Source: an uncultured Bacillales bacterium
Lineage (GTDB): Bacteria; Bacillota_I; Bacilli_A; RF39; UBA660
Length of the DNA stretch: 64,000 bases
NCBI GenBank assembly: GCA_947648915.1
Contig: CANSPQ010000001.1
Location: 12,429 to 76,428 of the forward strand
Reading direction: 5' to 3'
Shown: piece by piece, positions 1-64,000 of the stretch
Layout of the letters: every line of letters starts with the position of its first letter
Position numbering within the stretch: position 1 is the stretch's first letter
The notes under the pieces: model-generated
Seen by the model: only the letters and a program-made list of their open reading frames with translations
Told to the model about the DNA's origin: nothing
Databases searched by the model: none
Position numbers and translations under genes: made by a program

Positions 1-1316
1 CCTCCAGTACCTATTCCTAACACAGTACCTATAGCTCTAACAGTTCCTCTTCTGCCACTGCTTTCACCCATAAAAGCTTTTTTCCAACCATCTTTTTTTG
101 CATTCGATAGTAGTGCTGCAGTATTAGCGGCAATTCCCATTCCAGCTCCTGCAGCTAAAGCTACTCCACCTTTCATTGCGCCTGTTACTGCTTTTCCACC
201 TAAAGCTTGATCTCTAATTTTTTTCATTGGATTTAATGTTAATCCACCATTTATCTTAATTCCTAATATATTTTCAAGTAGTTTTGGAAGTTGTTTTGCA
301 AATATCAGTACACCGATAATAAGAAGTAAATCTATCCAAAACTTATATTTTACTTCTTCCCCTACTATTGTATATAGACTTTCTTTCGTAACAACTAGTT
401 TAATTACATAAACAGCAAAGAATAGAGCAAATAACCGAACGAATAAGTCTGCCCATGTTTTTCCAACTTCTTTCAGCCACTTTTTAAACATTCCGTCCTT
501 TCCTGATTTTGGATCTACATAAGAAATAATAGGTACTGGTGCAATAATTTGTAAAAATCCAAGTTTTATAGATCTTACTGCGATATCAAAACAGAATGAA
601 ACTAAAATTAAAAGAACAACAATTCCAACAAGTGTAGAAATAAAAAATTTATAATCTATGATATATGTTCCATTCCAAAAAGCTGGAGCCCTATTATAAA
701 TATTTGCTTTTAAATAGCGGGAAGGTGTGCCCCAATACCCTCCTAAATTTCCAATTAAACAATAGTTTTGTAATTCATTTAAATCAGGATCCCCTTCTGA
801 AATTTCGGGTTGATAAAAAGGACGAAATAATAAAAGGGAAATATAGTCTCCATCCGTTTCCGCATAAGAAACACTGGAACAGTAACTCGACATTTTATAG
901 GAACGGTTAGTAGCAATATCGCCCTCTGTTCCTAACAAAAACTTTGGAATCAGATTTTCTGTTAATATGGCATCTTGTACTTCGTATAATTTATTAAAGG
1001 CCGTCGGTGTAATAATAATCATTGCTAATACAAGTAGTATATTTAATATTATTTTATGTGCACCTTTTGATTTATCCGTTACTTGATCTGGACTTACTAA
1101 GTAAGTTATAAAGGAAAACGACACTTTAAACAACATGAATATACCTAATAATGAATAAATTTTAGTTGCAAATGCATTAATTTCTGTTTCCCCAAAAATC
1201 TCTACTTTAGAAAGTTGTAATATAATCTCATAAACTGTAGAAATTAGTGAAAAAACTGTACGGTCGATTGCTGCAAACAATCCACGAAAAAGATCAGCAC
1301 CCCATGATTCTGTCAT
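1..1316 (-). CDS. Polytopic membrane protein, 3'-truncated by window edge (N-terminal ~438 aa present); Gly/Ala-rich C-proximal tail; possibly VirB6/TrbL-like
   Basis: ATG at 1314-1316 (rc) preceded by AAAGGAGGTG RBS. The frame stays open to position 1 (checked at both ends: MTESWGADLFRGLFAAIDRTVFSLISTVYEIILQLSKVE... ...SGRRGTVRAIGTVLGIGTGG). Multiple hydrophobic segments. Not in the ORF track because it runs off the edge. Confidence 0.5.
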   Translation of the reverse strand, partial: MTESWGADLFRGLFAAIDRTVFSLISTVYEIILQLSKVEIFGETEINAFATKIYSLLGIFMLFKVSFSFITYLVSPDQVTDKSKGAHKIILNILLVLAMIIITPTAFNKLYEVQDAILTENLIPKFLLGTEGDIATNRSYKMSSYCSSVSYAETDGDYISLLLFRPFYQPEISEGDPDLNELQNYCLIGNLGGYWGTPSRYLKANIYNRAPAFWNGTYIIDYKFFISTLVGIVVLLILVSFCFDIAVRSIKLGFLQIIAPVPIISYVDPKSGKDGMFKKWLKEVGKTWADLFVRLFALFFAVYVIKLVVTKESLYTIVGEEVKYKFWIDLLLIIGVLIFAKQLPKLLENILGIKINGGLTLNPMKKIRDQALGGKAVTGAMKGGVALAAGAGMGIAANTAALLSNAKKDGWKKAFMGESSGRRGTVRAIGTVLGIGTG

Positions 1317-1333
1317 ATCTATCTACACCTCCT

Positions 1334-2347
1334 TTAAAATAATGAGCAAAATAATTGATTTCTCTCTATTCCATATGGAGCAAGGGCTCCACTCATATCA
1401 ATAATAAATGCTAATAGCATTGGTAAGAATATAATTGCAGCACCTATTATAAGTCTCTTGATTAATTTTGACCATGCTGTTTTGAAGTTCTTTTCTTCCC
1501 CAGATAATACAATACCAATAAAATCAATAATAGTTAAAATAACGATTATAATTGGAACAGCAAGTTGAATCAGATCAATTATTTGTTTTAATATATCTGT
1601 TATTCTATCTCCAAATACATTACACCCTGCCGATTTTTCTTGAATATCATCATCTTTAATTTCAACACAATCATTTCCTACGCATCCTATTGTATGTGTA
1701 AAGTTAGCACAATTTGAATATCCTTCCTTTTGTTCAAAGGAGATATTAAGTTTAATTTCTCCGTAAATAGAATCGCAATTTTCACATAAACAATATAATT
1801 TATCACGGCAACCACTTAATGTTGAATCGCCAGAACAATTGCTTCCATCAAAATGTAGGCTTATCTTCCTATTATCACGTTGACTCACAAGAAAATAAGT
1901 ATTTAAAGCTGTCCCTGTACTATTGTAATTAAAATTTACACTAGGGGTTGTACCTGGAATTTCATATCGGCAACTCAAAGTTTCAGAAGGCATCCTTTTG
2001 GTTAATGTCATTTTTACATCATTTGATGCATCATATCCATCTACTTCAGAGCAACTTCTAGAAAAAAGGTGTTTTTCAAAGGCATCATGAGTCACATAAC
2101 AAACTGTGTTAGGAGCTGTATTAAAATTTCTATAATCATTTTCACTGACACCATGAAATTCTATTCCTACTTCATTATCAAATTGACAATAAGAGTTTAT
2201 ACCAACATCTTCGCTATAACATGTCACCCATGAAATTCCATTAGAATCCACATATTCAACAGATATTGGAGCAGCATCTACTTTCCCCACATTACAAATA
2301 AATAATACAATTGATAAAAGAAATATATTTCTTAATGTTTTTTGCAT
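1334..2347 (-). CDS. Cys-rich secreted protein with N-terminal signal peptide and two C-terminal TM helices (Tad-locus accessory protein)
   Basis: ORF track 337 aa. The signal-like N-terminus is MQKTLRNIFLLSIVLFICNVGKVDAAP. There are about 20 Cys. The C-terminal hydrophobic pair contains a KLIKR motif shared with the next gene. Stop is 15 nt upstream of the next gene's RBS. Confidence 0.6.
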   Translation of the reverse strand: MQKTLRNIFLLSIVLFICNVGKVDAAPISVEYVDSNGISWVTCYSEDVGINSYCQFDNEVGIEFHGVSENDYRNFNTAPNTVCYVTHDAFEKHLFSRSCSEVDGYDASNDVKMTLTKRMPSETLSCRYEIPGTTPSVNFNYNSTGTALNTYFLVSQRDNRKISLHFDGSNCSGDSTLSGCRDKLYCLCENCDSIYGEIKLNISFEQKEGYSNCANFTHTIGCVGNDCVEIKDDDIQEKSAGCNVFGDRITDILKQIIDLIQLAVPIIIVILTIIDFIGIVLSGEEKNFKTAWSKLIKRLIIGAAIIFLPMLLAFIIDMSGALAPYGIERNQLFCSLF

Positions 2348-2450
2348 ATAATCACCTAAACTTAAATTTTCACAAATATATTATAACATAAAAAAAAATA
2401 ATAAGAAATATAAATCCTATTACTTTTTTTAAATCTTGCCTATTTAAACT

Positions 2451-2810
2451 TTAGGGCTTAGGCTTAGAACAATCTCCGTTAAGGAAGCAATTAAAGCAAC
2501 TTTTTTCTTTTTCAGTACCCTTTACTGAATCAGCATCTATTGCACCAAAAATCCATTGTACCAATGCTATAACAAAGAATACTAACACTGCATATAATAC
2601 TCTTTTAATTAACTTTGTTTGAGCGCCTTTCATTTCTTTTTCATCATTAGACATTACTGCTTTTCCTAAATCAATCATACCAAAGATAACTAATATAATT
2701 GGGATAACAATTTTAATAATATTTACTACAAGATGAACTGTATCTGGAATAACATCATCAATATTTCCACCTAATCCATTACATGTAACCATATCTAACA
2801 CTTCTAACAT
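2451..2810 (-). CDS. Small membrane protein (two TM) with KLIKR C-terminal module paralogous to the 1334..2347 C-terminus
   Basis: ORF 2451..2843. The start is more likely the internal ATG at 2808-2810 (MLEVLDM...), which is preceded by TAGGAGG. Contains KGAQTKLIKRVLYAVLVFFVIALVQWIF, compared with KTAWSKLIKRLIIGAAIIFLPMLLAFII in the neighbouring gene. Confidence 0.55.
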   Translation of the reverse strand: MLEVLDMVTCNGLGGNIDDVIPDTVHLVVNIIKIVIPIILVIFGMIDLGKAVMSNDEKEMKGAQTKLIKRVLYAVLVFFVIALVQWIFGAIDADSVKGTEKEKSCFNCFLNGDCSKPKP

Positions 2811-2898
2811 TTTAAAACCTCCTATAATTCTTATTTGAAACAAGGAAACTTGTCTCTTTCTTATTCACTATACCCTTTTTTCCTTTTTTTGTCAATGT

Positions 2899-3906
2899 TT
2901 ACTTACTAAATAATCCTAAAATACTATTTTTCTTCTCTTGCTCATCGGTTTTTTGACGTGTAAAACCTAATCTTACCAACAACAAATTGAGTGCATGTAT
3001 ACTTTTTTCTCTTTCATCTAATGGTGGCATATTATAATAGATTTTAGATCCTGACTCATATTCAAAATCAAGCACATCTTTGGCATTTAATAAACTTTGA
3101 TTTAAAATAATCTTCTTATTCTTCAATTCTTTAAATGCACTGCTATTGATTAGCATTAACCTATTCAACTTAATAATGGATGGTTCTACTAAGTAAAGAA
3201 CCTCATCACAAAAGCTTTCTGCTTCTTTGCTATCGTTGATATCAATTAATATGGCATTGTAATCTCTATATTTTGCGATTGCATTTCCAATATCTGTATT
3301 TGGAATAGAGATTAACTTCTTATCATTGAAATAGCGAAAATCGCTTTTGTTTACTTCTAATGCAATGACAGAATAATTTTTTTCTAACTGTTTTACCATC
3401 ATATAAATTAATGTAGTTGCCCCTGATTGTTTGGTGACATTTTTCACCCCAATAATTTTATGTGTCACAACAGGTTCAGTTACCTCTACATATTTTTCTA
3501 CTACAACATCTTGCACTTTATTTGCGTCCAATTGATGAATGTGAGCAACATCACGGTAAGTATTAGGATTATTGTATAGATACATAATTCCTTCTATGTT
3601 TTTCGTAAAATTATAAATTCCCATAGAAATCAATTTTGATAAGTAATCATTTGATCCACTTTCTTCGGAGTCATCTAGCAATAGTATTACCTTATCCATA
3701 TCTAGGGAGATAGATAACCTTTGTAATGTTTTAATATCTTTATAATTTTTAAGAGCTGTAATATCCAAAATCATTCTCTGAAAAAAGAAATTTTGAAACT
3801 GTGTAATGATATCATCGACGGAAAATTCGCCTTCTAAAGTTTTAATTACATCAATTTCTAATCCTTGTAACATTGCTTTTTGTTTATTTGCTATAATTAC
3901 GTTCAT
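2899..3906 (-). CDS. TadZ/CpaE-like pilus-assembly protein (pseudo-receiver N-domain + degenerate ParA/MinD-type ATPase domain)
   Basis: 335 aa. The N-terminal part looks like a receiver fold. The central IIGVKNVTKQSGATTLIYMMV segment sits where a ParA/MinD deviant Walker A (KGGxGKTT) would be, but is degenerate. GGGAGGA RBS. Lies within the flp-tadE cluster. Confidence 0.5.
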   Translation of the reverse strand: MNVIIANKQKAMLQGLEIDVIKTLEGEFSVDDIITQFQNFFFQRMILDITALKNYKDIKTLQRLSISLDMDKVILLLDDSEESGSNDYLSKLISMGIYNFTKNIEGIMYLYNNPNTYRDVAHIHQLDANKVQDVVVEKYVEVTEPVVTHKIIGVKNVTKQSGATTLIYMMVKQLEKNYSVIALEVNKSDFRYFNDKKLISIPNTDIGNAIAKYRDYNAILIDINDSKEAESFCDEVLYLVEPSIIKLNRLMLINSSAFKELKNKKIILNQSLLNAKDVLDFEYESGSKIYYNMPPLDEREKSIHALNLLLVRLGFTRQKTDEQEKKNSILGLFSK

Positions 3907-3924
3907 TAGATTTATTCCTCCCTT

Positions 3925-4347
3925 TTATCCTATTATCCCCATTATTTTGGTTTCCCCATACACAGGAAATTCTAAATGATTTCCTATAATTGGAAAATCA
4001 AAATACATATAAGCCGCTACACCATAGTATTTTCCTTTATTTGTATCATACTCATAAACACAATAACGGTAGCCGTTATTTGTAGTGACAATTGACTCTT
4101 GTCCATTACGTGTTGGGCACCCTTTGTTCGTTGTATCTACACGATATCCCATTTCACTTAATGTTGAAGCAATCTCACTTTTTGCTGCATCATTATATGC
4201 TTCGTATTTTTCAATAATATCTACTATTCTATTCTTTACCTTAAACGCCTTTGAATAGGTCAAAGAACCAGCAAAAAAGAATATAAATATAACTACAAAA
4301 ACAATAACAATTTGAAGTATATATGCATTTGCAATTGATTCTTTCAT
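3925..4347 (-). CDS. TadE/TadF-like pseudopilin (paralog 2)
   Basis: 140 aa with a single N-terminal TM (ILQIVIVFVVIFIFFFAGSLTYSKAFKV). Shares with 4359..4808 the blocks SLTYxKxFKV...EKxExYN...EIxxxLxxxGYR...CPT...YxYCVYEY, including a conserved Cys pair. Confidence 0.55.
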   Translation of the reverse strand: MKESIANAYILQIVIVFVVIFIFFFAGSLTYSKAFKVKNRIVDIIEKYEAYNDAAKSEIASTLSEMGYRVDTTNKGCPTRNGQESIVTTNNGYRYCVYEYDTNKGKYYGVAAYMYFDFPIIGNHLEFPVYGETKIMGIIG

Positions 4348-4358
4348 CTTATCACCAA

Positions 4359-4808
4359 CTATCTTTGACTAAATTCATAAATACGTTCTGTTTCGGAATA
4401 AATAGGTAAGGAAAATGTTCCACCAACGATAGGGATATCCATATAAACATAAGTTAATATTCCATAAATAAAATATCGACTATTTTTTTCCGGATATTCA
4501 TAAACACAGTATTTATAGTTTGTCCCTATCCTTGTAATAGGTTGATATTCTATTCCATTATGTCTATGAGTTGGACAATTTAAATTACCATTGCTACTTG
4601 AGCGATACCCTAAGTTGGCTAAAGATGTTTCAATTTCTGCTGCTGATAATTCATTATACCCTTCAAATTTTTCTAATGAATTAGCAATTTTCCCATTCAC
4701 TTTAAAGGATTTCATATAACTTAAGGTTGCCGCCAAGAAACCGAAAGTAATCACAATAAACACAATCATAATATTATATAGAAATGTACTTCCGATTGCT
4801 TGTCTCAT
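4359..4808 (-). CDS. TadE/TadF-like pseudopilin (paralog 1)
   Basis: 149 aa. N-terminal TM (FLYNIMIVFIVITFGFLAATLSYMKSFKV). Paralogous to 3925..4347. Lies directly downstream of the flp pilin gene. Confidence 0.55.
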   Translation of the reverse strand: MRQAIGSTFLYNIMIVFIVITFGFLAATLSYMKSFKVNGKIANSLEKFEGYNELSAAEIETSLANLGYRSSSNGNLNCPTHRHNGIEYQPITRIGTNYKYCVYEYPEKNSRYFIYGILTYVYMDIPIVGGTFSLPIYSETERIYEFSQR

Positions 4809-4828
4809 ATCTTACACCACCCTAAAAA

Positions 4829-5011
4829 TTATGCACCTGTCGCTCCAGAGCAAGTACCATTTGTCCATACTCCACCGTTATTATGACATTCACTTCTCGC
4901 GCTTGTATTATTCATCATATTTGTAATGATTGGTGTAGCGATTGCGACAATAACACCAATTAATATGATTGTTACAACTGTCATATTTGCTTCTCCAGTT
5001 ACTTCTTTCAT
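4829..5011 (-). CDS. flp: Flp/Fap-family type IVb prepilin (60 aa)
   Basis: MKEVTGEANMTVVTIILIGVIVAIATPIITN... has a short leader, a G then E(+1) processing-site-like motif, a hydrophobic helix and a short Ser/Thr/Asn/Cys-rich tail. RBS AAGGTGGTGA. Sits in Tad locus context. Confidence 0.7.
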   Translation of the reverse strand: MKEVTGEANMTVVTIILIGVIVAIATPIITNMMNNTSARSECHNNGGVWTNGTCSGATGA

Positions 5012-5039
5012 TCTATCACCACCTTACACTTTCTATGTT

Positions 5040-5075
5040 TATAGTATAACACGTTTTACTTGAATTATCAAACAA
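5040..5075 (-). promoter_or_regulatory. Sigma-A-type promoter for flp operon: -35 TTGATA, 17-nt spacer, extended -10 TGtTATACT
   Basis: Read on the minus strand: ttTTGATAattcaagtaaaacgTGtTATACTat, with the -35 at 5066-5071 and the -10 at 5043-5048. It lies about 30 nt upstream of the flp RBS, in the 76-nt gap after the yfhO-like stop. Confidence 0.5.
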
Positions 5076-5087
5076 TTCCATAATACT

Positions 5088-7502
5088 TTACTTTTTTTTA
5101 CATATGATAAAATATAAACTAGATAAAAATATACTGCATATAGAAATAATGAGTCCTATAGGTAATCCTACTGGAATGTAATTTAAAACGATTTGATGTT
5201 TTCCTTTTTCCAATTCTATTCCTAAAAAGGTATCTACAACTTTAGTAGATAAGGTAGGAATTCCATCCACTTTTATATGCCATCCTTTATCATAAGGAAT
5301 AGAAAGAAATAGTATAGAATTATTTTCTAATGTAATTTCTCCATACAATTCATTTTGGTTTATTTGAATATTTTGCAATGTATTTTTTTGTAACACTTTT
5401 ATTTGTTGCTGAAATAATTCTTCATTCAATTGGTAAATCGAAATTCCTTCTACCTGAGTTTTTCCTTTTGGATGAATGGTTAATTCTATTAAATCTTCTA
5501 CCTGAGTTGCTTGAAAGACGCCATGTGCCTCCCACTCTTTCAATTCTTTTCCATTTAAAGTAACTTGTGCAATATCTTGTTGTAAGGTATTGCCTTCTTT
5601 ATAGTGAATCTGTATGTAATAATCTCCAGATGAAACAGGCACTCTATATTCTGTTTCAGTATCTTTGCTCTCATAAATCATTTTGAATACATCTTCATTA
5701 CTACCAGTGAATGCTTTTAATAGATCATTTTGAAAGGTAAAAGCATTCGATTCATTTAAGTTTATTCTATTATGATGTATGAAATAACCAATTGGTAGGC
5801 TATATGGATTTTGATATAAAATGTTATCTTCTGTAATCCAATCAATCGGTTCTAAAATATCATATCCAGTACTTTTTTCTCTCGACGTTATATAAGTTTG
5901 AATTCCAAGTAAAGAATCTATTACGATGGTATTTGTATTCACATCAATGTTTGATACTCCAGTTGTTGGATAACCTGCCTTCTTCATAAAGTGATAAATT
6001 TCTTTGGAATTGGTTGATAAAAAACTTGTGAGTTCTTTTGTATTACAAATCATAGAATCTAATCCGCTATAAGAATCGGCATGCCCTGTTCTATAAATAG
6101 GATCAGAGTTTTGGCAATTAGAAATCATACTTTCTAGTTTGATGTTGTCACTTGCGCCTTGAAAGGTAAGCTCAAAATTCAGTAATATTTCACCAAATGC
6201 AATGATAAAAAATAAAATTGAAAAAATATTTTTTTGATTTCTCCCCCTCTGATATAATAAAATGCTATATAAAAGTAAAAATATACCTGTTATAACAATT
6301 TCCTCAAAACCTAAATATTCATAATTTGAATAAATGAGAATGATACTCATTAATATATATATAATTATAAGTGAAATTATTTGTTTGATAGAAACCTTTA
6401 TCTTAGAATAAGTAGAAGTTGCAACAGCAATAAGAAAAAAGGTAAATAAATAAGAGTTTCGATTCATGAAATAATTAGGCATCGAAAATCCATGCCATAA
6501 ATAAATGAAAAATGGAACAATACAACTTAGTAATATTAGAACAAGAAGAAAAAATGTTCTTTTTTTATTTTTGATATCACTACTTACAAAATAAAAGTAA
6601 ACTAACACAATAGAAAATACACCACAATATAGATTGGTTCCATGCGCATTGAGTACGTTCTTACAATTATGGGCACCTATATAGAGTTTTGCAAGCAATT
6701 CTTTCAAATTGTTAATAATAGAATGAATATCCCACATGTTATTTACCGAATAGCGAAATACACTCTTTAGTTCAATTATGGTAGGAAGTAATAGACACAT
6801 CGTAACCCCTACACCCAAAATGGAACATAAAATAAAATGAAAAGTTGTTTTTGATATTATTTTTTGACCTTTTATATACATTTGAATCAAAAAATAGAAG
6901 AATACAAAAATACAAGTCATATAGCCTGTATAAAAATTACTGAAAATTGTTAACAATAAGAAGCTAAAATACATTCCTTTTTTGCTATATGCAATCAATC
7001 GATCAATTCCCAGTAAAACAAGTGGTAATAGATATACAGCATCTAGCCACATCACATGAAAATAATATTGTACTGTATACCCCATAAGTGCATAGGCTGT
7101 TGAAAATAGATAATTCATCTTGTGATTTTGTGGATAATGTTTTTGTAAATATAAATGCATGGTTCCACCAGATAATCCAATTTTGAAAACAATTAAAATA
7201 AATAAGGCAATTGGAATACTCGTTTTTGAAAAGAAAATTAGAATTATATTGAGTGGGCTTGCTAAGTAATAGGCAAATGTCGCTATCATACTTCCGCCCA
7301 TACCCTTAGAAAAAGAATATAGTATGCTTTCTTTTCCCATAAATACATCTCGTAAATAGGAAAACAAAGAAACATATTGTGCCTTCATATCCGATATCAT
7401 AAAATTTTCGCTTTTTATTGTATATCCTAGTAAGTAATATCCTATTATAAATATAATAATTGGGATACCAAAGGCAATTACAAATTTTTTCATCTCTTTC
7501 AT
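5088..7502 (-). CDS. YfhO-family polytopic membrane glycosyltransferase (GT-C fold) with large C-terminal extracytoplasmic domain
   Basis: 804 aa. About 14 N-terminal TM helices followed by a roughly 330-aa soluble domain. Overall architecture and N-terminal sequence (YLLGYTIKSENFMISDMKAQYVSLFSYLRDVFMGKESILYSFSKGMGG...) are typical of bacterial YfhO proteins. Confidence 0.6.
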   Translation of the reverse strand: MKEMKKFVIAFGIPIIIFIIGYYLLGYTIKSENFMISDMKAQYVSLFSYLRDVFMGKESILYSFSKGMGGSMIATFAYYLASPLNIILIFFSKTSIPIALFILIVFKIGLSGGTMHLYLQKHYPQNHKMNYLFSTAYALMGYTVQYYFHVMWLDAVYLLPLVLLGIDRLIAYSKKGMYFSFLLLTIFSNFYTGYMTCIFVFFYFLIQMYIKGQKIISKTTFHFILCSILGVGVTMCLLLPTIIELKSVFRYSVNNMWDIHSIINNLKELLAKLYIGAHNCKNVLNAHGTNLYCGVFSIVLVYFYFVSSDIKNKKRTFFLLVLILLSCIVPFFIYLWHGFSMPNYFMNRNSYLFTFFLIAVATSTYSKIKVSIKQIISLIIIYILMSIILIYSNYEYLGFEEIVITGIFLLLYSILLYQRGRNQKNIFSILFFIIAFGEILLNFELTFQGASDNIKLESMISNCQNSDPIYRTGHADSYSGLDSMICNTKELTSFLSTNSKEIYHFMKKAGYPTTGVSNIDVNTNTIVIDSLLGIQTYITSREKSTGYDILEPIDWITEDNILYQNPYSLPIGYFIHHNRINLNESNAFTFQNDLLKAFTGSNEDVFKMIYESKDTETEYRVPVSSGDYYIQIHYKEGNTLQQDIAQVTLNGKELKEWEAHGVFQATQVEDLIELTIHPKGKTQVEGISIYQLNEELFQQQIKVLQKNTLQNIQINQNELYGEITLENNSILFLSIPYDKGWHIKVDGIPTLSTKVVDTFLGIELEKGKHQIVLNYIPVGLPIGLIISICSIFLSSLYFIICKKK

Positions 7503-7642
7503 AGCATCACCATATGATTTTATTATAAAGCAAATATATATATTTTAAAACATCTTTTAGTCAATTATTTTAAATCATTTAAATAAAAAATAAGTTTTAA
7601 ACCAAAATAAAAAACAACCTATACTAGCGCTGAATTTAAATA

Positions 7643-8017
7643 CTATACTTCTACTTTTTCTTCTGAAATCTCACAAAGATATTTTTTAAAACTTTCAATA
7701 TATGTTTCAATTTCTTCTGGATCTACGGTTCCAACTTTCATCATTATATGACTATTTGGCAATTGGTATAATACATCAGTTTTCACAATACTATCCTTGT
7801 TTAACCCGTTCTTTTTATTTTTTGGAATAAGAATATTATATTTATATTTTTGCTTTTGAATCTGTGATGAAATCAACATACCAAAATAATCTATTGATAT
7901 TGCTAAATTATTACCTGTTTTTTCGTAATCAATTATTACAAATAAATGATTATTCCCCTTGCTCCCATCAGCATAGTCATATTCGCTTGCAAATACGATA
8001 TCTCCAACGTTATACAT
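7643..8017 (-). CDS. MazF/PemK-family toxin-like protein
   Basis: 124 aa. The blocks VGDIVFASEYDYADGSKGNNHLFVIID, ISSQIQKQKYKYNILIP and NKDSIVKTDVLYQLP align by eye with B. subtilis NdoA/MazF ([61 protein letters not shown]). Confidence 0.5.
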   Translation of the reverse strand: MYNVGDIVFASEYDYADGSKGNNHLFVIIDYEKTGNNLAISIDYFGMLISSQIQKQKYKYNILIPKNKKNGLNKDSIVKTDVLYQLPNSHIMMKVGTVDPEEIETYIESFKKYLCEISEEKVEV

Positions 8018-8037
8018 TTATCATTTTTCATTCCTTT

Positions 8038-8208
8038 CTACTTAGTCTGATATGCTTGTAGTTTTCCTTTGTGTTGCTCATTTTCAACGGGGTATTTTAC
8101 AAAAGCCTCTTTATAAGAACGAACTAAATTTTTACTTTTAGCAAGAGCAATAATTTTCTTAATATCTTGCTTTAAATCACTTTTTAAAGCGTTCTCCTTT
8201 GCTTTCAT
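8038..8208 (-). CDS. Small ORF (56 aa) upstream of MazF-like gene; putative cognate antitoxin
   Basis: Not in the ORF track because it is under 60 aa. ATG at rc(8206-8208) is preceded by GGGAGGAGAA. It encodes MKAKENALKSDLKQDIKKIIALAKSKNLVRSYKEAFVKYPVENEQHKGKLQAYQTK, and its stop lies 21 nt before the toxin start. Confidence 0.4.
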   Translation of the reverse strand: MKAKENALKSDLKQDIKKIIALAKSKNLVRSYKEAFVKYPVENEQHKGKLQAYQTK

Positions 8209-8432
8209 TTTTTTCTCCTCCCTCGTAATTAAAATATATCATAATTTACAGAATTTGTAAATTACTTATGTGTATTCTATACATATTTTAACACATTGTC
8301 AAGATGTTTTAGAATTATGTTATTCTACTAATAATATACTATTATTTTTTACTCATTCCTTTTTTCTAAACAATTTTTTATGATAATTTTTTTGAATTTA
8401 TTATATAGTAAAAAGAAATCTTTCGATTTCTC

Positions 8433-9218
8433 TTAAAAATTCATCATCTGCATCATTGCAAATAATAACAATAACAAGATCCCACCACCAGTTGTAACTA
8501 ACATTGTCATTGTCTTATTTTCCATTGTGTCCAAACGATTTTTATATTTCTGTTCACGTACCTTATTTTGTAATGTAGATACAGTTCTTGCAAATAAAAC
8601 GAGTTGTTCCTGTTTGTTTTCTTGTGATCCTAGTCCAAGACGATATAACAAACGCATCATACGCATGGAGTCTCTAACAGGATATTCTTTTGCAAAATCC
8701 ATATAAGGATTTACGCTAGAATCTCCTGCCTCAATTTTTGTAATCATTTTTTCAAGTCCTGGTTTAAAAATCTCAGGTGCGGTATCAATAGATTTACGAA
8801 TTGCGACTGGTACTGTATAGTGTTGCACTAAGATTTCCAAGCTTTTTAGATAATATGGTAACATTTGATTAATTTTGTTTAAATTTGCCTTATAATACTT
8901 TTGTAAACTTGTATATGGCAACTTAAATACTACAAATCCTAAAATGAATGCAAATAATATATTTACAAAGGAAGGATTAGAAAGCATGAAAATGAATATG
9001 ATAAATACAATTACAACTAAACCATTACGCAAACGTTTTGAAAATTCACGGTTGACATCTACTTCATTTCCATGACGTACCGTTAGTAAAAATTTATAGT
9101 CATCTTCCATTAGGAATCTGAAATATGGTTCTGCATCTGTTAAAAACTTTTGTGTATCAATTTTCTTGTTATACTCTAATACAAATAAAATGATTAGTGC
9201 GATTAAAATAAATTCCAT
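8433..9218 (-). CDS. TadC-like (T2SS-F domain) inner-membrane pilus platform protein
   Basis: 261 aa. An N-terminal TM, an internal TM pair and a C-terminal TM with a cytoplasmic helical domain, which is T2SSF/TadBC topology. Start overlaps the upstream TadB stop (ATGA). Confidence 0.5.
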   Translation of the reverse strand: MEFILIALIILFVLEYNKKIDTQKFLTDAEPYFRFLMEDDYKFLLTVRHGNEVDVNREFSKRLRNGLVVIVFIIFIFMLSNPSFVNILFAFILGFVVFKLPYTSLQKYYKANLNKINQMLPYYLKSLEILVQHYTVPVAIRKSIDTAPEIFKPGLEKMITKIEAGDSSVNPYMDFAKEYPVRDSMRMMRLLYRLGLGSQENKQEQLVLFARTVSTLQNKVREQKYKNRLDTMENKTMTMLVTTGGGILLLLLFAMMQMMNF

Positions 9219-10120
9219 TACTCAGCCCCCACATTCTCATTGTAATATTTCTCACCTGATAATAAGAAATAAGTATTGATAATAATAATTGCGTGCAATA
9301 ATAGTTGAACCAAACCATTGTCTAATAATTTAATATAAGATTCTACCCCTAATAAAAACTGAACTAACATAACCATTAAATATAAAATAACACCAAATTG
9401 TAAAAACTTTTTATGGAATTGTGCTCTGTCCAAACGGTCTCTATAAACATTTTCCACCAACATATCAATATCTAGTGACATGTTTTCTAATGCATCACTT
9501 GAGTTTTTTGAACCCTCATTTGTAATTTGTAAGAATAATTGATGCATATTTTTTACGATAAAATAATCATATTTTTGATTCATAAATTGAATAGATTGTT
9601 CAATCGTACCATTTTCATAAGCAAGATCAATCATTGTTTTGACATCTGATCTTACAGGATCTTCTAATACACCTGATTCATAAACACCTTCTAGTGCTTT
9701 GATAAAGGATTGTGTTGTTGCAAATTCCATAATGGTATTGGTAGTATATACTTGAACTTGTTCAAAGATAAATTCACTGTAAATTCTTTTACATCTTAGA
9801 TAAGTAAGGTAAGGAATCGTAATAACAGCAACTACCGCATACACAACTGATAATAATAAATTATAGAAATATAAATATGAAATTACAGCTGCCGCAACGG
9901 CAAATATGATCACTTGTAATGTATATTGTTTTTTGGTATATTCCTGTCCGAGCTCTTTTACTTTTTCTCTTACTTCTTTAAAAGAATAAGGAGCATACTT
10001 ATCATAAACATTTCCTACTTGTTTTGATACATATTTATAGACATTTGTTCCTGCACTATTTCGGTAAGCAAGAATAAATATAATTACAAAAGCAATTAGG
10101 ATAAATACGAATATTTCCAT
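9218..10120 (-). CDS. TadB-like (T2SS-F domain) inner-membrane pilus platform protein
   Basis: 300 aa. N-terminal TM, a roughly 110-aa cytoplasmic domain and C-terminal TMs. Lies directly downstream of the CpaF/TadA ATPase. Confidence 0.5.
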   Translation of the reverse strand: MEIFVFILIAFVIIFILAYRNSAGTNVYKYVSKQVGNVYDKYAPYSFKEVREKVKELGQEYTKKQYTLQVIIFAVAAAVISYLYFYNLLLSVVYAVVAVITIPYLTYLRCKRIYSEFIFEQVQVYTTNTIMEFATTQSFIKALEGVYESGVLEDPVRSDVKTMIDLAYENGTIEQSIQFMNQKYDYFIVKNMHQLFLQITNEGSKNSSDALENMSLDIDMLVENVYRDRLDRAQFHKKFLQFGVILYLMVMLVQFLLGVESYIKLLDNGLVQLLLHAIIIINTYFLLSGEKYYNENVGAE

Positions 10121-10133
10121 TTAAATACCTCCT

Positions 10134-11252
10134 TTATTCATATGAAATATTTTGATTTGTGGTTACTTGTTGTTGATTGTTCACATTATTTTGTGAAGTT
10201 GCTTGTATTACATTAGGTGATAAAATAACACCTTGTGAATCTAGGTAATCAAGTAAATATTTAGAAGGTTGATTTCTAATAACTTTACCTGATGTTGATT
10301 TTTGATAAATTGTATTATATTTCGCTTCATTGTTCTCTGTTACATAGAATTCTGTTACTTCGGCAATTTCACGGACAAAACGTTTGGTTTCTTTATCTTG
10401 ATATCCACGAATATACACGCCTATTTGGATATAACGGTAAATTGTTTTTAAGAATTGGTCAATATCCTGACTTGTCTCTAACAAGCTGTACATACGATGT
10501 GGAATAGAAGAGGCTTTATCCGCATGGATTGTAGATAAAATGTAGTGTCCTGACGAAATAGAGTTACGAACTGCCATTACTGCTTCTGCACTACGTACTT
10601 CGGATAATAATATCCACTTTGGATTTTGTCTCATACAAGTTACCAATACATCTGTATATGAAGCTATATTATTGGTTTTCATCGCAACGATATCACGATG
10701 TGGAAAAATTCGGTCTAAATGAAGTTCTAGTGTATCTTCCACTGTAATGATCTTCTCATTTTCTCTCGTATGAGAAGCTAAGTATTTAATAAATTCGGTC
10801 TTACCTGAACCAGTTTCCCCACATACAATAATATTGCAATGTCCTAAAACACACTGTACTAGAAAATCATGGATATCTAAATCAACGTATTTGTCTTGTA
10901 ACAATTTGTCTTTCTCAAGTCTTATTTTGGCTGGAGTTTTACGAATTACACAAGCAATTCCATTACGAGCAATGGACTCATGAATGAAATTGAGACGTAA
11001 TTCGGCACCCTCTGCATCCAAGAAGGGATGTGCCATATTGAATGACTTTCCCATTACATTGGAACATTGAAATGCTAATTTTTCCATTAATGCATCATTA
11101 ATATCTGGATTTTCAACACGAAAATTTCCTTTGGATAATGTTTTTAAATGAATTTGTCCACCATTACTGTAGGAAATATCAGTAATGTCATCATCCTCTA
11201 AATAAGGTTTGATAGGCCCAAAATCAATTTGGGAGAACATATTATCATTCAT
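10134..11252 (-). CDS. CpaF/TadA-family secretion ATPase (GspE/VirB11 superfamily)
   Basis: 372 aa. Walker A is VCGETGSGKTEF. The Asp/Glu box plus His box, ILLSEVRSAEA...GHYILSTIHA, matches the (V/I)GE(V/I)RgaEA...GHxGxxxTxHA signature of T2/T4 secretion ATPases. Confidence 0.7.
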   Translation of the reverse strand: MNDNMFSQIDFGPIKPYLEDDDITDISYSNGGQIHLKTLSKGNFRVENPDINDALMEKLAFQCSNVMGKSFNMAHPFLDAEGAELRLNFIHESIARNGIACVIRKTPAKIRLEKDKLLQDKYVDLDIHDFLVQCVLGHCNIIVCGETGSGKTEFIKYLASHTRENEKIITVEDTLELHLDRIFPHRDIVAMKTNNIASYTDVLVTCMRQNPKWILLSEVRSAEAVMAVRNSISSGHYILSTIHADKASSIPHRMYSLLETSQDIDQFLKTIYRYIQIGVYIRGYQDKETKRFVREIAEVTEFYVTENNEAKYNTIYQKSTSGKVIRNQPSKYLLDYLDSQGVILSPNVIQATSQNNVNNQQQVTTNQNISYE

Positions 11253-11255
11253 ATA

Positions 11256-12065
11256 TTAACCTTCTACTTGCCCCATTGCTGCAGTTAATTCATCATTTGG
11301 AACAGTATTAGCATTGATAAAGTCTCTTAAAGTTTGTGAACTTACCATAGTGCTTCCCTCTGGTACTACCGCAGTTCCACCATGTGGTACTGGGAATAAT
11401 TCAGCTGAGAAAGCAGTCATGTATTTTCCTTTTAATAACAATACGTTAATTTCTGGTTGTACTCCAAAGATTAAACTACTTGGTGTACGAGCTTCATCGC
11501 TATTTTCAAATACATTTCTTCCTGCAGAATCTTTTACAGCTAATACTTTTACGTTTTCTACTAATTTACCAACCATAAGCTGTCCATTTTCATTTACAGC
11601 TTTCATGTAAATATCAATGTAATTTCCAGGAAAAATTGAATTTCCATAAGTTTTATCCATTGTAACAGCCATATTGTAAGGAACTTCTCCATCGGCTACT
11701 TCAACAAATGCGGAATCTGGTAAATCAGCTTCATTTACTACAACTCCACTATAGAACATACTTCCTTTTGGAATTACAGTATTGTAGTTGCTATATTTAC
11801 CAATCACAAATGCGGATGAACGAATTACGTTACTCTGCAATACAACTGGTGCTACATCGACATATTCAATCATGTCAGATGTAATTCTTGTTCTTGGTTG
11901 AATGGTCTGTGCTGCTACTGGTATTCTTTTAACTGGGTTTACCATTCTGTTAATTTGGATACGATATCCAAAGAATAAGACTAAGATAATCGCGATTACT
12001 CCAATAATCGTAACTGTGTTTTTGTTTCTAAAAAATCTTTTTAATGCAATCATAAAATTATTCAT
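11256..12065 (-). CDS. CpaB/RcpC-like Flp pilus assembly protein (N-terminal TM + SAF-like domain)
   Basis: 269 aa. TM is VTIIGVIAIILVLFFGY. This is followed by IPVAAQTIQPRTRITSDMIEYVDVAPVV, typical of the SAF/CpaB fold. Immediately upstream of tadA. Confidence 0.5.
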   Translation of the reverse strand: MNNFMIALKRFFRNKNTVTIIGVIAIILVLFFGYRIQINRMVNPVKRIPVAAQTIQPRTRITSDMIEYVDVAPVVLQSNVIRSSAFVIGKYSNYNTVIPKGSMFYSGVVVNEADLPDSAFVEVADGEVPYNMAVTMDKTYGNSIFPGNYIDIYMKAVNENGQLMVGKLVENVKVLAVKDSAGRNVFENSDEARTPSSLIFGVQPEINVLLLKGKYMTAFSAELFPVPHGGTAVVPEGSTMVSSQTLRDFINANTVPNDELTAAMGQVEG

Positions 12066-12081
12066 ATTTTTCTTCCTTTCT

Positions 12082-12483
12082 TTAATATGGTGTTTCTAAA
12101 ATCGCATCCAACCGATTGGAAATATCAAAATCGATAATTTCTTCTGTTACATTGGACTGTAATTTAGTGGAAACCCTCAAACTTACTTTTGGAGGTGTTT
12201 CGTTCACATCATATATTTCAACTTTATAAGTATTTCCTATGGTTACACTTTCTGCGAACCTCCTTATAAAGTTTTCAACAAATTTTTCACGATCGATACG
12301 AACAGTACCGGTTCTACGATAAGAGGCTAAGTCAACAGCGTCGTACATAGCCGCTTCTGTAATTTCTTTTAATAGGATATAGTTTTGTTCATCTGTATTG
12401 GTGACATTCTGGAAAAAGAAGATAAAAGCAACTGATGTGACACCGAGTAAGATAACAAATATACCCCAAAACGATTCTTTCAC
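12082..12483 (-). CDS. Small N-terminally anchored protein, pseudopilin/TadG-like candidate
   Basis: 133 aa. Begins MKESFWGIFVILLGVTSVAFIFFF, and the same MKES start is used by the 3925..4347 pseudopilin. Has a single TM and then a soluble domain. Confidence 0.4.
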   Translation of the reverse strand: MKESFWGIFVILLGVTSVAFIFFFQNVTNTDEQNYILLKEITEAAMYDAVDLASYRRTGTVRIDREKFVENFIRRFAESVTIGNTYKVEIYDVNETPPKVSLRVSTKLQSNVTEEIIDFDISNRLDAILETPY

Positions 12484-12495
12484 TTCTTTTCACCT

Positions 12496-15400
12496 CTATC
12501 TTTCTGAACATGCATAGAAATCACTATGTGATGAACTACTGCATACACTTTTATCCGTTTGAAGACCATATAATGGTTCTCTTATAAAATTACTTAAGCA
12601 AGCTACACCATCTTTACAAACTAATGTAAAATCTGCATAGCCATCATCACGAGAATCATTATACCTACGTATTTCTTTAATGGTATTGGTATCTAATATA
12701 AAGGTATAAAGTGGATCTTTCTGATAAACGGCGTTACCCTCTACACCACGGTTTTTTAATATTTGGGTTTCTACTAATTTTACACTATTCCAGTTTGATC
12801 CTGGATATCTTCCTATATGTGGATCTAGACTAAACTTATTGGTAGTATTACTTACCCCTGAGCCAGCTGTTTTCCCTGGGAATGGATTTCTAAGTGAAAT
12901 AGTTCTATAAATGATGTTAATTCCACCATAAGGACAAACAGTATCCTGACAAATTTTAACTGCCTCATCTTTCGAATATCCTGAACTCATATAACTAAAT
13001 ACACAAGGTTTAATATTCATTCCATCATTATATGTTCCATGTGGACAATGGAAATCCTCATTTATATTACATAAAGTACTCACACAATAATCGTAGGTTT
13101 TTCCGTTATTCAAGCAAGAGGTAATTTTAATCGTTCTATCATTTGGACAAAACTTATCATCTTCACATACTTCGTCAAAGGTCTCGTCACTATCACAATA
13201 TAGAATTTGAGCATCAGCACACGTAATCGTTGTAGAACTACTATTAGATCCATATATCTTACAATATAAATCTTTTCCAGCATGTTTTGTTCCCTCTGGG
13301 CAAACACACTCATCAGTAGGTGCATTTGTTACAGAATAATTACATACATATGGGTTTTGATTCGCAAGTTCTGTAAATTTTCCATCTTGGCCTAAACTAT
13401 CTACAATAATATTTAAATCATATGGTTCTTTTACATTTGCCGTAGAAGATATTGGTAAATTACTATATCCAATTTTAATATAGTCAACAGTTGGGATACT
13501 CATTGATGGTTTATTTGTTCTTTTCTCTACATAATGATATAAATTGTCTGGTAAAGAATAGGTTGCGGTTGCTGTAATTGTAATTGGTCTTTCATCAATT
13601 AATCGTACTATTTCTAGATATTTATCCATTAAACCTCCACGCAACGGCAGATCAGAAATTGTATAAGTTTTTAAAACATCTGAATGTTGACGTACATACT
13701 CTGTTGCGTCACATCCCTCACATCCAAAACTCTGACCTGACAACTTTAGTTGATGGGTTGTTCCATATTCTGGATCATTATATGACATAGATGTATCACT
13801 TTCAAAAGAATATAAGTCAGATGGATCCCATTTTGTTTTTCCTGCATATACAATATTGTTTAAAAATTCGGTTGCCCCATTATATGCATTAATATAGTTT
13901 TTACAAACATTAATTTTAGCATTAATAGCATTTAATTCGTTCTGCTTTTTATTCACCAATGCTTCACGTTGACTTTTTTCATTATTAGTACACGTAGATG
14001 TTATTGTTGTGACATTATTAGGTGGATTGTTTCTATCACAATCATTTAGACAGCTGTTGTACTCATCACCTCCATTATGAGGAGTATCAGCACACTCTCT
14101 TTTACAACTGTTTCTTTTATCATAGTTTTGATCTACTGTATTGGTTACTGTTGTACATTTATCTAACTCAGCTCTTGCTTCTTCTAATTCTCTCTGGCTT
14201 TTTAATTGTTGATCTCCATATGCACGATCTCCAATAAATGCGCAAGCATCTTCGGTTGCAAGTCCTTTGCTATCTATTTTTCCTCTTGCTGCAACCGTTC
14301 TTCTTATATTTTCAAGTTCTCCAACATAATTAATACCATTAACTGTTTGGTTTATGTTATTTATATGTGCTTGAAATGTTGTGTTCATATCTTCTTGAGA
14401 CATTGTATTTGGTGAAAATTTAATTTTACAAGTTTTAATTCCCTCATAACTTAAAGAATATAAATTTCCCCAAATAGTATTTAATGTTGCAGTAGATGTT
14501 GGCCATACAATGTGTGTTCCAACAGGTACTGGGTTAGCAATGCCCCCAGGATAATATTGATATGCTTCCTCTTTGCAGTATAACCATGCAACACTTCCGT
14601 CTCCAATCATTCTTGTGGGTTCTCCGTCCTCACTCGCGTTGCCACACTCGCTTCCATCTAATTCTTGCCAATAATGTCCAACGTGTGTTTGATTATCATT
14701 TGCACAAACTGCAGGTGTTCCTATAGTTTTTAATACACCACCTCTACAAACAGGAGCTGGTGGCTCAGAGCAAAAATGTTCTTTACATGCTTCTTCATCC
14801 ATATTGCCACAATCTGATAAGTAGTGCGCATTTCCATTATTATCTGTACAAACATAATCATTAGAATCATCAGGACAATACTGAGCTGCACACTCAACAC
14901 GACATTCCGTCATTTTACTTGGGTTTCCATTCATACAACTAGTGACACAACTTGTAATATCGACATTCTGCATGGTTGGATCTGTGCATGTTATATTTTG
15001 CGGACAATACAAACTTTTACAATAATTTTCTTCCTTGCCACTATTCACACAAGAAGTAATATCATGCGATACATTATTTACATCTGTACAAGTCTTTTTT
15101 TCTGTACAAGGATCACCAGTAATAATTGTTAAAAAGCGTTGATAGTATCCTCCATTTTTATGATGATAAAAATAAAGATTTCCCATATACATTGTTCCTA
15201 TATTTAATATTTCTTCAAAGTCATCTATAGCTTCTTTTGTTAAATTTTGACTTTTATCATTACTATAATGTCTAACTCCAACATAATAACTCATCAATGC
15301 ATTTGACGCATTTCCTTCAAATAAAGTTTTATCAAAACCTGACATTCCATCTGCTCTTAGCCAAAAATATACTTGAGTGACTAGATATTTTACCTGTCCT

Positions 15401-15723
15401 ATTTCACTACCTAAATTCGCATTTAATATATATTGAACGGCTCTTCTATCTCTATTATTTATTATTATTAACGGTAATTGATTATTATTTCTATAATATG
15501 CATTTTCCGTTGGGTCGACACTATATCCTGGGTTTAAACATAATGCTACAGCAGAACTCTTACTATCTGATATTTTTTCAATGTACAGAGTTTTTTTACT
15601 ATTTTTATAACTAAACTCTATTTGCGTCTTTCTAGGCTCTAGTGTCGCACAAAAATCTTCTGCCCCTACATTCACTGTAAACACTGCTAAAAAGATAGTA
15701 AATGCTATTAATATTTTTTTCAT
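12496..15723 (-). CDS. Giant (1075 aa) Cys-rich secreted protein; candidate pilus-associated adhesin
   Basis: Signal peptide MKKILIAFTIFLAVFTVNVGAEDF. Extremely Cys-dense central region (residues ~200-380: ...CPQNITCTDPTMQNVDITSCVTSCMNG...CRVECAAQYCPDD...). A coiled-coil-like segment follows. No LPXTG motif and no C-terminal TM. Uninterrupted 3.2-kb ORF. Confidence 0.55.
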   Translation of the reverse strand: MKKILIAFTIFLAVFTVNVGAEDFCATLEPRKTQIEFSYKNSKKTLYIEKISDSKSSAVALCLNPGYSVDPTENAYYRNNNQLPLIIINNRDRRAVQYILNANLGSEIGQVKYLVTQVYFWLRADGMSGFDKTLFEGNASNALMSYYVGVRHYSNDKSQNLTKEAIDDFEEILNIGTMYMGNLYFYHHKNGGYYQRFLTIITGDPCTEKKTCTDVNNVSHDITSCVNSGKEENYCKSLYCPQNITCTDPTMQNVDITSCVTSCMNGNPSKMTECRVECAAQYCPDDSNDYVCTDNNGNAHYLSDCGNMDEEACKEHFCSEPPAPVCRGGVLKTIGTPAVCANDNQTHVGHYWQELDGSECGNASEDGEPTRMIGDGSVAWLYCKEEAYQYYPGGIANPVPVGTHIVWPTSTATLNTIWGNLYSLSYEGIKTCKIKFSPNTMSQEDMNTTFQAHINNINQTVNGINYVGELENIRRTVAARGKIDSKGLATEDACAFIGDRAYGDQQLKSQRELEEARAELDKCTTVTNTVDQNYDKRNSCKRECADTPHNGGDEYNSCLNDCDRNNPPNNVTTITSTCTNNEKSQREALVNKKQNELNAINAKINVCKNYINAYNGATEFLNNIVYAGKTKWDPSDLYSFESDTSMSYNDPEYGTTHQLKLSGQSFGCEGCDATEYVRQHSDVLKTYTISDLPLRGGLMDKYLEIVRLIDERPITITATATYSLPDNLYHYVEKRTNKPSMSIPTVDYIKIGYSNLPISSTANVKEPYDLNIIVDSLGQDGKFTELANQNPYVCNYSVTNAPTDECVCPEGTKHAGKDLYCKIYGSNSSSTTITCADAQILYCDSDETFDEVCEDDKFCPNDRTIKITSCLNNGKTYDYCVSTLCNINEDFHCPHGTYNDGMNIKPCVFSYMSSGYSKDEAVKICQDTVCPYGGINIIYRTISLRNPFPGKTAGSGVSNTTNKFSLDPHIGRYPGSNWNSVKLVETQILKNRGVEGNAVYQKDPLYTFILDTNTIKEIRRYNDSRDDGYADFTLVCKDGVACLSNFIREPLYGLQTDKSVCSSSSHSDFYACSER

Positions 15724-15734
15724 TTGTACACCCC

Positions 15735-16379
15735 CTAAAATAGGCTACTTTTTTTATTATATCTATAAATTATAATAATTCCACCTACAATAAATATTGG
15801 TAAAACAATATAATAATAATCCAAATAGAATTCCAATATATAATCATATATTCCTTTAATATTCTCTTCTTCTTTTTTTTCAATTGGCTTTTCTTCTACT
15901 ACTTTTAAACTATTTACTTTTTCTTTAAATTCATTATAGGAAAGTGTCATATTTGTAAATTTCTGACACAATTCATTTTCTTCCATCCCGATACATACCT
16001 CATCTTGATAAAATGGATTGTATGGTGGAGTTGTTACATAATGAGAATATAATAACTGATTACTACAATAAATATCATTTGTATAAACATCAAATCGATA
16101 ACTTGTATTTGATCTTAAATTATAAATTGTAATCTCATTACCTTGATAATTATAGGTTTTATTATTCTTAATATCTTTTATGATAAAACCCTCTGGAATA
16201 TTGGATAGCGTAATTTGAAATGAAATGCGTCCATTTTCTTCGGTATAAGTATAACTAGATGTAATATTACTCGCTAATGTTTGATATTTTACTTTATCCT
16301 CATTGGAGCAAATAATTGCCTTTGTTTGAAACGGCAATAGTAAAATAAATAACCCTAAAAGAATTGGCAGTCGTTTCAT
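15735..16379 (-). CDS. Secreted protein with signal peptide and C-terminal TM anchor (214 aa)
   Basis: MKRLPILLGLFILLLPFQTKA signal. C-terminal YIVLPIFIVGGIIIIYRYNKK anchor. Several N-x-S/T sites. Confidence 0.5.
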   Translation of the reverse strand: MKRLPILLGLFILLLPFQTKAIICSNEDKVKYQTLASNITSSYTYTEENGRISFQITLSNIPEGFIIKDIKNNKTYNYQGNEITIYNLRSNTSYRFDVYTNDIYCSNQLLYSHYVTTPPYNPFYQDEVCIGMEENELCQKFTNMTLSYNEFKEKVNSLKVVEEKPIEKKEEENIKGIYDYILEFYLDYYYIVLPIFIVGGIIIIYRYNKKSSLF

Positions 16380-16451
16380 CCTATCTATCCTCTCTTTCTT
16401 ATTATAACATGAATTCCTTAATCTACAAGTGATTATTCAATATTTTTGACA

Positions 16452-18035
16452 TTATTTTACAACAATTTGGTAAATATACTCACGAAATGTGAAAGAAATT
16501 GTAATATGTTCTGCATATTCTAGTTCTTTTGGAACTTCAATGTAATAGACATTTTCCTCGGTCTGTCTATTTGGTTTTACCTGTTTCAAATTATGTATCG
16601 TTTTTTCTTCCCCATTTATTTCATACGTAATCATTCCAAAATCTTTGATTACACTATATAAATCAGATAATTTATGAATATAAGAATTTTCATCTAATGT
16701 AAAATTTCCAACTATTTTCATTAATGTTTTATCATAATTATCACTCATACTTGGTTTAATGTACTCTACTCCTGTTAAACAATTATTAGCTGTAATACAA
16801 TAAATGTAATTATTGATAAAAGTATCCCCTATTTCATAAGAAGCTATCTTGACTTTACTCTTTTTTAAAATACTTTGTGTAAGTGATATCTCTCTACCTA
16901 ATAAATAAGAAGTAGTGGTTTTTGTTGAATCATCAATTGGTGTAATCAATGTTTCAATTACTTTATCATTTTTATCTTGATATTTTAAAATTATTTTTTC
17001 TGTATTCAATTCTTTTGGTAATTCATAGACTAGTATATATGGTTCAAATGTAGTTGTCATATATTCATTATGATAAATATTTCCAAGATCATACATTACT
17101 TCTTTGTAATTATCACTTGCATGAAAAGAAGTATTTCCAATCATTAAAGTAAAACGAGATGGATTAAATACTTTTTTATTTACCTGATAATTCGAACGAA
17201 TTTGATATTGAATCACCAAAAACTTTTTATCCTTTTTAATCTCTTCATTATGATAACTTTTGCTTGTAAGATAACTATTTTCTATATTTATCATAAACTC
17301 GGTTGTCGTAAATGCTTCATTCTGTTTATATATTTTATGATATACTCCTACATTTAAATAAATAACTGCACAAATAACAGCAATAACAAGTAAGGCAATC
17401 ATATGGATCATAAACTTATTTTCTATATATACATATTTCGCATGTCTTAATTTTTTACGTAAATTTCTTTTTAACTGATCCGTATCTAATTCTACGTCTA
17501 TTTCAAATTCTTCATTATCTTCAGATGCGATTTTCAAATCTTCTAAATCTTGGTCAAAATCAAATTTCTTAATATTAAATCCTGTTGCACGCATCGCAAC
17601 TACAATTAAACTTAATGATTGTACGATTAATGCGAATAGGCAAAGATCTTGCATTATTTTTAGAGTTCTTATACTTAGTAATCCTGATTCTAATGTTTTG
17701 ATATTGGTATAACAAAATATAAATACAAATGCCATAAAACTATAAACGAATATATTGAATACATAAAAGCGAATTGGCTTTTTTTTGAAACTCATTAGTC
17801 CCAAAATAATAAATGTTAAAATAAGTACACCAATAATAACAATTATCATAATAGGTGAAAATAAATTAGATGTAATGTTGGTTCCAATGGTAGATAAATT
17901 TGAACTCATATATTCGCTAATGAATCTGAAAATCGTATTGGTTTTGAGCAATAAATATACAATCATAATTGTTAAGGTAAAATGAATTACTTTGAAATAC
18001 TTAATTAAAAATGCAAATGGTTTTCTAAATAACAT
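16452..18035 (-). CDS. Membrane protein: ~6 N-terminal TM helices + large extracytoplasmic C-terminal domain (first gene of right Tad sub-operon)
   Basis: ORF track 16452..18170. The more likely start is the ATG at rc(18033-18035) (MLFRKPFAFLIKYF...), which is preceded by AGGAAGGTGGA. 528 aa. Confidence 0.5.
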   Translation of the reverse strand: MLFRKPFAFLIKYFKVIHFTLTIMIVYLLLKTNTIFRFISEYMSSNLSTIGTNITSNLFSPIMIIVIIGVLILTFIILGLMSFKKKPIRFYVFNIFVYSFMAFVFIFCYTNIKTLESGLLSIRTLKIMQDLCLFALIVQSLSLIVVAMRATGFNIKKFDFDQDLEDLKIASEDNEEFEIDVELDTDQLKRNLRKKLRHAKYVYIENKFMIHMIALLVIAVICAVIYLNVGVYHKIYKQNEAFTTTEFMINIENSYLTSKSYHNEEIKKDKKFLVIQYQIRSNYQVNKKVFNPSRFTLMIGNTSFHASDNYKEVMYDLGNIYHNEYMTTTFEPYILVYELPKELNTEKIILKYQDKNDKVIETLITPIDDSTKTTTSYLLGREISLTQSILKKSKVKIASYEIGDTFINNYIYCITANNCLTGVEYIKPSMSDNYDKTLMKIVGNFTLDENSYIHKLSDLYSVIKDFGMITYEINGEEKTIHNLKQVKPNRQTEENVYYIEVPKELEYAEHITISFTFREYIYQIVVK

Positions 18036-18467
18036 AATCCACCTTCCTATTCTAATATATAGTATATCGTAAAACAGATTAAAAAAAAAGTATTTTTTAA
18101 AAGTACAATTTATTTTATTATAGACAATCATAAACATTTTTCTTACCCATTTTATGTAAATAAATGCCAATTTTTGAATTAAGGGATGAAAATATTAATG
18201 CTTTTATACTTTCAATGAACAAAAATGCCGAAAAACATAATTTTGTTTAGTACATAAAACAAAATTGCTAGCAAATGAAAAAATAGCATAGATTATTCTG
18301 ATAGTATGTGAAGGATATTTATCTAAAATTAGATTATTCTATGATTGAGACATAATGAGAGTTATAAGGATTAGAAAAATATACAATAAATCTGATTGTA
18401 GGCATAGTACATAATATGTTATACTTAATATGTAAAAGTATACATTTAGAAAAAGGTGGCATAAAAT

Positions 18468-19445
18468 ATGGAATTTAATTTGCAAGAGGCAAAGGAAAAG
18501 ACAATTGAATTTTTAAATCAAAAATCATATTCTTTGGTACGTCCTGATTTTTCTAAATATTCCCAAGTTTATTTATTTACAACTGAAAATTTATCATATA
18601 TAGATAAATTAGATATCCAAAATAAAGATATTTTAACTGTTACAGGTAGTTTTGATCAATGTTTAAATCTTGCTTACAAAGGTTGTAAATCTGTATGCAA
18701 TTTTGATGTAAATGTTTTAACAGTTGCATTTGCAGCATTTAAGTACGCAGCGCTTAAAGCATTTACATATAAAGAATATTTAGAATTTTTATCTGGCAAT
18801 AATCGTTTAGATTACCATATGTATTTGAGAATAAAACCTTATATGAATTTTATATTTCAAGAATACTGGGATTTTATATATCAAACATTTGATTATTCTG
18901 GAACCTCTATTTTTGCCTCCAGATTGTTTGATACTCCTAAAACAATAGAACAAATAATTTCCTTGAATCCCTATTTAAGAAATGAAAATAATTATAATAC
19001 TACTAAACAGAGGATAGATTCTGTTGCAATTAAATTTGAAGAAAAAAATGTATTGGAAATTGGGCAATCAGATGAATTGTATGATATAATGCTATTTTCT
19101 AATCTTGAAACTTATTTGTTAGATGAACTTTCAGGTGGAATGACCCCCGAAGAATACATAAATTTTCTTCATAATAACGCTAGTAATCAATTAAAAGAAA
19201 ATGGTATAATTCAAATTGCATATCAATATCAATATAGAACAAAGGTAAACTTGACAGGAAATTTTTTAAAAAATTTATTTCATAAAAAATATAAGGTTAA
19301 AGGAATTGATTATTTAGAGAAAAAATATCGAAAGATAATTATTACAGGAAGTCCCTTATGGAGTAACACAGAAATAACAAGTGACGTTCAAGATTGTATT
19401 TATTTATATAAAAATGAACTAGAGAAACGAAGAAATGTTTTATAA
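18468..19445 (+). CDS. DUF3419/BtaA-like putative SAM-dependent transferase
   Basis: 325 aa. DILTVTGSFDQCLNLAYKGCKSVCNFDVNVLTVAFAAFKYAALKAFTYKEYLEFL resembles the DUF3419 core (d.vLsItSaGcNaL..l...p..v.avDlN..Q.all.LK.aa...l.yeeF). Recognised by memory only. Confidence 0.4.
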   Translation: MEFNLQEAKEKTIEFLNQKSYSLVRPDFSKYSQVYLFTTENLSYIDKLDIQNKDILTVTGSFDQCLNLAYKGCKSVCNFDVNVLTVAFAAFKYAALKAFTYKEYLEFLSGNNRLDYHMYLRIKPYMNFIFQEYWDFIYQTFDYSGTSIFASRLFDTPKTIEQIISLNPYLRNENNYNTTKQRIDSVAIKFEEKNVLEIGQSDELYDIMLFSNLETYLLDELSGGMTPEEYINFLHNNASNQLKENGIIQIAYQYQYRTKVNLTGNFLKNLFHKKYKVKGIDYLEKKYRKIIITGSPLWSNTEITSDVQDCIYLYKNELEKRRNVL

Positions 19446-19572
19446 AATGGAAAATCTTTTTAGACAAATATTTTTATACGGAATTATGGAACAAAACACT
19501 TTGTAATTTGTGATTAAGTATATTTTTAATTTTCTGAAAAATTGATAACTATATTAGATGGGAGTGAATCAA

Positions 19573-20325
19573 ATGAAAAATATTAGTCATTATGTTTTTG
19601 GAATTATAGGAGGTTTAATTGGTGGAATAATTGCTTCAATTCCATGGATATTACTCTATATCTATGGAAATATGATGTTTTCTTTACTTGCTGTTTTTAT
19701 TGCGATGGGTGCACTCATTGGATATAGATTATTTAAAGGAAAAGTAGATAAAAAGTTACCACTGATTATTACAATATTATCTCTTATTTCCGTTTCAATT
19801 GTTACACTTGTTATTATTCCGTTATTACTTCTTTCTAAAAATGATTTAGTTGTAAGTTTCGAAAATCTAGAGTGGTTATACCAAAATTCTGAATTTGCAA
19901 GTGCGATAATGCGGGATTATATCATATCCTTAGTTTTTACACTTCTTGGAATTAGCGGTGTTACTTCACAACTGAAAAGAGGAGAAGATCCAAAGCTTTT
20001 TCCTCAAAATAATGCATTACGACAAGAAGCTTCAGAACAGACTTCTAATATAAAAGAATCCTTCCAACAATTAGATGCAATGTCAAAAGAAAATGCAGTA
20101 CCAAAAGAGAGTATTCTAAATGCATTATCAGGAGAAGAAAATTCATCTGCTACATTTCGTACTCTATGTACACAAAAAATAATCCGTAAATATAAAAAGA
20201 ACTACTACTTTGACGAAAAATCAGAGCGTAGTGTCCTTCGCAGATTTTTACTCATTTATTTTGGTATTATGAAATGGATTATCCTTATATTTATTATTCT
20301 ACTAATTCCGATTCTATTTTTATAG
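19573..20325 (+). CDS. Integral membrane protein (4 TM) with acidic/polar C-terminal half
   Basis: ORF 19558..20325. The likely start, MKNISHYVFGIIGG at 19573, follows GGGAG. Overlaps the 3' end of the convergent rluA-family gene by 6 nt. Confidence 0.5.
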   Translation: MKNISHYVFGIIGGLIGGIIASIPWILLYIYGNMMFSLLAVFIAMGALIGYRLFKGKVDKKLPLIITILSLISVSIVTLVIIPLLLLSKNDLVVSFENLEWLYQNSEFASAIMRDYIISLVFTLLGISGVTSQLKRGEDPKLFPQNNALRQEASEQTSNIKESFQQLDAMSKENAVPKESILNALSGEENSSATFRTLCTQKIIRKYKKNYYFDEKSERSVLRRFLLIYFGIMKWIILIFIILLIPILFL

Positions 20326-21150
20326 GTATGAAAGAAAGCATTCAGGCATCTCTGAGACAATAGAGATGTTTTTCTTTGTAATTGGATGAACAAATTCTAA
20401 ATGATAAGCATGTAATGCAAGTCTTGAAAATGTCTTTTTATTTCCGTATTTTATATCTCCCAAAATTGGATGTCCAAGTTCCTTCATATGCACACGAATT
20501 TGATTTTTTCTTCCCGTATCTAGATGTATATTTAAAAAAGTTACATCCTTTTTTTCAGATAATACTTGATAATGCGTAATAGCCTCTTTTCCGATTCTAC
20601 TTTTACTCGAATAAACAATATGTGTTTTCGTTTCTTGTAACCATGTATGGATTGTTCCTTTTTTCGGTAATCCAGTTCCCTCTACCAATGCATAATAACC
20701 CCTTACTCTTACAATAGAATTCCAATTATTTTGCAATAAGTTTTTGATTCTCTCATTTTTTGCAAACATTAAAACACCTGAAGTTTCTTGATCTAGGCGA
20801 TGTATAATAAATACTTTTTTGTGTTCTTTTTGATTTACATACTGACTTACCATATAATAAGCCGTCAATTCTTTTTCTTTGTTGGTTGCAATTGTAAGTA
20901 AACCTGCTGGTTTTTCTATCGCAATCAGTTCTTGGTCTTCATATAATATTGAAATTTCATAATTCTGATATACAATTGGTTTTGGTTTGATTGTAACCAA
21001 ATCTTTCATTGAAACAGGATAGTTTGCTTTTGTAATTGTTTTCCCATCTACTAAAATAGATCCATTCTGTATCATTGTTTTTATCACATTTTTGGATTTA
21101 TTTTGTGTTTTTATTAAGTATTCTAATAAGGTTTTTGATTCATTCCGCAT
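20320..21150 (-). CDS. RluA-family 23S rRNA/tRNA pseudouridine synthase with N-terminal S4 domain (RluC/RluD-like)
   Basis: 276 aa. S4-like N-terminus (SILVDGKTITKANYPV). Catalytic motif HRLDQETSGVLMFAKN (HRLD..TSG). Confidence 0.65.
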   Translation of the reverse strand: MRNESKTLLEYLIKTQNKSKNVIKTMIQNGSILVDGKTITKANYPVSMKDLVTIKPKPIVYQNYEISILYEDQELIAIEKPAGLLTIATNKEKELTAYYMVSQYVNQKEHKKVFIIHRLDQETSGVLMFAKNERIKNLLQNNWNSIVRVRGYYALVEGTGLPKKGTIHTWLQETKTHIVYSSKSRIGKEAITHYQVLSEKKDVTFLNIHLDTGRKNQIRVHMKELGHPILGDIKYGNKKTFSRLALHAYHLEFVHPITKKNISIVSEMPECFLSYL

Positions 21151-21323
21151 ATATTTATAACTCCTTAAATATTATAATTGAAGTCTATTATCACTCATAT
21201 TCTCATTATAACTAACTGAATTTATATGTTCATTTATAACTGACTATGTCATAATGTACAAACAAAATAAGTACAACGTTTATTATGAATATTTCATTTT
21301 ATCCATTATTTCCTCATCATACT

Positions 21324-22175
21324 TTAAACTATAACTGGTGTAACAATTTCACCAATTACTTTAATTGCTTTTATTGTATCTTCAAATGATATTTCTTTTG
21401 CGTATTCGTAGTTGCTCTGATAATTATTCCATAATATTTTTAATCTTGAATCATTATTAATCAGTTCTATATATTCACTATAATTATCTATATAATCCAT
21501 CGTTTCACGATTCTTAGCAGTATTTAAAATTGCATTTTTTAAAATATGTTTGTTAATGTCACTCCATTTAAAATTAACAAACATATATAAGTCATAATAA
21601 TCTTTCATTCTAGTATTATCAATATTTCTACTAATTATTGCCTCAAACTTTTCTGCAATAATTGTTTCGTAGTTATAAGTCATAATATTAATGTTTTCAT
21701 TATCAAATAATGTACTATATTTAAATTCTACTTCTTTATAAGTGATAACGTCCCCAGTAGTTATATCAATCATTAAGTTCGTTTTCAAACCATCAAATTC
21801 AGCTTTTAAATTAGCATTAAAACCAGAATATAATTCTTCTTCTCTAATATCTTTAATATTTTCTATTTCAAGTTTGATATTATCTTCTATATCTATATTA
21901 ATAATCTCATTAAGAACTTCAGTAATAGTTTCTCTAGAGAGTGATAAGCCTTTTATAGTAGTATCTAAATCCATAGTACTTCTTAAATTTACTCCAAAGA
22001 TAGACGATAATAAAAGTCCACCTTTAATTATAAATTTATCCTTATATTTAGACTTCGAAATTCTTTTTAATAATGATTCAAACATAAAGTTTTGAATCAA
22101 ATATTTATTGGGTATATTAGTTTTATTAGATAAGTTAGATATTTTTGCTTTTAAACTGTCTCTGTTCTTAATCAT
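21324..22175 (-). CDS. AbiEii/AbiGii-family nucleotidyltransferase toxin (type IV TA / abortive infection)
   Basis: 283 aa. N-terminus ...NKYLIQNFMFESLLKRISKSKYKDKFIIKGGLLLSSIFGVNLRSTMDLD is the characteristic DUF1814/AbiEii start (..ErfLyRls.s.y.d.fvLKGG..L). 4-nt overlap with the upstream AbiEi gene. Confidence 0.6.
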   Translation of the reverse strand: MIKNRDSLKAKISNLSNKTNIPNKYLIQNFMFESLLKRISKSKYKDKFIIKGGLLLSSIFGVNLRSTMDLDTTIKGLSLSRETITEVLNEIINIDIEDNIKLEIENIKDIREEELYSGFNANLKAEFDGLKTNLMIDITTGDVITYKEVEFKYSTLFDNENINIMTYNYETIIAEKFEAIISRNIDNTRMKDYYDLYMFVNFKWSDINKHILKNAILNTAKNRETMDYIDNYSEYIELINNDSRLKILWNNYQSNYEYAKEISFEDTIKAIKVIGEIVTPVIV

Positions 22176-22759
22176 TTAAGCACCTCAAAAGTGTCTCTTA
22201 CTTTATTGTAAATGTTCATCTTTTTAGCATATTCATATAATTTTAATGTGTTTTTCTTTTTACTATAAAAATATTCTCTAATGGCTTTATTAAAAATTTC
22301 GAGGTCTATTTTCTTTTTATTTTTAATAATATCGCAAATAGTTTTATCTAAATCATATATTTTTATAATATTACCAGAATCTAATTTATAGTTAATTACT
22401 CCTAAATTTAACAATTCATTCTTTGTATAAAACAGATTAACATTTTCTTCTTTTTGAAGCGAACCTTTATATCCACTTTTAATGGAAATATCATATTTGA
22501 TAGGAATTCTATTAGAAAATCCGTGTAAGTAAAGGGCTGTTGTATTAGAATAGATTGCATATTTACTTTTACTTTGTAGAATCACAAATTCATCAATCAA
22601 AACATTCTTTTTAATATAAACTCCACGACATACTCTTTCTATTTTATTCTTCTTAATAAGTTTAGTAAGGTAAGTTCTAGGAATATTATGTTCAGTAACA
22701 TCTTTAGTAATCAAATAACCATTTTTAAATAAATTTAAGATTTTATTTTCATATTTCAT
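22172..22759 (-). CDS. AbiEi-like antitoxin / transcriptional regulator
   Basis: 195 aa, immediately upstream of and overlapping the AbiEii-like gene. Size and position fit the AbiEi partner. Its sequence similarity is weaker than its context. Confidence 0.45.
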   Translation of the reverse strand: MKYENKILNLFKNGYLITKDVTEHNIPRTYLTKLIKKNKIERVCRGVYIKKNVLIDEFVILQSKSKYAIYSNTTALYLHGFSNRIPIKYDISIKSGYKGSLQKEENVNLFYTKNELLNLGVINYKLDSGNIIKIYDLDKTICDIIKNKKKIDLEIFNKAIREYFYSKKKNTLKLYEYAKKMNIYNKVRDTFEVLK

Positions 22760-23139
22760 ATTTATTTTCCTTTCACACTTAAATCATAACATATTTAAGT
22801 GTATTTGAAAACATAATTTATAAATTTAAATATATTTTAATAATTAATCATTAATAAGAGCAACATTCCCTTTTTCTCTTATTAACTTATTTTTAAATTC
22901 TACTAATCCACTTATTATTCCAAATTCTGCTTGGTCTAATTTCAGTTTTATTTTCTTGCATTTACCTGCTCCTTACTGTCAAATTCAACCAGTGGGCATT
23001 TACCAGTTAGGTTGGTATAATGAAACATATACTACACAAACAACCTCTATAAGATTTTTTCAAAAACAGTAAAAATATCAATAATTTAATCGTTTTTTAC
23101 CATTTTTGACTACTGCTGAATAGTGTATTCTTTCTTTAT

Positions 23140-24366
23140 TTATAAAGGTTGCCGCCTATTTAACACGCACACACATTCAACATGATAAGTTTGCGGAAAC
23201 ATATCAACTGGTGTTAATTCATCTATATGATATATTTCTTTTAACTCTTTTAAATCACGTGCTAGTGTAACTGGATCACATGATACATATACAATTCGTT
23301 TTGCATTACAGTTTTTCAAATAGAAAAGCGTTTTATTGTCTAAACCATTACGTGGTGGATCTACAATAATAACACTATAATCCTCTTTTATTTTATCTAC
23401 TATGGTTGCCACATCACTGCAAATAAATTCTGCATTATCAATATGATTTCGTTTCTGATTTTCCCTTGCATCTATAATCGCTTGCCTGTTGATTTCAACC
23501 CCTAGTACTTTATGACAATAAGGACTCATATAAAGTCCAATTGTTCCTGTACCACAATATAAATCTAAAATGGAATCTTCTTTGGTTACAGAAGCATAGT
23601 TTAATACAATGTCATATAATTTTTTTGCTTGATTGGTATTTACTTGAAAAAACGAATCTGGAGAAATTCTAAATAGAAAATCGCCTATTTCTTCTTCAAT
23701 ATATGATTCTCCATAGATACATTTTAATTTCTTTCCTTTGATATAAATGGAGTTTACATATGAGCTTAAATTTTCTATCATTTTAGTTTGGTTGAAGCGA
23801 TTGTTTATTTGAAAAATAACCATTGTTTGATTTTTACTTGCTCTTACAATAACCTGTGAGCAATCATTGAGATCCAACTTTGTCATGACAGAGAGTAAGC
23901 TTTGTATTTTTTTATCTACTAAATCACAAGTTTCAATTGGAACAATTAAATTACTTTTATATTTAAAATAACCTATTTCCTTTCTTACTTGAAAAGTAGC
24001 TTTATTACGGTAATTCCATTCTTCAGATGCAACTATTTCTTGTATCGGAACATTAGAACTTACAAATTTCCTCATAATCTCTTTTACTTTTTCTATCTTC
24101 CATTCTAGTTGTTTCTTGTATGGTAGGTGCATTACATGACATCCACCACATTCTTTATAATAAGGACACCGTGGAGTAATACGATTACAACTCTGCTTAT
24201 AATAGTTCAAAACTTTTGCTTCTTTTAAATTTTTTTTCTCTTTTACAACTTGAACCTCAACTTGTTCATTTGGCAAGGCATTTTCGACAAAAATAACAAT
24301 TCCATCTTTTCTTATAATTCCTCTTCCTTGATGATCTAATTTTTCAATTGTATAAATTTGCTCCAT
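23140..24366 (-). CDS. rlmD: 23S rRNA (uracil-C5)-methyltransferase RlmD/RumA family (TRAM + Fe-S Cys cluster + SAM MTase)
   Basis: 408 aa. TRAM-like N-terminus. Cys cluster CPYYKECGGCHVMH. SAM motif LDLYCGTGTIGL. VDPPRNG motif. Confidence 0.7.
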   Translation of the reverse strand: MEQIYTIEKLDHQGRGIIRKDGIVIFVENALPNEQVEVQVVKEKKNLKEAKVLNYYKQSCNRITPRCPYYKECGGCHVMHLPYKKQLEWKIEKVKEIMRKFVSSNVPIQEIVASEEWNYRNKATFQVRKEIGYFKYKSNLIVPIETCDLVDKKIQSLLSVMTKLDLNDCSQVIVRASKNQTMVIFQINNRFNQTKMIENLSSYVNSIYIKGKKLKCIYGESYIEEEIGDFLFRISPDSFFQVNTNQAKKLYDIVLNYASVTKEDSILDLYCGTGTIGLYMSPYCHKVLGVEINRQAIIDARENQKRNHIDNAEFICSDVATIVDKIKEDYSVIIVDPPRNGLDNKTLFYLKNCNAKRIVYVSCDPVTLARDLKELKEIYHIDELTPVDMFPQTYHVECVCVLNRRQPL

Positions 24367-24479
24367 TATAAATCACCTAGAAATATTATATCATAGAATT
24401 TTTTTCATTTTGAATGAAAAACATTTGTTGATACTTTTTTTAAAATTGTACATACTATCATTAGAAATATGGTGATCGT

Positions 24480-25931
24480 ATGTTAGAAAATATAGAACAG
24501 ATTGTAAATCGTCTTAAGAATGAGACCAATGATTTAACCGATATTATTTATCGAAAAAAAACAATTCAAAAGAAAAATATTTATATTATTTATAATGAAC
24601 CACTTACCTCTAGTGATAAAATTAGCGATTTTATTGTTCGAAGTTTAAATCATATTGAACAGGAAAAAATAAAAGCAACCAATATACTTGAACGAATCGA
24701 AAACGATATTAGTAACTTCAAAGTCAAAAGAATACAGAATTATAACCAAATTTGTTTTTACTTACATCGTGGTTTTACCATTATACTAATTGAAGATGAA
24801 AAAGAAGCACTCGCTTTAGAAACCAAAGCCAATATTGCTAGAGGAATCAGTCAACCGCAAACAGAAAACACTGTAAGAGGTGCGAAAGATGCATTTGTGG
24901 AAGACTATCAAGTTAATCTAGGATTAATCAAAAAAAGAATTAAAACCAACGATTTATGGATTGAGGGATTAACAATTGGTAAATATACAGCAACTCAGGT
25001 AGGTGTTTTGTCTATTCATGGTATTGTTAAGGAAGATTTAGTAAATCAAGTAATGACACAATTAAAACAAATTGATATTGATGGTATTATTGATAGTGGG
25101 ATGATTAAAAATCTTATCGAAAAGGAAACAAAATCAATTTTCCCAACCATTATTACAACGGAACGACCAGACATCGTTTCCAAAGCTTTATTAAATGGAA
25201 AGGTTGCGATTGTAGTAGATAACAGTCCCTATATTTTAATTGTACCTAGTTTATTAAATGACTACTTTAAAACAATGGAAGATGTTTATGGTAAAGGCAT
25301 GAACATTACCTTTACTAGAATCATCAAATTTCTAGCTTTTATTATTGCTTTATTTACGCCTGCAGTTTATATTGCTCTCATCACCTACAATCAAGAAATG
25401 ATTCCCACAGATTTGTTGGCTGATTTTGCAACACAAAGAGATGGCGTTCCTTTTCCTGCTTTCTTTGAAGGTGTCATTATGATTATCTCGTTTGAAATCC
25501 TAAGAGAAAGCGATCTACGTGTTCCTAGTTTTAGTGGAAGTGCTTTGTCCATTGTTGGAGCTTTAATTTTAGGAGATGCTGCAGTAAGCGCGGGAATTGT
25601 CTCCCCTATTATGATTATTGTAATTGCGATTACGGCTATTAGTTCTTTACCGTTTACTGAATATGAGCTTGAAAATGCTCTCAGATGGTATCGATTATTA
25701 TTTATGCTTGGTGGTGCTTTTTTAGGTATTGTAGGTGTTCTTGCGATGACTATTTTCTTTATTATTCGTTTAAGTCACCTAGAATCATTTGGAAAACCAT
25801 ATTTGATGCCATTTACTCCCACAGATATTGATTCCTTAAAAAATAGTATCGTTAAATTTCCACTCAAATCCCTCAATAAACGTCCAAATTATTTATCCAA
25901 TAATCGAACAATGCAAAGGAGGAAAAAATGA
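24480..25931 (+). CDS. Spore germination protein, GerA (A-subunit) family
   Basis: 483 aa. Soluble N-domain plus about 5 C-terminal TMs. KALLNGKVAIVVDNSPYILIVPS is typical of GerAA/GerKA. Confidence 0.7.
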   Translation: MLENIEQIVNRLKNETNDLTDIIYRKKTIQKKNIYIIYNEPLTSSDKISDFIVRSLNHIEQEKIKATNILERIENDISNFKVKRIQNYNQICFYLHRGFTIILIEDEKEALALETKANIARGISQPQTENTVRGAKDAFVEDYQVNLGLIKKRIKTNDLWIEGLTIGKYTATQVGVLSIHGIVKEDLVNQVMTQLKQIDIDGIIDSGMIKNLIEKETKSIFPTIITTERPDIVSKALLNGKVAIVVDNSPYILIVPSLLNDYFKTMEDVYGKGMNITFTRIIKFLAFIIALFTPAVYIALITYNQEMIPTDLLADFATQRDGVPFPAFFEGVIMIISFEILRESDLRVPSFSGSALSIVGALILGDAAVSAGIVSPIMIIVIAITAISSLPFTEYELENALRWYRLLFMLGGAFLGIVGVLAMTIFFIIRLSHLESFGKPYLMPFTPTDIDSLKNSIVKFPLKSLNKRPNYLSNNRTMQRRKK

Positions 25932-27118
25932 TGAAAAAAGTCAAATGGGTATTACCATGTTTATTCCTACTTTTATGTACAGGATGTTATAACTATAGAG
26001 AACTTAATCAAATTGCCTTAACAAGTGCGATTGGAATTGATAAAGCAGACGATGGTGAAGGATACACTGTAACAGTTCAAGTTTTGAATACACAGAAACA
26101 AGGTAGTGACTCGAATTATAGCGGAAGTCAACCTAAGTTTATTCTATACGAACAAACAGGTCCAACACTTCAACATGCTTTGCGTACGATTATTTTAGAA
26201 TCACCACGTCGACTCTATGTCAACCATATCAATCTTTTAGTAATTAGTGAAACAGTTGCAAAAGAGGGCATCAAAGAGATCTTAGATTTCTTTGCCCGAA
26301 ATACCGAGTTTCGAAAGGATTTCCTTGTAGTAATAAGTAGAGAAGCTTCTACGGAGAATGTTATGCAGGTACTTACTCCTTTAGAAACACTAAATTCTAA
26401 AAATATTCATGATAGTATTACAACAGATGTAAAATTTTATGGAATGGCAACTAAAGTAACCTTTGAAGATTTATTAAATACTTATTTGAATCAGCGTACT
26501 AACATTGTTCTTCCATCAGTAGAAGTAGTTGGAAATACAAAAAAAGGCGAAGGGGAAGATAACATCAAACAATCGGTTCCAGATGCAACAGTGAAATTAA
26601 CACCACTTGCAATTTTCAGTGGAGAGAAAATGATGGGCTATCTGACAGAAGAAGAAAGTCGTATTTACAATTATGTTCAAAATAATATGCAAAACACGAT
26701 TGTTACAGCATACTGTTCAGAAAATGGTAAATTTACAGCTGAATTAATCTCTACGAAAACGAAATTGAAGCCCGATATTGAAAACAAAAAAATTAGTATT
26801 CAAGTAAAAGCTACTGCAAGTATCAAGGAAATTAATTGTAATATGAATTTGTTAAGTCCAGATTCCATTCAACTATTAGAGAATAAAATTAATACAGAAA
26901 TAGAAGAAACAATTGAAAAAGATATCCTAAAAATAATTCAAACTTATAAAACAGATATTTTTGGTTTTGAAGAATTACTTTATAAAAGCAATCCAAATAC
27001 TTATAAACAATTAAAGGAAAAGTACGGTGAAGAACTGATTGAAAATTTTAAATTTGAAGTTTCTTCAAAAGTGAAATTACAAACCAAAGGAAATATTGTA
27101 AAGGAGATTACAAGATGA
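25928..27118 (+). CDS. Spore germination lipoprotein, Ger(x)C family
   Basis: 396 aa. Lipoprotein signal with LLLCTGC lipobox. 4-nt start overlap with the GerA-like gene. Confidence 0.65.
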   Translation: MMKKVKWVLPCLFLLLCTGCYNYRELNQIALTSAIGIDKADDGEGYTVTVQVLNTQKQGSDSNYSGSQPKFILYEQTGPTLQHALRTIILESPRRLYVNHINLLVISETVAKEGIKEILDFFARNTEFRKDFLVVISREASTENVMQVLTPLETLNSKNIHDSITTDVKFYGMATKVTFEDLLNTYLNQRTNIVLPSVEVVGNTKKGEGEDNIKQSVPDATVKLTPLAIFSGEKMMGYLTEEESRIYNYVQNNMQNTIVTAYCSENGKFTAELISTKTKLKPDIENKKISIQVKATASIKEINCNMNLLSPDSIQLLENKINTEIEETIEKDILKIIQTYKTDIFGFEELLYKSNPNTYKQLKEKYGEELIENFKFEVSSKVKLQTKGNIVKEITR

Positions 27119-28203
27119 AAAACAAAATCAATTGCCTACAATATAATACAATGCTAATTTTAATTATAGTGTCTGCTTTTATGGGAATTGGTGTATATTC
27201 TCTTGTACAAGCAGCTGGAATTGACGCTTATATCACTGTATTATTAGGTATTATTGTAGGAATTCCTATTTTACTTTTATTTCTCTATATTGCAAACTAT
27301 GAGCCTGACTTAGCATTTCCAAAGAAATTAGAGAAATTATATGGTAAGAAGATTGGAAAAGTAGTCACGATTCTATGTGCCATTTTTATCTTTATTTTTG
27401 CCAATAATTATATGTTCAATTTGATTAATTTTATTGTGTCTCAATTTTTGCCAGAAACACCTCTTATGGTAATTGGAATTGTATTTTCTATTCTTACGAT
27501 TTATGCCAATACAAAGGGTATTGAAACCGTATCTCGAGTGAGTTTATTACTACTGGTTATCAATATAATTCTATTTGCGATTGGTTTCATTGGTTTAATT
27601 CCTAGTATGGACACATCTAATTTAAAACCTGTTTTGGAATTTGGGGTTACAAGACCATTGCAAGCAACATTCTACTTTGTCACATTGATGATTATGCCTA
27701 TATTTGCATTACTGATTGTACCTAAAAATAAGGTAGTAAATCCGAAAAAATTCAATCAATCAGTTGTGATTTCTTATTTTATTGCTTTACTATTTATTTT
27801 TGGTTTTTGCATTATTACTTTAGGAATTTTAGGAATTCATTTGGCAAGTATTTACCAATATCCTGAATATATTATATTAAAGCATGTTAATCTTTTTGGA
27901 TTTTTAGATCGCATTGAGAATATTATTACAGCACAATGGATTTTTGGTTTATTTTTCTGTGTTACTTTTGCAGTTTATTATATTAGTAATAGTATTAAAC
28001 TAGAGCATAATAGTAAGCTACTTCCTACAAGTATTGTAACGCTTATGTTACTTGCGAGTTTGTACTTAATACCGGATAATACTTTCTTTAATTGGTATAT
28101 CTATTATATCGCTCCGCTTTTAAGACTTGCTTCTCTAGGTGTTTTTATTGTCATTGCAATTTCTATATTTATTCAAAAAAGAAAAAAGAATTCTTCCGAC
28201 TGA
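27115..28203 (+). CDS. Spore germination permease, GerAB family (APC superfamily, ~10 TM)
   Basis: 362 aa polytopic. 4-nt overlap with the preceding gene. Third gene of a gerA-type operon, arranged A-C-B. Confidence 0.65.
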   Translation: MKNKINCLQYNTMLILIIVSAFMGIGVYSLVQAAGIDAYITVLLGIIVGIPILLLFLYIANYEPDLAFPKKLEKLYGKKIGKVVTILCAIFIFIFANNYMFNLINFIVSQFLPETPLMVIGIVFSILTIYANTKGIETVSRVSLLLLVINIILFAIGFIGLIPSMDTSNLKPVLEFGVTRPLQATFYFVTLMIMPIFALLIVPKNKVVNPKKFNQSVVISYFIALLFIFGFCIITLGILGIHLASIYQYPEYIILKHVNLFGFLDRIENIITAQWIFGLFFCVTFAVYYISNSIKLEHNSKLLPTSIVTLMLLASLYLIPDNTFFNWYIYYIAPLLRLASLGVFIVIAISIFIQKRKKNSSD

Positions 28204-28209
28204 ATTCTT

Positions 28210-28986
28210 TTACTTTAATAAACTATAAATAAGGAAAATAATTCCAGCAATTACAATTCCAATAATAATGGATAAGCCTGTTTTTACTACATTTGGTTTC
28301 AATTTTAATTTCGTTGTTTCTTTCAATTGTTCAAAATCATCATCGCCAAAATTTAAACTAGAGGTATAAAATGATTTATCCATTTCCCCTCTCTCTTCAT
28401 TTTTAGCTAATTCTTCCTGTTTTGCCTCCTCTAATAAGGTCCTAATAGAATCTTTATTTTCAACTAAAGTATTATCTTCTGATTTTAAATCATCAAACAT
28501 ATCAAGGCTTAATTCTCTTGTAGCTAGTTGATTTAACTCACTATTATTTGTAATGGTATCAATCAATTCCCTTAGTTCATTTTGTTCATAATCTTTTGTT
28601 TTGCTTTTTTCTTTTAGGTTCTTTAATATATTGTATCCAGTATTATCTAACCGATGGTATTTTTCTTCCACTTTTTTACTGTTTTTTGCTTTATCTAAGA
28701 TATCACGGATATCGTAATTTTTTTCTGCCTCTAGAGTAGGAATATCTTCTGGTTGTGTTACTATAGGTTCTTTTATCATTTGTCTAAATTGTCTTTGTTT
28801 TTGATATTGCTCTCTATTTTTTAACATATTTTTTATTTTGGTGATGTCTACTTCATTGGATTTTTCGATGGTAGCAATTCCTTCAATATTACTATATTCT
28901 CCATCCTCATAAATTTCGCGATATAAATCTTGATTACGTTCGCTTCTTTTTGAGGTACGATTAGTAGGTTTATAATAACGTTCCAT
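28210..28986 (-). CDS. Tail-anchored, highly charged hypothetical protein (single C-terminal TM)
   Basis: ORF 28210..29022. Likely start MERYYKP. Lys/Glu-rich, with GLSIIIGIVIAGIIFLIYSLLK at the C-terminus. Confidence 0.4.
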   Translation of the reverse strand: MERYYKPTNRTSKRSERNQDLYREIYEDGEYSNIEGIATIEKSNEVDITKIKNMLKNREQYQKQRQFRQMIKEPIVTQPEDIPTLEAEKNYDIRDILDKAKNSKKVEEKYHRLDNTGYNILKNLKEKSKTKDYEQNELRELIDTITNNSELNQLATRELSLDMFDDLKSEDNTLVENKDSIRTLLEEAKQEELAKNEERGEMDKSFYTSSLNFGDDDFEQLKETTKLKLKPNVVKTGLSIIIGIVIAGIIFLIYSLLK

Positions 28987-29098
28987 TCTACTTGTCAAGC
29001 ATATCACCTCTAGTATTATCATAACATAAATTTTCCGTTTTTAAAACATTTACTTGCATATCTACTTGTTTTTCTTATATAATGAATATGGTGATGTT

Positions 29099-29323
29099 AT
29101 GAAAAAGGTGAAAGTAAATCAAGATTTATGTATTGGTTGTGGCGCATGTCAGGCAATTGTAGATTCTGTATTTCAGTTAAATGATGAAGGATTTGCAGAA
29201 ACAAAAGAAGAAACTAATACTGTAGATACTATGGATGAAGTATTAAAAAATGATGTAATGGATGCTTTGGAGGGTTGTCCAACAGCTGCAATTTTTATAG
29301 AAGAAGAAAAAGAAGCTGCGTAA
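29099..29323 (+). CDS. Small ferredoxin (single [4Fe-4S]/[3Fe-4S] cluster type)
   Basis: MKKVKVNQDLCIGCGACQAI...EGCPTAAI shows the CxxCxxC...CP pattern. GGTGATG RBS. The first ATG of the ORF-track ORF (29054) lacks an RBS. Confidence 0.6.
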   Translation: MKKVKVNQDLCIGCGACQAIVDSVFQLNDEGFAETKEETNTVDTMDEVLKNDVMDALEGCPTAAIFIEEEKEAA

Positions 29324-29335
29324 ACAGTTTCTTTT

Positions 29336-29680
29336 TTAATGACGATAATGCTTAATATCATCCATCTGTCTATGGAATTCAAAACCAGCACCTAAAGCCG
29401 TATTGATACTCCATATATTATTTTTTTGAATTGCTAAATCGATTGCTTTTACACTTTCCATATTTTCAATCAGAAATTTTCTCGTTTCTTTTAGTATTCT
29501 AATTCCTAACTTATTTCCCCTATAATCCTCGTGCACGGCATAATCTAGTGACAGCACTCCATTGAAATCACACTTTCCTAAATATATGTATCCAATTATG
29601 TTAGAAGCTTGTGCTGCAGGAGAGGATGGAAATACACCAACAATTGCCAATGTGTCCATGTTCCATTGCATAGGCACCAC
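29336..29680 (-). CDS. GNAT-family N-acetyltransferase, short (possibly N-terminally truncated)
   Basis: 114 aa. Motif-A-like HEDYRGNKLGIRIL. Shorter than typical GNATs (over 140 aa). Confidence 0.4.
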   Translation of the reverse strand: MVPMQWNMDTLAIVGVFPSSPAAQASNIIGYIYLGKCDFNGVLSLDYAVHEDYRGNKLGIRILKETRKFLIENMESVKAIDLAIQKNNIWSINTALGAGFEFHRQMDDIKHYRH

Positions 29681-29753
29681 CTCTTGGATTTATACTATAT
29701 CATATTTTTTATAATTTGCAAATTAACCATCCTTTATAGAAATCAAAAAACTT

Positions 29754-30728
29754 TTAGTTTTTATATAATTTTTGAATTTCCATCTCGGTTAGCCCTGTTA
29801 TTTTGGAAATTTCGGTTATATCATATTTCCCGAGTAAATTTCTAGCAATTTCTCTATTTCTCTCTGCAGCACCCTGCTCGATACCCTGTTCAATTCCTTG
29901 TTGTATTCCTTGTTGTATTCCTTGTTGTATTCCTTCTTTTTTCCCTTGCTTTAACCCTTCTTCTATTCCTCGTTTTAATCCTTCCTCTTTCGCATCTTCC
30001 ATAAATGTATTATATTCTAACTCTTGTCTTGTATATGCCAAATATAATGCCACTACTTCTTCATCTGTGCTATACTTATCTACCTCTTCTATTAACTTCT
30101 TTCTTGCCTTTTCTTCCATCTCTATCTCCCCTACCACTTTTTGAAATGCTTCCTTTTTCTGGGTTGTAAATGCAAAACACCATTTTGTTAAGTTGCTTTC
30201 ACTATCAGTATAACATAATTTGCTTCCAATTACCATATCTACAAAGTCAATTCTAAATTTTTCACTTAATATTTTTCCTTCTTCATTTCTGAAATAGTAG
30301 GTTTCTTTTAGTTTGTTACTAGTTCGACAATTGTTTAAATTAATTTGAATGGTTCTTCCTATCTTATTATAACTGTTATCTCCATACTTTAGGTTTCCAG
30401 AATGTATATTACATGCATATATAATATTTCGGTCAATCGTTCCTTGATTTACTTTATTGGATAATTCGATATTGATTTTTTCATCTTCCAATTCTAGGAT
30501 TAAATCTACTTGTTTATTCGCTTCTTGTTTTCCTTCTAGTTGTAAATCTCTTGAACACAGTTTTACTTTCCCTTTTATTTTTTCAAGTGGTATTTCTAGG
30601 TAACAAGATAGAAAATTTTCTACAATATCTATATTTTCGGGGTTATTGAATATTGCTGTAAATACATAATCATATGTTAAGGGGATAATTTTTCCTTCTT
30701 CTAGTTTTTCTTTGCGTACATCTTTCAT
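29754..30728 (-). CDS. Rpn/YhgA-like PD-(D/E)XK nuclease-family 'putative transposase' with C-terminal (GIQQ/GIEQ)n repeat
   Basis: 324 aa. N-terminus PLTYDYVFTAIFNNPENIDIVENFLSCYLEIP...VDLILELEDEKINIELS is the hallmark of the Firmicutes 'putative transposase' (Rpn) family. The C-terminus reads GIQQGIQQGIQQGIEQGIEQG. Confidence 0.6.
   Translation of the reverse strand: MKDVRKEKLEEGKIIPLTYDYVFTAIFNNPENIDIVENFLSCYLEIPLEKIKGKVKLCSRDLQLEGKQEANKQVDLILELEDEKINIELSNKVNQGTIDRNIIYACNIHSGNLKYGDNSYNKIGRTIQINLNNCRTSNKLKETYYFRNEEGKILSEKFRIDFVDMVIGSKLCYTDSESNLTKWCFAFTTQKKEAFQKVVGEIEMEEKARKKLIEEVDKYSTDEEVVALYLAYTRQELEYNTFMEDAKEEGLKRGIEEGLKQGKKEGIQQGIQQGIQQGIEQGIEQGAAERNREIARNLLGKYDITEISKITGLTEMEIQKLYKN
29872..29936. 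repeat. 12-bp in-frame tandem repeat (ccttgttgtatt x3 perfect + 2 degenerate copies) encoding the GIQQ repeats
   Basis: Perfect copies at 29896-29907, 29908-29919 and 29920-29931. Degenerate copies at 29872-29895. Confidence 0.8.
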
Positions 30729-30914
30729 GAGTATTCCTCCAGTTCTTTTAGGAGAATACCATACTTGTTTTTTTCTTACAAATGATACTTTTTCTATTTT
30801 TGATTTCTACTTTTATCATAATTTCATTTTTCTATTATAACAATTTTTTCATTCTAACAAAAAAAACATACAAATGTCTAAATTTGTACATTTTTTAAAA
30901 TTATTTACCTAGCT

Positions 30915-31631
30915 TTATTTTATTTCAAAATATAGCTTTTTAATTTCTTTCGGAGATAACATACGATATTCCCCTGATTTTAACCCTGTTAAATCTAAAA
31001 ACGATATTTTTTCTCTTTTTAATTTTACAACAGAATATCCAATTGCCTCAAACATTTTTTTTACTTGATGATTTTTTCCTTCATGAATTGTCAATTCTAC
31101 AATAGAAGTATCCGTGTTTTTATCATATTTTTTAATACGCGCTTTGGCTTTACTTGTTTTTTGGCCATCTATAATAACACCATTTTGTAGCTGATTGATT
31201 TGTTCTTTCCCAACTAATCCCTTTATTTTTGCAATATACACTTTATCAATATTATTCTTAGGATGCATAAGTGCATTTGCTAGTACACCATCATTTGTAA
31301 GTAATAAAATACCAGTTGTATCATAGTCTAATCTTCCTACTGGATAAATACGCATTTGTGTATCAATTAAATCCACTACTGTTTTTCTATTTTTATCATC
31401 ATTGGTAGTCGTTACAACACCACGGGGTTTATACAATAAAAAGTAAACTTTTTGTTCCTCTTTTTGTAAGATATTCCCATCGATTTCAATTAGATCTGTA
31501 GTATTTACTTTTGTGCCAAGCTCATATATTGTAACTCCATTCACTTTCACTTTTCCATTTTGAATCAATTCTTCTGCTTTTCTTCTTGAAGTATAACCAC
31601 TATTCGCTATTATCTTTTGCAATCTCTCCAT
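30915..31631 (-). CDS. RsuA/RluB-family rRNA pseudouridine synthase (S4 domain + catalytic domain)
   Basis: 238 aa. S4 N-terminus (IANSGYTSRRKAEELIQNGKVKVNG). Motif RLDYDTTGILLLTNDG. Confidence 0.65.
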   Translation of the reverse strand: MERLQKIIANSGYTSRRKAEELIQNGKVKVNGVTIYELGTKVNTTDLIEIDGNILQKEEQKVYFLLYKPRGVVTTTNDDKNRKTVVDLIDTQMRIYPVGRLDYDTTGILLLTNDGVLANALMHPKNNIDKVYIAKIKGLVGKEQINQLQNGVIIDGQKTSKAKARIKKYDKNTDTSIVELTIHEGKNHQVKKMFEAIGYSVVKLKREKISFLDLTGLKSGEYRMLSPKEIKKLYFEIK

Positions 31632-31753
31632 ATCGTTTCACCTATGGCTTATTATACCTAAGTTTATCTTGAATTGCAATGTAGCAAAATTCTATTTTGG
31701 TTTTCTTTACAGAAAAGTATATTTTTGCAAGAAAAAAGATGGTTGCATCCATC

Positions 31754-32245
31754 TTATGATAACTTTTTTGCATTATCAAATTCTAGTTTTCTATTTTTTA
31801 CAAAGACGTTTCCGATAACAACTCCATAATCAACTTGATAAATGCCTTGTGAAGTCATCTGTACTCCTATTTTATCCCAACAAGAGTGATTAGCAGTCTC
31901 ATCTTTTGACATTATACTCTTCATAAAGAAGCGCATTCCTTCTTCTTGATCATAACGACAAATTGGTTTTAGATAACCTCTACTTGGAAGGAATCCAATA
32001 TAGTTTATATTAGAAGATATATCATCTGGATAACCCGTCATCGTAGTTTGAACCTCTACCAGTTTTCCAGTTTCAATCATGCAATCTTCCTGTACAACAA
32101 TCTGATAGCAATCTGGAATAGATGTCATTAATACTTGAGCAAAATTTCTTATTTCTTCTATTTTACATTTTAAAGTAAGTAAGTCCTGATATCTATGGTT
32201 TTTATTTCGCATATTTTCATACAAATACATTAGTTCATCCAACAT
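31754..32245 (-). CDS. Hypothetical protein (163 aa)
   Basis: Uninterrupted ORF with no recognisable motif. Confidence 0.35.
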   Translation of the reverse strand: MLDELMYLYENMRNKNHRYQDLLTLKCKIEEIRNFAQVLMTSIPDCYQIVVQEDCMIETGKLVEVQTTMTGYPDDISSNINYIGFLPSRGYLKPICRYDQEEGMRFFMKSIMSKDETANHSCWDKIGVQMTSQGIYQVDYGVVIGNVFVKNRKLEFDNAKKLS

Positions 32246-32337
32246 ATTAATATAAGAAGTTTTTCTTTCTTTGACACAAAAATCACCCTTTTGCGTTCAC
32301 TATTGTATAGCAATTTCAATAAGAAGTCAATTTGATT

Positions 32338-32781
32338 TTATTCACAAGTATAACCACTTGTCTCTAATTCTTTCTTGGCATCTTTTAGTGATTGTCTCAC
32401 ACTACCAATACTCAGCTCTTTTTTTGCATCTTTATCCATCTTTTTCAAGTTCGCATTAATTATGACAGATAAAACATGGTCCGTACTTGTTGTATGATAC
32501 TCGATTCCTTTTTTTCCTTCTAAATTAGCATATTGTTCTCTCCATGTTTTGGAAAATTCATCTATATAATTTGTATAACTACCCGATATCTCTATTTCAG
32601 AATAAATAGACATATATGTCACCTCATTACCTTTGAATGTAATATTTAAAGATTCCATTAATTCTAAGTTTTCAGATGAAGTTTCAGTTTTAGTACAATG
32701 TAGTTTTTGTGTTTTACTACATCCTGTGAGTAAAACTATCATAACAAATACTAAACTGTATAATACGGCTTTTTTCATCAT
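32338..32781 (-). CDS. Lipoprotein (~147 aa)
   Basis: MMKKAVLYSLVFVMIVLLTGCSK lipobox. GGAGG RBS upstream of a tandem ATG-ATG. The ORF-track start (32799) lies further upstream and lacks an RBS. Confidence 0.5.
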   Translation of the reverse strand: MMKKAVLYSLVFVMIVLLTGCSKTQKLHCTKTETSSENLELMESLNITFKGNEVTYMSIYSEIEISGSYTNYIDEFSKTWREQYANLEGKKGIEYHTTSTDHVLSVIINANLKKMDKDAKKELSIGSVRQSLKDAKKELETSGYTCE

Positions 32782-32829
32782 AATTCCTCCGTAGCTCAAT
32801 TATAACGCAAATTATACTTGCAGTCAATT

Positions 32830-33354
32830 TCATCCAAAAAAGCAATTTACTATTATAATAGCGGAGACAATTCCGATCACATCGGCAGCAAGCCCAGCCC
32901 ATAAGGAATATCTTATTTTTTTAATTCCAATACTTCCAAAATAAAGTGTGAGGATGTAAAAGGTCGTATCAGTAGATCCCTGTATGACTGATCCCAGTCT
33001 TCCAATCAAACTATCAGGTCCATAAGTAGCAAAAAGGTTATTTAAAATTGCCAAAGAAGAACTACCTGAAATGGGTCTTAATAACATCATCGGAAATATC
33101 TCTGTTGGAATATTTAATTGAGAAAAAGCCGGTTTGAGCAGTGCAAATACATAATTTAAAATGTCGCTTTTTAGAAATAGATTAATTCCAAAAATCATTC
33201 CCAACAAACAAGGAAACATTGTAAATACCATGTCAAAACTTTCAGTCGCACCTTCTACAAATACATCATACACATTTACTTTTTTGAAAATTCCATAAAG
33301 TACAACAATAAGTACTAATAATGGAATCACATAACTTGAAATTTGTTCTATCAT
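32830..33354 (-). CDS. spmB: Spore maturation protein B (nucleoside-recognition/Gate domain)
   Basis: 174 aa polytopic. Adjacent to the spmA-like and dacB genes, in the same order as B. subtilis dacB-spmA-spmB. Confidence 0.6.
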   Translation of the reverse strand: MIEQISSYVIPLLVLIVVLYGIFKKVNVYDVFVEGATESFDMVFTMFPCLLGMIFGINLFLKSDILNYVFALLKPAFSQLNIPTEIFPMMLLRPISGSSSLAILNNLFATYGPDSLIGRLGSVIQGSTDTTFYILTLYFGSIGIKKIRYSLWAGLAADVIGIVSAIIIVNCFFG

Positions 33355-33357
33355 AAG

Positions 33358-33933
33358 CTACCTTCTTTTTGCAAGTATACGATCAATAATAAGACCTCCT
33401 ATCGTAGAAATTAAAGTTGCTAGAATGCATGCGAATACAACTTCCGTTGGATTTTGACTGCCATACATCATACGTAGGGAAATGATTGTAGTTGGAATAA
33501 TCGTCACACCACTTGTATTGAGTACTAAAAATGTAATCATACTCCTTGATGCAGTATCTTTCTTGTCATTTAAAGTTTGTAATGACTTCATGGCTTTTAA
33601 GCCAAATGGTGTAGCCGCATTACCGAGTCCAAACATATTGGCTGTGATATTGGATGCAATTAAACTTAAGGATTCGTGCCCTTTTGGAATCTCTGGAAAT
33701 AATTTCTGCAATAGTGGAGAAAGGGCATGTGATAATTTACTGAGTAATCCCGAAGCTGTTGCGATGTTCATAATTCCTAACCAAAGTGCCATTACTGGAA
33801 ATATTTTAATGATCATATCTAAACTACTCTTGGTACTCTCTAGTATTTCGTTATTTAAGACATCCACTTTACCTGTTACAAGACATACTACTACACCTAT
33901 TATAATGAGAAAACCCCATATTTTATTTACCAT
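33358..33933 (-). CDS. spmA: Spore maturation protein A
   Basis: 191 aa polytopic (MVNKIWGFLIIIGVVVCLVTGKVDVLN...). Overlaps the dacB stop by 7 nt. Confidence 0.6.
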   Translation of the reverse strand: MVNKIWGFLIIIGVVVCLVTGKVDVLNNEILESTKSSLDMIIKIFPVMALWLGIMNIATASGLLSKLSHALSPLLQKLFPEIPKGHESLSLIASNITANMFGLGNAATPFGLKAMKSLQTLNDKKDTASRSMITFLVLNTSGVTIIPTTIISLRMMYGSQNPTEVVFACILATLISTIGGLIIDRILAKRR

Positions 33934-35018
33934 AAGTTTTTAAACCATTCCTTTAGTTTTGTAAAGAAGCCTTTTTTTGGTTTTTCAGGTTGAGATGCAT
34001 AAATAGGCTCTGTTCTCACCTCTTTATCACCTAAGTATAAATGGATGGTTCCAATTTCCGTTTCTTCTTTTATATTTTTATTTTTAATAAATTGGTACTC
34101 TATGTTTAATGTATCTTTCTCACATTCTTGAAGTGGATAAGAAATATTGTTTTTAATGTATACTTTATAGTTTTTATAGTATTCATCTTCTATTTCTAAC
34201 GTTCCTTTTTTTAATACTTGATAATTTTTATAATTAGAAAAACCATATTCAAATAAATTTTTGTGATCTAGAAAATCATTCCCATCATTTAATGTAACAA
34301 CAACTAAATTAAGATTATCTTTAGAGGCACTCGTAATAAGAGTACGTCTTGCCTTTTTTGTAAACCCAGTTTTTCCTCCTGTTGTATATTTATATTGACT
34401 GATTAGCTTATTTTTATTATACCAAATGTAGGTATTCATATTTGTTTTTAGTTTATATTTATTGGTTCCTGTAATTTTTGCAAATTCGGGATTCTGCATT
34501 GCATAACTCATTAAAATCGCCATATCATGAGCAGTGGAATAGTTACCTTCTTCCTCATCATCAAGACCATTGGGATTATAGAAAGTCGTATCTTTCATTC
34601 CAAGTTCTACTGCTTTTTGATTCATTTGATTTACAAATTCGTCGACACTACCTGCTACATGGTGCGCAATGGCTAAAGAAGCATCATTCCCACTCCGTAA
34701 CATAAGGCCATATACCAAATCTTCTAATGTAAGAACTTCTCCTTTTTTGATGTAAATCCCAGAACCGTGGGCATCGCTGATTTCATCACCAATCGTTATT
34801 TTATTCTTTAGTTTTCCACTTTCTACTGCCAGTATTGCTGTCATCACTTTTGATATACTTGCTACGCTCCTTACCTCATGAATATTTTCTGCATATAAAA
34901 TTCGACCACTATCTTGATCCATTAAAATAGCCGAAGTGGCACTTGTTCCAATCGCTTTTGCAGAAAGTGGAAGACATAAAAGAAACAATAGGACCATTAC
35001 TTTTTTCATACGATTCAC
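33927..35018 (-). CDS. dacB: D-alanyl-D-alanine carboxypeptidase (PBP5* / DacB-type, S11 family)
   Basis: 363 aa. Signal peptide. SxxK (ASISKVMTA), SGN (RSGNDA) and KTG (GGKTGFT) motifs. Confidence 0.7.
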   Translation of the reverse strand: MNRMKKVMVLLFLLCLPLSAKAIGTSATSAILMDQDSGRILYAENIHEVRSVASISKVMTAILAVESGKLKNKITIGDEISDAHGSGIYIKKGEVLTLEDLVYGLMLRSGNDASLAIAHHVAGSVDEFVNQMNQKAVELGMKDTTFYNPNGLDDEEEGNYSTAHDMAILMSYAMQNPEFAKITGTNKYKLKTNMNTYIWYNKNKLISQYKYTTGGKTGFTKKARRTLITSASKDNLNLVVVTLNDGNDFLDHKNLFEYGFSNYKNYQVLKKGTLEIEDEYYKNYKVYIKNNISYPLQECEKDTLNIEYQFIKNKNIKEETEIGTIHLYLGDKEVRTEPIYASQPEKPKKGFFTKLKEWFKNLW

Positions 35019-35101
35019 CTAAAAAAGTATATGAAGAAATGGACAAATTATGCTGAAAAAGATGTTTAAGCATTAAAAAATTCATGTTATTTAGCATGAA
35101 T

Positions 35102-35650
35102 TTAATATACATACATTCCATGAATTTTGCGTTCATCTACATCACTAATTTTATCTAATTTCCACTCATCATCTACCTTTGATAAAGTTAAATCTAGAGT
35201 GTACTTTACTTTGTCTTTTACATCTTTTAATTGTTTTAAGCGATACGTGATAAATTGTGATTTGTCATATTCGCCATTCTCACTTTTGAACTCATCTGGA
35301 TGTTCTTCTAAATATTTATCTGCATCATTCATTGCTTTCGAATAATCTGTTACTTCAATTTCCACTGTCACAGTTGCAGTATCGCCATCTATTTTTTCAT
35401 CTTTCACATCATATTTCAATTCCTTATAATGTTTCTTCATTAATTCTTTATAAGATGCTCGATGTTCCGTATTGAAATTTTCTTCCTCAGCAACAATCTT
35501 ATCTAATTGTGAAATTACTTCATCATCTAATGATTGGTAATTTTCAAAAAACATTTCTACCTTTTTAGTTGGTGTATCCATTAGTTTTTTATTACACCCA
35601 CAACCAGTGAACAATGTAAGTGCAGATAAAATTACAATTAATTTCTTCAT
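35102..35650 (-). CDS. Lipoprotein (182 aa)
   Basis: MKKLIVILSALTLFTGCGC lipobox. Charged soluble domain. Confidence 0.5.
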   Translation of the reverse strand: MKKLIVILSALTLFTGCGCNKKLMDTPTKKVEMFFENYQSLDDEVISQLDKIVAEEENFNTEHRASYKELMKKHYKELKYDVKDEKIDGDTATVTVEIEVTDYSKAMNDADKYLEEHPDEFKSENGEYDKSQFITYRLKQLKDVKDKVKYTLDLTLSKVDDEWKLDKISDVDERKIHGMYVY

Positions 35651-35703
35651 ATATTTCCTCCTTATTACTATTCTGTTAATTATTTTTTAAAATATACAAC
35701 ATA

Positions 35704-36342
35704 TTATTTTGATGTATGAATTAATTGAAAAAATTGATTTAGTTTAGTGGCAATAAAATCAAAGTTTTTCTCTAGACCATTCTCTAAACGAAATAAAATT
35801 TTGTCTTTATTTTCTTCTTTTTCATTGAAGCATTCATAATATAAATATCGCAATTGTTGTAATTCATTTTCTTCTTTTAATTTTTTTAGGTTATGTCGAA
35901 TTGATTTTTCTAGTTCCGCTTCTTTTCTGGTCTTAAATCCAGTATTTTTAGATCTTTTTAATATGTTGTAATTAATCGTTTCTTCTTTCAATCGTGTAAC
36001 CACTTCTAAAACTTCCAATTCTTCATCTACCAATAAATGACTTTTCTCTACATGATTATTTTTAATTAAAACTGCAAGTGTCTCCGAACCATCACTTAAT
36101 AAACAACAGTATTCAATATATTTAATATCTTTCCCTGAAAATAATTCTGTTCGATTCTGAAAGCTTTTTAAAAATTCAGAATCAAAACGAATACTGTTTT
36201 CTTTGATTTCTTTTAATTGATTACTTGTGATTTTAAATAATGGTATTTTTCTTACATTAATAATGTTATCATTGGGATTCCAATCGTAAAAGTCATAAAG
36301 TATTTCGTGAAAATTTAATAAAATATCATATATGTAATTCAT
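35704..36342 (-). CDS. Hypothetical protein (212 aa)
   Basis: ORF with no recognisable motif. Overlaps the upstream small membrane ORF by 17 nt. Confidence 0.35.
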   Translation of the reverse strand: MNYIYDILLNFHEILYDFYDWNPNDNIINVRKIPLFKITSNQLKEIKENSIRFDSEFLKSFQNRTELFSGKDIKYIEYCCLLSDGSETLAVLIKNNHVEKSHLLVDEELEVLEVVTRLKEETINYNILKRSKNTGFKTRKEAELEKSIRHNLKKLKEENELQQLRYLYYECFNEKEENKDKILFRLENGLEKNFDFIATKLNQFFQLIHTSK

Positions 36343-36550
36343 ATTTATGTCCTCCTGGTATAAAGATAGATAAACTAATGAAAAGAATACCTACTAACGC
36401 GATTAAACATTCTATCCTTCTAATTATAAAATTCACATATTCTAGGAAATTATACCCAATTGTGAGCAAATTTAAATAACTTATCATATATACACCACCA
36501 ACTACTGTTAATCCAAATCCGATGAGAAAGAAAAAAATTCGCGCTATCAC
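36326..36550 (-). CDS. Small membrane protein (74 aa, 2 TM)
   Basis: Hydrophobic (FFLIGFGLTVVGGVYMISYLNLLTIGY...). Lies directly downstream of the ligA terminator. Confidence 0.35.
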   Translation of the reverse strand: MIARIFFFLIGFGLTVVGGVYMISYLNLLTIGYNFLEYVNFIIRRIECLIALVGILFISLSIFIPGGHKYELHI

Positions 36551-36619
36551 AGTATCACCTATTTCATTGTATTAAATTTGTTTTAACTTTATTTATAAAA
36601 TAATTTTTAATCACTTAAT

Positions 36620-36641
36620 AAAAAAGGAGATTATTCTCTCC
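36620..36641 (-). terminator. Rho-independent terminator after ligA (GGAGA-loop-TCTCC + U-run on minus strand)
   Basis: Plus strand reads aaaaaaGGAGAttattcTCTCC. On the minus strand the hairpin is followed by a T-run. Lies 85 nt past the ligA stop. Confidence 0.5.
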
Positions 36642-36726
36642 TATTGCAATAAATCTTTCAGATATGGGGCTTTATTTTAACAATTTCGTTATAGCAAACC
36701 ATTTTTATGCAGTCAATCTTTATTTA

Positions 36727-38787
<2,061 letters not shown>

Positions 38788-38842
38788 TTATAGATTAACA
38801 AAATAAAAAATATATGTTATGATAGTTACAGGATGTGATTTT

Positions 38843-39433
38843 ATGGAAGTATTAGATAAAATTCAACCAGACGAGATTAAACCAATAGAGGATATATTGA
38901 CGCAAACATTTGATTCTATTTTACGACAATACAATTCCTTACTATATGCGATTAAGGATAATGCAGGATTAAATGCAATTGGAATTGCAGAAGATGAATT
39001 GTCTAGAAAACATATTGATATTTCTGAATTTCCAAATCGGGATAAATTACAATTTTATATTACACAGTACATACAAAATATACCTATTATTGCTAGATTA
39101 CAGGAACATATTAACAATAATATCTATCCAAGAAACAATAAAAATCATGAGCAAATGAAAAAAGAACTTATGGAGATTCAATTAAATCTTAATGTCAGAA
39201 GAGAACTTTTGCATGCTTCAGAAAATGGAATACAAAAAATACTAATGGAATGGGCAATGATACAATTTATAATTGAAAATCCAACTCGCATTTCCATTTC
39301 TACTATAGAACAATTAATTCAGACTGGATATAACGGTTTGTGTGGAACTCCATTAATGAAAGAAATGTATCAGTTGATTCACCAAAATAATCAACTTAAG
39401 AAAGAACTTAATTTAATCAATAAAGCTAAATAA
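38843..39433 (+). CDS. Hypothetical protein (~196 aa)
   Basis: ORF 38819..39433. The internal start MEVLDKI at 38843 has an AGGATGTGA RBS. It is the only plus-strand gene in this minus-strand block. Confidence 0.4.
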   Translation: MEVLDKIQPDEIKPIEDILTQTFDSILRQYNSLLYAIKDNAGLNAIGIAEDELSRKHIDISEFPNRDKLQFYITQYIQNIPIIARLQEHINNNIYPRNNKNHEQMKKELMEIQLNLNVRRELLHASENGIQKILMEWAMIQFIIENPTRISISTIEQLIQTGYNGLCGTPLMKEMYQLIHQNNQLKKELNLINKAK

Positions 39434-39499
39434 AAGGACCATTAGATCCTTTTATTTATTTATTTATGTAGATTATAAACTACATATTATTACTCTTGT

Positions 39500-40972
39500 T
39501 TATTGAATTTTAAGAAGGCGGGCACTAATAAACTCCCATGATGCAGACGAGTCAACACTACAACTCAAAATATATAAACCAGCATTAGTGCCATTATCAT
39601 AGCCACCACTACCAACAACTATCATATTTCCTTTTTTTGGCCAATAAATGTCACCCACATGAGTGTTCTCATTTTCTAATGTTTCAATTGGTAATGCAAC
39701 TAAAGGATTGTCAGAATCATATCCTATTTTTGATATGTATCCCTCTGTAGCTGCATTCGCATATCCAATAGGTTGATAACATTCATTAAATTTATCTGAT
39801 TCATATTGATTTTTATTATAACAAATATATGTTTGATGGTCCTTGATATTGATTCCATCTATGAATTGAAATACATTTCCAAATATATTCTCTACTCCTC
39901 TATAAATAATTGAACTATTATCTGACCCATCTGCACTTCCAGAATGCATTCCTAAGATATCACATCCTCCACTTGCGATTGGTCCTGTATGTGATGCATT
40001 CGTATATCCTGCTCCTAGTTTTAATTGACTATTATAATCTGCATATTCTACTAAATATAATAATTGTAAGATGAAATAATGATAATCTAGTTGTCCAAAT
40101 TCATTTCCTAAATTAGTGGCATATGTTCTAAATTCAGTAATGGTATGATTTGTGAATGGCTTTACTCCACTCCTACTATGTACTCTAGTTGTATCTCCTG
40201 ACATTGTATATCTTCCTACACTAAATGCTTCACTCTTACTGTATCCTTCTTGGTAGTCTTTGGTAATTGCTATATATTCATATCCATTCTTTTGTACTCT
40301 TTTATAATAAAACTCTGGTATATAAGTTAATACTTCTCCGTTACTTCCATCAAATTTGAAGTTATCTTCTCCATACCATGCAGTTATTGTTTTCGTATCT
40401 GTATTGTAATTATAGGATTTGATATCACCCCATGGATAAATACGATCAAAATCGTTTTGTACAGAAGTTGTTCCCACTTGTGCATTTGCCACTAATCCTA
40501 CTGCATCATCAGTTCGTTCCCATGCACTTGATTCTGTTTCTATTGCTCTTTTGATTCCATATACTTTTGGTGATTCTATTACTACATCTTCTAATGTACA
40601 CGGTTCTTTATCTACTACTTTTGGACTTTCATCATCATAACCTTTTTCAACACAGTATTTTCCATATTTGGCGATAATACGCATCTTTCCATTCTCGCCT
40701 ATTACAAGTGTTCCACTACTTGGTTTTGCTCCTTTATAAGTTAAGATATCACTTGTTAAATCAATTGTTCTTTCGATTTCTTCTCCTTCTAACATCGATT
40801 CTAGTTGATAGTTCTCTGCTGCTTCTAAGATCCCATTTACTGATTCTATCGCTGCTCCTCTTCTTGACTTTTCAATCACATCCATTATCATTGGCGTTGC
40901 GATTAGTGCGATTACTGCTAGTATTACGATTACCGCTAATAATTCTACTAATGTAAATCCTTTTTTCTTCAT
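39500..40972 (-). CDS. Large (490 aa) protein with class-III (type IV pilin) prepilin N-terminus
   Basis: MKKKGFTLVELLAVIVILAVIALIATP has the canonical G|FTLxE prepilin peptidase site and methylation motif. A roughly 450-aa soluble C-terminal domain follows. GAAAGGAAG RBS. Confidence 0.6.
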   Translation of the reverse strand: MKKKGFTLVELLAVIVILAVIALIATPMIMDVIEKSRRGAAIESVNGILEAAENYQLESMLEGEEIERTIDLTSDILTYKGAKPSSGTLVIGENGKMRIIAKYGKYCVEKGYDDESPKVVDKEPCTLEDVVIESPKVYGIKRAIETESSAWERTDDAVGLVANAQVGTTSVQNDFDRIYPWGDIKSYNYNTDTKTITAWYGEDNFKFDGSNGEVLTYIPEFYYKRVQKNGYEYIAITKDYQEGYSKSEAFSVGRYTMSGDTTRVHSRSGVKPFTNHTITEFRTYATNLGNEFGQLDYHYFILQLLYLVEYADYNSQLKLGAGYTNASHTGPIASGGCDILGMHSGSADGSDNSSIIYRGVENIFGNVFQFIDGINIKDHQTYICYNKNQYESDKFNECYQPIGYANAATEGYISKIGYDSDNPLVALPIETLENENTHVGDIYWPKKGNMIVVGSGGYDNGTNAGLYILSCSVDSSASWEFISARLLKIQ

Positions 40973-40993
40973 TCAAATCTTCCTTTCTTTCTT

Positions 40994-41019
40994 AAATAAA
41001 CCATAAAAAAAAGGGGTAT
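40994..41019 (-). terminator. Hairpin GGGG(G5)-TATA-CCCC followed by U9 on the minus strand (terminator of pcrA unit); contains a C9/G9 homopolymer
   Basis: Plus strand a9-GGGGTATACCCCccccc at 40994-41019. The palindrome is GGGGTATACCCC. It lies 22-48 nt upstream of the pilin-like start. Confidence 0.5.
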
Positions 41020-41137
41020 ACCCCCCCCCGTTTACAAATAGCTAACATAATCATTCCCTACTCGCAAACTATTTTACGATTTATTTTGACATTTTTAGTA
41101 TAGCATATCGATTTATCTATTTCAATATTTATTCTGT

Positions 41138-41293
41138 TTAATCTTTATGTAATGCGTTGTATGTAATATAAAATATAAGTAAGCCTGCAAAAAATAATCC
41201 AATCCATAAAAGAGGATTACTTCCATTTGCAACAATCCATCCTTGAAAATCTTTTGCAATCTTATTAATACTATCTACAATATTTAATAACAT
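41138..41293 (-). CDS. Small membrane ORF (51 aa) between pcrA and the terminator
   Basis: Not in the ORF track. ATG at rc(41291-41293) is preceded by GGTGA and starts 1 nt after the pcrA stop. Encodes MLLNIVDSINKIAKDFQGWIVANGSNPLLWIGLFFAGLLIFYITYNALHKD. Confidence 0.3.
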   Translation of the reverse strand: MLLNIVDSINKIAKDFQGWIVANGSNPLLWIGLFFAGLLIFYITYNALHKD

Positions 41294-41294
41294 A

Positions 41295-43388
41295 TTATTC
41301 ACCTGATACCTTTCTATATGTTTTATGACCTTTTACTAATTTCTTGATGCCATGAGGATATGGAAATGCAACTGTCAGAATACTTGTTTCAATTCCTACA
41401 ATCATTCCAACACCAAATTTTTCGTGCTCTACTTTCTCTCCGATATGATATTGAATTGATGTATCAATATTATCCTCTTTATACGTTTGCGTTTTTGCCT
41501 GTACTTTTTGTTCTTCATCTATTTCTAGATAGTTTTCATCAATTTCATCAATGAAACGGCTTGGCATGTTATAGCTCAAATCTCCAAAGATTGTTCTTCT
41601 CCTTGCATTCACTAAATGGAGTGTCTTCTTTGCTCTTGTAACTGCAACATAACAAAGCCTTCGTTCTTCTTCGATCTGTTCCATATCCATTAAGGAATTA
41701 CTATGTGGAAAAATTCCTTCTTCCATACCAATTAGGAAAACATGTTCAAATTCGAGTCCTTTGGCAGAATGTACTGTCATAAGCGTTACAACATCTGTAT
41801 TATTCTTATGTTCTTCAATATCGGATACAAGACTAATTTCATTCAAAAAGTCTTCTAATGATATAATACCATTTTTTTCCTCAAATGTCTTGGTAATTGT
41901 CTTAAATTCTTCCAAATTTTCTAAACGAATATCTGCTTCTAATGTTTTTTCATGCTCTAATTCTTCTTTTATCCCTGTTTTTTCTAGGATAAGATCAACC
42001 AATTCTGTTAAAGAACAATCCGTTTTTTGAATTTCTTCTATCATGTGTTTAAATGATAATAATTTTCCATCTGTAATTGTACCAAACAAACTCGTGTTCT
42101 CATTCATTGCTTTTATACTTAAAGACTCTAATGATTTTTCACCAATTCCTCTTTTTGGAACATTCACAACTCGATTAAAAGAAATATCATCATTTGTATT
42201 GTATATTAATTTCAGATAACAAATCAAATCTTTAATTTCTTTTCGATTATAGAAATAAAAACTGCCGACCACCTTATAGGGAATATTCTCTTTTAATAAC
42301 ATCTCTTCCATATTTCTAGATTGCGCATTGGTACGGTATAAAACTGCGATTTCTTTTTCTTTAACACCATTTTTTAGAAGAGTTTGAATCTCAGTTGTCA
42401 CATAAAATGCTTCATCTTTTTCATTATCAGCTTTATGATACTTAATTTTAACGCCTTCTTCATTTGATGTCCAAAGATTTTTTTCTTTTTTTTGTTTATT
42501 GTTTTTAATAATATTATTTGCTACATTTAAGATATTTTGCGTAGAACGATAGTTTTCCTCTAATAATATTACTTTCGTATCTTTAAAATTTTTTTCAAAA
42601 TTTAGTATATTTTTATAATTCGCGCCACGCCATGCATAAATTGCTTGAGAATCATCCCCTACAACACAAACATTTTTGTATTTTGCACTTAGCATTTTCG
42701 TTAACATATATTGTGCCTCATTGGTATCCTGATATTCATCAATTAAAATATATTCGAAGCGTTCCTGATATTTTTTTAAGACCTCTGGGTGACTCTGAAA
42801 AAGTTCAATCGGTTTCATAAGCAAATCATCAAAATCAAAGGAATTATTTGCTTTTAGTTTCTTTTCATAACGTTCATACACTTTTACAACAACTTCTTCA
42901 TAGGTGGTAGCTGCATATTTCTCATATTCTTTCGCATTCATTAGTTCATTCTTCGCACCGCTTATTTTATTACGAATGGCTTTTGGGTTATACTCCTTTG
43001 GATCATAACCTAATTCCTTGATAATTTTTTTAATAATGGTTAAGGTATCATCACTATCCATAATTGTAAAATTGGGTTTATAACCTAAAGCTTCGTAATT
43101 TTCTTTCATTAGCTGTAAACCGAATGAGTGGAATGTGGAAATGGGGATTGTATAAGCAATAGAACCTAACATCCCAATTACACGGTCTCTCATTTCTTTG
43201 GCAGCTTTATTGGTAAATGTAATTGCTAGAATATGACTAGGATTGATTTTCTTTTCTTGTACCAAATAAGCAACTTTTGTCGTGAGTACTCTTGTTTTTC
43301 CACTTCCAGCTCCAGCAATTACCAAAATAGGTCCCTCCGTTGTAACAACAGCTTCTTTTTGTTTTTCATTTAAGAAATCTAAATTCAT
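41295..43388 (-). CDS. pcrA: ATP-dependent DNA helicase PcrA/UvrD family
   Basis: 697 aa. Motif I is AGAGSGKTRVLT. UvrD-type motifs run throughout (ITFTNKAAKEM, VDEYQDTN, VTRAK). Confidence 0.85.
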   Translation of the reverse strand: MNLDFLNEKQKEAVVTTEGPILVIAGAGSGKTRVLTTKVAYLVQEKKINPSHILAITFTNKAAKEMRDRVIGMLGSIAYTIPISTFHSFGLQLMKENYEALGYKPNFTIMDSDDTLTIIKKIIKELGYDPKEYNPKAIRNKISGAKNELMNAKEYEKYAATTYEEVVVKVYERYEKKLKANNSFDFDDLLMKPIELFQSHPEVLKKYQERFEYILIDEYQDTNEAQYMLTKMLSAKYKNVCVVGDDSQAIYAWRGANYKNILNFEKNFKDTKVILLEENYRSTQNILNVANNIIKNNKQKKEKNLWTSNEEGVKIKYHKADNEKDEAFYVTTEIQTLLKNGVKEKEIAVLYRTNAQSRNMEEMLLKENIPYKVVGSFYFYNRKEIKDLICYLKLIYNTNDDISFNRVVNVPKRGIGEKSLESLSIKAMNENTSLFGTITDGKLLSFKHMIEEIQKTDCSLTELVDLILEKTGIKEELEHEKTLEADIRLENLEEFKTITKTFEEKNGIISLEDFLNEISLVSDIEEHKNNTDVVTLMTVHSAKGLEFEHVFLIGMEEGIFPHSNSLMDMEQIEEERRLCYVAVTRAKKTLHLVNARRRTIFGDLSYNMPSRFIDEIDENYLEIDEEQKVQAKTQTYKEDNIDTSIQYHIGEKVEHEKFGVGMIVGIETSILTVAFPYPHGIKKLVKGHKTYRKVSGE

Positions 43389-43400
43389 GAAATCACTTCC

Positions 43401-45119
43401 TCATGTCTCTTGCGTGTACAAATCACGATAAATCTTAGAAGATTCTAATAACGTTTCATGTGTACCTTGCGCTACTATTTTTCCTTTATCTAATACAAAT
43501 ATTTTATCACAATCTATAATTGTACTTAAACGATGCGCAATTACAATAATCGTTTTATTCTTACCTATGTTTTTTAATGTATTTTGAATTTTCATTTGTG
43601 TCGTATTATCTAACGCACTTGTGGCCTCATCTAATAAAATAATAGGTGTATTTTTGACGAGAGCACGTGCTATCGCAAGTCGTTGTTTTTCTCCACCACT
43701 AAAGTTTACTCCGCCTTCTCCAACAATGGTATCATACTGATTGGGAAGACTTTCTATCAGTTCATCTAAACAAACTAGTTTACAGATTTCCTTCATTTCC
43801 TTTATTTTCAATTTGGGATTTGCCAACATTAAGTTTTCCTTAATGGTTAAATGGAAGAGATAAGGATTTTGTCCAATAACTGCGATATTATTACGAATGC
43901 TTTCTTCCGTGAGTTCTTCAATGGAATAATCATCTATATAGATATTTCCTTTTTCTGCATCATATAACTTTGATAACAAATTAAATATGGTCGTCTTTCC
44001 ACTCCCACTCTTTCCTACGAATGCTACTGTTTGTTTTTCTTCTATTTTAAAATTAATTTTCTTTAAAACATTAGATTCTTGATATCCAAAGGAAACTTGT
44101 TCAAATTGGATATTACCTGCTAATTCCTTTGGTTTTTTTGTTCCATATTTTTCTTGCTCATAAGCTTCACTATCCATCAGTTCTATAATTCTTTCAGAGT
44201 ACAAATTAAATGTACTTAACTTTTCAGCTAAGTTAGATGCGTTAATCACAAAGGAATAAATATTACTACGATACATCCATAAAATTAGTAAATTGGTTGC
44301 AGATAAATTCCCTTGGACGACGAAATACCCACCTAACATTAAAATTAAAAAAGACAACGTTTCTCTTGTAGAGTAGTATAGCGCCCAAAACATATAAGTT
44401 TGTTTATTCGTCTCTAATCTTTTTGCAAAGTTTTTTTGAAAGGTATCTTCCACATAACCCAAATACGTGGATTTTAAATCCAATAATTTAATATCTTTTG
44501 TTCCTTGTATGAGATTATTCAATACCGTGGTATTTTGTTCGTTGATTTTTTTGTTTTCCTTTTTTCTTCTGACTAAAACAGAAATACGATATTTTTGAAT
44601 CACAAATAAAATTAAAATAGCAATTGTATAAAATAAGCCTACTATGGGATGAATCAAATATACATAAAAGATAATACCTAAATTTGTAATAATTCCAATC
44701 ACATAGTCTTGAATATCGGTAAATAACTCTGTAATATCACTTGGATCATTTTTAATTCTCTCTAAAAATACACCCGATTCATTTTGATCTAACACTTTAC
44801 TTTTGATTCTAACATAAGCATTGCAAACTTTCATACGAATATTTAAAATAGAACGAAATTTTACACTGGAAAATAATACATTGGATAAATAATAAAGTAG
44901 CTGCATAATCAGCCTTAATAATAAAAGAATAAGGGCTAAAAAAATTGCTTTTTCAAGATTTAGTTGTGTAATATTTGTTACTATATTCGCATCTATTATT
45001 GGCTCAATAAAACTCATGGAACTTGTAATCAATCCCAAAATACCAATTACTAGAAATTGTTTCCCAAATCCATGAAAAAAGATCTTACATTTTTTAATAA
45101 AATTATATTTTTTCTCCAT
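43401..45119 (-). CDS. ABC exporter, fused permease + ATPase (half-transporter)
   Basis: 572 aa. 6 TM. Walker A GKSGSGKTT. Signature LSGGEKQRLAIARAL. Walker B ILLDEATSALD. 12-nt gap to pcrA. Confidence 0.7.
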   Translation of the reverse strand: MEKKYNFIKKCKIFFHGFGKQFLVIGILGLITSSMSFIEPIIDANIVTNITQLNLEKAIFLALILLLLRLIMQLLYYLSNVLFSSVKFRSILNIRMKVCNAYVRIKSKVLDQNESGVFLERIKNDPSDITELFTDIQDYVIGIITNLGIIFYVYLIHPIVGLFYTIAILILFVIQKYRISVLVRRKKENKKINEQNTTVLNNLIQGTKDIKLLDLKSTYLGYVEDTFQKNFAKRLETNKQTYMFWALYYSTRETLSFLILMLGGYFVVQGNLSATNLLILWMYRSNIYSFVINASNLAEKLSTFNLYSERIIELMDSEAYEQEKYGTKKPKELAGNIQFEQVSFGYQESNVLKKINFKIEEKQTVAFVGKSGSGKTTIFNLLSKLYDAEKGNIYIDDYSIEELTEESIRNNIAVIGQNPYLFHLTIKENLMLANPKLKIKEMKEICKLVCLDELIESLPNQYDTIVGEGGVNFSGGEKQRLAIARALVKNTPIILLDEATSALDNTTQMKIQNTLKNIGKNKTIIVIAHRLSTIIDCDKIFVLDKGKIVAQGTHETLLESSKIYRDLYTQET

Positions 45120-45135
45120 CTTAATAACCTTTTAT

Positions 45136-45618
45136 TTATTTTTTCTTTCCTTTTTGATATTTTTCTAAATGATTCTTTACTATGTTGGTACTATCTCCTA
45201 TTGAACAATGGCATTTTGTTTCACCATTTACTTTGACAAAGTCGTACCAAATTGTATATTCATCAGCATTTTCAAATAATTCCATCAAACTTTCCATTGT
45301 TTCTATTTGAAATTCTGTTAATTCTTCTGGAAACATAAACAAAAGTGATTTTCCATATTTTTTAATAGCATTCTCTCGGTAAGTAGTTGTATCGAGTATT
45401 ACAATATCACCACGAGACACCAAAGCCAAACTGATTGTATTTGGATTTGTTCTAACATCCATTTGCTGTAGTTCTTCATCATCCCGATAATGAGTTTCAA
45501 AATATTTGGTAAACAATAATGCATGATTATAGCCAATATCTGTATGAGGAAGTAGATCATAATTATTTTGCTCATTTCCGTGTACTATTAAAATTTTAAA
45601 TGGTAATTTATCAGTCAT
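45136..45618 (-). CDS. Hypothetical cytoplasmic protein (160 aa)
   Basis: Uninterrupted ORF that abuts the ABC exporter with a 16-nt gap. Confidence 0.35.
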   Translation of the reverse strand: MTDKLPFKILIVHGNEQNNYDLLPHTDIGYNHALLFTKYFETHYRDDEELQQMDVRTNPNTISLALVSRGDIVILDTTTYRENAIKKYGKSLLFMFPEELTEFQIETMESLMELFENADEYTIWYDFVKVNGETKCHCSIGDSTNIVKNHLEKYQKGKKK

Positions 45619-45694
45619 AACATACTCTCCATTTCTTTTAAACTATAAATACTATAACTATTTTACCATATTATGTATAATACTGAAACAATAA

Positions 45695-46540
45695 CTATTT
45701 TATTAACCTATCTTTTTTATATTGATATTTTAATTTATTTTTTGGACTTATAACTGATGTACCCAAATTTCTTTCAATATCTTCTTTCGCTACTTTTGCA
45801 GCATGACCACCTAGTTCTGCGATTTTCTTATTTTCTTCTAATCCATATGGTCTATGAACACTCGCAAGTTCTCTCGTTGCAATTTCTCCTAAATCAGTTA
45901 ATACAACTTCTATATCTGTCATATTATCCCTTAATGATTCTTTACGAATCCCTTTGAATGCTTTATATTCAGCTGCTTTCATTCCAGACCATGATTGGTA
46001 GATTTCATTGGTTAATATCGCATATTCATAGTTCTCTGTAATTCCATTTTCCTTCCATATATCTGTCAATTTATTACGATTTAAAATTCCTTTTAATCTT
46101 GATTCTATCCATTCGTCTGAATAGCCACGATTCCGATAATACTGCACAGCCCTTTGAATTGCAAGTTCAGGATTAAATACTTCATCAATTCGGTCACTTC
46201 CTGTTTGTGCCAACCACATTTTAAATGGTTCTGCCTTTGGACTTGGAATAGATTCTATCAATCTTAATATTCCTTTTGTATCTAATGTATCAGTAATTCT
46301 TACTTTCCCATCTGCTGCTTTCATTTTCAACCGTACGATATTTTCGTACAGTTGACTTCCCTCTTCCTCTAATTTACCTTTCAAATCTGACCAATATCTT
46401 TTAGGAATGCTACTATCTGTAAGTACCCCAATTACATCAACAACACTAAAATAATAATCTTCTTTTTCAGCATTCCATATGCTTCGAATCTCACTTCCCT
46501 CAAGTAACTTTGTAATTGTTTCTAATTTATTTTGTTTCAT
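45695..46540 (-). CDS. DinD-like / Bro-N-domain DNA-damage-inducible protein
   Basis: 281 aa. Bro-N-like N-terminus (IRSIWNAEKEDYYFSVVDVIGVL). The C-terminal blocks AILTNEIYQSWSGMKAAEYKAFKGIRK and ELGGHAAKVAKEDIERNLGTSVISPKN match by eye E. coli DinD (AIFQNRGYQGLYGGLDQKAIHQRKGLKK and ELGGTMPEELPTPQVSIKQLEN). Confidence 0.5.
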   Translation of the reverse strand: MKQNKLETITKLLEGSEIRSIWNAEKEDYYFSVVDVIGVLTDSSIPKRYWSDLKGKLEEEGSQLYENIVRLKMKAADGKVRITDTLDTKGILRLIESIPSPKAEPFKMWLAQTGSDRIDEVFNPELAIQRAVQYYRNRGYSDEWIESRLKGILNRNKLTDIWKENGITENYEYAILTNEIYQSWSGMKAAEYKAFKGIRKESLRDNMTDIEVVLTDLGEIATRELASVHRPYGLEENKKIAELGGHAAKVAKEDIERNLGTSVISPKNKLKYQYKKDRLIK

Positions 46541-46640
46541 TTACATCTTCCTTTCTTACTCCTTACTTATATATACAACATATCTTCTTCAATTCCTTTT
46601 CATTATTTGAAATTAATTCAACCCACGTTACCAAATAGTC

Positions 46641-46670
46641 AAAAAGAAAACTAGACTTGTATCTAGTTTT
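46641..46670 (-). terminator. Rho-independent terminator at end of glycopolymer locus (9-bp stem AAAACTAGA/TCTAGTTTT + U-run on minus strand)
   Basis: Plus strand reads aaaaagAAAACTAGActtgtaTCTAGTTTT. Lies 32 nt downstream (on the minus strand) of the csbB-like stop. Confidence 0.5.
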
Positions 46671-46701
46671 CATATTTTAATCACAATATAATTTACAATT
46701 T

Positions 46702-47640
46702 TTACTTATCTTCTGTCTCTTTTACAATATAAATTGGTCTATTCTTGGTTTCTAAATATGTCTTAGATAAATATTGCCCCATAATACCAGTACAAAATAG
46801 TTGAATACCGCCTACAAAGAAAACAATACAAACCATAGAAGGCCAACCGCCTGTTGGATCACCAAATATGAGTGTTTTTACAATGATGATAATGATTGCT
46901 ATAAAAGAAACAATACAGAATAATAAACCAATCACACCTGATAACATCAAAGGCACTGTAGAAAATGCTGTAATACCATCTAAGGCATAAATAAATAATT
47001 TCCAAAAAGACCATTTGGTTTCCCCAGCTACTCTTTTCACATTTTCATATTCTAGCCATTTGGTCTCAAATCCAACAAAACTGAATAACCCTTTTGAATA
47101 ACGATTGTATTCTTTTAACGATAAAATGGCATCCACCACTTGCCTTGTCATTAAACGATAGTCTCTTGCACCATCTACCATTTCTACTTTGGACATACGA
47201 TTGATTAATTTATAAAAACATCTTGCAAAAAAACTACGAATTGGTGGCTCCCCTTTTCTTGTAACCCGTCTTGTTCCTACTGAATCATATCCTTCCTTTT
47301 GAATGGCATCATACATCTCTATTAATAATTCTGGTGGGTCCTGTAAATCAGCATCCATTAACGTGATATAATCTCCTTTGGCATGCTCTAAGCCAGCATA
47401 CATAGCTGCCTCTTTCCCAAAATTACGTGAGAATGATACATACCTTACTCGCTTATCTTTTTGATGAAGATTTTTGATTACTTCTAAAGTATTATCTTTA
47501 GAACCATCATTGACAAATAAAAATTCAAAATTCAAGTAATCCATTTGTTTCGCTATTTTGATAATTTCATCATAAAAATAAGGAATTGCATCTTGCTCAT
47601 TATAACAAGAGACAATAACACTCAATAACTGTTTTTTCAT
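46702..47640 (-). CDS. GT2 undecaprenyl-phosphate sugar transferase, CsbB/GtrB/YkcC-like (C-terminal 2 TM)
   Basis: 312 aa. LSVIVSCYNEQDAI...DGSKDNTLEVI, then a DAD-containing core, then a C-terminal TM pair. Confidence 0.6.
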   Translation of the reverse strand: MKKQLLSVIVSCYNEQDAIPYFYDEIIKIAKQMDYLNFEFLFVNDGSKDNTLEVIKNLHQKDKRVRYVSFSRNFGKEAAMYAGLEHAKGDYITLMDADLQDPPELLIEMYDAIQKEGYDSVGTRRVTRKGEPPIRSFFARCFYKLINRMSKVEMVDGARDYRLMTRQVVDAILSLKEYNRYSKGLFSFVGFETKWLEYENVKRVAGETKWSFWKLFIYALDGITAFSTVPLMLSGVIGLLFCIVSFIAIIIIIVKTLIFGDPTGGWPSMVCIVFFVGGIQLFCTGIMGQYLSKTYLETKNRPIYIVKETEDK

Positions 47641-47641
47641 A

Positions 47642-48454
47642 CTAACTTCTCCTTTTGTATAATAAGTTATGACTGATACAAGTAATCATGTTGGCAATAA
47701 AAGTAATCCCTAACATTACCATTACACTTCCATTGCATAAATTAAACCATAGTATAAGTGCAAATGCAAGGAAAATAAACCAGATAAATTCAAAGAAATA
47801 CTGGTGTTTTTGGTATCTATACATAATAAATAGAATATAGGAAACGATCCAACCAATTGAGATGGCATCTATCGTATTCAATTTCCTTGCTAATAAGAAA
47901 TATAATAGCGTTTGAACAATTAAAGCACATGTTATATAAAAAATGTCCAACATTATATTCTTCTTTTTATCACAATTAGTTGTTTCTATATAATTCGTAA
48001 TTAAATTTAACATCTGTTCATTGCCAAGATGACATGTTTTTGGTTCAAATTGGTTTATTTTTTGAATCGCTTCTTTTAAATCCTCTACACCATTGCAACC
48101 AATTAAATACCCTGCATTTGAAAATTTTTGAATGATTTGTATCTGATGATCATTTTCATGTTCTCCATACTTTTTCAGTCTTGGAACTGCTATTATTTTT
48201 TTATCACGCTTCATTGCATCCAATATCGTTCCAACTCCACCATGGGTAATGATATAGTCACTATCATCGACATAATTTAAAAATTTTTTCATGGGAATCA
48301 TCTTATGAATTTCCATATATTTTGATTTATAATTGGTAGAGCCTGCTTGTACAATTACTTTTTCTCGGATAATTCCATCCATTATAAGTCGCTCTATCTC
48401 TTTTAATAATCGTTCAAATTTTTTATCTTGTGTTCCTAACACTACAAATATCAT
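47642..48454 (-). CDS. Alg13-like (GT28 C-terminal domain; Cps14G/EpsF-type) fused to a C-terminal 3-4 TM domain
   Basis: 270 aa. The N-terminal 160 aa (MIFVVLGTQDKKFERLL...ITHGGVGTILDAMK...) resembles the Alg13/Cps14G fold. The C-terminal 100 aa are hydrophobic. Confidence 0.5.
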   Translation of the reverse strand: MIFVVLGTQDKKFERLLKEIERLIMDGIIREKVIVQAGSTNYKSKYMEIHKMIPMKKFLNYVDDSDYIITHGGVGTILDAMKRDKKIIAVPRLKKYGEHENDHQIQIIQKFSNAGYLIGCNGVEDLKEAIQKINQFEPKTCHLGNEQMLNLITNYIETTNCDKKKNIMLDIFYITCALIVQTLLYFLLARKLNTIDAISIGWIVSYILFIMYRYQKHQYFFEFIWFIFLAFALILWFNLCNGSVMVMLGITFIANMITCISHNLLYKRRS

Positions 48455-48924
48455 TTAAAAATCCACCCCCCAAACTTGGATTTTGGATATACTTTTAACA
48501 TGCTTTCCCACTGTACAATAAATAAATCTGCAAATAAATAAATGAGCTTGCCTGCTGCAGTTTTATTTTCACTATTGGCAAACGTTTCAATATAAATCAC
48601 TTTACTTCCCATAATTTTGGCAATTGAACACATCGGCCCTGCCGTATGGGAACCTGTTGTTACAATATAATCTGGTCTAAAACGTAAATAATGATATAAA
48701 CTAATAAAACAATTGGCAAGTAAAATAAATGGATAAATCAACATATTATGTTTTGTACCATAAAGTAAATAAGACGTTTTTTTGGGATATTTTTCTTTTA
48801 AAAATTGAGTTGCTTTGGTTTTTTCTGTTATAAAATAGGAATCATATTTTGAAAATAAGGACTCTAGTTGTAATAATTCATTGAGATGTCCTCCTTGGCT
48901 AGAAATCCATAATACTTTTTTCAT
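48451..48924 (-). CDS. Alg14-like (Cps14F/EpsE-type) glycosyltransferase partner subunit
   Basis: 157 aa. ISSQGGHLNELLQL is an Alg14-like motif. 4-nt overlaps with both neighbours. Confidence 0.5.
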   Translation of the reverse strand: MKKVLWISSQGGHLNELLQLESLFSKYDSYFITEKTKATQFLKEKYPKKTSYLLYGTKHNMLIYPFILLANCFISLYHYLRFRPDYIVTTGSHTAGPMCSIAKIMGSKVIYIETFANSENKTAAGKLIYLFADLFIVQWESMLKVYPKSKFGGWIFK

Positions 48925-50063
48925 AACAAATCATTCTCTAATAAAGAAAGCCATTCTTTTTTTATTTCTTTCATTTGATATTTTTCTGCTTTTTTATATC
49001 CATTATCTCCCATAATAATTCTCCTATTTTGATTTTGAATTAACTCACAAATTCGTTTTGCCATTTGATGCTCATCTCGATTTGGAATTAAATAACCATC
49101 CCAATTATTACTGATTAGCAAATTTGCCCCTTCTGCACTATCAAATGCAATACATGGAAGTCCATAAGAAAATGCTTCTAATAATACAATTCCAAATGAT
49201 TCTGTCAAAGATGCCATTACATAGATAGAGGAATTTAGTAGACACTCATTGATATAATCCTTATCCTGAAATCCATGTAATGTCACCGCATTGTCTAAAT
49301 GCAAGCGGATGATTTTTTGTTCGATTAAATTTCGCTCTACCCCATCTCCAATGATATCCAAATGCCAATCTGGATTCATTTGATGTACGATATCAAAAAC
49401 ATCAATCAAATCTGTATACCCTTTTTCATGAGATAGTCTACCAACAGAAATCATTCTTTTTTCTGTTCGATTGGATATTTTTTTTGGAATATCTTCAATC
49501 GCATTTGGAATATAGAAACAAGGACATTTAATCTTAGATTCATAAAATTCTTTTAAGTCTGGTGATACAACAACAAATGCATCTAGATTTTGTACCGATT
49601 TTATGATTTTCTTCGCATACTTTTGATTGCCATGCGGATGGTTGTGTTCCCAGCCAATCTTGATAGTTTCTTTTTTTCCATATTTTCCTAACCATTTGTT
49701 ATGGATATCACGTGTAGAAATGATAATATCACTATCACAATTCTGAATCGCTTCTATCATCTTGTTCTTTCTTAATTTTAAAATCTTTCTTGCTTTTTTA
49801 TATTCTTGATAAGCTTTGATAAGGTGAATGTGCTTTATGGCATTTATAAATTCTTGTTTATTGGGCTTCATTTTTGGTAATAAATAGTGCACTTTTATAT
49901 CAGAATTAAGAGAGAATGCCGGTTCTTCATATAGTTTATAGGTAGAAATAATTTCAATTTCGTATTGATCCGATAGGTTATTTGCAAGCATACTGATACA
50001 TTTTTCAATTCCTCCATATCCTAGATGGAGTGCTAAAATGGTTACCTTTTTCATGAACCTCAC
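48921..50063 (-). CDS. GT4-family glycosyltransferase (retaining, EX7E motif)
   Basis: 380 aa. The ESFGIVLLEAFSYGLPCIAFD motif is present. Confidence 0.6.
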   Translation of the reverse strand: MRFMKKVTILALHLGYGGIEKCISMLANNLSDQYEIEIISTYKLYEEPAFSLNSDIKVHYLLPKMKPNKQEFINAIKHIHLIKAYQEYKKARKILKLRKNKMIEAIQNCDSDIIISTRDIHNKWLGKYGKKETIKIGWEHNHPHGNQKYAKKIIKSVQNLDAFVVVSPDLKEFYESKIKCPCFYIPNAIEDIPKKISNRTEKRMISVGRLSHEKGYTDLIDVFDIVHQMNPDWHLDIIGDGVERNLIEQKIIRLHLDNAVTLHGFQDKDYINECLLNSSIYVMASLTESFGIVLLEAFSYGLPCIAFDSAEGANLLISNNWDGYLIPNRDEHQMAKRICELIQNQNRRIIMGDNGYKKAEKYQMKEIKKEWLSLLENDLL

Positions 50064-50142
50064 CTAATGGTATTATACGATAATTCGCTTGTTTAGTAAA
50101 GAAAAGTACAATAGGAAAGTAACACTTTACAGAAAAAAGAAT

Positions 50143-50994
50143 CTATTTCAATTCTTCAATTTGTTCCTTGGATAAACCAGTTACTTTTGAAATAAAGGGA
50201 ACTTTAGCATTTTCACGTAACATATTTCTAGCAATTTCAATATTGCGTTGCTCAATTCCTTCGTCGTAGCCTTCCTCATGTCCCAGTTGTTTCGCATAAT
50301 CGAGTCGATTATTCATTTCTTTTTTTGCCACTTTTTCAGCATTATAGAGTCCTATGATTCTATCATCTTGACATATTCTTTTGATCTCATTAATTGCTTC
50401 ATCCATATAATCCTCACTCCTTAAATTATCCAATTCCTCTATGTTGGTTGTTTTAAATATTTTAAGTATATTCACAAGTTCTTTTCTGTCATCATTAGTA
50501 TAACATAAGTTCTTTATTTTGGATAGATTGATATGATATAATGCATAATTTTTATCTTCAATAAGGTGATATTTTACTTCCATAAGCCTAATCTCATATA
50601 TCAGTTCATCTAAACCATAGACATCAAAATCATCTAAATTTATTTGACATACAAAACGATTGTCATATTTTTCACCTTTTTCAAAGGCTTGACTTGCGAT
50701 GATATGCGCATATTCACTATTTTTGATTTTATATTCCGGATAATAACTTGTATTCATCTCAATATTTAAAAGATGTTTATCTACTTTTACAATGACATCA
50801 CTCTTATATATTTTATCTTGGTCATGTTTTGCTGGTAATTCTATGCTTTGATATTCTGCTTTTAATAGTAATTCCTCATCGATTCCTGTTATCAAGTGAA
50901 TCATTCTTGCCTTTAATCGATTGGTATGTTTACTCACCATAAATGCTTTAAACAAAGTGTCACTCGTTAACTCAAGTATCTGTTCTTGGACCAT
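50143..50994 (-). CDS. Rpn/YhgA-like PD-(D/E)XK nuclease-family 'putative transposase' (second copy)
   Basis: 283 aa. C-terminus EEGYDEGIEQRNIEIARNMLRE...ISKVTGLSKEQIEELK parallels the C-terminus of 29754..30728 (ERNREIARNLLGKYDITEISKITGLTEMEIQKLYKN). Confidence 0.5.
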   Translation of the reverse strand: MVQEQILELTSDTLFKAFMVSKHTNRLKARMIHLITGIDEELLLKAEYQSIELPAKHDQDKIYKSDVIVKVDKHLLNIEMNTSYYPEYKIKNSEYAHIIASQAFEKGEKYDNRFVCQINLDDFDVYGLDELIYEIRLMEVKYHLIEDKNYALYHINLSKIKNLCYTNDDRKELVNILKIFKTTNIEELDNLRSEDYMDEAINEIKRICQDDRIIGLYNAEKVAKKEMNNRLDYAKQLGHEEGYDEGIEQRNIEIARNMLRENAKVPFISKVTGLSKEQIEELK

Positions 50995-51102
50995 GTTTTC
51001 TCCTTTCCTTGATTCACCTTTTTACTCTTCTACTAATAACATAGTCCATAACTTTTATAAATCCTTTTTCAATTCAAAAAACTGTAGATTTTTTTCCACA
51101 GT

Positions 51103-51483
51103 TTATTTTTCAATAAATATTTTTCTTGTTATAAAATTCCATACCATCACAATTGCAGTCGCAACCAATTTACTTAACATATAATATATTTTTCCAATAT
51201 CTGTCATAAGGTACATGACAAGTTGATTGATTCCAAGACCAATCACACTAAGAATTGTAAATACAATAATCTCTTTATAGGTTTGTTTTTTCTTGACATC
51301 AAATACCCAATAAATACTTGCGATATAATTAAAAACTAAAGAGACTGTAAATGAGATAATGGATGAGACCATATAATGAATATGAAAAAACTCGGTAAGT
51401 AGGTAAAGTAAACTATAGTCAATGAAAAAAGCAATAACTCCTACAACCCCAAATTTTAAAATTTGTTTTATTAAATTTTTCAT
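51103..51483 (-). CDS. GtrA-family small membrane protein (polysaccharide synthesis/flippase-associated)
   Basis: 126 aa, 4 TM. KFGVVGVIAFFIDYSLLYLL...NYIASIYWVF matches the GtrA signature. Confidence 0.6.
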   Translation of the reverse strand: MKNLIKQILKFGVVGVIAFFIDYSLLYLLTEFFHIHYMVSSIISFTVSLVFNYIASIYWVFDVKKKQTYKEIIVFTILSVIGLGINQLVMYLMTDIGKIYYMLSKLVATAIVMVWNFITRKIFIEK

Positions 51484-51514
51484 ACTACCTCCATGGCTTT
51501 AATGACATATATTT

Positions 51515-53431
51515 CTATTTTAGATTCCAGTTTTTTCTTAAAAATTTGTTTCTTTTTTCTATTTGATTTTTTTGTTGTTTGTTTAAACCATAAGTTTTTT
51601 CATAATAATCATGAATCCTTTTAATTTCCTGCATATGTGCTTCTTTTTTGGTTGTACTCGTTACATTGTCTCCATGAACCCTATAGTAGTTAAGAGTTTT
51701 ACTGGAGTAAGCGATTTTTCCCTTTTGCATAACATTTGCATAAAATACCCAATCTCCGGCCTGTTTGTATTGACTTGATATTTTAAATTCTTTAGAATAA
51801 TCATCTTTTTTGATTAAGGCAGAAGAAACGTTCGCAATTGTGCAGTTTAAGTAAGTATAGTTTGCAAACTCATTTTGTCCTTCATTGATATAATCTTTAT
51901 CCCAGTGACCTGTTTTTTGAACATCAATTTCTGGTACAATAGAAGTAGTAATCTTATTCCCCACCGCATCTATAAATGCAGTATCCGAATAACTTATTAC
52001 AATGTTATCATCCAATAAAATAGGTCGAATCAAATTTTTAAGTAAATTATTGGAACAATAATCATCCGCTTCAGCTATCCAAACATATTTAGATGTAGCT
52101 AAATTAAAACCTTTTTCCCATTGTTTAAATGCAGAACCACTATTTATTTCATTGTAAACTTTTTTAATCGGAATTATATTTTTTAACGTATCTACAATTT
52201 CATCAATTAATTCTCTACTTCCATCTTTAGAACAATCATCTAGAATGATAATTTCGCTAATCTTTTCTTTCTGATATAGAATGCTATAAAGTCTTTGATA
52301 TAAAAACCTCTTATAATTATAATTGGGAATTACTACAGATATAGACACTTTTCCTCTTCTCTTAGACTGTTTTATAGCCATTTTTTTTAAATCGTTCATA
52401 TCTGCATCCAATTTAATTCCCCTTGGTTTCAGTAGCTTTCTTGCTACATCATATACCAACATAAAGAAATCAGTTAATAGGTATAAATGACTACAGTTCA
52501 ATTTAAAAATGATTTTATAGTATAAAGCATGTTTTTTCCCCTGCTGTTCTAAAAACTGCCAAAAATATATATTCTGTCTGATTTCATATTTTTGTGATAA
52601 TCTATCAAATTTTCTTAATATTTGATACCTTCTTATAAGATTCTTTTCTTTTGGAATTACATAAATCAATAATACAATAAGTTGTTCATAAATAATTGCT
52701 TGTGATATTTTATCATAATTTTTGCATTTTTTTATTCTCTCGAGTGTCAATTCAACACCATAAAAAATATCAAATCTTTTGTCAGAAAAACCAGAGTTTT
52801 GTATAGAGCCCCCTCTTTGAACATAATAGTAATAGTTATCAGGTACATATACTATTTTATTCGCTTCTACAATTGAGGGGATAATAACGGCTAAATCTTC
52901 ATTTAGTTTTCCTTCTGCAAATCGATATTTTGAAATAATTTCTTTTTTAAACACTTTGTTACAAGCAGAGGCTGCTAACCCATTTTTAATAAAGTTTAAC
53001 TTAGTAAGTTCCCCATCGCAACCCTTCGTAATATGGTCAGGGTAACTGGAATCTTCATATACAATTTTCATATCAGTGATTGCCATATCAGCATTTTCAC
53101 TGACAATTTTTTCCATTATATTTTCATAATAAGTAGAATCTATGTAATCATCAGAATCTATATATCCAATATAATCACCCGTTGCATGATCAAGTCCAGT
53201 ATTTCTAGAATAGGATAGCCCACGATTCTTTTCGTTTTCAACTAAAACTATGTTGCTATATTTTTTTGCATATTGTTTTAATATTCTTAGACTATTATCG
53301 GTGGAACAATCATTTATTACTATTAATTCAATATTTTTATATGTCTGATTTAATAAGCTTTCCAAACATTTTTCAAGATATTTTTCCGTATTATATACAG
53401 CTACGATAACAGATAATTTTTTATTTTTCAC
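51515..53431 (-). CDS. Bifunctional glycosyltransferase with two GT2 domains
   Basis: 638 aa. N-terminal GT2 (LSVIVAVYNTEKYL...INDCSTDNS...DSDD). Second GT2 (ISVVIPNYNYKRFL...LDDCSKDGS...EADD). Confidence 0.6.
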   Translation of the reverse strand: MKNKKLSVIVAVYNTEKYLEKCLESLLNQTYKNIELIVINDCSTDNSLRILKQYAKKYSNIVLVENEKNRGLSYSRNTGLDHATGDYIGYIDSDDYIDSTYYENIMEKIVSENADMAITDMKIVYEDSSYPDHITKGCDGELTKLNFIKNGLAASACNKVFKKEIISKYRFAEGKLNEDLAVIIPSIVEANKIVYVPDNYYYYVQRGGSIQNSGFSDKRFDIFYGVELTLERIKKCKNYDKISQAIIYEQLIVLLIYVIPKEKNLIRRYQILRKFDRLSQKYEIRQNIYFWQFLEQQGKKHALYYKIIFKLNCSHLYLLTDFFMLVYDVARKLLKPRGIKLDADMNDLKKMAIKQSKRRGKVSISVVIPNYNYKRFLYQRLYSILYQKEKISEIIILDDCSKDGSRELIDEIVDTLKNIIPIKKVYNEINSGSAFKQWEKGFNLATSKYVWIAEADDYCSNNLLKNLIRPILLDDNIVISYSDTAFIDAVGNKITTSIVPEIDVQKTGHWDKDYINEGQNEFANYTYLNCTIANVSSALIKKDDYSKEFKISSQYKQAGDWVFYANVMQKGKIAYSSKTLNYYRVHGDNVTSTTKKEAHMQEIKRIHDYYEKTYGLNKQQKNQIEKRNKFLRKNWNLK

Positions 53432-54294
53432 TTGGTATTCCTACTTTCATATTGATTCATTTCTTTTTCTAATAATATTAATGATTTCAAAATTTCTTTA
53501 TTTTTAAAGATTAGTTTTGAATATTGTTTCTTTTGATATTGATAATCTAATGATGCCCCTTCTTTATGAAACACTTCAATACTTGGTTCATAAACAGAAA
53601 TTAAATGATCATTTAAAATTCTTTGATATAAAAATTCTTCTTCATGATACAAAAATGTTTCATTATAAAATACATCTTCATATTGCTCATAATAATGTTT
53701 TGAAAATATAATAAAACATCCATGTAAAGCAGCCTGATATTCTGTTTTACTTCCATTGGTTACAAAATGTTCTATTTTTAATATAGACTTTATTTTCAAA
53801 TAATATTTGAGTAAATTTCGTAATAACAAATTTTCATATATTTTAATTAGTTTTTTGGTCTTTTGAATTTGGTTTCTTACTTCCTCTTTGGTTTTATATA
53901 CCGGAAATGGATTTACTGATTGCCCACCATTGGTATTTATTTTAGGCCCTAGCAAATCAAAATGAGTATTTGATTCCGCTTCATATATTTTCGTAACGAA
54001 ATCAGGATCTTCTATCACAATATCATTATTACTTACTACTATAAAATCCGGCGCAAATTTTTCAATCGCGTATTTACAACCAATATTGTTTGCTTTTGCA
54101 AAACCAAGATTATTATCTAATAAGATGAGATGAATCCCATAATTTTCTAGTTTCTTTGCATCCTGCTCATTCAATGTATGATTATCTACTACTATAATTT
54201 GGATTTTTTTATCGGTCTTTAATCTTGTAATTGATTCTATACATTCGATTGTATCTTTTAGATTGTTATAATGTAATATAATAAACGCTATCAT
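53428..54294 (-). CDS. GT2-family glycosyltransferase
   Basis: 288 aa. IAFIILHYNNLKDT...VVDNHT...SNNDI motif. Confidence 0.55.
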   Translation of the reverse strand: MIAFIILHYNNLKDTIECIESITRLKTDKKIQIIVVDNHTLNEQDAKKLENYGIHLILLDNNLGFAKANNIGCKYAIEKFAPDFIVVSNNDIVIEDPDFVTKIYEAESNTHFDLLGPKINTNGGQSVNPFPVYKTKEEVRNQIQKTKKLIKIYENLLLRNLLKYYLKIKSILKIEHFVTNGSKTEYQAALHGCFIIFSKHYYEQYEDVFYNETFLYHEEEFLYQRILNDHLISVYEPSIEVFHKEGASLDYQYQKKQYSKLIFKNKEILKSLILLEKEMNQYESRNTK

Positions 54295-55079
54295 TAAACT
54301 TCCTCTGCAAAACCACGTTCTAGTTTTCTAAATATTTGAATACCTAGTAATAAAACAATAAATCCTATGGCTAATACTAAAAATAACATTTTCAAATCAG
54401 GCATAACTTGATGAAATAAAATATCTCTGTACCCATTGATAATCGTTGCAAGAGGATTACACTTAATTAATAATTCAAATTTTGTTCCTGCAAAAACATC
54501 TGGTGAATATAAAATAGGAGTAGCATAAAATAACATGTTAACAATAAAGTTAATAATATATTCTGCATCCCTAATATATACATTAATCGCGCTGGTAATA
54601 AATACGATACCTAAGGTAATTATGTATTGTACTAGAATCACGAGTGGCAAATAGATGAGATATCCACTAAAGCCAATACCACTAAAAATTAGAAACGCAA
54701 AAATAATCAGACAGGAAATTAAAAAATTGATTAATCCACTTGTCACAACAGATATCGGTAATATTTCTCTTGGAAAATAAACCTTTTTGATAATTCCCGA
54801 ATTTCCTATAATCGTGAAGGTTCCTTGACCTAAAGAGGTTGTAAACCATGTCCATGGTAAAATTCCGATAATTAAAAAGACAACATAATTTGGTTCTGGA
54901 CTTTTTAAAATCAGTGGAAATACAATTGCATATACAAGTACTTGTAATAACGGATTGACAAATGACCATAAAATTCCTAAAAAAGAACCCTTGTACTTTC
55001 CCCTGATTTCTTTTTTGACATTGCTCTTTAATAATTCTCGATATTGATATAAATTTTTAAACATAGATATCACCCACAA
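54294..55079 (-). CDS. ABC-2 type polysaccharide/teichoic-acid export permease (Wzm/TagG-like)
   Basis: 261 aa, 6 TM. The N-terminus (YRELLKSNVKKEIRGKYKGSFLGILWSFVNPL) is typical of TagG/Wzm. Confidence 0.65.
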   Translation of the reverse strand: MWVISMFKNLYQYRELLKSNVKKEIRGKYKGSFLGILWSFVNPLLQVLVYAIVFPLILKSPEPNYVVFLIIGILPWTWFTTSLGQGTFTIIGNSGIIKKVYFPREILPISVVTSGLINFLISCLIIFAFLIFSGIGFSGYLIYLPLVILVQYIITLGIVFITSAINVYIRDAEYIINFIVNMLFYATPILYSPDVFAGTKFELLIKCNPLATIINGYRDILFHQVMPDLKMLFLVLAIGFIVLLLGIQIFRKLERGFAEEV

Positions 55080-55807
55080 ACCTTAATATATTCTTCCACA
55101 ACTTCATCTACATTTCCATCCATGTTTACTTTACCGTCATAAATCCAAATCGCACGGTTACACAATTGTTTGATAGATTCTAAAGCATGACTCACAATGA
55201 CAATTGTTTTATCACTGTCTTTTAATTCTTGTAATTTTGCAAAACATTTATCTTGAAAATGTTGATCTCCCACTGCTAATATCTCATCAATTAATAGAAT
55301 CTCCGCATCTACATTGATGGCAACAGAAAAGGCAAGCCGCATGTACATACCTGAAGAATAAGTACGAACTGGACTATCAATAAATTCTTCCAATTCTGAA
55401 AAGGCAATAATATCATCAATTCTTCTGTCAATTTCTTTTCTCGTTAATCCAAATATAGATGCATTAAAATAGATATTTTCTCTTCCTGTAAAATCAGGAT
55501 GGAACCCTGCTCCTAACTCAAGCAAAGAGGTTAATTTCCCATGGGTCGTAATTTTTCCCTTAGTTGGATAAATAATTTTTGTCATTAATTTTAACAAAGT
55601 ACTTTTACCACTACCATTGGTTCCAATTAAAGCAACTGTTTCTCCTTTTTTGATTTTAAGATTGATACTATCTAATACTTTTCTACTTTCACTTTTCTTT
55701 TTATTCCAAAAAACAAGTCTTTCTTTTAGCGTACTTGGTTTATCATAAAATACTTTAAATGCTTTGGTCATATTTTCTACATCAATTGCGATATCCTGTT
55801 TTGCCAT
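55070..55807 (-). CDS. ABC transporter ATP-binding protein for polysaccharide export (Wzt/TagH-like, no C-terminal CBM)
   Basis: Walker A GTNGSGKST. Signature SSGMYMRLAFS. Walker B LLIDEILAVGD. Start MAKQ follows GGAGG. The ORF-track ATG lies inside the RBS. Confidence 0.65.
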   Translation of the reverse strand: MAKQDIAIDVENMTKAFKVFYDKPSTLKERLVFWNKKKSESRKVLDSINLKIKKGETVALIGTNGSGKSTLLKLMTKIIYPTKGKITTHGKLTSLLELGAGFHPDFTGRENIYFNASIFGLTRKEIDRRIDDIIAFSELEEFIDSPVRTYSSGMYMRLAFSVAINVDAEILLIDEILAVGDQHFQDKCFAKLQELKDSDKTIVIVSHALESIKQLCNRAIWIYDGKVNMDGNVDEVVEEYIKVCG

Positions 55808-55874
55808 AACTACCTCCATAACATACTCATTATTATTATAACATAAAAAGCCATAATATATATGACTTTTTGTC

Positions 55875-56714
55875 TTAATGCTTTCTTATTTTTAAGAAAC
55901 ATGTAAATAGAAAAAACAAAATCTTCATTGTGATACGATTGAAAATACCTGCACGATTATATTTGGCTTGAAAATAATACTGACTTCTTTTTAAATTTTT
56001 GTATTTTTGGACACTGGTATGAACCTTATCAATGGTAATAGAATGATTATGAAAAACTTCTACATTTCCATTTATCACTACTTTTTTATGTATTTGTTGT
56101 AGTTTTTTCGATAACACATTCTCTTCATAATATAAAAATAAGTTTTCATCAAAATAATCAACTGCTTTTAAATCAGCACCTCTTACCAAAAAGAAACTAC
56201 CTGATACCACTTCTACTTCTACAATATTATTTTTGACCTGTTCTAACGTATAATGCATTTTTCTTTGATATTTTTTATAAATGACCGGTAAACTGAGTAA
56301 AATATCTTGCCAAGGAGAAGGTATTTTCCATCCACAATTATACCCCGTATGTTCCCTCATAATGGGAGCAACTACTGCAGTATCTGTATCAAATGTATCC
56401 ATTAAAATTTGAATGTCCTGCTCGCAATCAATTACAATATCGGTATTGCTCATAATAATGATACAATCTTCGTATAGTGTATTCAAATACCTTGCACCGA
56501 TATTTAATCCAGCTCCATAACCACCATTATGGGCACTCTCTAACACAACTATTTTTTCATTCGCAAGTTCTTTTATTTTTGATAAAGAGTCATCCGTTGA
56601 ATGATTGTCCACAATGACAATTCGATCTAATAAAGAATAGGACTGTACTTGATCTACCATTTTTTTGATATTCTCATAGTCATTATAATTGACCATTACA
56701 AATCCTGTTTTCAT
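55875..56714 (-). CDS. GT2-family glycosyltransferase
   Basis: 279 aa. FVMVNYNDYEN...VDNHSTDDS motif. Confidence 0.55.
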   Translation of the reverse strand: MKTGFVMVNYNDYENIKKMVDQVQSYSLLDRIVIVDNHSTDDSLSKIKELANEKIVVLESAHNGGYGAGLNIGARYLNTLYEDCIIIMSNTDIVIDCEQDIQILMDTFDTDTAVVAPIMREHTGYNCGWKIPSPWQDILLSLPVIYKKYQRKMHYTLEQVKNNIVEVEVVSGSFFLVRGADLKAVDYFDENLFLYYEENVLSKKLQQIHKKVVINGNVEVFHNHSITIDKVHTSVQKYKNLKRSQYYFQAKYNRAGIFNRITMKILFFLFTCFLKIRKH

Positions 56715-57993
56715 TCAAATTGCCCCCTTCCAAATATCCAACCAAGATGTAAGCCGCCAATATACTAACAGATGGTGCTGTAATAATGTGCCCTGAGAAT
56801 AAAGCAAGTAATAAAATGAGTAGAATACTAACAATGTAATCTAGTTTAAAGTCATATTTTATTCTCTTTACAATTAAAATCAAAATCCATAGAAAAGGGA
56901 TAAAATAGATCACACCACCGATAATGCCATGTCTTAGCATAATATCATAATAATCCATTTCAATTAATTTTACATTCACATCATCTGTCCCATAGTTTTC
57001 AATATACCCAATTCCGAATAGTTTTTGACTCCAAGGCGCTTTTTTATAATTGTCAAATGACTGACTGAAAAAGCGAACCCGTTCACTAAATACAAAATGG
57101 TCTATTTTTTGAATTGTAAACAGATCGGATACAGAATGAATTTCCAAAAACTCTAAATGAATTTTTATATTCTTATAAAAAGATGTCTTTGGTACCATTA
57201 AAATCAAAGAAGTAAGCCCCACTACCAGTAGAATACCAAGATAAGATAATTGTTTCCATTTATGGCTTTGTATCATTTGTATCAGATAAGAGATTCCAAA
57301 AATAACGATGGTAATGAGTACACTTAAAATAGGTACTTTTGTTCCAATCGCAAAATAAACTACCATTAGAATAACCATTCCAACAAATAAAATCCACTTT
57401 TTCTGTTTCAAAAAATAATAAAATAAAAATGGAAATAGAATTGAAAGAATTCCACCAATTTCATTTGTAGAATAAAACCATCCAATCGTACCTGTCTTAC
57501 TATAGGCATAACTATCAAAACCAGTATGGGTCAAAAGAGGAAGCAATATCAAACCAAGATAAAATAGTAAGATAGCACATAGATACTTTGAATGAACCTG
57601 CAATCTTTTTTCCAAATGTAAATTGTAAAGTGCCAATAGCGTAAGTGGAAAGAAGAAACTCCTTACCATAGATTGACATTCATAAAAGAATACATCTAAT
57701 CCTTTTAGCAATATTGTCTGTACGACAAAGATAACCATATAAGTGATAATCGCACATGTTACTACTATAATCGGTTTTTTATACCGACATTTACTGATAA
57801 AAAACAGATCATATAACAATAAACCCAAAAATAAAATTTTAATCACAATAATACCTGTAAACTGAATGTGTAATAAATGAAGAGAAAGTGCAGTCGCACA
57901 ATCAAAAATTGGTCCCAACAATAGAAACCATACAATGATTGTTTCAATATGATTACAAATCCATTCATTTACTCTTTTCATAATATCATCCAC
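56683..57993 (-). CDS. Polytopic membrane protein, O-antigen ligase/polymerase (Wzy/WaaL)-like
   Basis: 436 aa. About 10-12 TM with one larger loop. Lies in a glycan locus. Assigned mainly on topology and context. Confidence 0.4.
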   Translation of the reverse strand: MDDIMKRVNEWICNHIETIIVWFLLLGPIFDCATALSLHLLHIQFTGIIVIKILFLGLLLYDLFFISKCRYKKPIIVVTCAIITYMVIFVVQTILLKGLDVFFYECQSMVRSFFFPLTLLALYNLHLEKRLQVHSKYLCAILLFYLGLILLPLLTHTGFDSYAYSKTGTIGWFYSTNEIGGILSILFPFLFYYFLKQKKWILFVGMVILMVVYFAIGTKVPILSVLITIVIFGISYLIQMIQSHKWKQLSYLGILLVVGLTSLILMVPKTSFYKNIKIHLEFLEIHSVSDLFTIQKIDHFVFSERVRFFSQSFDNYKKAPWSQKLFGIGYIENYGTDDVNVKLIEMDYYDIMLRHGIIGGVIYFIPFLWILILIVKRIKYDFKLDYIVSILLILLLALFSGHIITAPSVSILAAYILVGYLEGGNLNENRICNGQL

Positions 57994-58059
57994 TCTATTT
58001 ATCTTTCATTCATTATATCAAAATTAAAATACGAGAAAAAGTATCTTTCGATACTTTCC

Positions 58060-59727
58060 TTACCTTTTTTTCTTTTTCGAGATAGATTCAATGGTTCCAC
58101 GTTCTATTTTGATTACTTGTGAAACAAGATTGATACATTCTTCACTCGCTGAAAAAATGAGAATTGTCCTTTTTCCATATAGTTTATCAAGCGCATGTTT
58201 AATACTATCTTTCTCAGTTTTTGATAATGCGATAGGAAATTCGTACAAAATGATAATCTCACTATTCGTTAACAATGTTCGGGCAAGACCAACCAAATAT
58301 TTTTTTCCCTCTGGTAAATTGGTGATATCCGTACGATATTTTTTGGGTAAGGTAAGTATATAATCATCTAGCTCTAACATTTTACATACTTCTTTTATCT
58401 TTTGTTTATCACGACATACCATTTCTAAATTCTTCATAATACTTCCATGGAAGAAATAAGGCCTTGTTGTTAAATAATTCACATTGGTTTTATGCACTTT
58501 TTCTGTATAATCCCAGATATTAATACCATCTACATAAATATCTCCCCGATCCTGTTTCATCTCTCTTCTGAGTAAATTGAAAATCGTACGTTTTCCACAA
58601 TTTCTTTGTCCTAAAAATAAGACCGTTTCATTTTCAGGAATATGGAAGGAGATATCTTTAATACGACTATTATGCTCTTCCTGACTGGTACTATTATAAC
58701 TTACATTCTTAAAGTCAATATTACCTAAAATATCATCGGTTTTATTGTTTCCAAACTCCAGTAATTCTTTCTCTGTAAAATTTAAAATAATCGATACACG
58801 ATTGGTAGAAATATTTGCTTTTTTAATTTCTGTTAAAATGGTCATGAAGTCATTGGCTACTTCAATTCCTGAACTTAAATAAGGAACAATTAAGAAATAT
58901 AACGTTAAAGATACTTGCCCTTTTGATACCATATAAACAATAAAGATGGTCATCGCATAGATTACAAATTGATAAAAGACATGAAAATATTGATCTAAGA
59001 AACAATAGTCTATATTCCACTGATTTTTCTCTTTGATATATCCGTTACAACTATTTAAAAATTTTCGTTTGACTTGTCCTGTTACATTTAAATCCTTCAT
59101 AATATCTTTGGAATCCATTACTTCAGAAAAACTTTCATATTGTACATCGTGAGCTTCGGAAATTCGCTTATTCGATTTGGCAATCCGATTATTAATCCAA
59201 TTGAGGATAAAAAAATTCAAAATGTCCACTAGAATAATGACACAAGCAACTGGAATATTAATTAAGAAAATAGCGCCGATTGTTAAGATAAGTCGCAATA
59301 ATCTTGCAGTTCGGGTTGCAAGTAAATCCGCAAAATTTGCCACATTATATACATCATTATGAATAATATTAATCAATTTTTCTTTCGAATTTTTTTCAAA
59401 GTTCACATTCTTGGCATTGGCGATTTTATCAAAGATTTTCTCTTCCAAATTCATATAAGTATGTCTGAGTAACTTATAATAAATACGATAATTGATATCC
59501 CAAAACCCTTTACGTAACACAATAAATAAAAAACCAATTGTTAAAAATAAATATACCAAATTATATTTTCCGAGGTTAATATTGGTAATCACATTGGCCG
59601 CAAAAATAGGTTCAATAATACTACAAATAGATGCCCCTAAAACTGTGATAAAGGCAATAAAAAAATATTTCTTGCTGGGTTTGGCAACACGATACCAATT
59701 TAAAAACATGCGAATATTTTCTCTCAT
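58060..59727 (-). CDS. ABC exporter-like half-transporter with degenerate nucleotide-binding motifs
   Basis: 555 aa. TMD then NBD. Walker A is altered (GQRNCGKRT). No LSGGQ signature is present (NLPEGKKYLVGLARTLL). The Walker B Asp is lost (IIILYEF). Paralogous to 43401..45119. Confidence 0.5.
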   Translation of the reverse strand: MRENIRMFLNWYRVAKPSKKYFFIAFITVLGASICSIIEPIFAANVITNINLGKYNLVYLFLTIGFLFIVLRKGFWDINYRIYYKLLRHTYMNLEEKIFDKIANAKNVNFEKNSKEKLINIIHNDVYNVANFADLLATRTARLLRLILTIGAIFLINIPVACVIILVDILNFFILNWINNRIAKSNKRISEAHDVQYESFSEVMDSKDIMKDLNVTGQVKRKFLNSCNGYIKEKNQWNIDYCFLDQYFHVFYQFVIYAMTIFIVYMVSKGQVSLTLYFLIVPYLSSGIEVANDFMTILTEIKKANISTNRVSIILNFTEKELLEFGNNKTDDILGNIDFKNVSYNSTSQEEHNSRIKDISFHIPENETVLFLGQRNCGKRTIFNLLRREMKQDRGDIYVDGINIWDYTEKVHKTNVNYLTTRPYFFHGSIMKNLEMVCRDKQKIKEVCKMLELDDYILTLPKKYRTDITNLPEGKKYLVGLARTLLTNSEIIILYEFPIALSKTEKDSIKHALDKLYGKRTILIFSASEECINLVSQVIKIERGTIESISKKKKR

Positions 59728-59828
59728 TAAACCACTCCTATAATCAGTATAGCATAACTTGATTCTATTTTTTGGATAGAAATTCTAAACTTGACACTTG
59801 TATACAAAAAATACGGAAATCATCCGTA

Positions 59829-61307
59829 TCATGCTTTTCTTTCATATAAGAAATAGGTCATCATTCGTGTTTGATACCTTTGGGTATAAGAATCAATCAG
59901 TTTATAATCTTTAGAGAAAGTTGGTAACCCTACTGGATTTTCCTTTTGAATCACGACAAAATGAGGTTTCTTCTTTCGAATATACGATTTTTGTTCATCC
60001 ATCATTTCTGGATATCTTTCATAATCAATGTTATTTTTCATGAAATAGTAATATTCTGGAATAATACCAGTTGTTGTATAGAAACCACCATCCAAAAAGC
60101 CATAATTGAGTAATGTTTTATCCTCACTTTTTTCTATGATTTCTGCAAATCGATATTGTGCATAGTCCTCTTTCTTCCATTTCACCATTCTCGTATTTCC
60201 ACATATGGTATAAAGTGCCAGAAAACTAAAGAAAATACACCAAGCATTAGATATGTTCCATTCCTGTTTTGATGTATAAGATAATAGTTCCAAAAATCCG
60301 ATTAATATAAAAGGTGTCAAAACAAATGGATAGTAATGAAAACTAGTCCCACCAATATATATAAAGATTCCAGTTGTTAACATACAGGTAAATAAAGTTA
60401 AATTAGCGCCCTTTTTACCCCACATATCCCCTTTTTGAAATAATAGGAAAAATCCAATTACAATTCCAAAAAAGGTTGGTAAACTTCCAAATAAATTGTG
60501 AAATAATAATGAGAATGTTTCCACAATTTTATCTATAAAAGTCCCTGCACTAGAATAAGCATTCATATTGACTACAAAGTAAACATTCCATAAGTCACCT
60601 AAAGCATTATGGATTCCAAAATAAATCATCCAAGGAATTGTTGCGAGTAACATACCAAATAGATAAATAAAACAATTTTGAAATGCTACTTTGTATTGTT
60701 TGTTATAACATTGCAGTATAAATACGCACATCATCCAACCAAACCAGAATCCTAATAAGGTATACTTCATCCATAAGATACAACCTGCGAGTATACCTGT
60801 TAATAAAACTGTCTTTCTAGAAATCATAACATCTTTATCTTTTAAATAAGCAATCAAATGATAAAAAGAAATCATAAAAAGAGATAAACTAAATTCTTCT
60901 ACACTACCACCATGACTAAAAGAGCCTAGGGTTACAATACACAATGTAAAAATCGGTATTACAAAATATGCCTTTTTTGCTTCAAAAAATAAAGTAATAA
61001 TTTTATAAGTGTAGTAAAGGAATATAGAAAAGGAGATTACTTCTAGTAGAAATACACCTATAAAACTTTTGTAACTAATAAGGGAGCCAATTCCATAGAT
61101 AAGATATAAAAGAGGGCCTTTTTGTTCAAATAATGACTGATAAGGAACAACCCCTCTTACCATTCCCTTTCCTACTGTAAAAAAGGCATTGGCGTCTACC
61201 CAGTCATTGATACGATATAAGAATGAATTTTTACTACAAACCATTAGAAATAAAAAGGCAATTCCAAGACAATATAAATAAGGTTTTATCCATTTTTTAT
61301 TTTTCAT
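59829..61307 (-). CDS. GT-C-fold membrane glycosyltransferase (ArnT/PMT/YkcB-like)
   Basis: About 492 aa, polytopic. N-terminal loop carries DWVDANAFFTVGKGMVRGVVPY (Asp-containing first loop). Likely start MKNKKW. Confidence 0.45.
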   Translation of the reverse strand: MKNKKWIKPYLYCLGIAFLFLMVCSKNSFLYRINDWVDANAFFTVGKGMVRGVVPYQSLFEQKGPLLYLIYGIGSLISYKSFIGVFLLEVISFSIFLYYTYKIITLFFEAKKAYFVIPIFTLCIVTLGSFSHGGSVEEFSLSLFMISFYHLIAYLKDKDVMISRKTVLLTGILAGCILWMKYTLLGFWFGWMMCVFILQCYNKQYKVAFQNCFIYLFGMLLATIPWMIYFGIHNALGDLWNVYFVVNMNAYSSAGTFIDKIVETFSLLFHNLFGSLPTFFGIVIGFFLLFQKGDMWGKKGANLTLFTCMLTTGIFIYIGGTSFHYYPFVLTPFILIGFLELLSYTSKQEWNISNAWCIFFSFLALYTICGNTRMVKWKKEDYAQYRFAEIIEKSEDKTLLNYGFLDGGFYTTTGIIPEYYYFMKNNIDYERYPEMMDEQKSYIRKKKPHFVVIQKENPVGLPTFSKDYKLIDSYTQRYQTRMMTYFLYERKA

Positions 61308-61444
61308 ACACTTCACCACTTATACTTATTTTACCATGTTTTTGATAAAATAAATGACGAATTTGTAATATATTTATCATATCTGTAAGGCAAATGTATA
61401 CAATTTTAGATGTTTAGTGATTGTATTTTACGATACTTAAATGT

Positions 61445-62116
61445 TCATTTGGTTTTTTTACTATAATAAGCTTTTGTTTTTTCAAATAACTCTGGAGCAA
61501 ATTCATTTAGTAATTGCCAATTATGAATCAAATTTAGAATAAAGCTTCTTTCATAATTTTCCAACATATATTTCCCCATTAAAAAGGCAGTCGCATATTT
61601 ATTTGATGCATTCGGAAAATTTGATTTCAACTCCTCATAAGTACAAGTGATAGAAGTTCCACTATAATCTTGTCCTGACAGATTGGTTGCTAGTGCTTCT
61701 GAAAACCATATATGTCCATGTGAATTATTCTCTCCTAATGATTCATGATGACATATATGTACAAATTCATGCAAAATACTTTTTGCCTGATCCTCTAAAG
61801 TATGATTTTTATGAGATTCCAATTTATGGCATTCTTTAAGTGCTAGTATGTTAATGTTATCATCTAGGGTATCCCCAATCATCCATTCATGGTATGTATT
61901 TCCGTTTTGTTCTAACAAAGGCATCAAATGTTCCTTATAGCCATGGATTGAATCATAGATTTTTACAACTATTTTTCTACTAAGACGTTTTAATTCAAAA
62001 AATTCCATAATATCCTTTGATTTTTGTTCTAATGTAATAATCAAATAGCGTATATTTACATCATTAGAATTATAATAAATAATAAATTGATCATTTTCAT
62101 ATCGCATTTTTATCAC
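61445..62116 (-). CDS. Putative HExxH zinc metallopeptidase (ImmA/IrrE-like?)
   Basis: 223 aa. ILHEFVHICHHE motif. Lies next to the Fic/repeat element. Confidence 0.35.
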   Translation of the reverse strand: MIKMRYENDQFIIYYNSNDVNIRYLIITLEQKSKDIMEFFELKRLSRKIVVKIYDSIHGYKEHLMPLLEQNGNTYHEWMIGDTLDDNINILALKECHKLESHKNHTLEDQAKSILHEFVHICHHESLGENNSHGHIWFSEALATNLSGQDYSGTSITCTYEELKSNFPNASNKYATAFLMGKYMLENYERSFILNLIHNWQLLNEFAPELFEKTKAYYSKKTK

Positions 62117-62321
62117 TTCCTAATACAATTATATAACTACTACTTGTTCCATCATATTATAACAAGATTGATAATTAAAATCATCACTTTTCAATAGTAA
62201 AAATTATATAAGAAAATAGCTCCTGTGTTTAGTAGAACACTTGCCCACGTTAGATTAGCAAGGAGGGAAGCAAGGGGTTGCACTAAATACAAAAAAAGAA
62301 CTTAATACCAAGTCCTTAATT

Positions 62322-62343
62322 TCTAAATGGTCGGGAAAACAGG
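62322..62343. repeat. 22-bp perfect direct repeat, copy 1 (tctaaatggtcgggaaaacagg)
   Basis: Identical to 63336..63357. Followed by a 9-bp inverted repeat (ATTTTAGTA gtt TACTAAAAT) at 62350..62372. Confidence 0.85.
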
Positions 62344-62486
62344 TCTGATTTTAGTAGTTTACTAAAATTTAAAGATACTGTTTTCCTATTGAAAATCAAT
62401 TATAAAGCAATAAATCTGTTTAAAATCGTTTAACCGAATTTAAGAATTTTGGATTTTTTAAGTGGTAAATAAGATGTAATTTATTA

Positions 62487-63167
62487 CTAAGATTTAAAAG
62501 ATTCTATTCGCTCTCTTTCATTTTTGGATAAAATTCTTAGCCAATTTGCCAAGCCTTGTACATCCTTATTTCTTAAGAATTCAAAATATTTTGTTCTTTC
62601 TTCCTTTGGAATAACAATTGGCGGAATATTATTTTTTAACAATTCAAAATTAATTAATAATCTTCCTGTTCTACCATTTCCATCCTCAAAAGGATGAATA
62701 CTTTCAAATTCTAAATGATAACTGGCAACTTTATAGAAAATATCTGTGTTTTCATCATGATTATAATTATAAACAAAATACATCATTAAATTATTAATCT
62801 TCTCTGGACTTGGGGGAATATGTTCACTTCCTCTTATCATTACTCTAACATTTCGATACCCTTTTGTATCTTTAATATCTTGATTTATTACTTCATTCAT
62901 TTGTTTAATAAAATGTTCATCTAACTCTAATTCATTTTTTTGGAGTTTATCAAATAAAATCAACATTGCCTTTTTATGATTAATTGCCTCATAGATTTCT
63001 CTCGGCTCTTTATTGTTAATTTTAAAGTTGTTATCATTGAAAAGAATAGCATAAGTTTCTGCATAGGTCAGTGTACTACCTTCAATTGCATTGGAATGAT
63101 AGGTGCTTCTGGTAATAATGTCTTCTAAGTATTCCTTATTTTCTATAATAAAATCCATTATTTTCAT
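62487..63167 (-). CDS. Fic-family (AMPylase/Doc-type) protein
   Basis: 226 aa. Fic motif HPFEDGNGRTGR. Confidence 0.75.
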   Translation of the reverse strand: MKIMDFIIENKEYLEDIITRSTYHSNAIEGSTLTYAETYAILFNDNNFKINNKEPREIYEAINHKKAMLILFDKLQKNELELDEHFIKQMNEVINQDIKDTKGYRNVRVMIRGSEHIPPSPEKINNLMMYFVYNYNHDENTDIFYKVASYHLEFESIHPFEDGNGRTGRLLINFELLKNNIPPIVIPKEERTKYFEFLRNKDVQGLANWLRILSKNERERIESFKS

Positions 63168-63335
63168 AGTCCACTTCCTTTCTAACTGTTAATAGTATAT
63201 CATATATATGATATAAATTTGAACAAAATATTATCCACCACTTATTTTTTATAAACATTTTTAAATATAACTAAGCGATTATAAATATCCTTAAACCTAT
63301 TGATTCAAAAGAAAAACAGGATTAACCTGTTATAA

Positions 63336-63357
63336 TCTAAATGGTCGGGAAAACAGG
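63336..63357. repeat. 22-bp perfect direct repeat, copy 2
   Basis: Identical to 62322..62343. Lies 1014 bp downstream of copy 1, so the two copies flank the Fic gene. Confidence 0.85.
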
Positions 63358-63387
63358 ACGAACTAGAAAGAAATTGATTACTACATA

Positions 63388-63413
63388 ATCCACAAAAAAC
63401 CGTGGATTTTTTC
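63388..63413 (+). terminator. Rho-independent terminator (ATCCAC-loop-GTGGAT + TTTTTT)
   Basis: Reads cataATCCACaaaaaaccGTGGATtttttccg. Lies immediately after repeat copy 2 and upstream of the RepA_N-like gene. Confidence 0.5.
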
Positions 63414-63499
63414 CGTTTCATTACGGATGATTCCTTTTTGAAACACTTAATTTTAGAAAATTTAAGTGCTGAATAAGTGCTAGAAAAGGAGGAATGTTC

Positions 63500-64000
63500 A
63501 TGTCAGTTTTTAGAATTAACAAAGATAAAAATTATACAGTTATGAGTAACTATCATTTACGTGATAAAAATATATCTTATAAAGCAAAAGGACTACTATC
63601 ATTTATGTTAAGTTTACCTGATGACTGGGATTATTCTATGAATGGATTATGTAAGGTAAGTAAAGAAAACATTAGAGCCATTCGCTCTACTCTTCATGAA
63701 TTAGAAGCATATGGCTATTTGATGAGAGAACGTATCCAAAATGAAAAAGGACAATTTGGTTACAACTATTCTATTTATGAATATCCAACTATCCAAGTAC
63801 CGCATACCCATAATCCGCATACGGATAATGCGAATACCCAAGATGACCTACAAATAAATACAAATGAAATAAATACGAAAAAACAAATAGATAAAGTAGA
63901 TAAACACTTTCATCCCATTACAATGGAATTAATTGTTAAGAAATATTTAAAAGAAGATGATTTAGAACTTTATAAATATGATAACTTCATCAATGAAATG
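63500..64000 (+). CDS. RepA_N-like replication initiator / replisome organiser of a Firmicutes mobile element (3'-truncated by window edge)
   Basis: AAAGGAGGAATGTTC RBS. MSVFRINKDKNYTVMSNYHLRDKNISYKAKGLLSFMLSLPDDWDYSMNGLCKVSKENIRAIRSTLHELEAYGYLMRER resembles the RepA_N (firmicute plasmid/ICE replication initiator) N-domain. The frame stays open to position 64000. Confidence 0.5.
   Translation, partial: MSVFRINKDKNYTVMSNYHLRDKNISYKAKGLLSFMLSLPDDWDYSMNGLCKVSKENIRAIRSTLHELEAYGYLMRERIQNEKGQFGYNYSIYEYPTIQVPHTHNPHTDNANTQDDLQINTNEINTKKQIDKVDKHFHPITMELIVKKYLKEDDLELYKYDNFINEM

Follow-up and report, generated by a model that had tools for sequence, protein, structure and literature searches.

The gene cluster reported here is most closely related to the transfer operons of pLS20-like plasmids, in which the same genes still carry the annotation “unknown”; the paper on the pLS20 family states that no pilus homologues are present. 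In the plasmids compared (pBatNRS213 of the pLS20 family, pZB18, and Paraclostridium and Listeria plasmids), the gene order was adhesin, ~126-aa TM protein, CpaF/VirB11 and proteins of ~270, ~240, ~120 and ~47 aa, followed by VirB2-like, VirD4, VirB6, a ~100-aa TM protein, VirB4 and a hydrolase. An intermediate arrangement on a B. cereus plasmid comprised CpaB, an AAA ATPase, CpaF/VirB11, two hypothetical proteins and three 67-aa proteins. DUF5411 is found together with CpaF and PilC in Clostridia, and the DUF5411/CpaF/PilC operons of Roseburia, Ruminococcus and Eubacterium are without T4SS genes (PMC9523054).

The window (the whole 64,000-nt stretch of DNA analysed, from an uncultured Bacillales bacterium) contained at 1–18170 a tight block of 18 co-directional ORFs, all on the minus strand and mostly separated by <20 nt. 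An intergenic search of 1–18170 found no terminator-like site between them, and the co-directional block proposed in a preliminary description of this DNA was thus real. In relatives the cluster ran on past the left edge of the window; 1–18170 would thus make up the upstream two-thirds of a single cluster, ~25–27 kb long and fixed in the chromosome. Wherever a locus extended far enough for the gene order to be read, that order was identical. The genes were as follows.

16452–18038, minus strand: g18, 528-aa membrane protein, first conserved gene of the cluster (hydropathy and synteny)
15735–16379, minus strand: g17, 214 aa, signal peptide, conserved-Cys ectodomain and C-terminal TM anchor (conserved in 70–72 loci)
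12496–15723, minus strand: g16, 1075-aa secreted protein with 51 Cys (locus comparison)
12082–12483, minus strand: g15, DUF5411 family, 133 aa, TM helix at the N-terminus (Pfam DUF5411, 182 bits)
11256–12065, minus strand: g14, CpaB/RcpC-like, 269 aa, TM anchor at the N-terminus (Pfam RcpC, 29.2 bits; cut-off 28.8)
10134–11252, minus strand: g13, 372-aa CpaF/TadA-class secretion ATPase (Pfam T2SSE, 96 bits)
9218–10120, minus strand: g12, 300-aa polytopic protein homologous to pLS20 gene 38, platform candidate with remote likeness to TadB (T2SSF superfamily; hhalign)
8433–9218, minus strand: g11, 261-aa polytopic protein, paralogous to g12 and homologous to pLS20 gene 39, the other platform candidate (hhalign)
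8038–8208, minus strand: g10, 56 aa, forming a toxin-antitoxin-like pair with g9
7643–8017, minus strand: g9, 124-aa PemK/MazF toxin (PemK_toxin, 36.8 bits)
5088–7502, minus strand: g8, 804-aa YfhO-family GT-C glycosyltransferase (Pfam YfhO, 516 bits)
4829–5011, minus strand: g7, 60-aa pilin-like protein, candidate major filament subunit (alignment of 71 homologues)
4359–4808, minus strand: g6, 149 aa, N-terminal TM helix and two conserved Cys, minor-pilin-like, paralogue of g5 (hhalign)
3925–4347, minus strand: g5, 140-aa paralogue of g6 (hhalign g5–g6, 100%)
2899–3906, minus strand: g4, 335-aa cytoplasmic two-domain protein (ParA/MinD fold)
2451–2810, minus strand: g3, 119 aa (longest ORF 130 aa), two-TM hairpin, T4SS_pilin (VirB2-like; family HMM matches)
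1334–2347, minus strand: g2, 337 aa, signal peptide, Cys-rich variable ectodomain (16 Cys) and C-terminal VirB2-like two-TM domain
1–1316, minus strand: g1, VirB6/TrbL-like polytopic protein, truncated at the window edge to its N-terminal 438 aa (TrbL_4)

The cluster was collinear with the plasmid conjugation operons and its homologues were matched by position. Comparison with these operons gave E values of 1.7e-53 for g13, 5e-41 for VirB4 and 2.5e-75 for VirD4, and a ~105-aa TM protein of the cluster matched plasmid DUF5592 at 9e-5. We read the cluster, with a probability of about 0.7, as a chromosomally fixed monoderm conjugation-type T4SS of the pLS20/pXO1 class into which a highly diverged Tad-like module for filament assembly is built. 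The Tad-derived module is present and is made up of the CpaF-class ATPase and the CpaB-like protein, a pair of polytopic paralogues with remote similarity to TadB, a protein of ParA/MinD fold whose two-domain layout is TadZ-like, and small proteins in which the N-terminal helix is hydrophobic. The preliminary description, a “large Tad/Flp pilus locus”, was only half right: the Tad-derived module stood, but a stand-alone adhesion pilus with mystery accessories did not, the downstream third of the cluster being a T4SS module.

The best PDB match of g13 was CpaF (8rkd, 6.9e-19, residues 8–298), and its assignment as an ATPase is firm; an hhalign comparison with CpaF gave 99.6%, and a VirB11 structure aligned with g13 over the core only. 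Its best plasmid matches were from Firmicutes conjugative plasmids, at ~31% identity, and g13 is the “VirB11-like” ATPase of Firmicutes conjugation operons. For g14 the RcpC model was just passed and TIGR03177 was not (34 bits, cut-off 71); hhalign gave 88.6% to proteobacterial CpaB and 99.75% to the B. cereus plasmid CpaB. By family models, the assignment of g14 as CpaB-like is borderline.

Neither g12 nor g11 matched any T2SSF HMM or gave such a match in a PDB profile search, and an AF2 model of g12 was of poor quality. In hhalign, a diversified g12 profile scored 97.8% against the gene-38 family and 91.6% against TadB, the negative controls scoring <1%; a distant g12 homologue (P0258) matched T2SSF at E 6e-4. 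g11 scored 94% against the diversified g12 profile, 92% against the gene-39 family and ~1% directly against TadB or TadC, and its family HMM matched pBat hyp245 at 1.9e-5. As judged from these profiles, g12 and g11 are tied firmly to pLS20 genes 38 and 39 and only remotely to TadB.

Alignment of 71 g7 homologues showed a near-invariant MKEAAGEAN(M/L)TV leader, then a hydrophobic helix and, at the C-terminus, the motif CC..GG.W..C. Neither an Flp motif nor a Flp_Fap match was found in g7 (hhalign to Flp, 2%), and a weak match to archaeal Pilin_N was seen at E 0.0099. The preliminary description had taken g5 and g6 for two paralogous TadE-like pseudopilins; the paralogy was confirmed and the assignment to TadE (hhalign <1%) was not. 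These proteins gave 25–33% to the DUF4320 group with hhalign and an HMM match to DUF4320/hyp120 at ~2e-3, and g6 occupies the position of pLS20 gene 40 (DUF4320). The g15 family HMM matched pBatNRS213 hyp126 at E 1.8e-7 and pZB18 hyp122b at 3e-4 (hhalign 67%); g15 is the counterpart of pLS20 gene 36 and is presumably a minor-pilin-like protein or an assembly factor. In g4, an N-terminal alpha/beta (receiver-like) domain precedes the ParA/MinD-fold domain, whose Walker A motif was degenerate (GxKNxTKQxGxT, without the GK[ST] lysine). TadZ was among its fold matches, and the two-domain architecture resembles that of TadZ.

No Tad-family HMM of Pfam or NCBIfam matched the TadB, TadC, TadZ, TadE and Flp ORFs at E<0.1, and because these HMMs failed, four of the seven core components of the preliminary description fell on its own terms. 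Its statement that secretin and TadD are absent and that no prepilin peptidase is visible agreed with our searches, that for the peptidase using a TadV profile of only three proteobacterial sequences on the window and 160 related loci. Alignments of the pilin-like proteins contained no canonical prepilin cleavage motif.

The longest ORF of g18 reached 18170 from a TTG, and its homologues were 522–526 aa long. Hydropathy predicted about 5 N-terminal TM helices followed by a large extracytoplasmic C-terminal domain. Syntenic homologues of g18 were found in 70 of the first 80 loci (median identity 35%), and there was no match in Pfam, NCBIfam or PDB. g17 (median identity 34% across loci) had conserved Cys and “P.YN.yY” motifs and no family match in Pfam or NCBIfam. 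g16, with no family or PDB match, was hypervariable except for its C-terminal ~150–300 residues, ~13% of its length being conserved (median across loci). It lies at the position of the adhesin (Tie/thioester or SpaA-like) of the plasmid relatives and by analogy may be a surface adhesin or tip protein.

Four genes said to be of no recognisable family could be assigned: the 133-aa g15 to DUF5411, the 119/130-aa g3 and the C-terminus of the 337-aa g2 to T4SS_pilin (PF18895), and the edge-truncated g1 to the TrbL/VirB6-like proteins. By itself, g3 matched PF18895 only at E 0.01 and Mbov_0395 at E 0.0037, and 23 of the 44 members of its family matched PF18895 (best E 4.8e-8). Residues 245–308 of g2 matched PF18895 (E 0.0016) and TrbC (E 0.036); hhalign of g3 with the g2 C-terminus gave 99.4%, and a 708-aa g2 homologue (locus L104) passed PF18895 with 29 bits. 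g1 scored 24.3 bits against TrbL_4, just under the cut-off of 27; a full-length homologue (L006) matched Mbov_0396 at 1.2e-10, and the g1 family HMM matched the “extended VirB6-like” protein of pBatNRS213 at 6.6e-7. In relatives (L002, L006, L021, L096 and L166) the g1 homologues were 617–728 aa long and were followed by the remaining T4SS module: a VirB3-like protein, a split VirB4, a SpoIID+CHAP cell-wall hydrolase, a lipoprotein and the VirD4 coupling protein. Their VirB4 matched Mbov_0397 with 348 bits, together with a TraC-like N-terminal fragment, and VirD4 matched PF02534 with 179 bits. From these relatives, of which L002 is the closest with downstream DNA (core identity 86–93%), we infer that the same genes follow VirB6 in this genome, outside the window.

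By homology, the hexameric CpaF-class ATPase g13 would power a membrane platform of the TadB-like g12 and g11 (remote homology only), helped by the CpaB-like g14 and the ParA/MinD-fold, TadZ-like scaffold g4 (likeness at superfamily or fold level). The module may polymerise g7, with g5, g6 and g15, into a thin filament or pseudopilus across the Gram-positive wall, and this filament could display the variable Cys-rich g16, g17 and g2 ectodomain for contact with target cells. The adjoining T4SS module (g3, g2, g1, VirB3-like protein, split VirB4, hydrolase, lipoprotein and VirD4) would form the translocation channel, as homology, largely in relatives, suggests; VirD4 would recruit a substrate that passes through this channel. 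The substrate of the plasmid relatives is plasmid DNA. Given its vertical inheritance, strong purifying selection and lack of any relaxase or integrase nearby, the cluster is probably a domesticated system, which might serve chromosomal DNA exchange, DNA or protein delivery, or cell-cell contact.

At least 543 species-level genomes carried the ATPase, and the cluster is conserved in hundreds of uncultured gut Bacilli. The preliminary description had allowed for a common, already characterised arrangement in a named genus; it is very common, yet uncharacterised, and is found in no named cultured genus. g13 was 76–90% identical across at least 80 species, and the ATPases were better conserved than ScpA and RmuC. 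Host genomes are reduced, with a circular MAG of 1.2 Mb among them. The organism of the window is plausibly a spore-former, as had been supposed, with a GerA/GerC/GerB operon, SpmA/B-like genes and a DacB-type carboxypeptidase.

A self-contained Gram-positive Tad/Flp-type adhesive pilus, with adhesins as neighbours and a separate T4SS adjoining it through the conserved gene order of the clade, we consider unlikely. The Tad-derived core is there, and the two modules are separable: no Tad gene lay within 10 kb in 12 of 40 VirB4-anchored loci, and the T4SS module of the L152 lineage came directly after recG/yebC and had no Tad module upstream of it. The B. cereus plasmid Tad-like locus, without VirD4 within 6 kb, the clostridial operons mentioned above (PMC9523054) and a Tad pilus described for another uncultured gut clade, TANB77, also favour such a pilus. 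However, the genes are contiguous on one strand without terminators, VirB2-like genes directly follow the TadZ-like gene, and proven conjugation operons show the same mixed order. For g13, g12, g11 and g15, the closest homologues are conjugation genes of plasmids rather than genes of chromosomal Tad loci. VirB4 lay within 10 kb in 28 of 45 ATPase-anchored loci, most of the other 17 flanks ending inside the cluster, and divergence of the ATPase covaried with that of VirB4 (r=0.86), as shared vertical descent alone could also produce. As a functional variant of the conjugation-type T4SS, an import machine for DNA uptake or scavenging, like H. pylori ComB or archaeal Ced/Ted, seems quite improbable; in such a machine the Tad-like filament would catch DNA and the VirB4/VirB6/VirB2-like channel would bring it in. 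Such import would suit the reduced host genomes, the purifying selection and the failure to find a relaxase in or beside the cluster, and other lineages import DNA with Tad-like pili and VirB2/VirB6/VirB4 sets (general knowledge and reviews), but VirD4 was kept downstream in 42 of 45 VirB4-anchored loci and conjugation operons of the export type are the closest homologues. A canonical T4CP is lacking from ComB and Ced, the known import systems (review).

Less probable still is an ICE transfer region or integrated plasmid remnant, spread horizontally in gut Bacilli and not core chromosomal, even though VirB4, VirD4, hydrolase and VirB6 make a complete monoderm mating-pair set, VirB4, VirB6 and the pilin-like proteins matched mycoplasma ICE families best, the window copy has a toxin-antitoxin pair inside it and AbiE genes lie near the cluster. 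Against this, the cluster was flanked by housekeeping genes (ScpA/ScpB, RmuC, DedA and RNase R) kept in many species, and no relaxase, integrase or recombinase recurred within 10 kb of it in related loci; a relaxase could lie elsewhere in the genome. Pairwise divergence of the cluster genes followed that of the flanks (RmuC against VirD4, r=0.92; against VirB4, 0.78), GC content equalled that of the rest of the window, and 72,556 plasmids contained no near-identical copy.

Within the block, an 804-aa YfhO protein, a PemK toxin and a 56-aa ORF, all omitted from the preliminary description, form a break at 5088–8208. Homologues of g9 and g10 were found in none of 160 loci, nor in the closest relative, L002; this pair is an insertion outside the conserved system. 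Similarity of g8 to PgfM1/PgfM2 was under the cut-off. g8 is an occasional accessory, present in only 13 of the 160 loci, directly upstream of the small pilin-like g7.

The region from 1 to 18170 contained 18 ORFs (g1–g18), all on the minus strand and mostly separated by gaps of 3–20 nt, and its GC content (~25–33%) was similar to that of the remaining window. The two ends of this gene cluster were:

16452-18038, minus strand: g18, upstream end of the cluster
1-1316, minus strand: g1, truncated by the window edge

A promoter/terminator scan of the window detected no terminator-like hairpins between cluster genes; since the counts of promoter-like and terminator-like sites were not above those of shuffled sequence, the scan was otherwise uninformative about an operon. 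Among 160 loci retrieved, the order g18-g17-g16-g15-g14-g13-g12-g11-g7-g6-g5-g4-g3-g2-g1 was constant and on a single strand. Beyond g1, the relatives continued in the same direction with a ~105-aa two-TM protein, a 181-aa TraC-like fragment and a 594-aa VirB4, followed by a SpoIID+CHAP hydrolase, a lipoprotein and a VirD4 coupling protein. Exactly the same continuation was present in L002, the closest relative with downstream DNA (core genes 86–93% identical). These type IV secretion system (T4SS) genes are known from the relatives and lie outside the window, which therefore holds only the first two-thirds of a ~25–27-kb cluster.

The window copy also carried a 3.4-kb insertion (56-aa ORF, PemK toxin and YfhO glycosyltransferase) that was missing from L002:

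7643-8208, minus strand: PemK/MazF-type toxin (124 aa) and the 56-aa ORF upstream of it, between the platform and pilin genes
5088-7502, minus strand: YfhO-family GT-C glycosyltransferase, 804 aa (Pfam, 516 bits)

Neither the toxin nor the 56-aa ORF had a counterpart in any of the 160 related loci, the closest relative included. The YfhO gene lay directly upstream of g7, encoding a 60-aa pilin-like protein, and a YfhO homologue occupied the same position in 13 related loci. Its product showed a sub-threshold likeness to the S. mutans protein-glycosylation enzymes PgfM1/PgfM2, and the tail of the g7 pilin contained NNTS and NGT motifs. Glycosylation of the pilin or of an adhesin by the YfhO-family enzyme is possible.

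The preliminary description had read this region as a Tad/Flp pilus locus with all core Tad components. A Tad-derived module was borne out, a canonical Tad pilus was not: the ATPase (g13) was solid and the CpaB (g14) borderline by HMM, and the ORFs read as TadB, TadC, TadZ, TadE and Flp gave no match at E<0.1 to Tad-family models of Pfam and NCBIfam. g13 matched Pfam T2SSE at 96 bits, with NCBIfam matches to VirB11, TadA and FlaI all under equivalog cut-offs. The best solved structure for it was CpaF (6.9e-19, nearly full length), followed by archaeal GspE and FlaI, and a VirB11 structure aligned over the ATPase core only. In hhalign comparisons, for which canonical Tad reference proteins were taken from three annotated proteobacterial plasmids, g13 scored 99.6% against CpaF. 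g14 reached 29.2 bits for Pfam RcpC (cut-off 28.8) and was below the TIGR03177 equivalog cut-off; by hhalign it scored 88.6% against proteobacterial CpaB and 99.75% against a B. cereus plasmid CpaB.

The polytopic proteins encoded by g12 and g11, together with 16 family members, gave zero matches to PF00482 (T2SSF). A single-sequence search of PDB with g12 found nothing meaningful, and a g12-family profile search of PDB gave chance helical matches only. Exhaustive phmmer against 1.8 billion representatives returned only 276 matches to g12, mostly fragments; when ten distant full-length matches were scanned against Pfam, one touched T2SSF, sub-threshold (E 6e-4). A g12 profile including the distant full-length matches aligned with TadB by hhalign at 91.6% (E 8e-7, 191 columns), and the diversified profile aligned with g11 at 94%, the link of g11 to TadB running only via g12. 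As controls, TadB–TadC scored 97.9% and unrelated membrane families <1%. The AlphaFold (AF2) model of g12 was too poor for fold comparison. Homologues of g12 (database entries P0477 and P0493) are named ‘fatty-acid desaturase’ by one source, probably a mis-annotation from weak FA_desaturase likeness (E 0.28–0.69).

The TadZ-like character of g4 was seen at the level of fold, not of family: its AF2 model had two alpha/beta domains (pLDDT 69), without an HMM match to TadZ and with an hhalign score of 1%. Its Walker A motif was degenerate, with an invariant GxKNxTKQxGxT lacking the GK[ST] lysine. g5 and g6, described as two TadE-like pseudopilins, were indeed paralogues (hhalign 100%), and the TadE identity was not upheld (no Pfam TadE match, hhalign <1%), the N-terminal TM helix topology being the sole feature common to g5/g6 and TadE/TadF. 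g7 had a nearly invariant MKEAAGEAN(M/L)TV leader, then a hydrophobic helix and a Cys-containing tail; it had no G/XXXXEY motif (no EY) and no Flp_Fap match, and scored 2% against Flp by hhalign. No prepilin peptidase had been visible, in agreement with a TadV profile built from three proteobacterial sequences, which had no match at E<0.09 in the 3607 ORFs from the window plus the 160 related loci. Elsewhere in the window was one further prepilin-like gene:

39500-40972, minus strand: N_methyl protein, 490 aa, with a large C-terminal domain and, at the N-terminus, the canonical prepilin-type methylation motif MKKKGFTLVELLAVIVILA (Pfam N_methyl, 30.6 bits)

This protein implies a PilD/ComC-type prepilin peptidase somewhere in this genome, and such a peptidase might also process the pilin-like proteins of the cluster.

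At least seven accessory genes had been considered to have no recognisable family. This was correct for g16 (1075 aa, 51 Cys), g17 and g18, which had no family or structural match, and incorrect for g15, g3, g2 and g1. Single-sequence PDB searches with g4, g16 and g18 found nothing meaningful. g15 was DUF5411 (182 bits). A single two-TM domain was common to g3 and the last 80 residues of g2 (hhalign 99.4%), and 23 of the 44 members of this family matched Pfam T4SS_pilin PF18895 (VirB2-like; best E 4.8e-8), the window copies themselves being sub-threshold at 19 and 16 bits; a PDB profile search with the family gave chance helical matches only. g1 scored 24.3 bits for TrbL_4 (cut-off 27). Its homologues matched the mycoplasma ICE family Mbov_0396 at 1.2e-10, under the equivalog cut-off, and the g1 family HMM matched the pLS20-family extended VirB6-like protein at 6.6e-7.

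In the relatives, VirB4 matched the Mbov_0397 family (348 bits) and the CD1110 family (176 bits), plus AAA_10 and DUF87, and the L002 VirB4 was 80–85% identical to the query set. VirD4 matched PF02534 (179 bits), TrwB_AAD_bind (90 bits) and TraG-D_C (86 bits) and was found in 42 of the 45 loci having at least 6 kb downstream of VirB4. The hydrolase after VirB4 (SpoIID 64 bits, CHAP 53 bits) was poorly conserved and detectable by tblastn in 37 loci. VirB4 was encoded by two ORFs with a few-base overlap, one of 181–187 aa for the TraC-like N-terminal domain and one of 594 aa for the ATPase, for example in the related loci L021 (18216-20545), L006 (18920-19468) and L166 (19050-20903). This split was kept in ~106 loci, indicating a real feature and not a sequencing frameshift.

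In some lineages an additional Cys-rich secreted protein of ~700 aa was encoded downstream of VirD4 (17039-19165 in locus L104; ~20008-20241 in locus L160). The T4SS_pilin domain of the L104 paralogue scored 29 bits, above the Pfam cut-off of 26.6. This suggests that arrays of VirB2-fusion proteins are movable or expanding, as reported for Patescibacteria. Every predicted extracytoplasmic cluster protein was Cys-bearing (segments 1334-2347, 12496-15723, 15735-16379 and 3925-5011): g16 had 51 Cys and g2 had 16, and conserved Cys occurred in g17, g5, g6, g7 and g3. An anaerobic Firmicute would not usually export proteins so rich in Cys; the cluster contained no thiol-disulfide oxidoreductase gene.

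Megablast with the 18-kb region as query found no near-identical sequence in the plasmid collection. A protein search of 72,556 plasmids placed Firmicutes conjugative plasmids best (~30% identity), above proteobacterial CpaF and VirB11; the top plasmids were the pLS20 family, E. faecium pZB18, and Listeria, Paraclostridium and pXO1-like Bacillus plasmids.

Cluster proteins and their counterparts in the conjugative plasmids
g15: pLS20 gene 36, HMM 1.8e-7
g13: pLS20 gene 37 (‘VirB11’), 1.7e-53
g12: pLS20 gene 38, hhalign 97.8%
g11: pLS20 gene 39, hhalign 92%
g5/g6: gene 40 / DUF4320, weak
~105-aa TM protein: DUF5592, 9e-5
VirB6-like: extended VirB6-like, 6.6e-7
VirB4: VirB4, 5e-41
VirD4: VirD4, 2.5e-75

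The order of parts in the cluster was that of the pLS20-family operon (genes 34–54; Val-Calvo et al. 2021, PMC8557374), pZB18, Listeria pLIS14 and the Paraclostridium plasmid: surface adhesin, ~126-aa TM protein (DUF5411-like), CpaF/VirB11-class ATPase and two polytopic proteins, then a ~120-aa TM protein, tiny hydrophobic proteins, VirB2-like two-TM protein, VirD4, VirB6, ~100-aa TM protein, VirB4 and hydrolase. Position-matched homology covered the ATPase, both polytopic proteins, DUF5411, VirB6, VirB4 and VirD4, at identities of only ~20–31%. Unlike the pLS20 family, the cluster is chromosomal and vertically inherited, and no relaxase, replication genes or Rap/Phr/Rco regulation were seen near it. 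It has CpaB-like and TadZ-like genes, which the pLS20 family lacks; VirD4 stands at the end of the operon, whereas in the pLS20 family it precedes VirB6; VirB4 comes as separate 181-aa and 594-aa ORFs; and a VirB8-like gene was not detected. The putative adhesin is Cys-rich and without a fold match in the cluster, but of thioester or SpaA type in pLS20-type plasmids. By hhalign, no relation was found between g3 and the pLS20 gene-45 group, between g7 and the 47-aa plasmid proteins, or between the 181-aa VirB4 N-fragment and pLS20 gene 51. The pLS20 family paper lists genes 36 and 38–41 as of unknown function and states that the operons have no pilus homologues (PMC8557374).

Compared with Tad/Flp loci (Aggregatibacter tad, Caulobacter cpa, Bifidobacterium tad), the cluster shared a CpaF/TadA-class ATPase, a CpaB/RcpC-like protein, a paralogous pair of candidate single-domain platform proteins encoded next to the ATPase on its downstream side, a protein that by fold is of the two-domain ParA/MinD type, and a small pilin-like protein together with larger ones. 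The secretin and TadD were missing, as had been pointed out and as expected for a monoderm. In contrast to Tad/Flp loci, the platform, TadZ-like, pilin and pseudopilin genes failed Tad models, G/XXXXEY and TadV/CpaA were lacking, and the Tad-like module sat inside a T4SS operon. A locus on pXO1-like B. cereus group plasmids (L169) encoded CpaB, an AAA ATPase, CpaF/VirB11, two hypothetical (polytopic) proteins and three ~67-aa proteins. It resembled the cluster in its CpaB (hhalign 99.75%), its ATPase (29–30% identical) and the succession of ATPase, two polytopic proteins, small hydrophobic proteins and two ~180–200-aa proteins. It differed in having a ParA-type gene with a recognisable AAA signature before the ATPase, small pilins with a longer leader, and no T4SS genes within its 6-kb flanks; hhalign found no relation of g4 to the B. 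cereus AAA protein. This plasmid locus represents an intermediate form.

The minimal T4SS of Mycoplasma ICEs (Mbov_0395, Mbov_0396, Mbov_0397, VirD4) provided the best NCBIfam families for the pilin-like, VirB6-like and VirB4 proteins, all with scores under equivalog cut-offs, and the same local order of pilin-like protein, polytopic TM protein and VirB4. Unlike these ICEs, the cluster belongs to a walled host, includes a cell-wall hydrolase and an attached Tad-like module, and has no DDE transposase or other ICE backbone genes. The DUF5411-CpaF-PilC operon of Roseburia, Ruminococcus and Eubacterium, predicted to be ‘secretion-related’ (Miller et al. 2022, PMC9523054), is likewise an uncharacterised gut Firmicutes operon in which DUF5411 occurs with a CpaF-class ATPase and a platform protein; however, its platform can be recognised as PilC/GspF, it includes an internalin-like protein and T4SS genes are not reported (PMC9523054). 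A chromosomal, usually relaxase-less T4SS is widely conserved in Patescibacteria, a reduced-genome lineage (Microb Genom 2025, PMC12102498), and has a monoderm-type (MPF_FATA-related) VirB4/VirB6/VirB3 set, VirB2-like pilins and variable pilin-like paralogues as well (PMC12102498). The parallel to it may be called suggestive by analogy; that system is in another phylum, and the cluster physically links VirD4, hydrolase and a Tad-like ATPase/platform module.

At least 543 species-level genomes encoded the ATPase at 76–90% identity; nearly all were gut MAGs of animal or human origin that carry the labels uncultured Bacilli, Tenericutes or Mollicutes. ScpA/ScpB upstream and RmuC, DedA and RNase R downstream were recurrent flanks, and in one common human-gut species CinA and an HD protein flanked the cluster. 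Within 10 kb on either side of the 160 loci there was no recurrent relaxase, integrase or recombinase family. Pairwise divergence of RmuC correlated with that of VirD4 (r=0.92) and VirB4 (r=0.78), and ScpA with the ATPase (r=0.67); the two halves of the cluster also co-varied (ATPase vs VirB4, r=0.86). The ATPases were 76–98% identical, against 47–90% for ScpA and RmuC, and the exposed proteins were far more variable (median 33–35% identity; only ~13% of g16 alignable). Divergence tracking that of the flanks, with highly conserved ATPases, fits vertical inheritance under strong selection and not a circulating ICE. The modules were separable, one lineage having the T4SS module directly after recG/yebC without the upstream Tad module. 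A phage or prophage origin was rejected for want of phage-like genes, and a plasmid contig because the flanks are housekeeping genes and the window carries genes for germination, the cell wall and DNA repair.

The best-supported reading is that the cluster is a domesticated monoderm T4SS of the pLS20/pXO1 class with an integral Tad-derived filament-assembly module. Homology identifies the ATPase, the CpaB-like and VirB2-like proteins and, in the relatives, VirB4, VirD4 and the hydrolase, and it points to a VirB6-like protein; the TadB-like platform pair and TadZ-like scaffold are seen only remotely or at the fold level. g7, g5, g6 and g15 would be filament components and g16, g17 and g2 adhesive or exposed filament parts, with the Tad-like and T4SS modules presumably acting together. 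A bolder reading, with a probability of roughly 0.3, is that this vertically inherited, relaxase-less Tad-like/T4SS hybrid, with motor ATPases more strongly constrained than ScpA and RmuC, is a core organelle of an entire order-level clade of RF39-like gut Bacilli, uncultured and with reduced genomes, and was exapted from conjugation for an obligatory cell–cell interaction. If so, the cells might use it to exchange chromosomal DNA, to acquire nutrients or DNA, or to attach to or parasitise other cells, a parallel to the essential T4SS of Patescibacteria, and a corollary would be that ‘pilus-less’ pLS20-type Gram-positive conjugation systems build a Tad-derived filament. The preliminary description had allowed that the locus might be a common, already characterised arrangement; it is common, but it belongs to no named cultured genus and is not one already characterised. 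Literature searches on type IV secretion or pili in RF39, and on TadB/TadC with VirB4/VirD4 in Bacillus, yielded no account of the cluster, which is a new form of known kinds of system.

Gram-positive conjugation is held to proceed without a pilus or similar structure (2024 EMBO J pLS20 paper; PMC8557374), which leaves its mating-pair formation unexplained. The cluster and its plasmid relatives have a very diverged yet recognisable Tad-type assembly set beside VirB2-like pilin genes, making pLS20 genes 36–41 and 45 a concrete, testable candidate for the missing filament. The uncultured RF39-like Bacilli have reduced genomes and abound in gut samples. A conserved surface/transfer apparatus whose motor proteins are 76–98% identical across species, and whose exposed Cys-rich proteins are hypervariable, could plausibly explain how these bacteria interact with other cells, a situation resembling the recent description of Patescibacteria. 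For several components, >5,000 database proteins each carry the label ‘hypothetical’, and some are mislabelled.

The view of the host as a Gram-positive spore-former was reasonable, given the germination and sporulation-type genes elsewhere in the window (a GerA/GerC/GerB germination operon, SpmA/B-like genes and a DacB-type carboxypeptidase). Walled spore formers are predicted among the related uncultured orders RF39, RFN20 and ML615J-28 (PMC10868615). Other features of the window were:

21324-22759, minus strand: AbiEii nucleotidyltransferase toxin (130 bits) and adjoining 195-aa AbiEi-like gene, just upstream of the cluster
29754-30728 and 50143-50994, minus strand: two paralogous ~300-aa proteins ending in repeated GIEQG/GLKQG motifs and a C-terminal helix-turn-helix-like tail
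46702-61319, minus strand: long glycosyltransferase run with an ABC-2 transporter pair, an O-antigen-ligase-like protein and GT-C-like membrane proteins

An AbiEii-like ORF was also present upstream of the cluster in two other loci (e.g. L009). The ~300-aa pair look like Rpn/YhgA-type PD-(D/E)XK putative transposases, and three related loci (L132) had a similar ORF downstream of the cluster. The glycosyltransferase run resembles a biosynthesis locus for cell-wall polysaccharide or teichoic acid and is unrelated to the cluster.

Follow-up and report, generated by a model that had tools for sequence, protein, structure and literature searches.

The canonical, genetically shown role of the YfhO family of GT-C glycosyltransferases is the glycosylation of teichoic acids (PMC5836110, PMC7389260). 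Protein O-glycosylation is known from further members: PgfM1 of Streptococcus mutans and PgtC2 of S. pyogenes and S. pneumoniae modify Ser/Thr-rich stretches of surface and membrane proteins (PMC12041528, PMC5856776) and have a broad substrate range (PMC12041528). All of the characterised family enzymes modify hydroxyl groups (PMC5836110, PMC12041528). Among pilus systems, TfpW, a GT-C encoded next to pilA, glycosylates the pilin (cited in PMC5836110; bioRxiv 10.1101/2020.04.19.049825), and pilus phages are blocked by pilin glycosylation (bioRxiv 10.1101/150227).

We analysed a 64,000-nt stretch of DNA from an uncultured Bacillales bacterium of the gut (GCA_947648915.1; hereafter the window), in which a YfhO-family gene adjoins a small pilin-like gene. 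The initial annotation had suggested that this enzyme modifies the pilin or pilus-associated proteins and called this an undescribed role for the family, a wording that is outdated because PgfM1 and PgtC2 have already been shown to be protein O-glycosyltransferases. Decoration of a pilus with sugar is likewise a known kind of modification; the new part would be the pilin as the acceptor of a YfhO-family enzyme, in a context not described before. With roughly even confidence, we favour the reading that this YfhO is an active GT-C enzyme, recruited to a Tad-like pilus module as an accessory gene that sits next to the major small-pilin gene and is often gained and lost. The features of the window are as follows.

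1334..2843, minus strand: two proteins (130 and 337 aa) with T4SS-pilin-like hydrophobic hairpins, start of the T4SS half (PF18895 at 0.0016, NCBIfam Mbov_0395-type at 0.0037, below cutoff)
2899..3906, minus strand: conserved 335-aa protein in a TadZ/ParA-like position, kept in all complete loci, no Pfam match
3925..4347, minus strand: candidate minor pilin, 140 aa, resembling the 149-aa protein in sequence and layout, no Pfam match
4359..4808, minus strand: candidate minor pilin, 149 aa, with a hydrophobic N-terminal segment, its position after the pilin gene kept in all complete loci, no Pfam match
4829..5011, minus strand: pilin-like protein, 60 aa (alignments of 6 and 70 orthologues)
5012..5087, minus strand: intergenic region, 76 nt, with a promoter-like sequence and a ribosome-binding site for the pilin gene
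5088..7502, minus strand: YfhO-family GT-C glycosyltransferase, 804 aa (full-length PF09586 profile match)
7643..8208, minus strand: cargo, a 56-aa ORF and a PemK/MazF toxin (124 aa; PF02452 at 4.8e-9), separating the platform gene from YfhO
8433..10120, minus strand: polytopic membrane proteins of 300 and 261 aa, placed where TadB and TadC would be (conserved gene order)
10134..11252, minus strand: CpaF/VirB11-type secretion ATPase, 372 aa (PF00437, T2SSE, at 2.2e-27)
11256..12483, minus strand: RcpC/CpaB-like protein (269 aa; PF16976 at 9e-7) and DUF5411 protein (133 aa; PF17424 at 5e-54)
12496..18170, minus strand: three proteins of unknown families kept at the locus's 5' end, of 1075 aa (Cys-rich, with a signal peptide), 214 aa and 572 aa
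46702..47640, minus strand: PgfS/GtrB/CsbB-type GT2 with two C-terminal transmembrane helices, candidate C55-P-sugar maker (PF00535 at 1.4e-38)
51103..51483, minus strand: GtrA-family protein, candidate C55-P-sugar flippase (PF04138 at 3.5e-28)
59829..61319, minus strand: second GT-C enzyme, 496 aa, ArnT/PMT_2-like, beside the cell-wall polysaccharide cluster (homologue matches and AF2 fold)

The YfhO-family protein and the surrounding cluster

The family assignment made in the initial annotation was borne out. The PF09586 profile matched the 804-aa protein at E = 3e-154 and 515.9 bits (cutoff 28.5), covering residues 10–787 and profile positions 1–835 of 835, and the AF2 model (pLDDT 91.6, pTM 0.92) had a GT-C fold, for which Foldseek returned AftD, EmbA/B, PglB, ArnT and STT3 as the closest PDB structures (probability 1.00, TM 0.33–0.49). 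The model comprises an N-terminal multi-helix membrane module and a beta-rich outward-facing domain (470–775) ahead of the last helix (780–803); no Wzy_C/O-antigen-ligase Pfam match was found in the protein. Every residue with at least 90% conservation among 123 homologues is kept, including D38, Q42, Y43, W152, D154, R348, E438 and R471. The first three of these are 99% conserved and lie in the loop after TM1, and D38, in this first extracytoplasmic loop, is, by analogy with other GT-C enzymes, a candidate catalytic residue; a search for a conserved DXD motif in the protein found none. The gene is under purifying selection (dN/dS = 0.18–0.25), and its product is 784–827 aa long in all loci and never shortened. 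Given the full-length Pfam match, the GT-C fold, the kept residues and this dN/dS, the protein is probably an intact, active enzyme. A hitchhiker with no current function here, whether inactive, decaying or merely a structural membrane protein, would fit the patchy distribution of YfhO on the locus tree, its frequent loss and its faster evolution than that of the core locus genes, but full length in all loci, the low dN/dS and the retention of every family-conserved residue make this very unlikely.

The gene had originally been placed between tadC and flp inside a Tad locus. The pilin gene does adjoin it, whereas the 56-aa ORF and the PemK/MazF gene separate it from 'tadC', and the gene labels themselves were not supported: neither the 261-aa 'tadC' nor the 300-aa 'tadB' product had a T2SSF match at E ≤ 1, and the 60-aa 'flp' product had no Flp_Fap match at the same threshold. 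The 372-aa ATPase matched the NCBIfam models for VirB11 (7e-32), the TadA family (4.5e-25) and also FlaI, all below cutoff, so that its subfamily is ambiguous; the nearest plasmid genes, at about 31% identity, are annotated as 'CpaF/VirB11 family'. The RcpC/CpaB-like protein reached 29.2 bits with PF16976 (9.2e-7; cutoff 28.8) and matched TIGR03177 CpaB at 1.3e-8, below cutoff, while the 1075-, 214- and 572-aa proteins had no Pfam or NCBIfam matches. The 335-aa protein is presumably cytoplasmic because it lacks a signal peptide or hydrophobic segment. No prepilin peptidase (TadV/CpaA, peptidase A24) was found among the window ORFs of at least 90 aa or the called genes of related loci. In relatives, the 130-/337-aa pair is followed by TrbL_4, TraC-like, VirB4-like and SpoIID+CHAP genes, the cluster running on into VirB6-, TraC- and VirB4-like genes and a CHAP-hydrolase gene. 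Judged by its gene content, the window cluster is half of a Tad-like/T4SS hybrid and not a plain Tad adhesion cluster. This hybrid had at least 561 matches in species-representative genomes of uncultured gut Bacilli, and the ATPase identity was 76–90% in the best 80 of them.

The 60-aa pilin-like protein opens with a near-invariant MKEAAGEAN[LM]T, followed by a hydrophobic helix and, towards the C-terminus, a short loop that the conserved C42 and C54 close. Its top Pfam match, weak and below cutoff, was to the archaeal Pilin_N (E = 0.0099). The Flp processing motif G/xxxxEY is absent from the protein, whose N-terminus MKEVTGEANMTVV has no EY, and none of the best 120 of 332 pilin-like homologues carried a pilin name or a Flp_Fap domain. 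Tandem copies of the pilin gene occur in three related loci (L019, L031 and L080). The gap between pilin gene and YfhO, said in the initial annotation to hold the flp promoter, is indeed 76 nt long and contains a ribosome-binding site, AGGTGGTG, ahead of the pilin gene and TTGATA-17-TATACT with a TG extension at 5071–5043; the latter is a consensus match only, and such promoter-like matches in this AT-rich region are not above chance (108 found vs 120.8 expected).

YfhO and pilin genes across related loci and other contexts

The related loci surveyed included 80 species-representative loci (the best 80 of at least 561 matches). In 63 complete related loci the pilin gene was usually on its own, with YfhO an accessory gene in about 10%; of about 65 informative species-representative loci, 8 carried it. 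YfhO was the only recurrent insert between the platform and minor-pilin genes (8 of 80 loci; other cargo occurred once each), and in every locus that carried it, it abutted the pilin gene or genes, in one of three arrangements: upstream, between the pilin and minor-pilin genes, or next to three tandem pilin genes in inverted orientation. One clade had it inside the pilin/minor-pilin operon, with gaps of 24–70 nt. The closest YfhO homologues with contigs (P0001, P0002, P0004, P0006, P0007, P0013 and P0016; 35–96% identity) were all directly upstream of a small pilin gene (7/7), and in L093 and L154 YfhO accompanied a pilin module detached from the ATPase/adhesin half. The loci with YfhO formed at least 6 scattered patches on the locus tree and their YfhO proteins split over several clades, so the association has repeatedly been retained or formed anew.

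Near-identical pilins were found with and without YfhO (the window vs L012, and L066 vs L037), so the pilus evidently works without it. The platform-to-pilin interval also holds toxin–antitoxin pairs, AAA ATPases, an Rpn nuclease and a HAD hydrolase, and the spot between platform gene and YfhO has other or degraded cargo in L001, L003 and L091; with unrelated cargo at the same intergenic hotspot, insertion of YfhO there need not imply function. Both the dispensability of YfhO and the hotspot would agree with its being cargo that acts like Bacillus subtilis YfhO or Listeria Lmo1079, in the family's canonical role (PMC5836110, PMC7389260), by adding sugar to lipoteichoic or wall teichoic acid or to some other polymer of the envelope; the gain would then be phage resistance or altered cell-surface recognition and not any direct action on the pilus. 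We regard this as a possible but clearly less probable explanation, in that nothing about a wall-polymer enzyme would explain its repeated arrival right at pilin genes, in three different gene orders, or its place within a pilin/minor-pilin operon as in the clade described above.

Elsewhere, in different genomic surroundings, YfhO was paired with pilins of an unrelated class, which again argues against a wall-polymer enzyme. In three divergent lineages, YfhO followed a canonical GFTLIE type IV pilin gene at a distance of 32–93 nt: L094/L095/L098/L100, L099 (its YfhO sharing 39% identity with that group) and L104 (34% identity), the C-terminal domain of the pilin differing from one lineage to the next. 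Going by gene order, these pairings are an independent replicate of the YfhO–pilin adjacency. Since the same pairing recurs in other lineages, YfhO probably decorates the pilus with sugar, and the type IV pilin pairing supports a pilin-directed O-glycosyltransferase that would use a C55-P-sugar from the PgfS-like GT2 and GtrA. Close YfhO relatives without a pilin neighbour were found in ordinary chromosomal contexts (L010, L096 and L097), and across 80 diverse YfhO loci a CsbB/PgfS-like GT2 neighbour (13) was commoner than a pilin neighbour (5); both observations weigh against a pilin-directed role.

Candidate acceptors and the donor pathway

The N-x-S/T sequons on which the initial annotation had built its case are present, with NMT, NNT, NTS and NGT in the pilin, three in the 133-aa protein and four in the 214-aa protein, but the claimed richness disappeared when set against composition: 47 sequons were counted over the locus where 48.4 were expected. 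N-glycosylation by YfhO of Asn at these sites in the pilin and other locus proteins could draw on the 4 pilin sequons (two overlapping) vs 1.34 expected (p = 0.026, uncorrected for 15 proteins), on the higher sequon density in the exposed part of pilins with YfhO than without (4.0 vs 1.95 per 100 aa; Mann-Whitney p = 0.003, ignoring shared ancestry) and on Asn35, present in 15 of 16 pilins accompanied by YfhO. A similar 'excess' was seen in the presumably cytoplasmic 335-aa protein (7 vs 2.9, p = 0.016). Against N-glycosylation, no sequon is conserved in the exposed part of the pilin, where the YfhO-accompanied pilins of L008 and L093 have zero; YfhO itself matched only PF09586 and not STT3 in Pfam and lacks a WW, WWD or WWDxG motif; and hydroxyl groups are the target of every characterised family enzyme. 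Of all of the readings weighed here, this is the least credible, with hardly any probability left to it.

As for Ser/Thr, no disordered region rich in these residues, of the kind that PgfM1 and PgtC2 modify, was found in any locus protein, the peak per 15-aa window being 8 in the 572-aa protein and 5 in the pilin, and for no locus protein did Ser/Thr content differ between loci with and without YfhO. Both results count against the favoured, pilin-directed reading. That no locus protein has a substrate-like composition fits the glycosylation of a wall polymer. It also speaks against a general protein O-glycosyltransferase like PgtC2 or PgfM1, which would act on many membrane-associated proteins or on the Cys-rich 1075-aa surface protein, the pilin not being a specific target. 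In favour of such a broad enzyme, the best NCBIfam matches were PgfM2 (2e-65) and PgfM1 (4e-63) for YfhO and PgfS for the window GT2 (4.2e-96), the substrates of PgtC2 and PgfM1 are broad, and the 1075- and 214-aa proteins, the fastest-evolving in the locus, diverge in step with YfhO. However, the YfhO scores fell far short of the equivalog thresholds, with 221.5 and 213.7 bits where 1500 and 1400 are required (the GT2 reached 322 bits, below its 500-bit cutoff), and YfhO stays with the pilin module where this is split from the ATPase/adhesin half, so we consider a general enzyme rather unlikely. Within the short-type pilins, Ser or Thr follows the conserved Trp (at T50 here) in 7 of 8 with YfhO and 0 of ~16 without, a correlation confounded by shared ancestry, to which L006 is an exception; in L012, the nearest relative without YfhO, the residue is Glu. 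T50 is a weak lead to the acceptor site.

The GT2 and GtrA genes are 40–45 kb from YfhO, outside its locus and not co-transcribed with it, a point against the pilin-directed reading, and their location within a cell-wall polysaccharide cluster favours the envelope-polymer explanation, against which stands the other GT-C enzyme already beside that cluster. This 496-aa protein had no Pfam match itself, PMT_2 being matched by 14 of 30 homologues, and the closest fold to its AF2 model (pLDDT 89.0) was ArnT (5f15; E = 4e-7, TM 0.60). It could serve the wall polymer, and a separate GT-C for that polymer would leave YfhO free for another acceptor.

From the gene neighbourhood, we infer that this acceptor is the pilin. 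The original proposal that YfhO acts on the pilin or pilus proteins accordingly stands on the recurrent adjacency (three gene orders, at least 6 patches) and the independent type IV pilin pairing, and no longer on sequons. In the pilin-directed route, the cytoplasmic PgfS/GtrB-type GT2 (46702–47640) would load a monosaccharide onto undecaprenyl phosphate and the GtrA-family protein (51103–51483) would flip this product across the membrane to its outer face. There YfhO, with the conserved Asp38 in its first outward-facing loop and its large outward-facing beta-rich domain, would put the sugar on Ser/Thr hydroxyls in the exposed C-terminal loop of the membrane-anchored pilin, and possibly on the two minor-pilin-like proteins, before the subunits enter the filament. 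The pilus would thereby acquire a sugar coat that varies among strains; as with the glycosylated pilins of Pseudomonas, by analogy, this coat could keep out phages specific to the pilus or prevent its recognition by antibodies.

Comparison with known systems

The window cluster resembles Tad/Flp (type IVc) systems in its CpaF/TadA-type ATPase followed by two polytopic membrane proteins, its RcpC/CpaB-like protein and its pilin gene, of the 55–100-aa size class, followed by two pseudopilin-like genes. It differs in lacking T2SSF, Flp_Fap, TadE and peptidase A24 matches and the G/xxxxEY motif, and in its fusion to a monoderm T4SS set (VirB4-, VirB6- and TraC-like proteins and a CHAP hydrolase). 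The Tad pilus of C. crescentus showed no modification density (PMC10710030). AglB/PglB (STT3) enzymes share the GT-C fold and modify pilin-like subunits, archaeal pilins and archaellins, at N-x-S/T, and the only Pfam match of the window pilin, a weak one, is to the archaeal pilin N-terminus; the window YfhO, in contrast, is not an STT3, has no WWDxG, and its locus shows sequons neither enriched nor conserved.

In the Pgf (S. mutans PgfS, PgfM1, PgfE and PgfM2) and GtrB/PgtC2 (S. pyogenes, S. pneumoniae) systems, a GtrB/PgfS-type GT2 makes a C55-P-monosaccharide, which its partner, a YfhO-family GT-C, transfers outside the membrane to protein Ser/Thr (PMC12041528, PMC5856776). Pgf models were the best NCBIfam matches for both window enzymes, but at scores far below the equivalog cutoffs; the GT2 lies outside the YfhO operon, the window locus has no epimerase and no second YfhO gene, and the acceptor proposed here is neither a Ser/Thr-rich disordered region nor an LPXTG adhesin but a pilin of 60 aa whose disulfide loop is short.

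YfhO of the B. subtilis CsbB/GtcA/YfhO system (LTA) and Lmo1079 of Listeria (WTA) belong to the same Pfam family as the window YfhO (PMC5836110, PMC7389260). [quoted passage not shown] Whereas canonical yfhO is co-transcribed with csbB, the window gene lies in a pilus/T4SS cluster beside a pilin gene, 40 kb from the GT2.

Compared with TfpW of Pseudomonas aeruginosa (GT-C, D-arabinofuranose), the window YfhO is probably of a different GT-C family, its host is monoderm, and its pilin is a Tad-like small pilin and not type IVa. In Pseudomonas, the accessory gene goes with the allele group of the pilin; in the loci studied here, pilins that are almost identical may or may not have a YfhO beside them. 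TfpW and TfpO/PilO are nevertheless accessory, strain-variable and adjoin the major pilin gene, as does the window YfhO; they use a lipid-linked donor and act at the outer face, and the modification protects from pilus phages (bioRxiv 10.1101/2020.04.19.049825, 10.1101/150227; cited in PMC5836110).

The YfhO gene and its host cluster

All of the locus genes lie on the minus strand. The initial annotation was correct in its coordinates, in the 76-nt gap and in the sequons that it listed, and YfhO does stand beside a pilin-like gene, but it is not directly wedged between the genes then called tadC and flp, because a 56-aa ORF and a PemK/MazF toxin gene separate it from the former.

Features around the YfhO gene (window positions)
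7502-5088, minus strand: YfhO ORF, 804 aa, a full-length match to the Pfam YfhO family (E=3e-154)
5011-4829, minus strand: pilin-like ORF, 60 aa, starting 76 nt after YfhO
8208-7643, minus strand: 56-aa ORF and PemK/MazF toxin gene, between the 'tadC' gene and YfhO

For the proposed flp promoter the gap holds a consensus match only, TTGATA-17-TATACT with a TG extension, along with a strong ribosome-binding site, and matches of this promoter-like kind are no commoner than expected by chance in the AT-rich region (108 found versus 120.8 expected).

The upstream side of YfhO comprises proteins of 572, 214 and 1075 aa with no assigned family (the last Cys-rich and with a signal peptide), a DUF5411 protein, an RcpC/CpaB-like protein, and a T2SSE ATPase followed by two polytopic membrane proteins (300 and 261 aa) in the platform position. 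On the 3' side of the pilin-like gene are a 149-aa and a 140-aa protein that resemble each other and each have a hydrophobic segment at the N-terminus (candidate minor pilins), then a 335-aa protein and two proteins with T4SS-pilin-like hairpins. The clusters of relatives run on into TrbL_4/VirB6-like, TraC-like, VirB4-like and SpoIID+CHAP hydrolase genes, so that what had been taken for a Tad locus makes up only half of a Tad-like/T4SS hybrid. Tad-like genes fused to a monoderm T4SS set were observed at 1334-18170 and past the window start, and in the related loci L001, L002, L008 and L091. In the examined stretches of the hybrid cluster, most components of which match no described family, neither a relaxase nor an integrase appeared.

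Pfam searches of the locus proteins down to E<=1 gave no match to T2SSF, Flp_Fap, TadE or peptidase A24, and no ParA-type domain was found at the same relaxed threshold. The pilin-like protein carries MKEVTGEANMTVV where Flp would have G/xxxxEY, and none of the 120 best listed of its 332 homologues is annotated as a pilin. The missing family matches, Flp motif and pilin-annotated homologues leave tadB, tadC and flp unsupported as names. A related operon with DUF5411 and CpaF in Clostridia has been described as a 'postulated secretion-related system' (PMC9523054).

A pilin role is the best reading of the 60-aa protein, judged from its sequence layout, its conserved position and its tandem copies. 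In 70 orthologues a near-invariant N-terminus, MKEAAGEAN[LM]T, which fits neither the Flp nor the GFxxxE prepilin motif, is followed by a hydrophobic helix and a short Cys-bridged exposed loop. The gene is consistently placed with platform genes on one side and two pseudopilin-like genes on the other, and some loci have tandem copies. Neither the locus nor the window as a whole yielded a prepilin peptidase gene. Elsewhere in the window, a 490-aa protein (39500-40972, minus strand) with a prepilin-type N-terminal methylation motif (PF07963, TIGR02532) stands by itself between housekeeping genes (LigA, PcrA) and has no assembly genes near it.

YfhO itself is a real and probably active enzyme, as judged from conservation and a predicted structure. 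Its AF2 model is confident (pLDDT 91.6, pTM 0.92) and the best PDB fold matches are all GT-C enzymes (AftD, EmbB, PglB, ArnT and STT3), while a PDB sequence search returned no solved structure related in sequence. An exact-sequence look-up of the window protein gave no match, and homologues were used in its place. YfhO retains every residue shared by at least 90% of 123 homologues, including D38, Q42 and Y43 in the loop following the first helix, which is where the catalytic acid of other GT-C enzymes lies. The dN/dS against relatives was 0.18-0.25, indicating purifying selection more relaxed than that on the genes for the ATPase, the platform proteins and the 335-aa protein (0.02-0.06).

Recurrence of YfhO beside pilin genes

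A locus scan anchored on the ATPase with one genome per species returned at least 561 hits, bringing to light a highly conserved Tad-like/T4SS hybrid that may be of greater interest than the YfhO gene itself. ATPase relatives in phage and plasmid collections were only distant ones (about 30-37%). The 80 best hits, whose ATPases are 76-90% identical to that of the window, came from gut MAGs of uncultured 'Bacilli/Tenericutes/Mollicutes'. We scored the interval from the 261-aa gene to the 149-aa gene, which was complete in 63 of the 80 loci.

Content of the 63 complete intervals
Pilin gene alone: 48 loci
YfhO: 6 loci
No pilin gene: 5 loci
Other: 4 loci (unrelated inserts in L029, L043 and L089; inverted pilin gene and 1-kb gap in L069)

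YfhO was also present in two additional loci with incomplete intervals. In each of these loci with YfhO, one or more pilin genes adjoin it, in three arrangements.

Arrangements of YfhO and pilin genes
YfhO upstream of the pilin gene: window, L019, L021, L027
YfhO lying between the pilin and 149-aa genes, with 24-70 nt gaps: L066, L071, L073, L075
YfhO inverted, next to three tandem pilin genes: L080

The upstream arrangement was found in all seven contig-returning look-ups of the closest YfhO homologues (35-96% identity), and in L093 the pilin module is apart from the ATPase module, yet YfhO is still upstream of the pilin gene. In a tree of four core locus proteins, loci with YfhO formed at least six patches among loci without it, and the YfhO proteins themselves fell into several clades, which together indicate repeated gain or loss with the position kept.

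Several side observations concern the same junction. In L080 (13233-18469), the third tandem pilin gene beside the inverted YfhO gene appears N-terminally truncated or mis-called, and a 380-aa polytopic membrane protein ahead of the minor-pilin gene matched no family and was not counted as a glycosyltransferase. In L017, L025, L035, L039 and L042, only 2-23 nt separate the platform gene from the 149-aa gene, with no pilin gene between. Nine of 77 species-representative contigs (L011, L013, L014, L018, L024, L036, L065, L070 and L083) end within 400 nt past the 261-aa gene, exactly where the pilin and YfhO genes would come, which suggests that strain heterogeneity at the platform/pilin junction breaks assemblies.

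The main rival explanation, that YfhO is an envelope-polymer glycosyltransferase riding as cargo, we consider less likely than action on the pilin, at about one chance in four. The interval is a cargo hotspot, which counts against the pilin as acceptor, and its content varies even where the YfhO proteins are 96% identical. Directly after the platform gene, ahead of YfhO, there is an intact PemK/MazF pair in the window (7643-8208, minus strand), a degraded PemK-like gene in L001 (9251-10000; YfhO 96% identical to that of the window) and DUF1016/YhcG fragments in L091 (6754-7636), while the window and L001 have a conserved stretch of ~140 nt immediately preceding YfhO. Three relatives have a 46-aa ORF upstream of YfhO, but these are unrelated remnants and were rejected as a conserved partner. 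In a sample of 80 diverse YfhO loci from metagenomes, 13 had a canonical CsbB/PgfS-like GT2 as neighbor.

In the same sample, four loci had a canonical type IV pilin gene 32-93 nt upstream of YfhO, and another (L154) had a small MKEA-type pilin downstream. The homologue P0070, 32% identical to the window YfhO and in an unrelated chromosomal context, likewise lies directly 3' of a 126-aa canonical type IV pilin gene (MNKKGFTLIELL...).

Pairs of a GFTLIE type IV pilin (about 125 aa) and YfhO
L094: 7546-10469
L098: 436-3361
L099: 2242-5119
L104: 3531-6949 (YfhO of 982 aa with a GtrA-like C-terminal extension)

The YfhO proteins of L099 and L104 are 39% and 34% identical to P0070, and their pilin C-terminal domains differ. 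The pair is conserved across three divergent lineages, whose YfhO proteins share 34-39% identity, in each case away from pilus assembly genes. Two relatives of P0070, P0112 and P0115, have no pilin neighbor, so the pairing is not universal in this clade.

Proposed acceptor and donor

The initial annotation had hypothesized that YfhO glycosylates the pilin and/or pilus-associated proteins, and had described the pilin and locus proteins as rich in N-x-S/T sequons. Sequon counts did not bear out this richness, either in the locus (47 versus 48.4 expected from composition) or in the rest of the window (88 versus 96). The pilin has four, two of them overlapping (1.34 expected, p=0.026, uncorrected), and the presumably cytoplasmic 335-aa protein has seven (2.9 expected, p=0.016). 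The only sequon conserved across pilin orthologues, N9-x-T11, is unlikely to be exposed, since it lies in the near-invariant N-terminus before the hydrophobic helix. Sequon density in the exposed part was 4.0 per 100 aa for pilins with YfhO versus 1.95 for those without (p=0.003, uncorrected for shared ancestry), and the YfhO-associated pilins from L008 and L093 lack sequons. As YfhO also lacks both an STT3 match and a WWD motif, N-glycosylation is very unlikely and we rejected it as the main reading.

For O-glycosylation of the pilin, the residue after the conserved Trp (T50) offers a lead: it is Ser/Thr in 7 of 8 short-type pilins with YfhO and in none of about 16 without, a phylogeny-confounded pattern. 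Against the pilin as acceptor, a locus with YfhO and one lacking it can have near-identical pilins (window versus L012; L066 versus L037), and no locus protein has a Ser/Thr-rich region of the kind found in substrates of the PgfM1/PgtC2 systems. Neither Ser/Thr content nor Ser/Thr-rich windows differed in ten locus proteins between loci with and without YfhO.

Genes that could supply the donor lie 40-45 kb from YfhO.

Glycosylation genes elsewhere in the window
46702-57993, minus strand: cell-wall polysaccharide cluster with PgfS-like GT2, Alg13/Alg14-like proteins, GT4, GtrA, double GT2 (638 aa), further GT2s, ABC-2 exporter pair and O-antigen-ligase-like protein
59829-61319, minus strand: predicted second GT-C, 496 aa, polytopic, ArnT/PMT_2-like, adjoining this cluster

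The 312-aa GT2, with two C-terminal membrane helices and PgfS as best NCBIfam match (4e-96), and the GtrA-family protein are both inside the polysaccharide cluster (46.7-58 kb). The 496-aa protein has no Pfam hit itself, but its predicted structure (AF2 pLDDT 89; Foldseek TM 0.60 to ArnT) and the PMT_2 matches of 14 of 30 homologues assign it to the GT-C glycosyltransferases. It could serve the wall polymer; profile comparison gave no signal between it and YfhO.

The remainder of the window is the chromosome of a spore-forming Bacillota organism, with GerA/B/C, PBP5, LigA and PcrA. An Rpn-family nuclease gene (50143-50994) splits the polysaccharide cluster, and the window also encodes an AbiEi/AbiEii toxin-antitoxin pair (21324-22759), a second PD-(D/E)XK Rpn-type gene (29754-30728), a BRO-N domain protein (45695-46540) and a Fic/DOC protein (62487-63167), these four on the minus strand.

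In sum, the initial observation was partly confirmed and its interpretation partly supported: recurrent pilin adjacency and its independent replicate with type IV pilins favor action on the pilin, while the sequon argument fell away. The most likely explanation, with about an even chance of being right, is an accessory, pilin-directed O-glycosyltransferase, in which a C55-P-sugar of the host would be the donor and YfhO would O-glycosylate the pilin.

Comparison with known glycosylation systems

Pilin glycosylation is well studied in Gram-negatives (PilO/TfpO, TfpW, PglL) and archaea (AglB). We found no publication linking a YfhO-family enzyme with a pilin in our literature search. It is conceivable, at a little under an even chance, that YfhO-type GT-C enzymes form a previously unrecognized pilin O-glycosylation system of monoderms, having been taken up independently with two unrelated classes of pilin (small pilins in the widespread Tad-like/T4SS hybrid that uncultured gut Bacilli carry, and type IV pilins of the canonical GFTLIE kind), and that its rapid gain and loss produces strain-level variation of the pilus surface. 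If true, this would give a handle on such variation, e.g. phage or antibody escape, in abundant uncultured gut Bacilli.

Both parent kinds are already known, namely protein glycosylation by YfhO enzymes and GT-C enzymes adjacent to pilins. Teichoic acids are the acceptors of YfhO in B. subtilis and of Lmo1079 in Listeria, which work with CsbB/GtlA-type GT2 and GtcA (PMC5836110, PMC7389260). In streptococci, the YfhO-family enzymes PgfM1 and PgtC2 O-glycosylate surface and membrane proteins in regions rich in Ser/Thr (PMC5856776, PMC12041528), so that protein glycosylation is not, as initially suggested, an undescribed role for the family. The C. crescentus Tad pilus structure has no modification density (PMC10710030). 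The GT-C enzyme TfpW, encoded next to pilA, glycosylates the Pseudomonas pilin, and pilin glycosylation of this kind blocks pilus phages (bioRxiv 10.1101/2020.04.19.049825, 10.1101/150227). A pilin-directed YfhO would extend the protein-glycosylating role recently shown for PgfM1 and PgtC2 to filament subunits.

Follow-up and report, generated by a model that had tools for sequence, protein, structure and literature searches.

The 1075-aa protein encoded in the window, the whole 64-kb stretch of DNA analyzed here, is probably a modular adhesin that is independent of sortase, carries a thioester domain (TED) as its head, docks by its C terminus on a combined Tad-like and type IV secretion system (T4SS) apparatus, and makes contact. 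The ORF list and translation place its gene at 12496–15723 (stop codon, 12496–12498) on the minus strand, on which all features discussed below also lie. As a preliminary description of this DNA had stated, it is a single uninterrupted ORF over exactly this span; it has an ATG start with a GGGGG ribosome-binding site 5′ of it. The product is a secreted, modular, Sec-exported protein of ~115 kDa. Residues 1 to 21 (15661–15723) read as a Sec signal peptide, also noted in that description, with predicted cleavage at MKKILIAFTIFLAVFTVNVGA/EDF. Past this peptide there is no second hydrophobic segment in the adhesin (maximum 19-residue Kyte–Doolittle mean of 0.9) and no C-terminal hydrophobic segment or transmembrane (TM) tail for sorting. 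An LPXTG-like motif is absent from the last 80 residues of the adhesin homolog in all 44 related loci, in agreement with the earlier statement that the protein has neither a sortase motif nor a TM anchor, and the 64-kb window contains no sortase-like ORF. As a single query, the adhesin matched nothing in Pfam, NCBIfam, or PHROGs, and neither these databases nor the Protein Data Bank (PDB) revealed an enzymatic or toxin domain.

Although no domain had been recognized in the protein previously, its N-terminal 185 residues have the fold and the motifs of a thioester domain, and by analogy the head (aa 22–205; 15109–15660) is predicted to have thioester chemistry. [quoted passage not shown] The head contains all three motifs in the published order (PMC6194298): ALC62LN, with the predicted thioester Cys (Cys62 codon, 15538–15540); TQ117VYFW121 (Q117 to W121, 15361–15375), which is located on the second helix of the model (aa 107–124) and in which AQ replaces TQ in most members; and YQ195RFL, with the predicted thioester Gln (Gln195 codon, 15139–15141) just before the final β-strand of the model, the same place as in known TEDs. 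C62, Q117, W121, and Q195 are the sole residues of the TED that are invariant across the 31 TED-type members, among which TED identity is 13 to 39%, the 97%-identical P0001 aside. Q117 was also considered as the bond-forming Gln and was rejected, since it is part of the accessory TQXXW motif, and the bond-forming Gln of TEDs is C-terminal, which corresponds to Q195 (PMC6194298).

The N-domain model (pLDDT 90.2) displays the β-barrel and helical bundle of the TED fold, and the full-length model gave the same ranking as the N-domain model; a Foldseek search of the PDB with the whole model found nothing. The family profile matches SaTIE-TED with an E value of 0.0023, with the Cys motif aligned to AFCIE and the Q117 stretch to TQMLIW. 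The window protein does not reach the gathering threshold of the Pfam TED family (PF08341), which one of the 35 family members matches at E 0.03. The assignment of the head as a TED therefore rests on structure and motifs, and the clade is a divergent one. A distal N-terminal domain with the TED fold and all three motifs, as in Cpa, SfbI, and TIEpLS20, Gram-positive adhesins whose TEDs serve to bind targets covalently, supports the idea that the protein is an adhesin.

The protein contains 51 Cys in total, and no 100-residue window holds more than 12. Thus, rather than more than 40 Cys concentrated in ~200 residues, as had been proposed, there are two Cys modules, one at aa 206–383 (19 Cys) and one at aa 794–930 (15 Cys). 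The head is followed by a variable Cys-rich insert (aa 206–325; 14749–15108) composed of three 4-Cys units, with the pattern at aa 212, 246, and 292. Alignment occupancy is merely 6 to 49% over most of aa 226–325, and the insert is paralogous to a conserved module at aa 818–896 (33% identity, E 6e-5). The region from aa 326 to 793 (13345–14748) contains a β domain, a long Cys-stapled helical hairpin region, and a further β domain. Judging from the models, the Cys units, β domains, and hairpin would serve as a stalk; CnaB-type isopeptide or ester Ig-like stalk domains were not found in the adhesin. Conservation analysis delimits a conserved Cys-rich module (aa 794–930; 12934–13344), in which 10 of the 15 Cys are invariant and 3 more are nearly so, and which includes two 4-Cys units (aa 859 and 893).

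The C-terminal module (aa 931–1075; 12499–12933) is the most conserved part of the family. It shows the highest identity of any region (42 to 74% per 25-aa block), is the sole part common to most of the 1185 cluster representatives, and contains the motifs IIYRTISLxNPFPG, GRYPGxNWN, PLY, and IRxYN, in this order, as well as four invariant Cys. AlphaFold2 models it with low confidence (pLDDT 34–50), no Pfam or PDB match was found for it, and a word-index search with the C-terminal alignment returned 12 matches, mostly short fragments, with no names or domains. We propose that this region may be a docking module. Tip adhesins of the PilY1/PilC type display a variable head on a conserved C terminus, and the likeness of the window adhesin to them is one of logic only: no sequence or fold similarity to the PilY1/PilC-type C-terminal β-propeller, which binds minor pilins as its dock, was detected, with the C-terminal module modeled at a pLDDT below 50.

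The protein, previously described as an orphan, has 35 homologs of 880 to 1150 aa; 1185 cluster representatives match it at E ≤ 1e-3, and copies are present in 40 species-level genomes. The source genomes of the homologs are all gut or rumen metagenome-assembled genomes (MAGs). In each of the 41 relatives for which the 5′ end is available, the ORF runs through without interruption, which argues against a fusion artifact. The TED head is found in 64 of 154 (~42%) full-length representatives and in 19 of 41 species genomes; the function of the family therefore cannot depend on the thioester as such. A Pfam scan of 48 representatives with N termini outside the best profile match, a few of them still TED-like, found nothing. 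Across genera the adhesin is 27 to 47% identical, compared with 73 to 90% for TadA and 69 to 98% for TadB, and comparison with the nearest relative gives it a dN/dS of 0.32, with values of 0.00 to 0.07 for the DUF5411, CpaB, ATPase, membrane-protein, and pilin genes. Moreover, dS along the adhesin gene forms a mosaic. In P0002 the body is ~93% identical and the head is another TED allele with all motifs kept, and the signal peptide is identical to that of the window adhesin although the domain next to it is replaced. We conclude that diversifying pressure acts on the head, which strains exchange among themselves as a cassette.

A chromosomal locus of 21 co-linear genes in uncultured gut Bacilli includes the adhesin gene as a fixed member. 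In 43 of 44 loci the genes run TM572, SP214, adhesin, DUF5411, CpaB, ATPase, and onward, the 44th ending at a contig end, and no homologs were found outside loci of this type. The first gene of the conserved block encodes a 572-aa polytopic membrane protein (TM572; 16452–18170; no Pfam match), which has a TTG start and may be overextended. The flanks of the adhesin gene are as described before. The product of SP214 (15735–16379), a gene always found immediately upstream, has 214 aa, a signal peptide, a C-terminal TM anchor, and no significant Pfam match. Downstream lies a 133-aa pseudopilin-like DUF5411 protein (12082–12483; PF17424, E 5e-54) with an N-terminal hydrophobic segment, which is 53 to 100% identical across loci. 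The gaps flanking the adhesin gene are 11 and 12 nt, within the 3 to 16 nt of the intergenic gaps of the locus, and no minus-strand terminator-like site is present in 11800–18700; hence the genes look cotranscribed. A promoter scan was at chance level (47 sites vs. 48 expected).

Next in the locus are a CpaB/RcpC-like gene (11256–12065), with a marginal match to PF16976 (29.2 bits vs. a cut-off of 28.8) and a match to TIGR03177 (E 1.3e-8) below cut-off, and a T2SSE-family ATPase gene (10134–11252; PF00437, E 2e-27). Among NCBIfam models the ATPase scores best with VirB11 (110.6 bits; cut-off 250), followed by the TadA-family model at 88.5 bits, all below cut-off. Two polytopic membrane proteins of 300 and 261 aa (9218–10120 and 8433–9218) resemble TadB and TadC in position and size only; a search for T2SSF in them gave no Pfam match, no PDB profile match, and no paralogy by hhalign, and their identity as TadB/TadC was not confirmed. 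A 60-aa pilin-like gene (4829–5011) has a weak match to archaeal Pilin_N (E 0.0099), and its product (MKEVTG/EANMTVV...) lacks the Flp G/XXXXEY motif. The two genes that follow, p149 and p140 (4359–4808 and 3925–4347), encode proteins of 140 to 149 aa with N-terminal hydrophobic segments. A 335-aa cytoplasmic protein (2899–3906) matches no family and is conserved in order; a TadZ/ParA-like label for it was dropped after PDB profile searches and hhalign failed. A scan of operon products revealed no TadV prepilin peptidase. The designation of the locus as a Tad operon is thus supported in part, and the machine is weakly identified as Tad.

The preliminary description missed that the locus runs beyond its Tad-like part into a conjugation-type T4SS, a continuation that changes the likely biological role. 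The T4SS half begins with proteins of 130 and 337 aa with weak T4SS_pilin/VirB2-like C termini (within 1–2843), and a TrbL/VirB6-like gene (1–1316) continues beyond the window. In L045, a locus that is 93% identical and has the same gene order, VirB4-like, SpoIID+CHAP hydrolase, and VirD4 genes follow. The L045 matches comprise an AAA_10/TraG P-loop protein, PF02534 (E 7e-57), TrbL_4 (E 1e-5, just below cut-off), and the SpoIID+CHAP protein. VirB4, VirD4, a VirB6/TrbL-like protein, and a cell-wall hydrolase are therefore encoded together in one locus of the Gram-positive, conjugation-like T4SS type. In L049 and L066, the ~4 kb on the downstream side of VirD4 contain rhodanese and RmuC genes and no relaxase or integrase; upstream, the window locus is bordered by a TrmA-like gene. 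Neither a tblastn search of PLSDB plasmids nor a search for phage homologs yielded an adhesin match. A mobile element was considered and rejected, given the housekeeping flanks, the lack of plasmid and phage matches, and co-linearity with the nearest relative (96% nucleotide identity over 23 kb). Literature searches for a Tad–T4SS hybrid or for a link between TEDs and Tad found nothing.

A close parallel among known systems is TIEpLS20, the product of gene 34 of the Bacillus subtilis plasmid pLS20, a TED adhesin without a sortase signal whose gene lies in a T4SS operon and which is needed for mating in liquid (PMC8092201). Like the window adhesin, TIEpLS20 has a signal peptide, a TED head, and a stalk, and it also ends in ~250 aa of obscure anchoring, with no LPXTG motif, lipobox, or known wall-binding module (PMC8092201). 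The likeness extends to its coding position inside a Gram-positive T4SS operon and its proposed role in partner-cell contact (PMC8092201). There are, however, differences between the two proteins. The TED of TIEpLS20 is of Class II and includes a β-sandwich insert, whereas the window TED lacks this ~75-residue insert, with Gln195 only 20 residues beyond the end of its last helix at aa 175. The TIEpLS20 stalk consists of three structural, putative Cna domains rather than 4-Cys units and a helical hairpin. TIEpLS20 is plasmid-borne, whereas the window adhesin is chromosomal and its locus also harbors a Tad-like module. TIE proteins in turn have an LPXTG sortase anchor and an isopeptide or ester Ig-like stalk, neither of which is present in the window adhesin, and sequence identity to the Class I TEDs (SfbI, 5a0l; CpTIE, 5a0g; PnTIE, 5a0n; FNE, 5dcq) is merely 13 to 16%.

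Cpa is a TED adhesin presented on a pilus (2xi9; PMC8092201). Cpa/Spy0125 of Streptococcus pyogenes (2xi9), located at the pilus tip, is covalently held on a sortase-assembled pilus, whereas the window adhesin has no sortase signal and the machine beside it is of the type IV filament/T4SS kind. In the R64 shufflon the C terminus of PilV is switched, a role that head-cassette exchange would play in the window family. As described for PilV, the adhesin of the conjugative type IV pili of IncI plasmids (R64 and TP114; PMC9045228), a type IV-pilus-like module stands beside a T4SS and a variable adhesin picks partners, which is the same logic as proposed here. PilV, however, is a minor pilin with a prepilin N terminus and varies by site-specific inversion, whereas the window adhesin is no pilin, varies by allelic recombination, and is predicted to bind covalently. 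The pilus/secretion-like operons with DUF5411 that have been predicted in the gut Firmicutes Roseburia, Ruminococcus, and Eubacterium (PMC9523054) likewise unite a DUF5411 protein with an ATPase of the CpaF/T2SSE family and a large protein resembling an adhesin. They were described with a PilC/GspF platform and an internalin-B-like protein, whereas no T2SSF or LRR similarity was detected in the window locus; conversely, a T4SS half was not reported for them and is present here.

The protein may act as follows. As in TEDs of known structure, the membrane-distal head would contain an internal thioester between Cys62 and Gln195, and attack on this bond by an amine of a target surface molecule would tether the bacterium covalently. 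Repeated 4-Cys units, two β domains, and the long helical hairpin would form the stalk behind the head. The C-terminal ~280 residues, which are the most conserved and carry no wall or membrane anchor, may dock on the locus-encoded apparatus, with the pilin-like proteins (DUF5411, p149, p140, and the 60-aa pilin) or the upstream proteins with membrane anchors as candidate partners. This apparatus would comprise the Tad-like ATPase, CpaB, and pilin module together with the Gram-positive-type T4SS (VirB6-like, VirB4, cell-wall hydrolase, VirD4). The adhesin would then most likely make or stabilize contact with the cell or surface acted on, in parallel to TIEpLS20 in pLS20 conjugation, and exchange of head cassettes would retarget its binding.

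An alternative, to which we assign a clearly smaller though appreciable likelihood, is that the protein is a host-directed colonization adhesin at the tip of a Tad-like pilus and acts independently of the T4SS. The target of the TED would then be a host protein or a mucus protein, just as host proteins are targets of Cpa and SfbI. The TED fold and motifs, the Cpa precedent, the gut and rumen sources, and the position beside pilin-like genes and DUF5411 all accord with this, and head swapping fits host or immune pressure. A pilus-tip location, suggested in the preliminary description, is conceivable; however, the adhesin has no pilin-like N terminus and no known route into a type IV fiber, and the Tad-like module can only tentatively be called a pilus. 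Furthermore, wherever the sequence suffices, Tad-like and T4SS genes invariably stand in co-linear order, which argues for one functional unit and against a T4SS-independent role. It is improbable that the protein is a structural part of an envelope-spanning apparatus, with the β-hairpin-β body forming an oligomeric stalk or conduit through the thick wall and a head of secondary importance. Adaptor-like matches were not superior to those to designed proteins or to helical hairpins in general. That the TED residues are invariant and the heads exchanged as cassettes indicates a functional, exposed binding domain, and the dN/dS is an order of magnitude above that of the neighboring genes listed above. 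Free release of the protein as an effector or toxin, by the machine or in parallel with it, is very improbable: a signal peptide without an anchor would suit it, but the architecture of head, stalk, and conserved C terminus is that of an adhesin without any enzyme or toxin domain, and Sec export makes delivery by the Tad-like/T4SS machine, as suggested earlier, unnecessary.

To our knowledge, thioester domains are the only means of covalent target binding by bacteria, and nearly all TEDs that we know to have been described belong to proteins that cultured pathogens anchor by sortase. In the present case, the head comes from a divergent TED clade missed by Pfam and sits on a nonsortase protein, itself an obligatory component of a locus that combines pilus-like and T4SS genes in uncultured gut Bacilli, which are widespread. 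It can now be tested how a Gram-positive machine holds a nonpilin adhesin via a conserved C-terminal module, what task chromosomally fixed T4SSs without an adjoining relaxase perform, and how exchange of head cassettes redirects binding. The TED heads are also small, confidently modeled candidates for covalent “catcher”-type protein tools. More speculatively, spore-forming uncultured gut Bacilli might possess a chromosomally fixed, vertically inherited hybrid of a Tad-like filament module and a conjugation-type T4SS without an adjoining relaxase, which would function as a single apparatus, latch covalently onto partner cells by an exchangeable thioester head, and then move DNA or proteins. If so, it would represent a new class of contact-dependent exchange system, and the C-terminal module would be a new pilus- or machine-docking domain.

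The gene of the giant is one unbroken ORF, evident in both the ORF list and the translation, that fills positions 12496-15723 on the minus strand, encodes 1075 residues and starts with an ATG preceded by a GGGGG ribosome-binding site. The protein carries an N-terminal Sec signal peptide of standard type (MKKILIAFTIFLAVFTVNVGA/EDF). No hydrophobic segment follows it (every 19-residue Kyte-Doolittle mean is ≤0.9), and a search for an LPXTG-like motif found none. The sequence thus agrees with the preliminary description, which had reported a single uninterrupted ORF and a signal peptide with neither sortase motif nor TM anchor. Its count of more than 40 Cys in about 200 residues is wrong: the whole protein contains 51 Cys (4.7%), with at most 12 per 100 residues, and they form two clusters, 19 at aa 206-383 and 15 at aa 794-930. 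A four-Cys unit, C-x12-C-x7-18-C-x4-C, recurs in both modules (aa 212, 246, 292, 859, and 893), and the first module, 33% identical to the second (E 6e-5), is its paralog.

By the full-length AF2 model (pLDDT 73.6) and the conservation profile, the giant has a confidently modeled domain at its N terminus (aa 22-205). A Cys-rich insert follows (aa 206-325) that is poorly conserved and occurs in few homologs. Next come two β domains (aa 326-440 and 636-793), separated by a long helical region with Cys staples (aa 441-635). The C-terminal part consists of a Cys-rich module that is conserved (aa 794-930) and, at aa 931-1075, the most conserved stretch of the protein, which harbors the motifs IIYRTISLxNPFPG and GRYPGxNWN and was left unfolded by AF2 (pLDDT 34-50).

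No domain had previously been recognized in the protein; three motifs and fold matches now identify its head (aa 22-205) as a thioester domain (TED). The first lead was a family profile that matched one PDB sequence, 6fx6 SaTIE-TED (E 0.0023), in an alignment placing the family ALCLD on AFCIE and AQxAxW on TQMLIW; one family member gave a marginal match to the Pfam TED family (E 0.03). As defined by Miller, Banfield and Schwarz-Linek, TEDs contain three motifs: [YFL]C(hydrophobic)(hydrophilic), with the bond Cys; TQXX(hydrophobic)W, in helix α2 beside the bond; and, close to the last strand, the weak (hydrophobic)Q(hydrophilic)(hydrophobic)(hydrophobic), with the bond Gln (PMC6194298). The window head holds ALC62LN, TQ117VYFW121 and YQ195RFL in the published order. 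Among the 31 members with this head type, C62, Q117, W121 and Q195 are the sole invariant residues of the domain, and head identity to the window is 13-39%, the exception being the homolog P0001 (97%). The match list of the head model is topped by eight TEDs (list values in brackets), SaTIE (10.4), SfbI (9.8), FNE (9.4), CpTIE (9.4), Cpa (8.9), PnTIE (8.8), BaTIE (8.6) and EfmTIE86 (8.5), below which are unrelated helical proteins; the top matches were unchanged with the full-length model. Because Q195 lies only 20 residues past the end of the last helix (aa 175) in the head model, the domain lacks the ~75-residue Class II β-sandwich insert and is of Class I-like size.

The giant is not the orphan it was taken for. 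A word-index search returned 35 homologs of 880-1150 aa, all without a name or a Pfam domain, and an exhaustive profile search returned 1185 cluster representatives at E≤1e-3, of which 296 reach E≤1e-30. A scan with one genome per GTDB species yielded 40 loci, nearly all from gut or rumen MAGs labeled uncultured Bacilli, Bacillales, Tenericutes, Firmicutes CAG:822 or Ca. Coprosoma. The closest relative of the window, CAMUMB010000005.1, is co-linear at 96% nucleotide identity across 23 kb. When the operon proteins of the window were compared with 44 loci by tblastn, 43 had the same gene order and the remaining one ends at a contig end. The order runs TM572, SP214, giant, DUF5411, CpaB-like, ATPase, 300-aa and 261-aa membrane proteins, YfhO in a few loci, a small pilin-like gene, p149, p140 and p335. 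The giant is thus locked to this locus, and the linkage is obligatory. Homologs outside the locus, which the preliminary description had considered damaging to its reading, were not encountered, nor is the ORF an artefactual fusion interrupted in relatives, as it is unbroken in all 41 loci in which the 5′ end is present.

Within this fixed setting the head evolves fast and is exchangeable, while the body is conserved. Across genera, identity to the window is 27-47% for the giant, 73-90% for the TadA-like protein, 69-98% for the 300-aa protein and 53-90% for DUF5411. The giant has a dN/dS of 0.32 against the nearest relative, and the genes for DUF5411, CpaB, the ATPase, the membrane proteins and the pilin have values of 0.00-0.07; dS within the giant gene ranges from 0 to 0.53, an unevenness that marks a recombination mosaic. 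The homolog P0002 has a signal peptide identical to that of the window and is ~93% identical from aa 324 to its end, with a different TED allele in between that keeps all three motifs (AIAFCLD, ALAQVVIW, TNQRFV). The head HMM matched 64 of 154 full-length representatives and 19 of 41 species genomes, with motif order kept in 79 of 86 matches. In about half of the family the TED is swapped for other N-terminal heads, such as those ending ...GYGMNIVDLTD, none of which matched a Pfam family (related loci L001, L002, L015, L019, L023, L028, L030, L032-L039 and L041-L044). A variable distal head, a conserved C terminus and the lack of a wall or membrane anchor are together what one would expect of an adhesin with C-terminal docking.

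The gene had been placed inside a Tad operon, a label that the sequences support weakly. The ATPase is of the T2SSE family but has its best score against VirB11, the CpaB/RcpC match is barely above the Pfam cut-off, the 300-, 261- and 335-aa proteins showed no T2SSF or ParA family match (Pfam, PDB profiles and hhalign among themselves), and the 60-aa pilin candidate does not contain the Flp G/XXXXEY motif. DUF5411 has one earlier mention, as part of an operon in gut Clostridia that was predicted to be pilus/secretion-like (PMC9523054). The 60-aa ORF (4829-5011, minus strand; MKEVTGEANMTVVTIILIGVIVAIA...) ends with a C-x11-C pair, has no type IVa G/FTLxE motif either and is 100% identical in the related loci L005 and L045. 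Between the machine genes and this ORF is a YfhO-family membrane protein (PF09586, E 3e-154; 5088-7502, minus strand), which among the related loci was detected here in just L003, L005 and L032; speculatively, it might glycosylate the pilin or the adhesin. The operon also contains a MazF/PemK-type toxin gene (PF02452, E 5e-9; 7643-8208, minus strand) with a 56-aa upstream ORF, possibly its antitoxin; 7589-8227 is the sole stretch of the window unaligned with L005, which is otherwise 96% identical.

Beyond p335, the operon runs on into a conjugation-type T4SS, a context larger than a Tad operon. This half starts in the window at 1-2843 (minus strand) with three genes, encoding 130-aa and 337-aa proteins with weak C-terminal T4SS_pilin/VirB2-like similarity and a TrbL/VirB6-like protein whose gene continues beyond the window start. 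In the metagenome contig L045 (T4SS at 8488-19679), 93% identical in the TrbL-like protein and alike in gene order, the next genes encode proteins of 106 and 183 aa, a VirB4-like ATPase, a SpoIID+CHAP wall hydrolase, a protein of 209 aa and finally the coupling protein VirD4 (PF02534, E 7e-57). The Tad-like and T4SS halves are co-linear in each locus with enough sequence. Housekeeping genes flank the locus, with a TrmA-like gene on the upstream side and rhodanese and RmuC on the downstream side; these flanks showed neither a relaxase nor an integrase, and no plasmid or phage homologs of the adhesin were found. The 337-aa protein (1334-2347, minus strand) combines a signal peptide and a Cys-rich ectodomain with a C-terminal TM hairpin that is VirB2-like. 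It is 27% identical in L005, where neighboring genes are 98-100% identical, and 94% identical in L045; the locus thus seems to have in it a second surface protein that is hypervariable and allele-swapped.

Elsewhere in the window, a stand-alone 490-aa protein (39500-40972, minus strand) has a canonical type IV prepilin N terminus, MKKKGFTLVELLAVIVIL (PF07963, E 2e-7), followed by a module of ~460 aa that matched no family; it is a modular pilin unrelated to the adhesin locus. A GerA/GerAC/spore-permease germination operon and a D-Ala-D-Ala carboxypeptidase (24480-28203, plus strand, and 33927-35018, minus strand) indicate a walled spore-former rather than a wall-less "Tenericutes"-type cell, contrary to some MAG labels. 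The window also contains an AbiEii toxin/AbiEi antitoxin pair just upstream of the locus (21324-22759, minus strand), a surface-polysaccharide cluster that includes an O-antigen-ligase-like protein and several glycosyltransferases of GT2/GT4/GT28 (46702-57993, minus strand) and a Fic/DOC protein (62487-63167).

The giant combines an export signal, the fold and motifs of a TED and a conserved C terminus with no known anchor. Cys62 and Gln195 would form the predicted thioester, which a target amine would attack to yield a covalent tether; the Cys-rich and helical body may serve as a stalk, and the C-terminal ~280 aa may dock on proteins that the locus encodes, either pilin-like or membrane ones. 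The adhesin would thereby set up contact with whichever cell or surface the T4SS/Tad-like apparatus acts upon. TIEpLS20 offers the best precedent: this TED adhesin, which likewise lacks a sortase signal, is a product of the T4SS operon of pLS20. Its C68S mutation impairs conjugation, and its last ~250 aa are the proposed attachment region (PMC8092201). Among Gram-negatives, the functional analogue is found in those conjugative type IV pili that carry variable PilV adhesins (PMC9045228). Rival readings make the giant a host-directed adhesin at the tip of a Tad pilus, a structural conduit or, last, a free effector. As a TED adhesin, the giant is a real and conserved feature whose body, candidate docking module and genomic setting are all new. 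Of most interest are the 21-gene hybrid locus and the mode by which the adhesin attaches to it.
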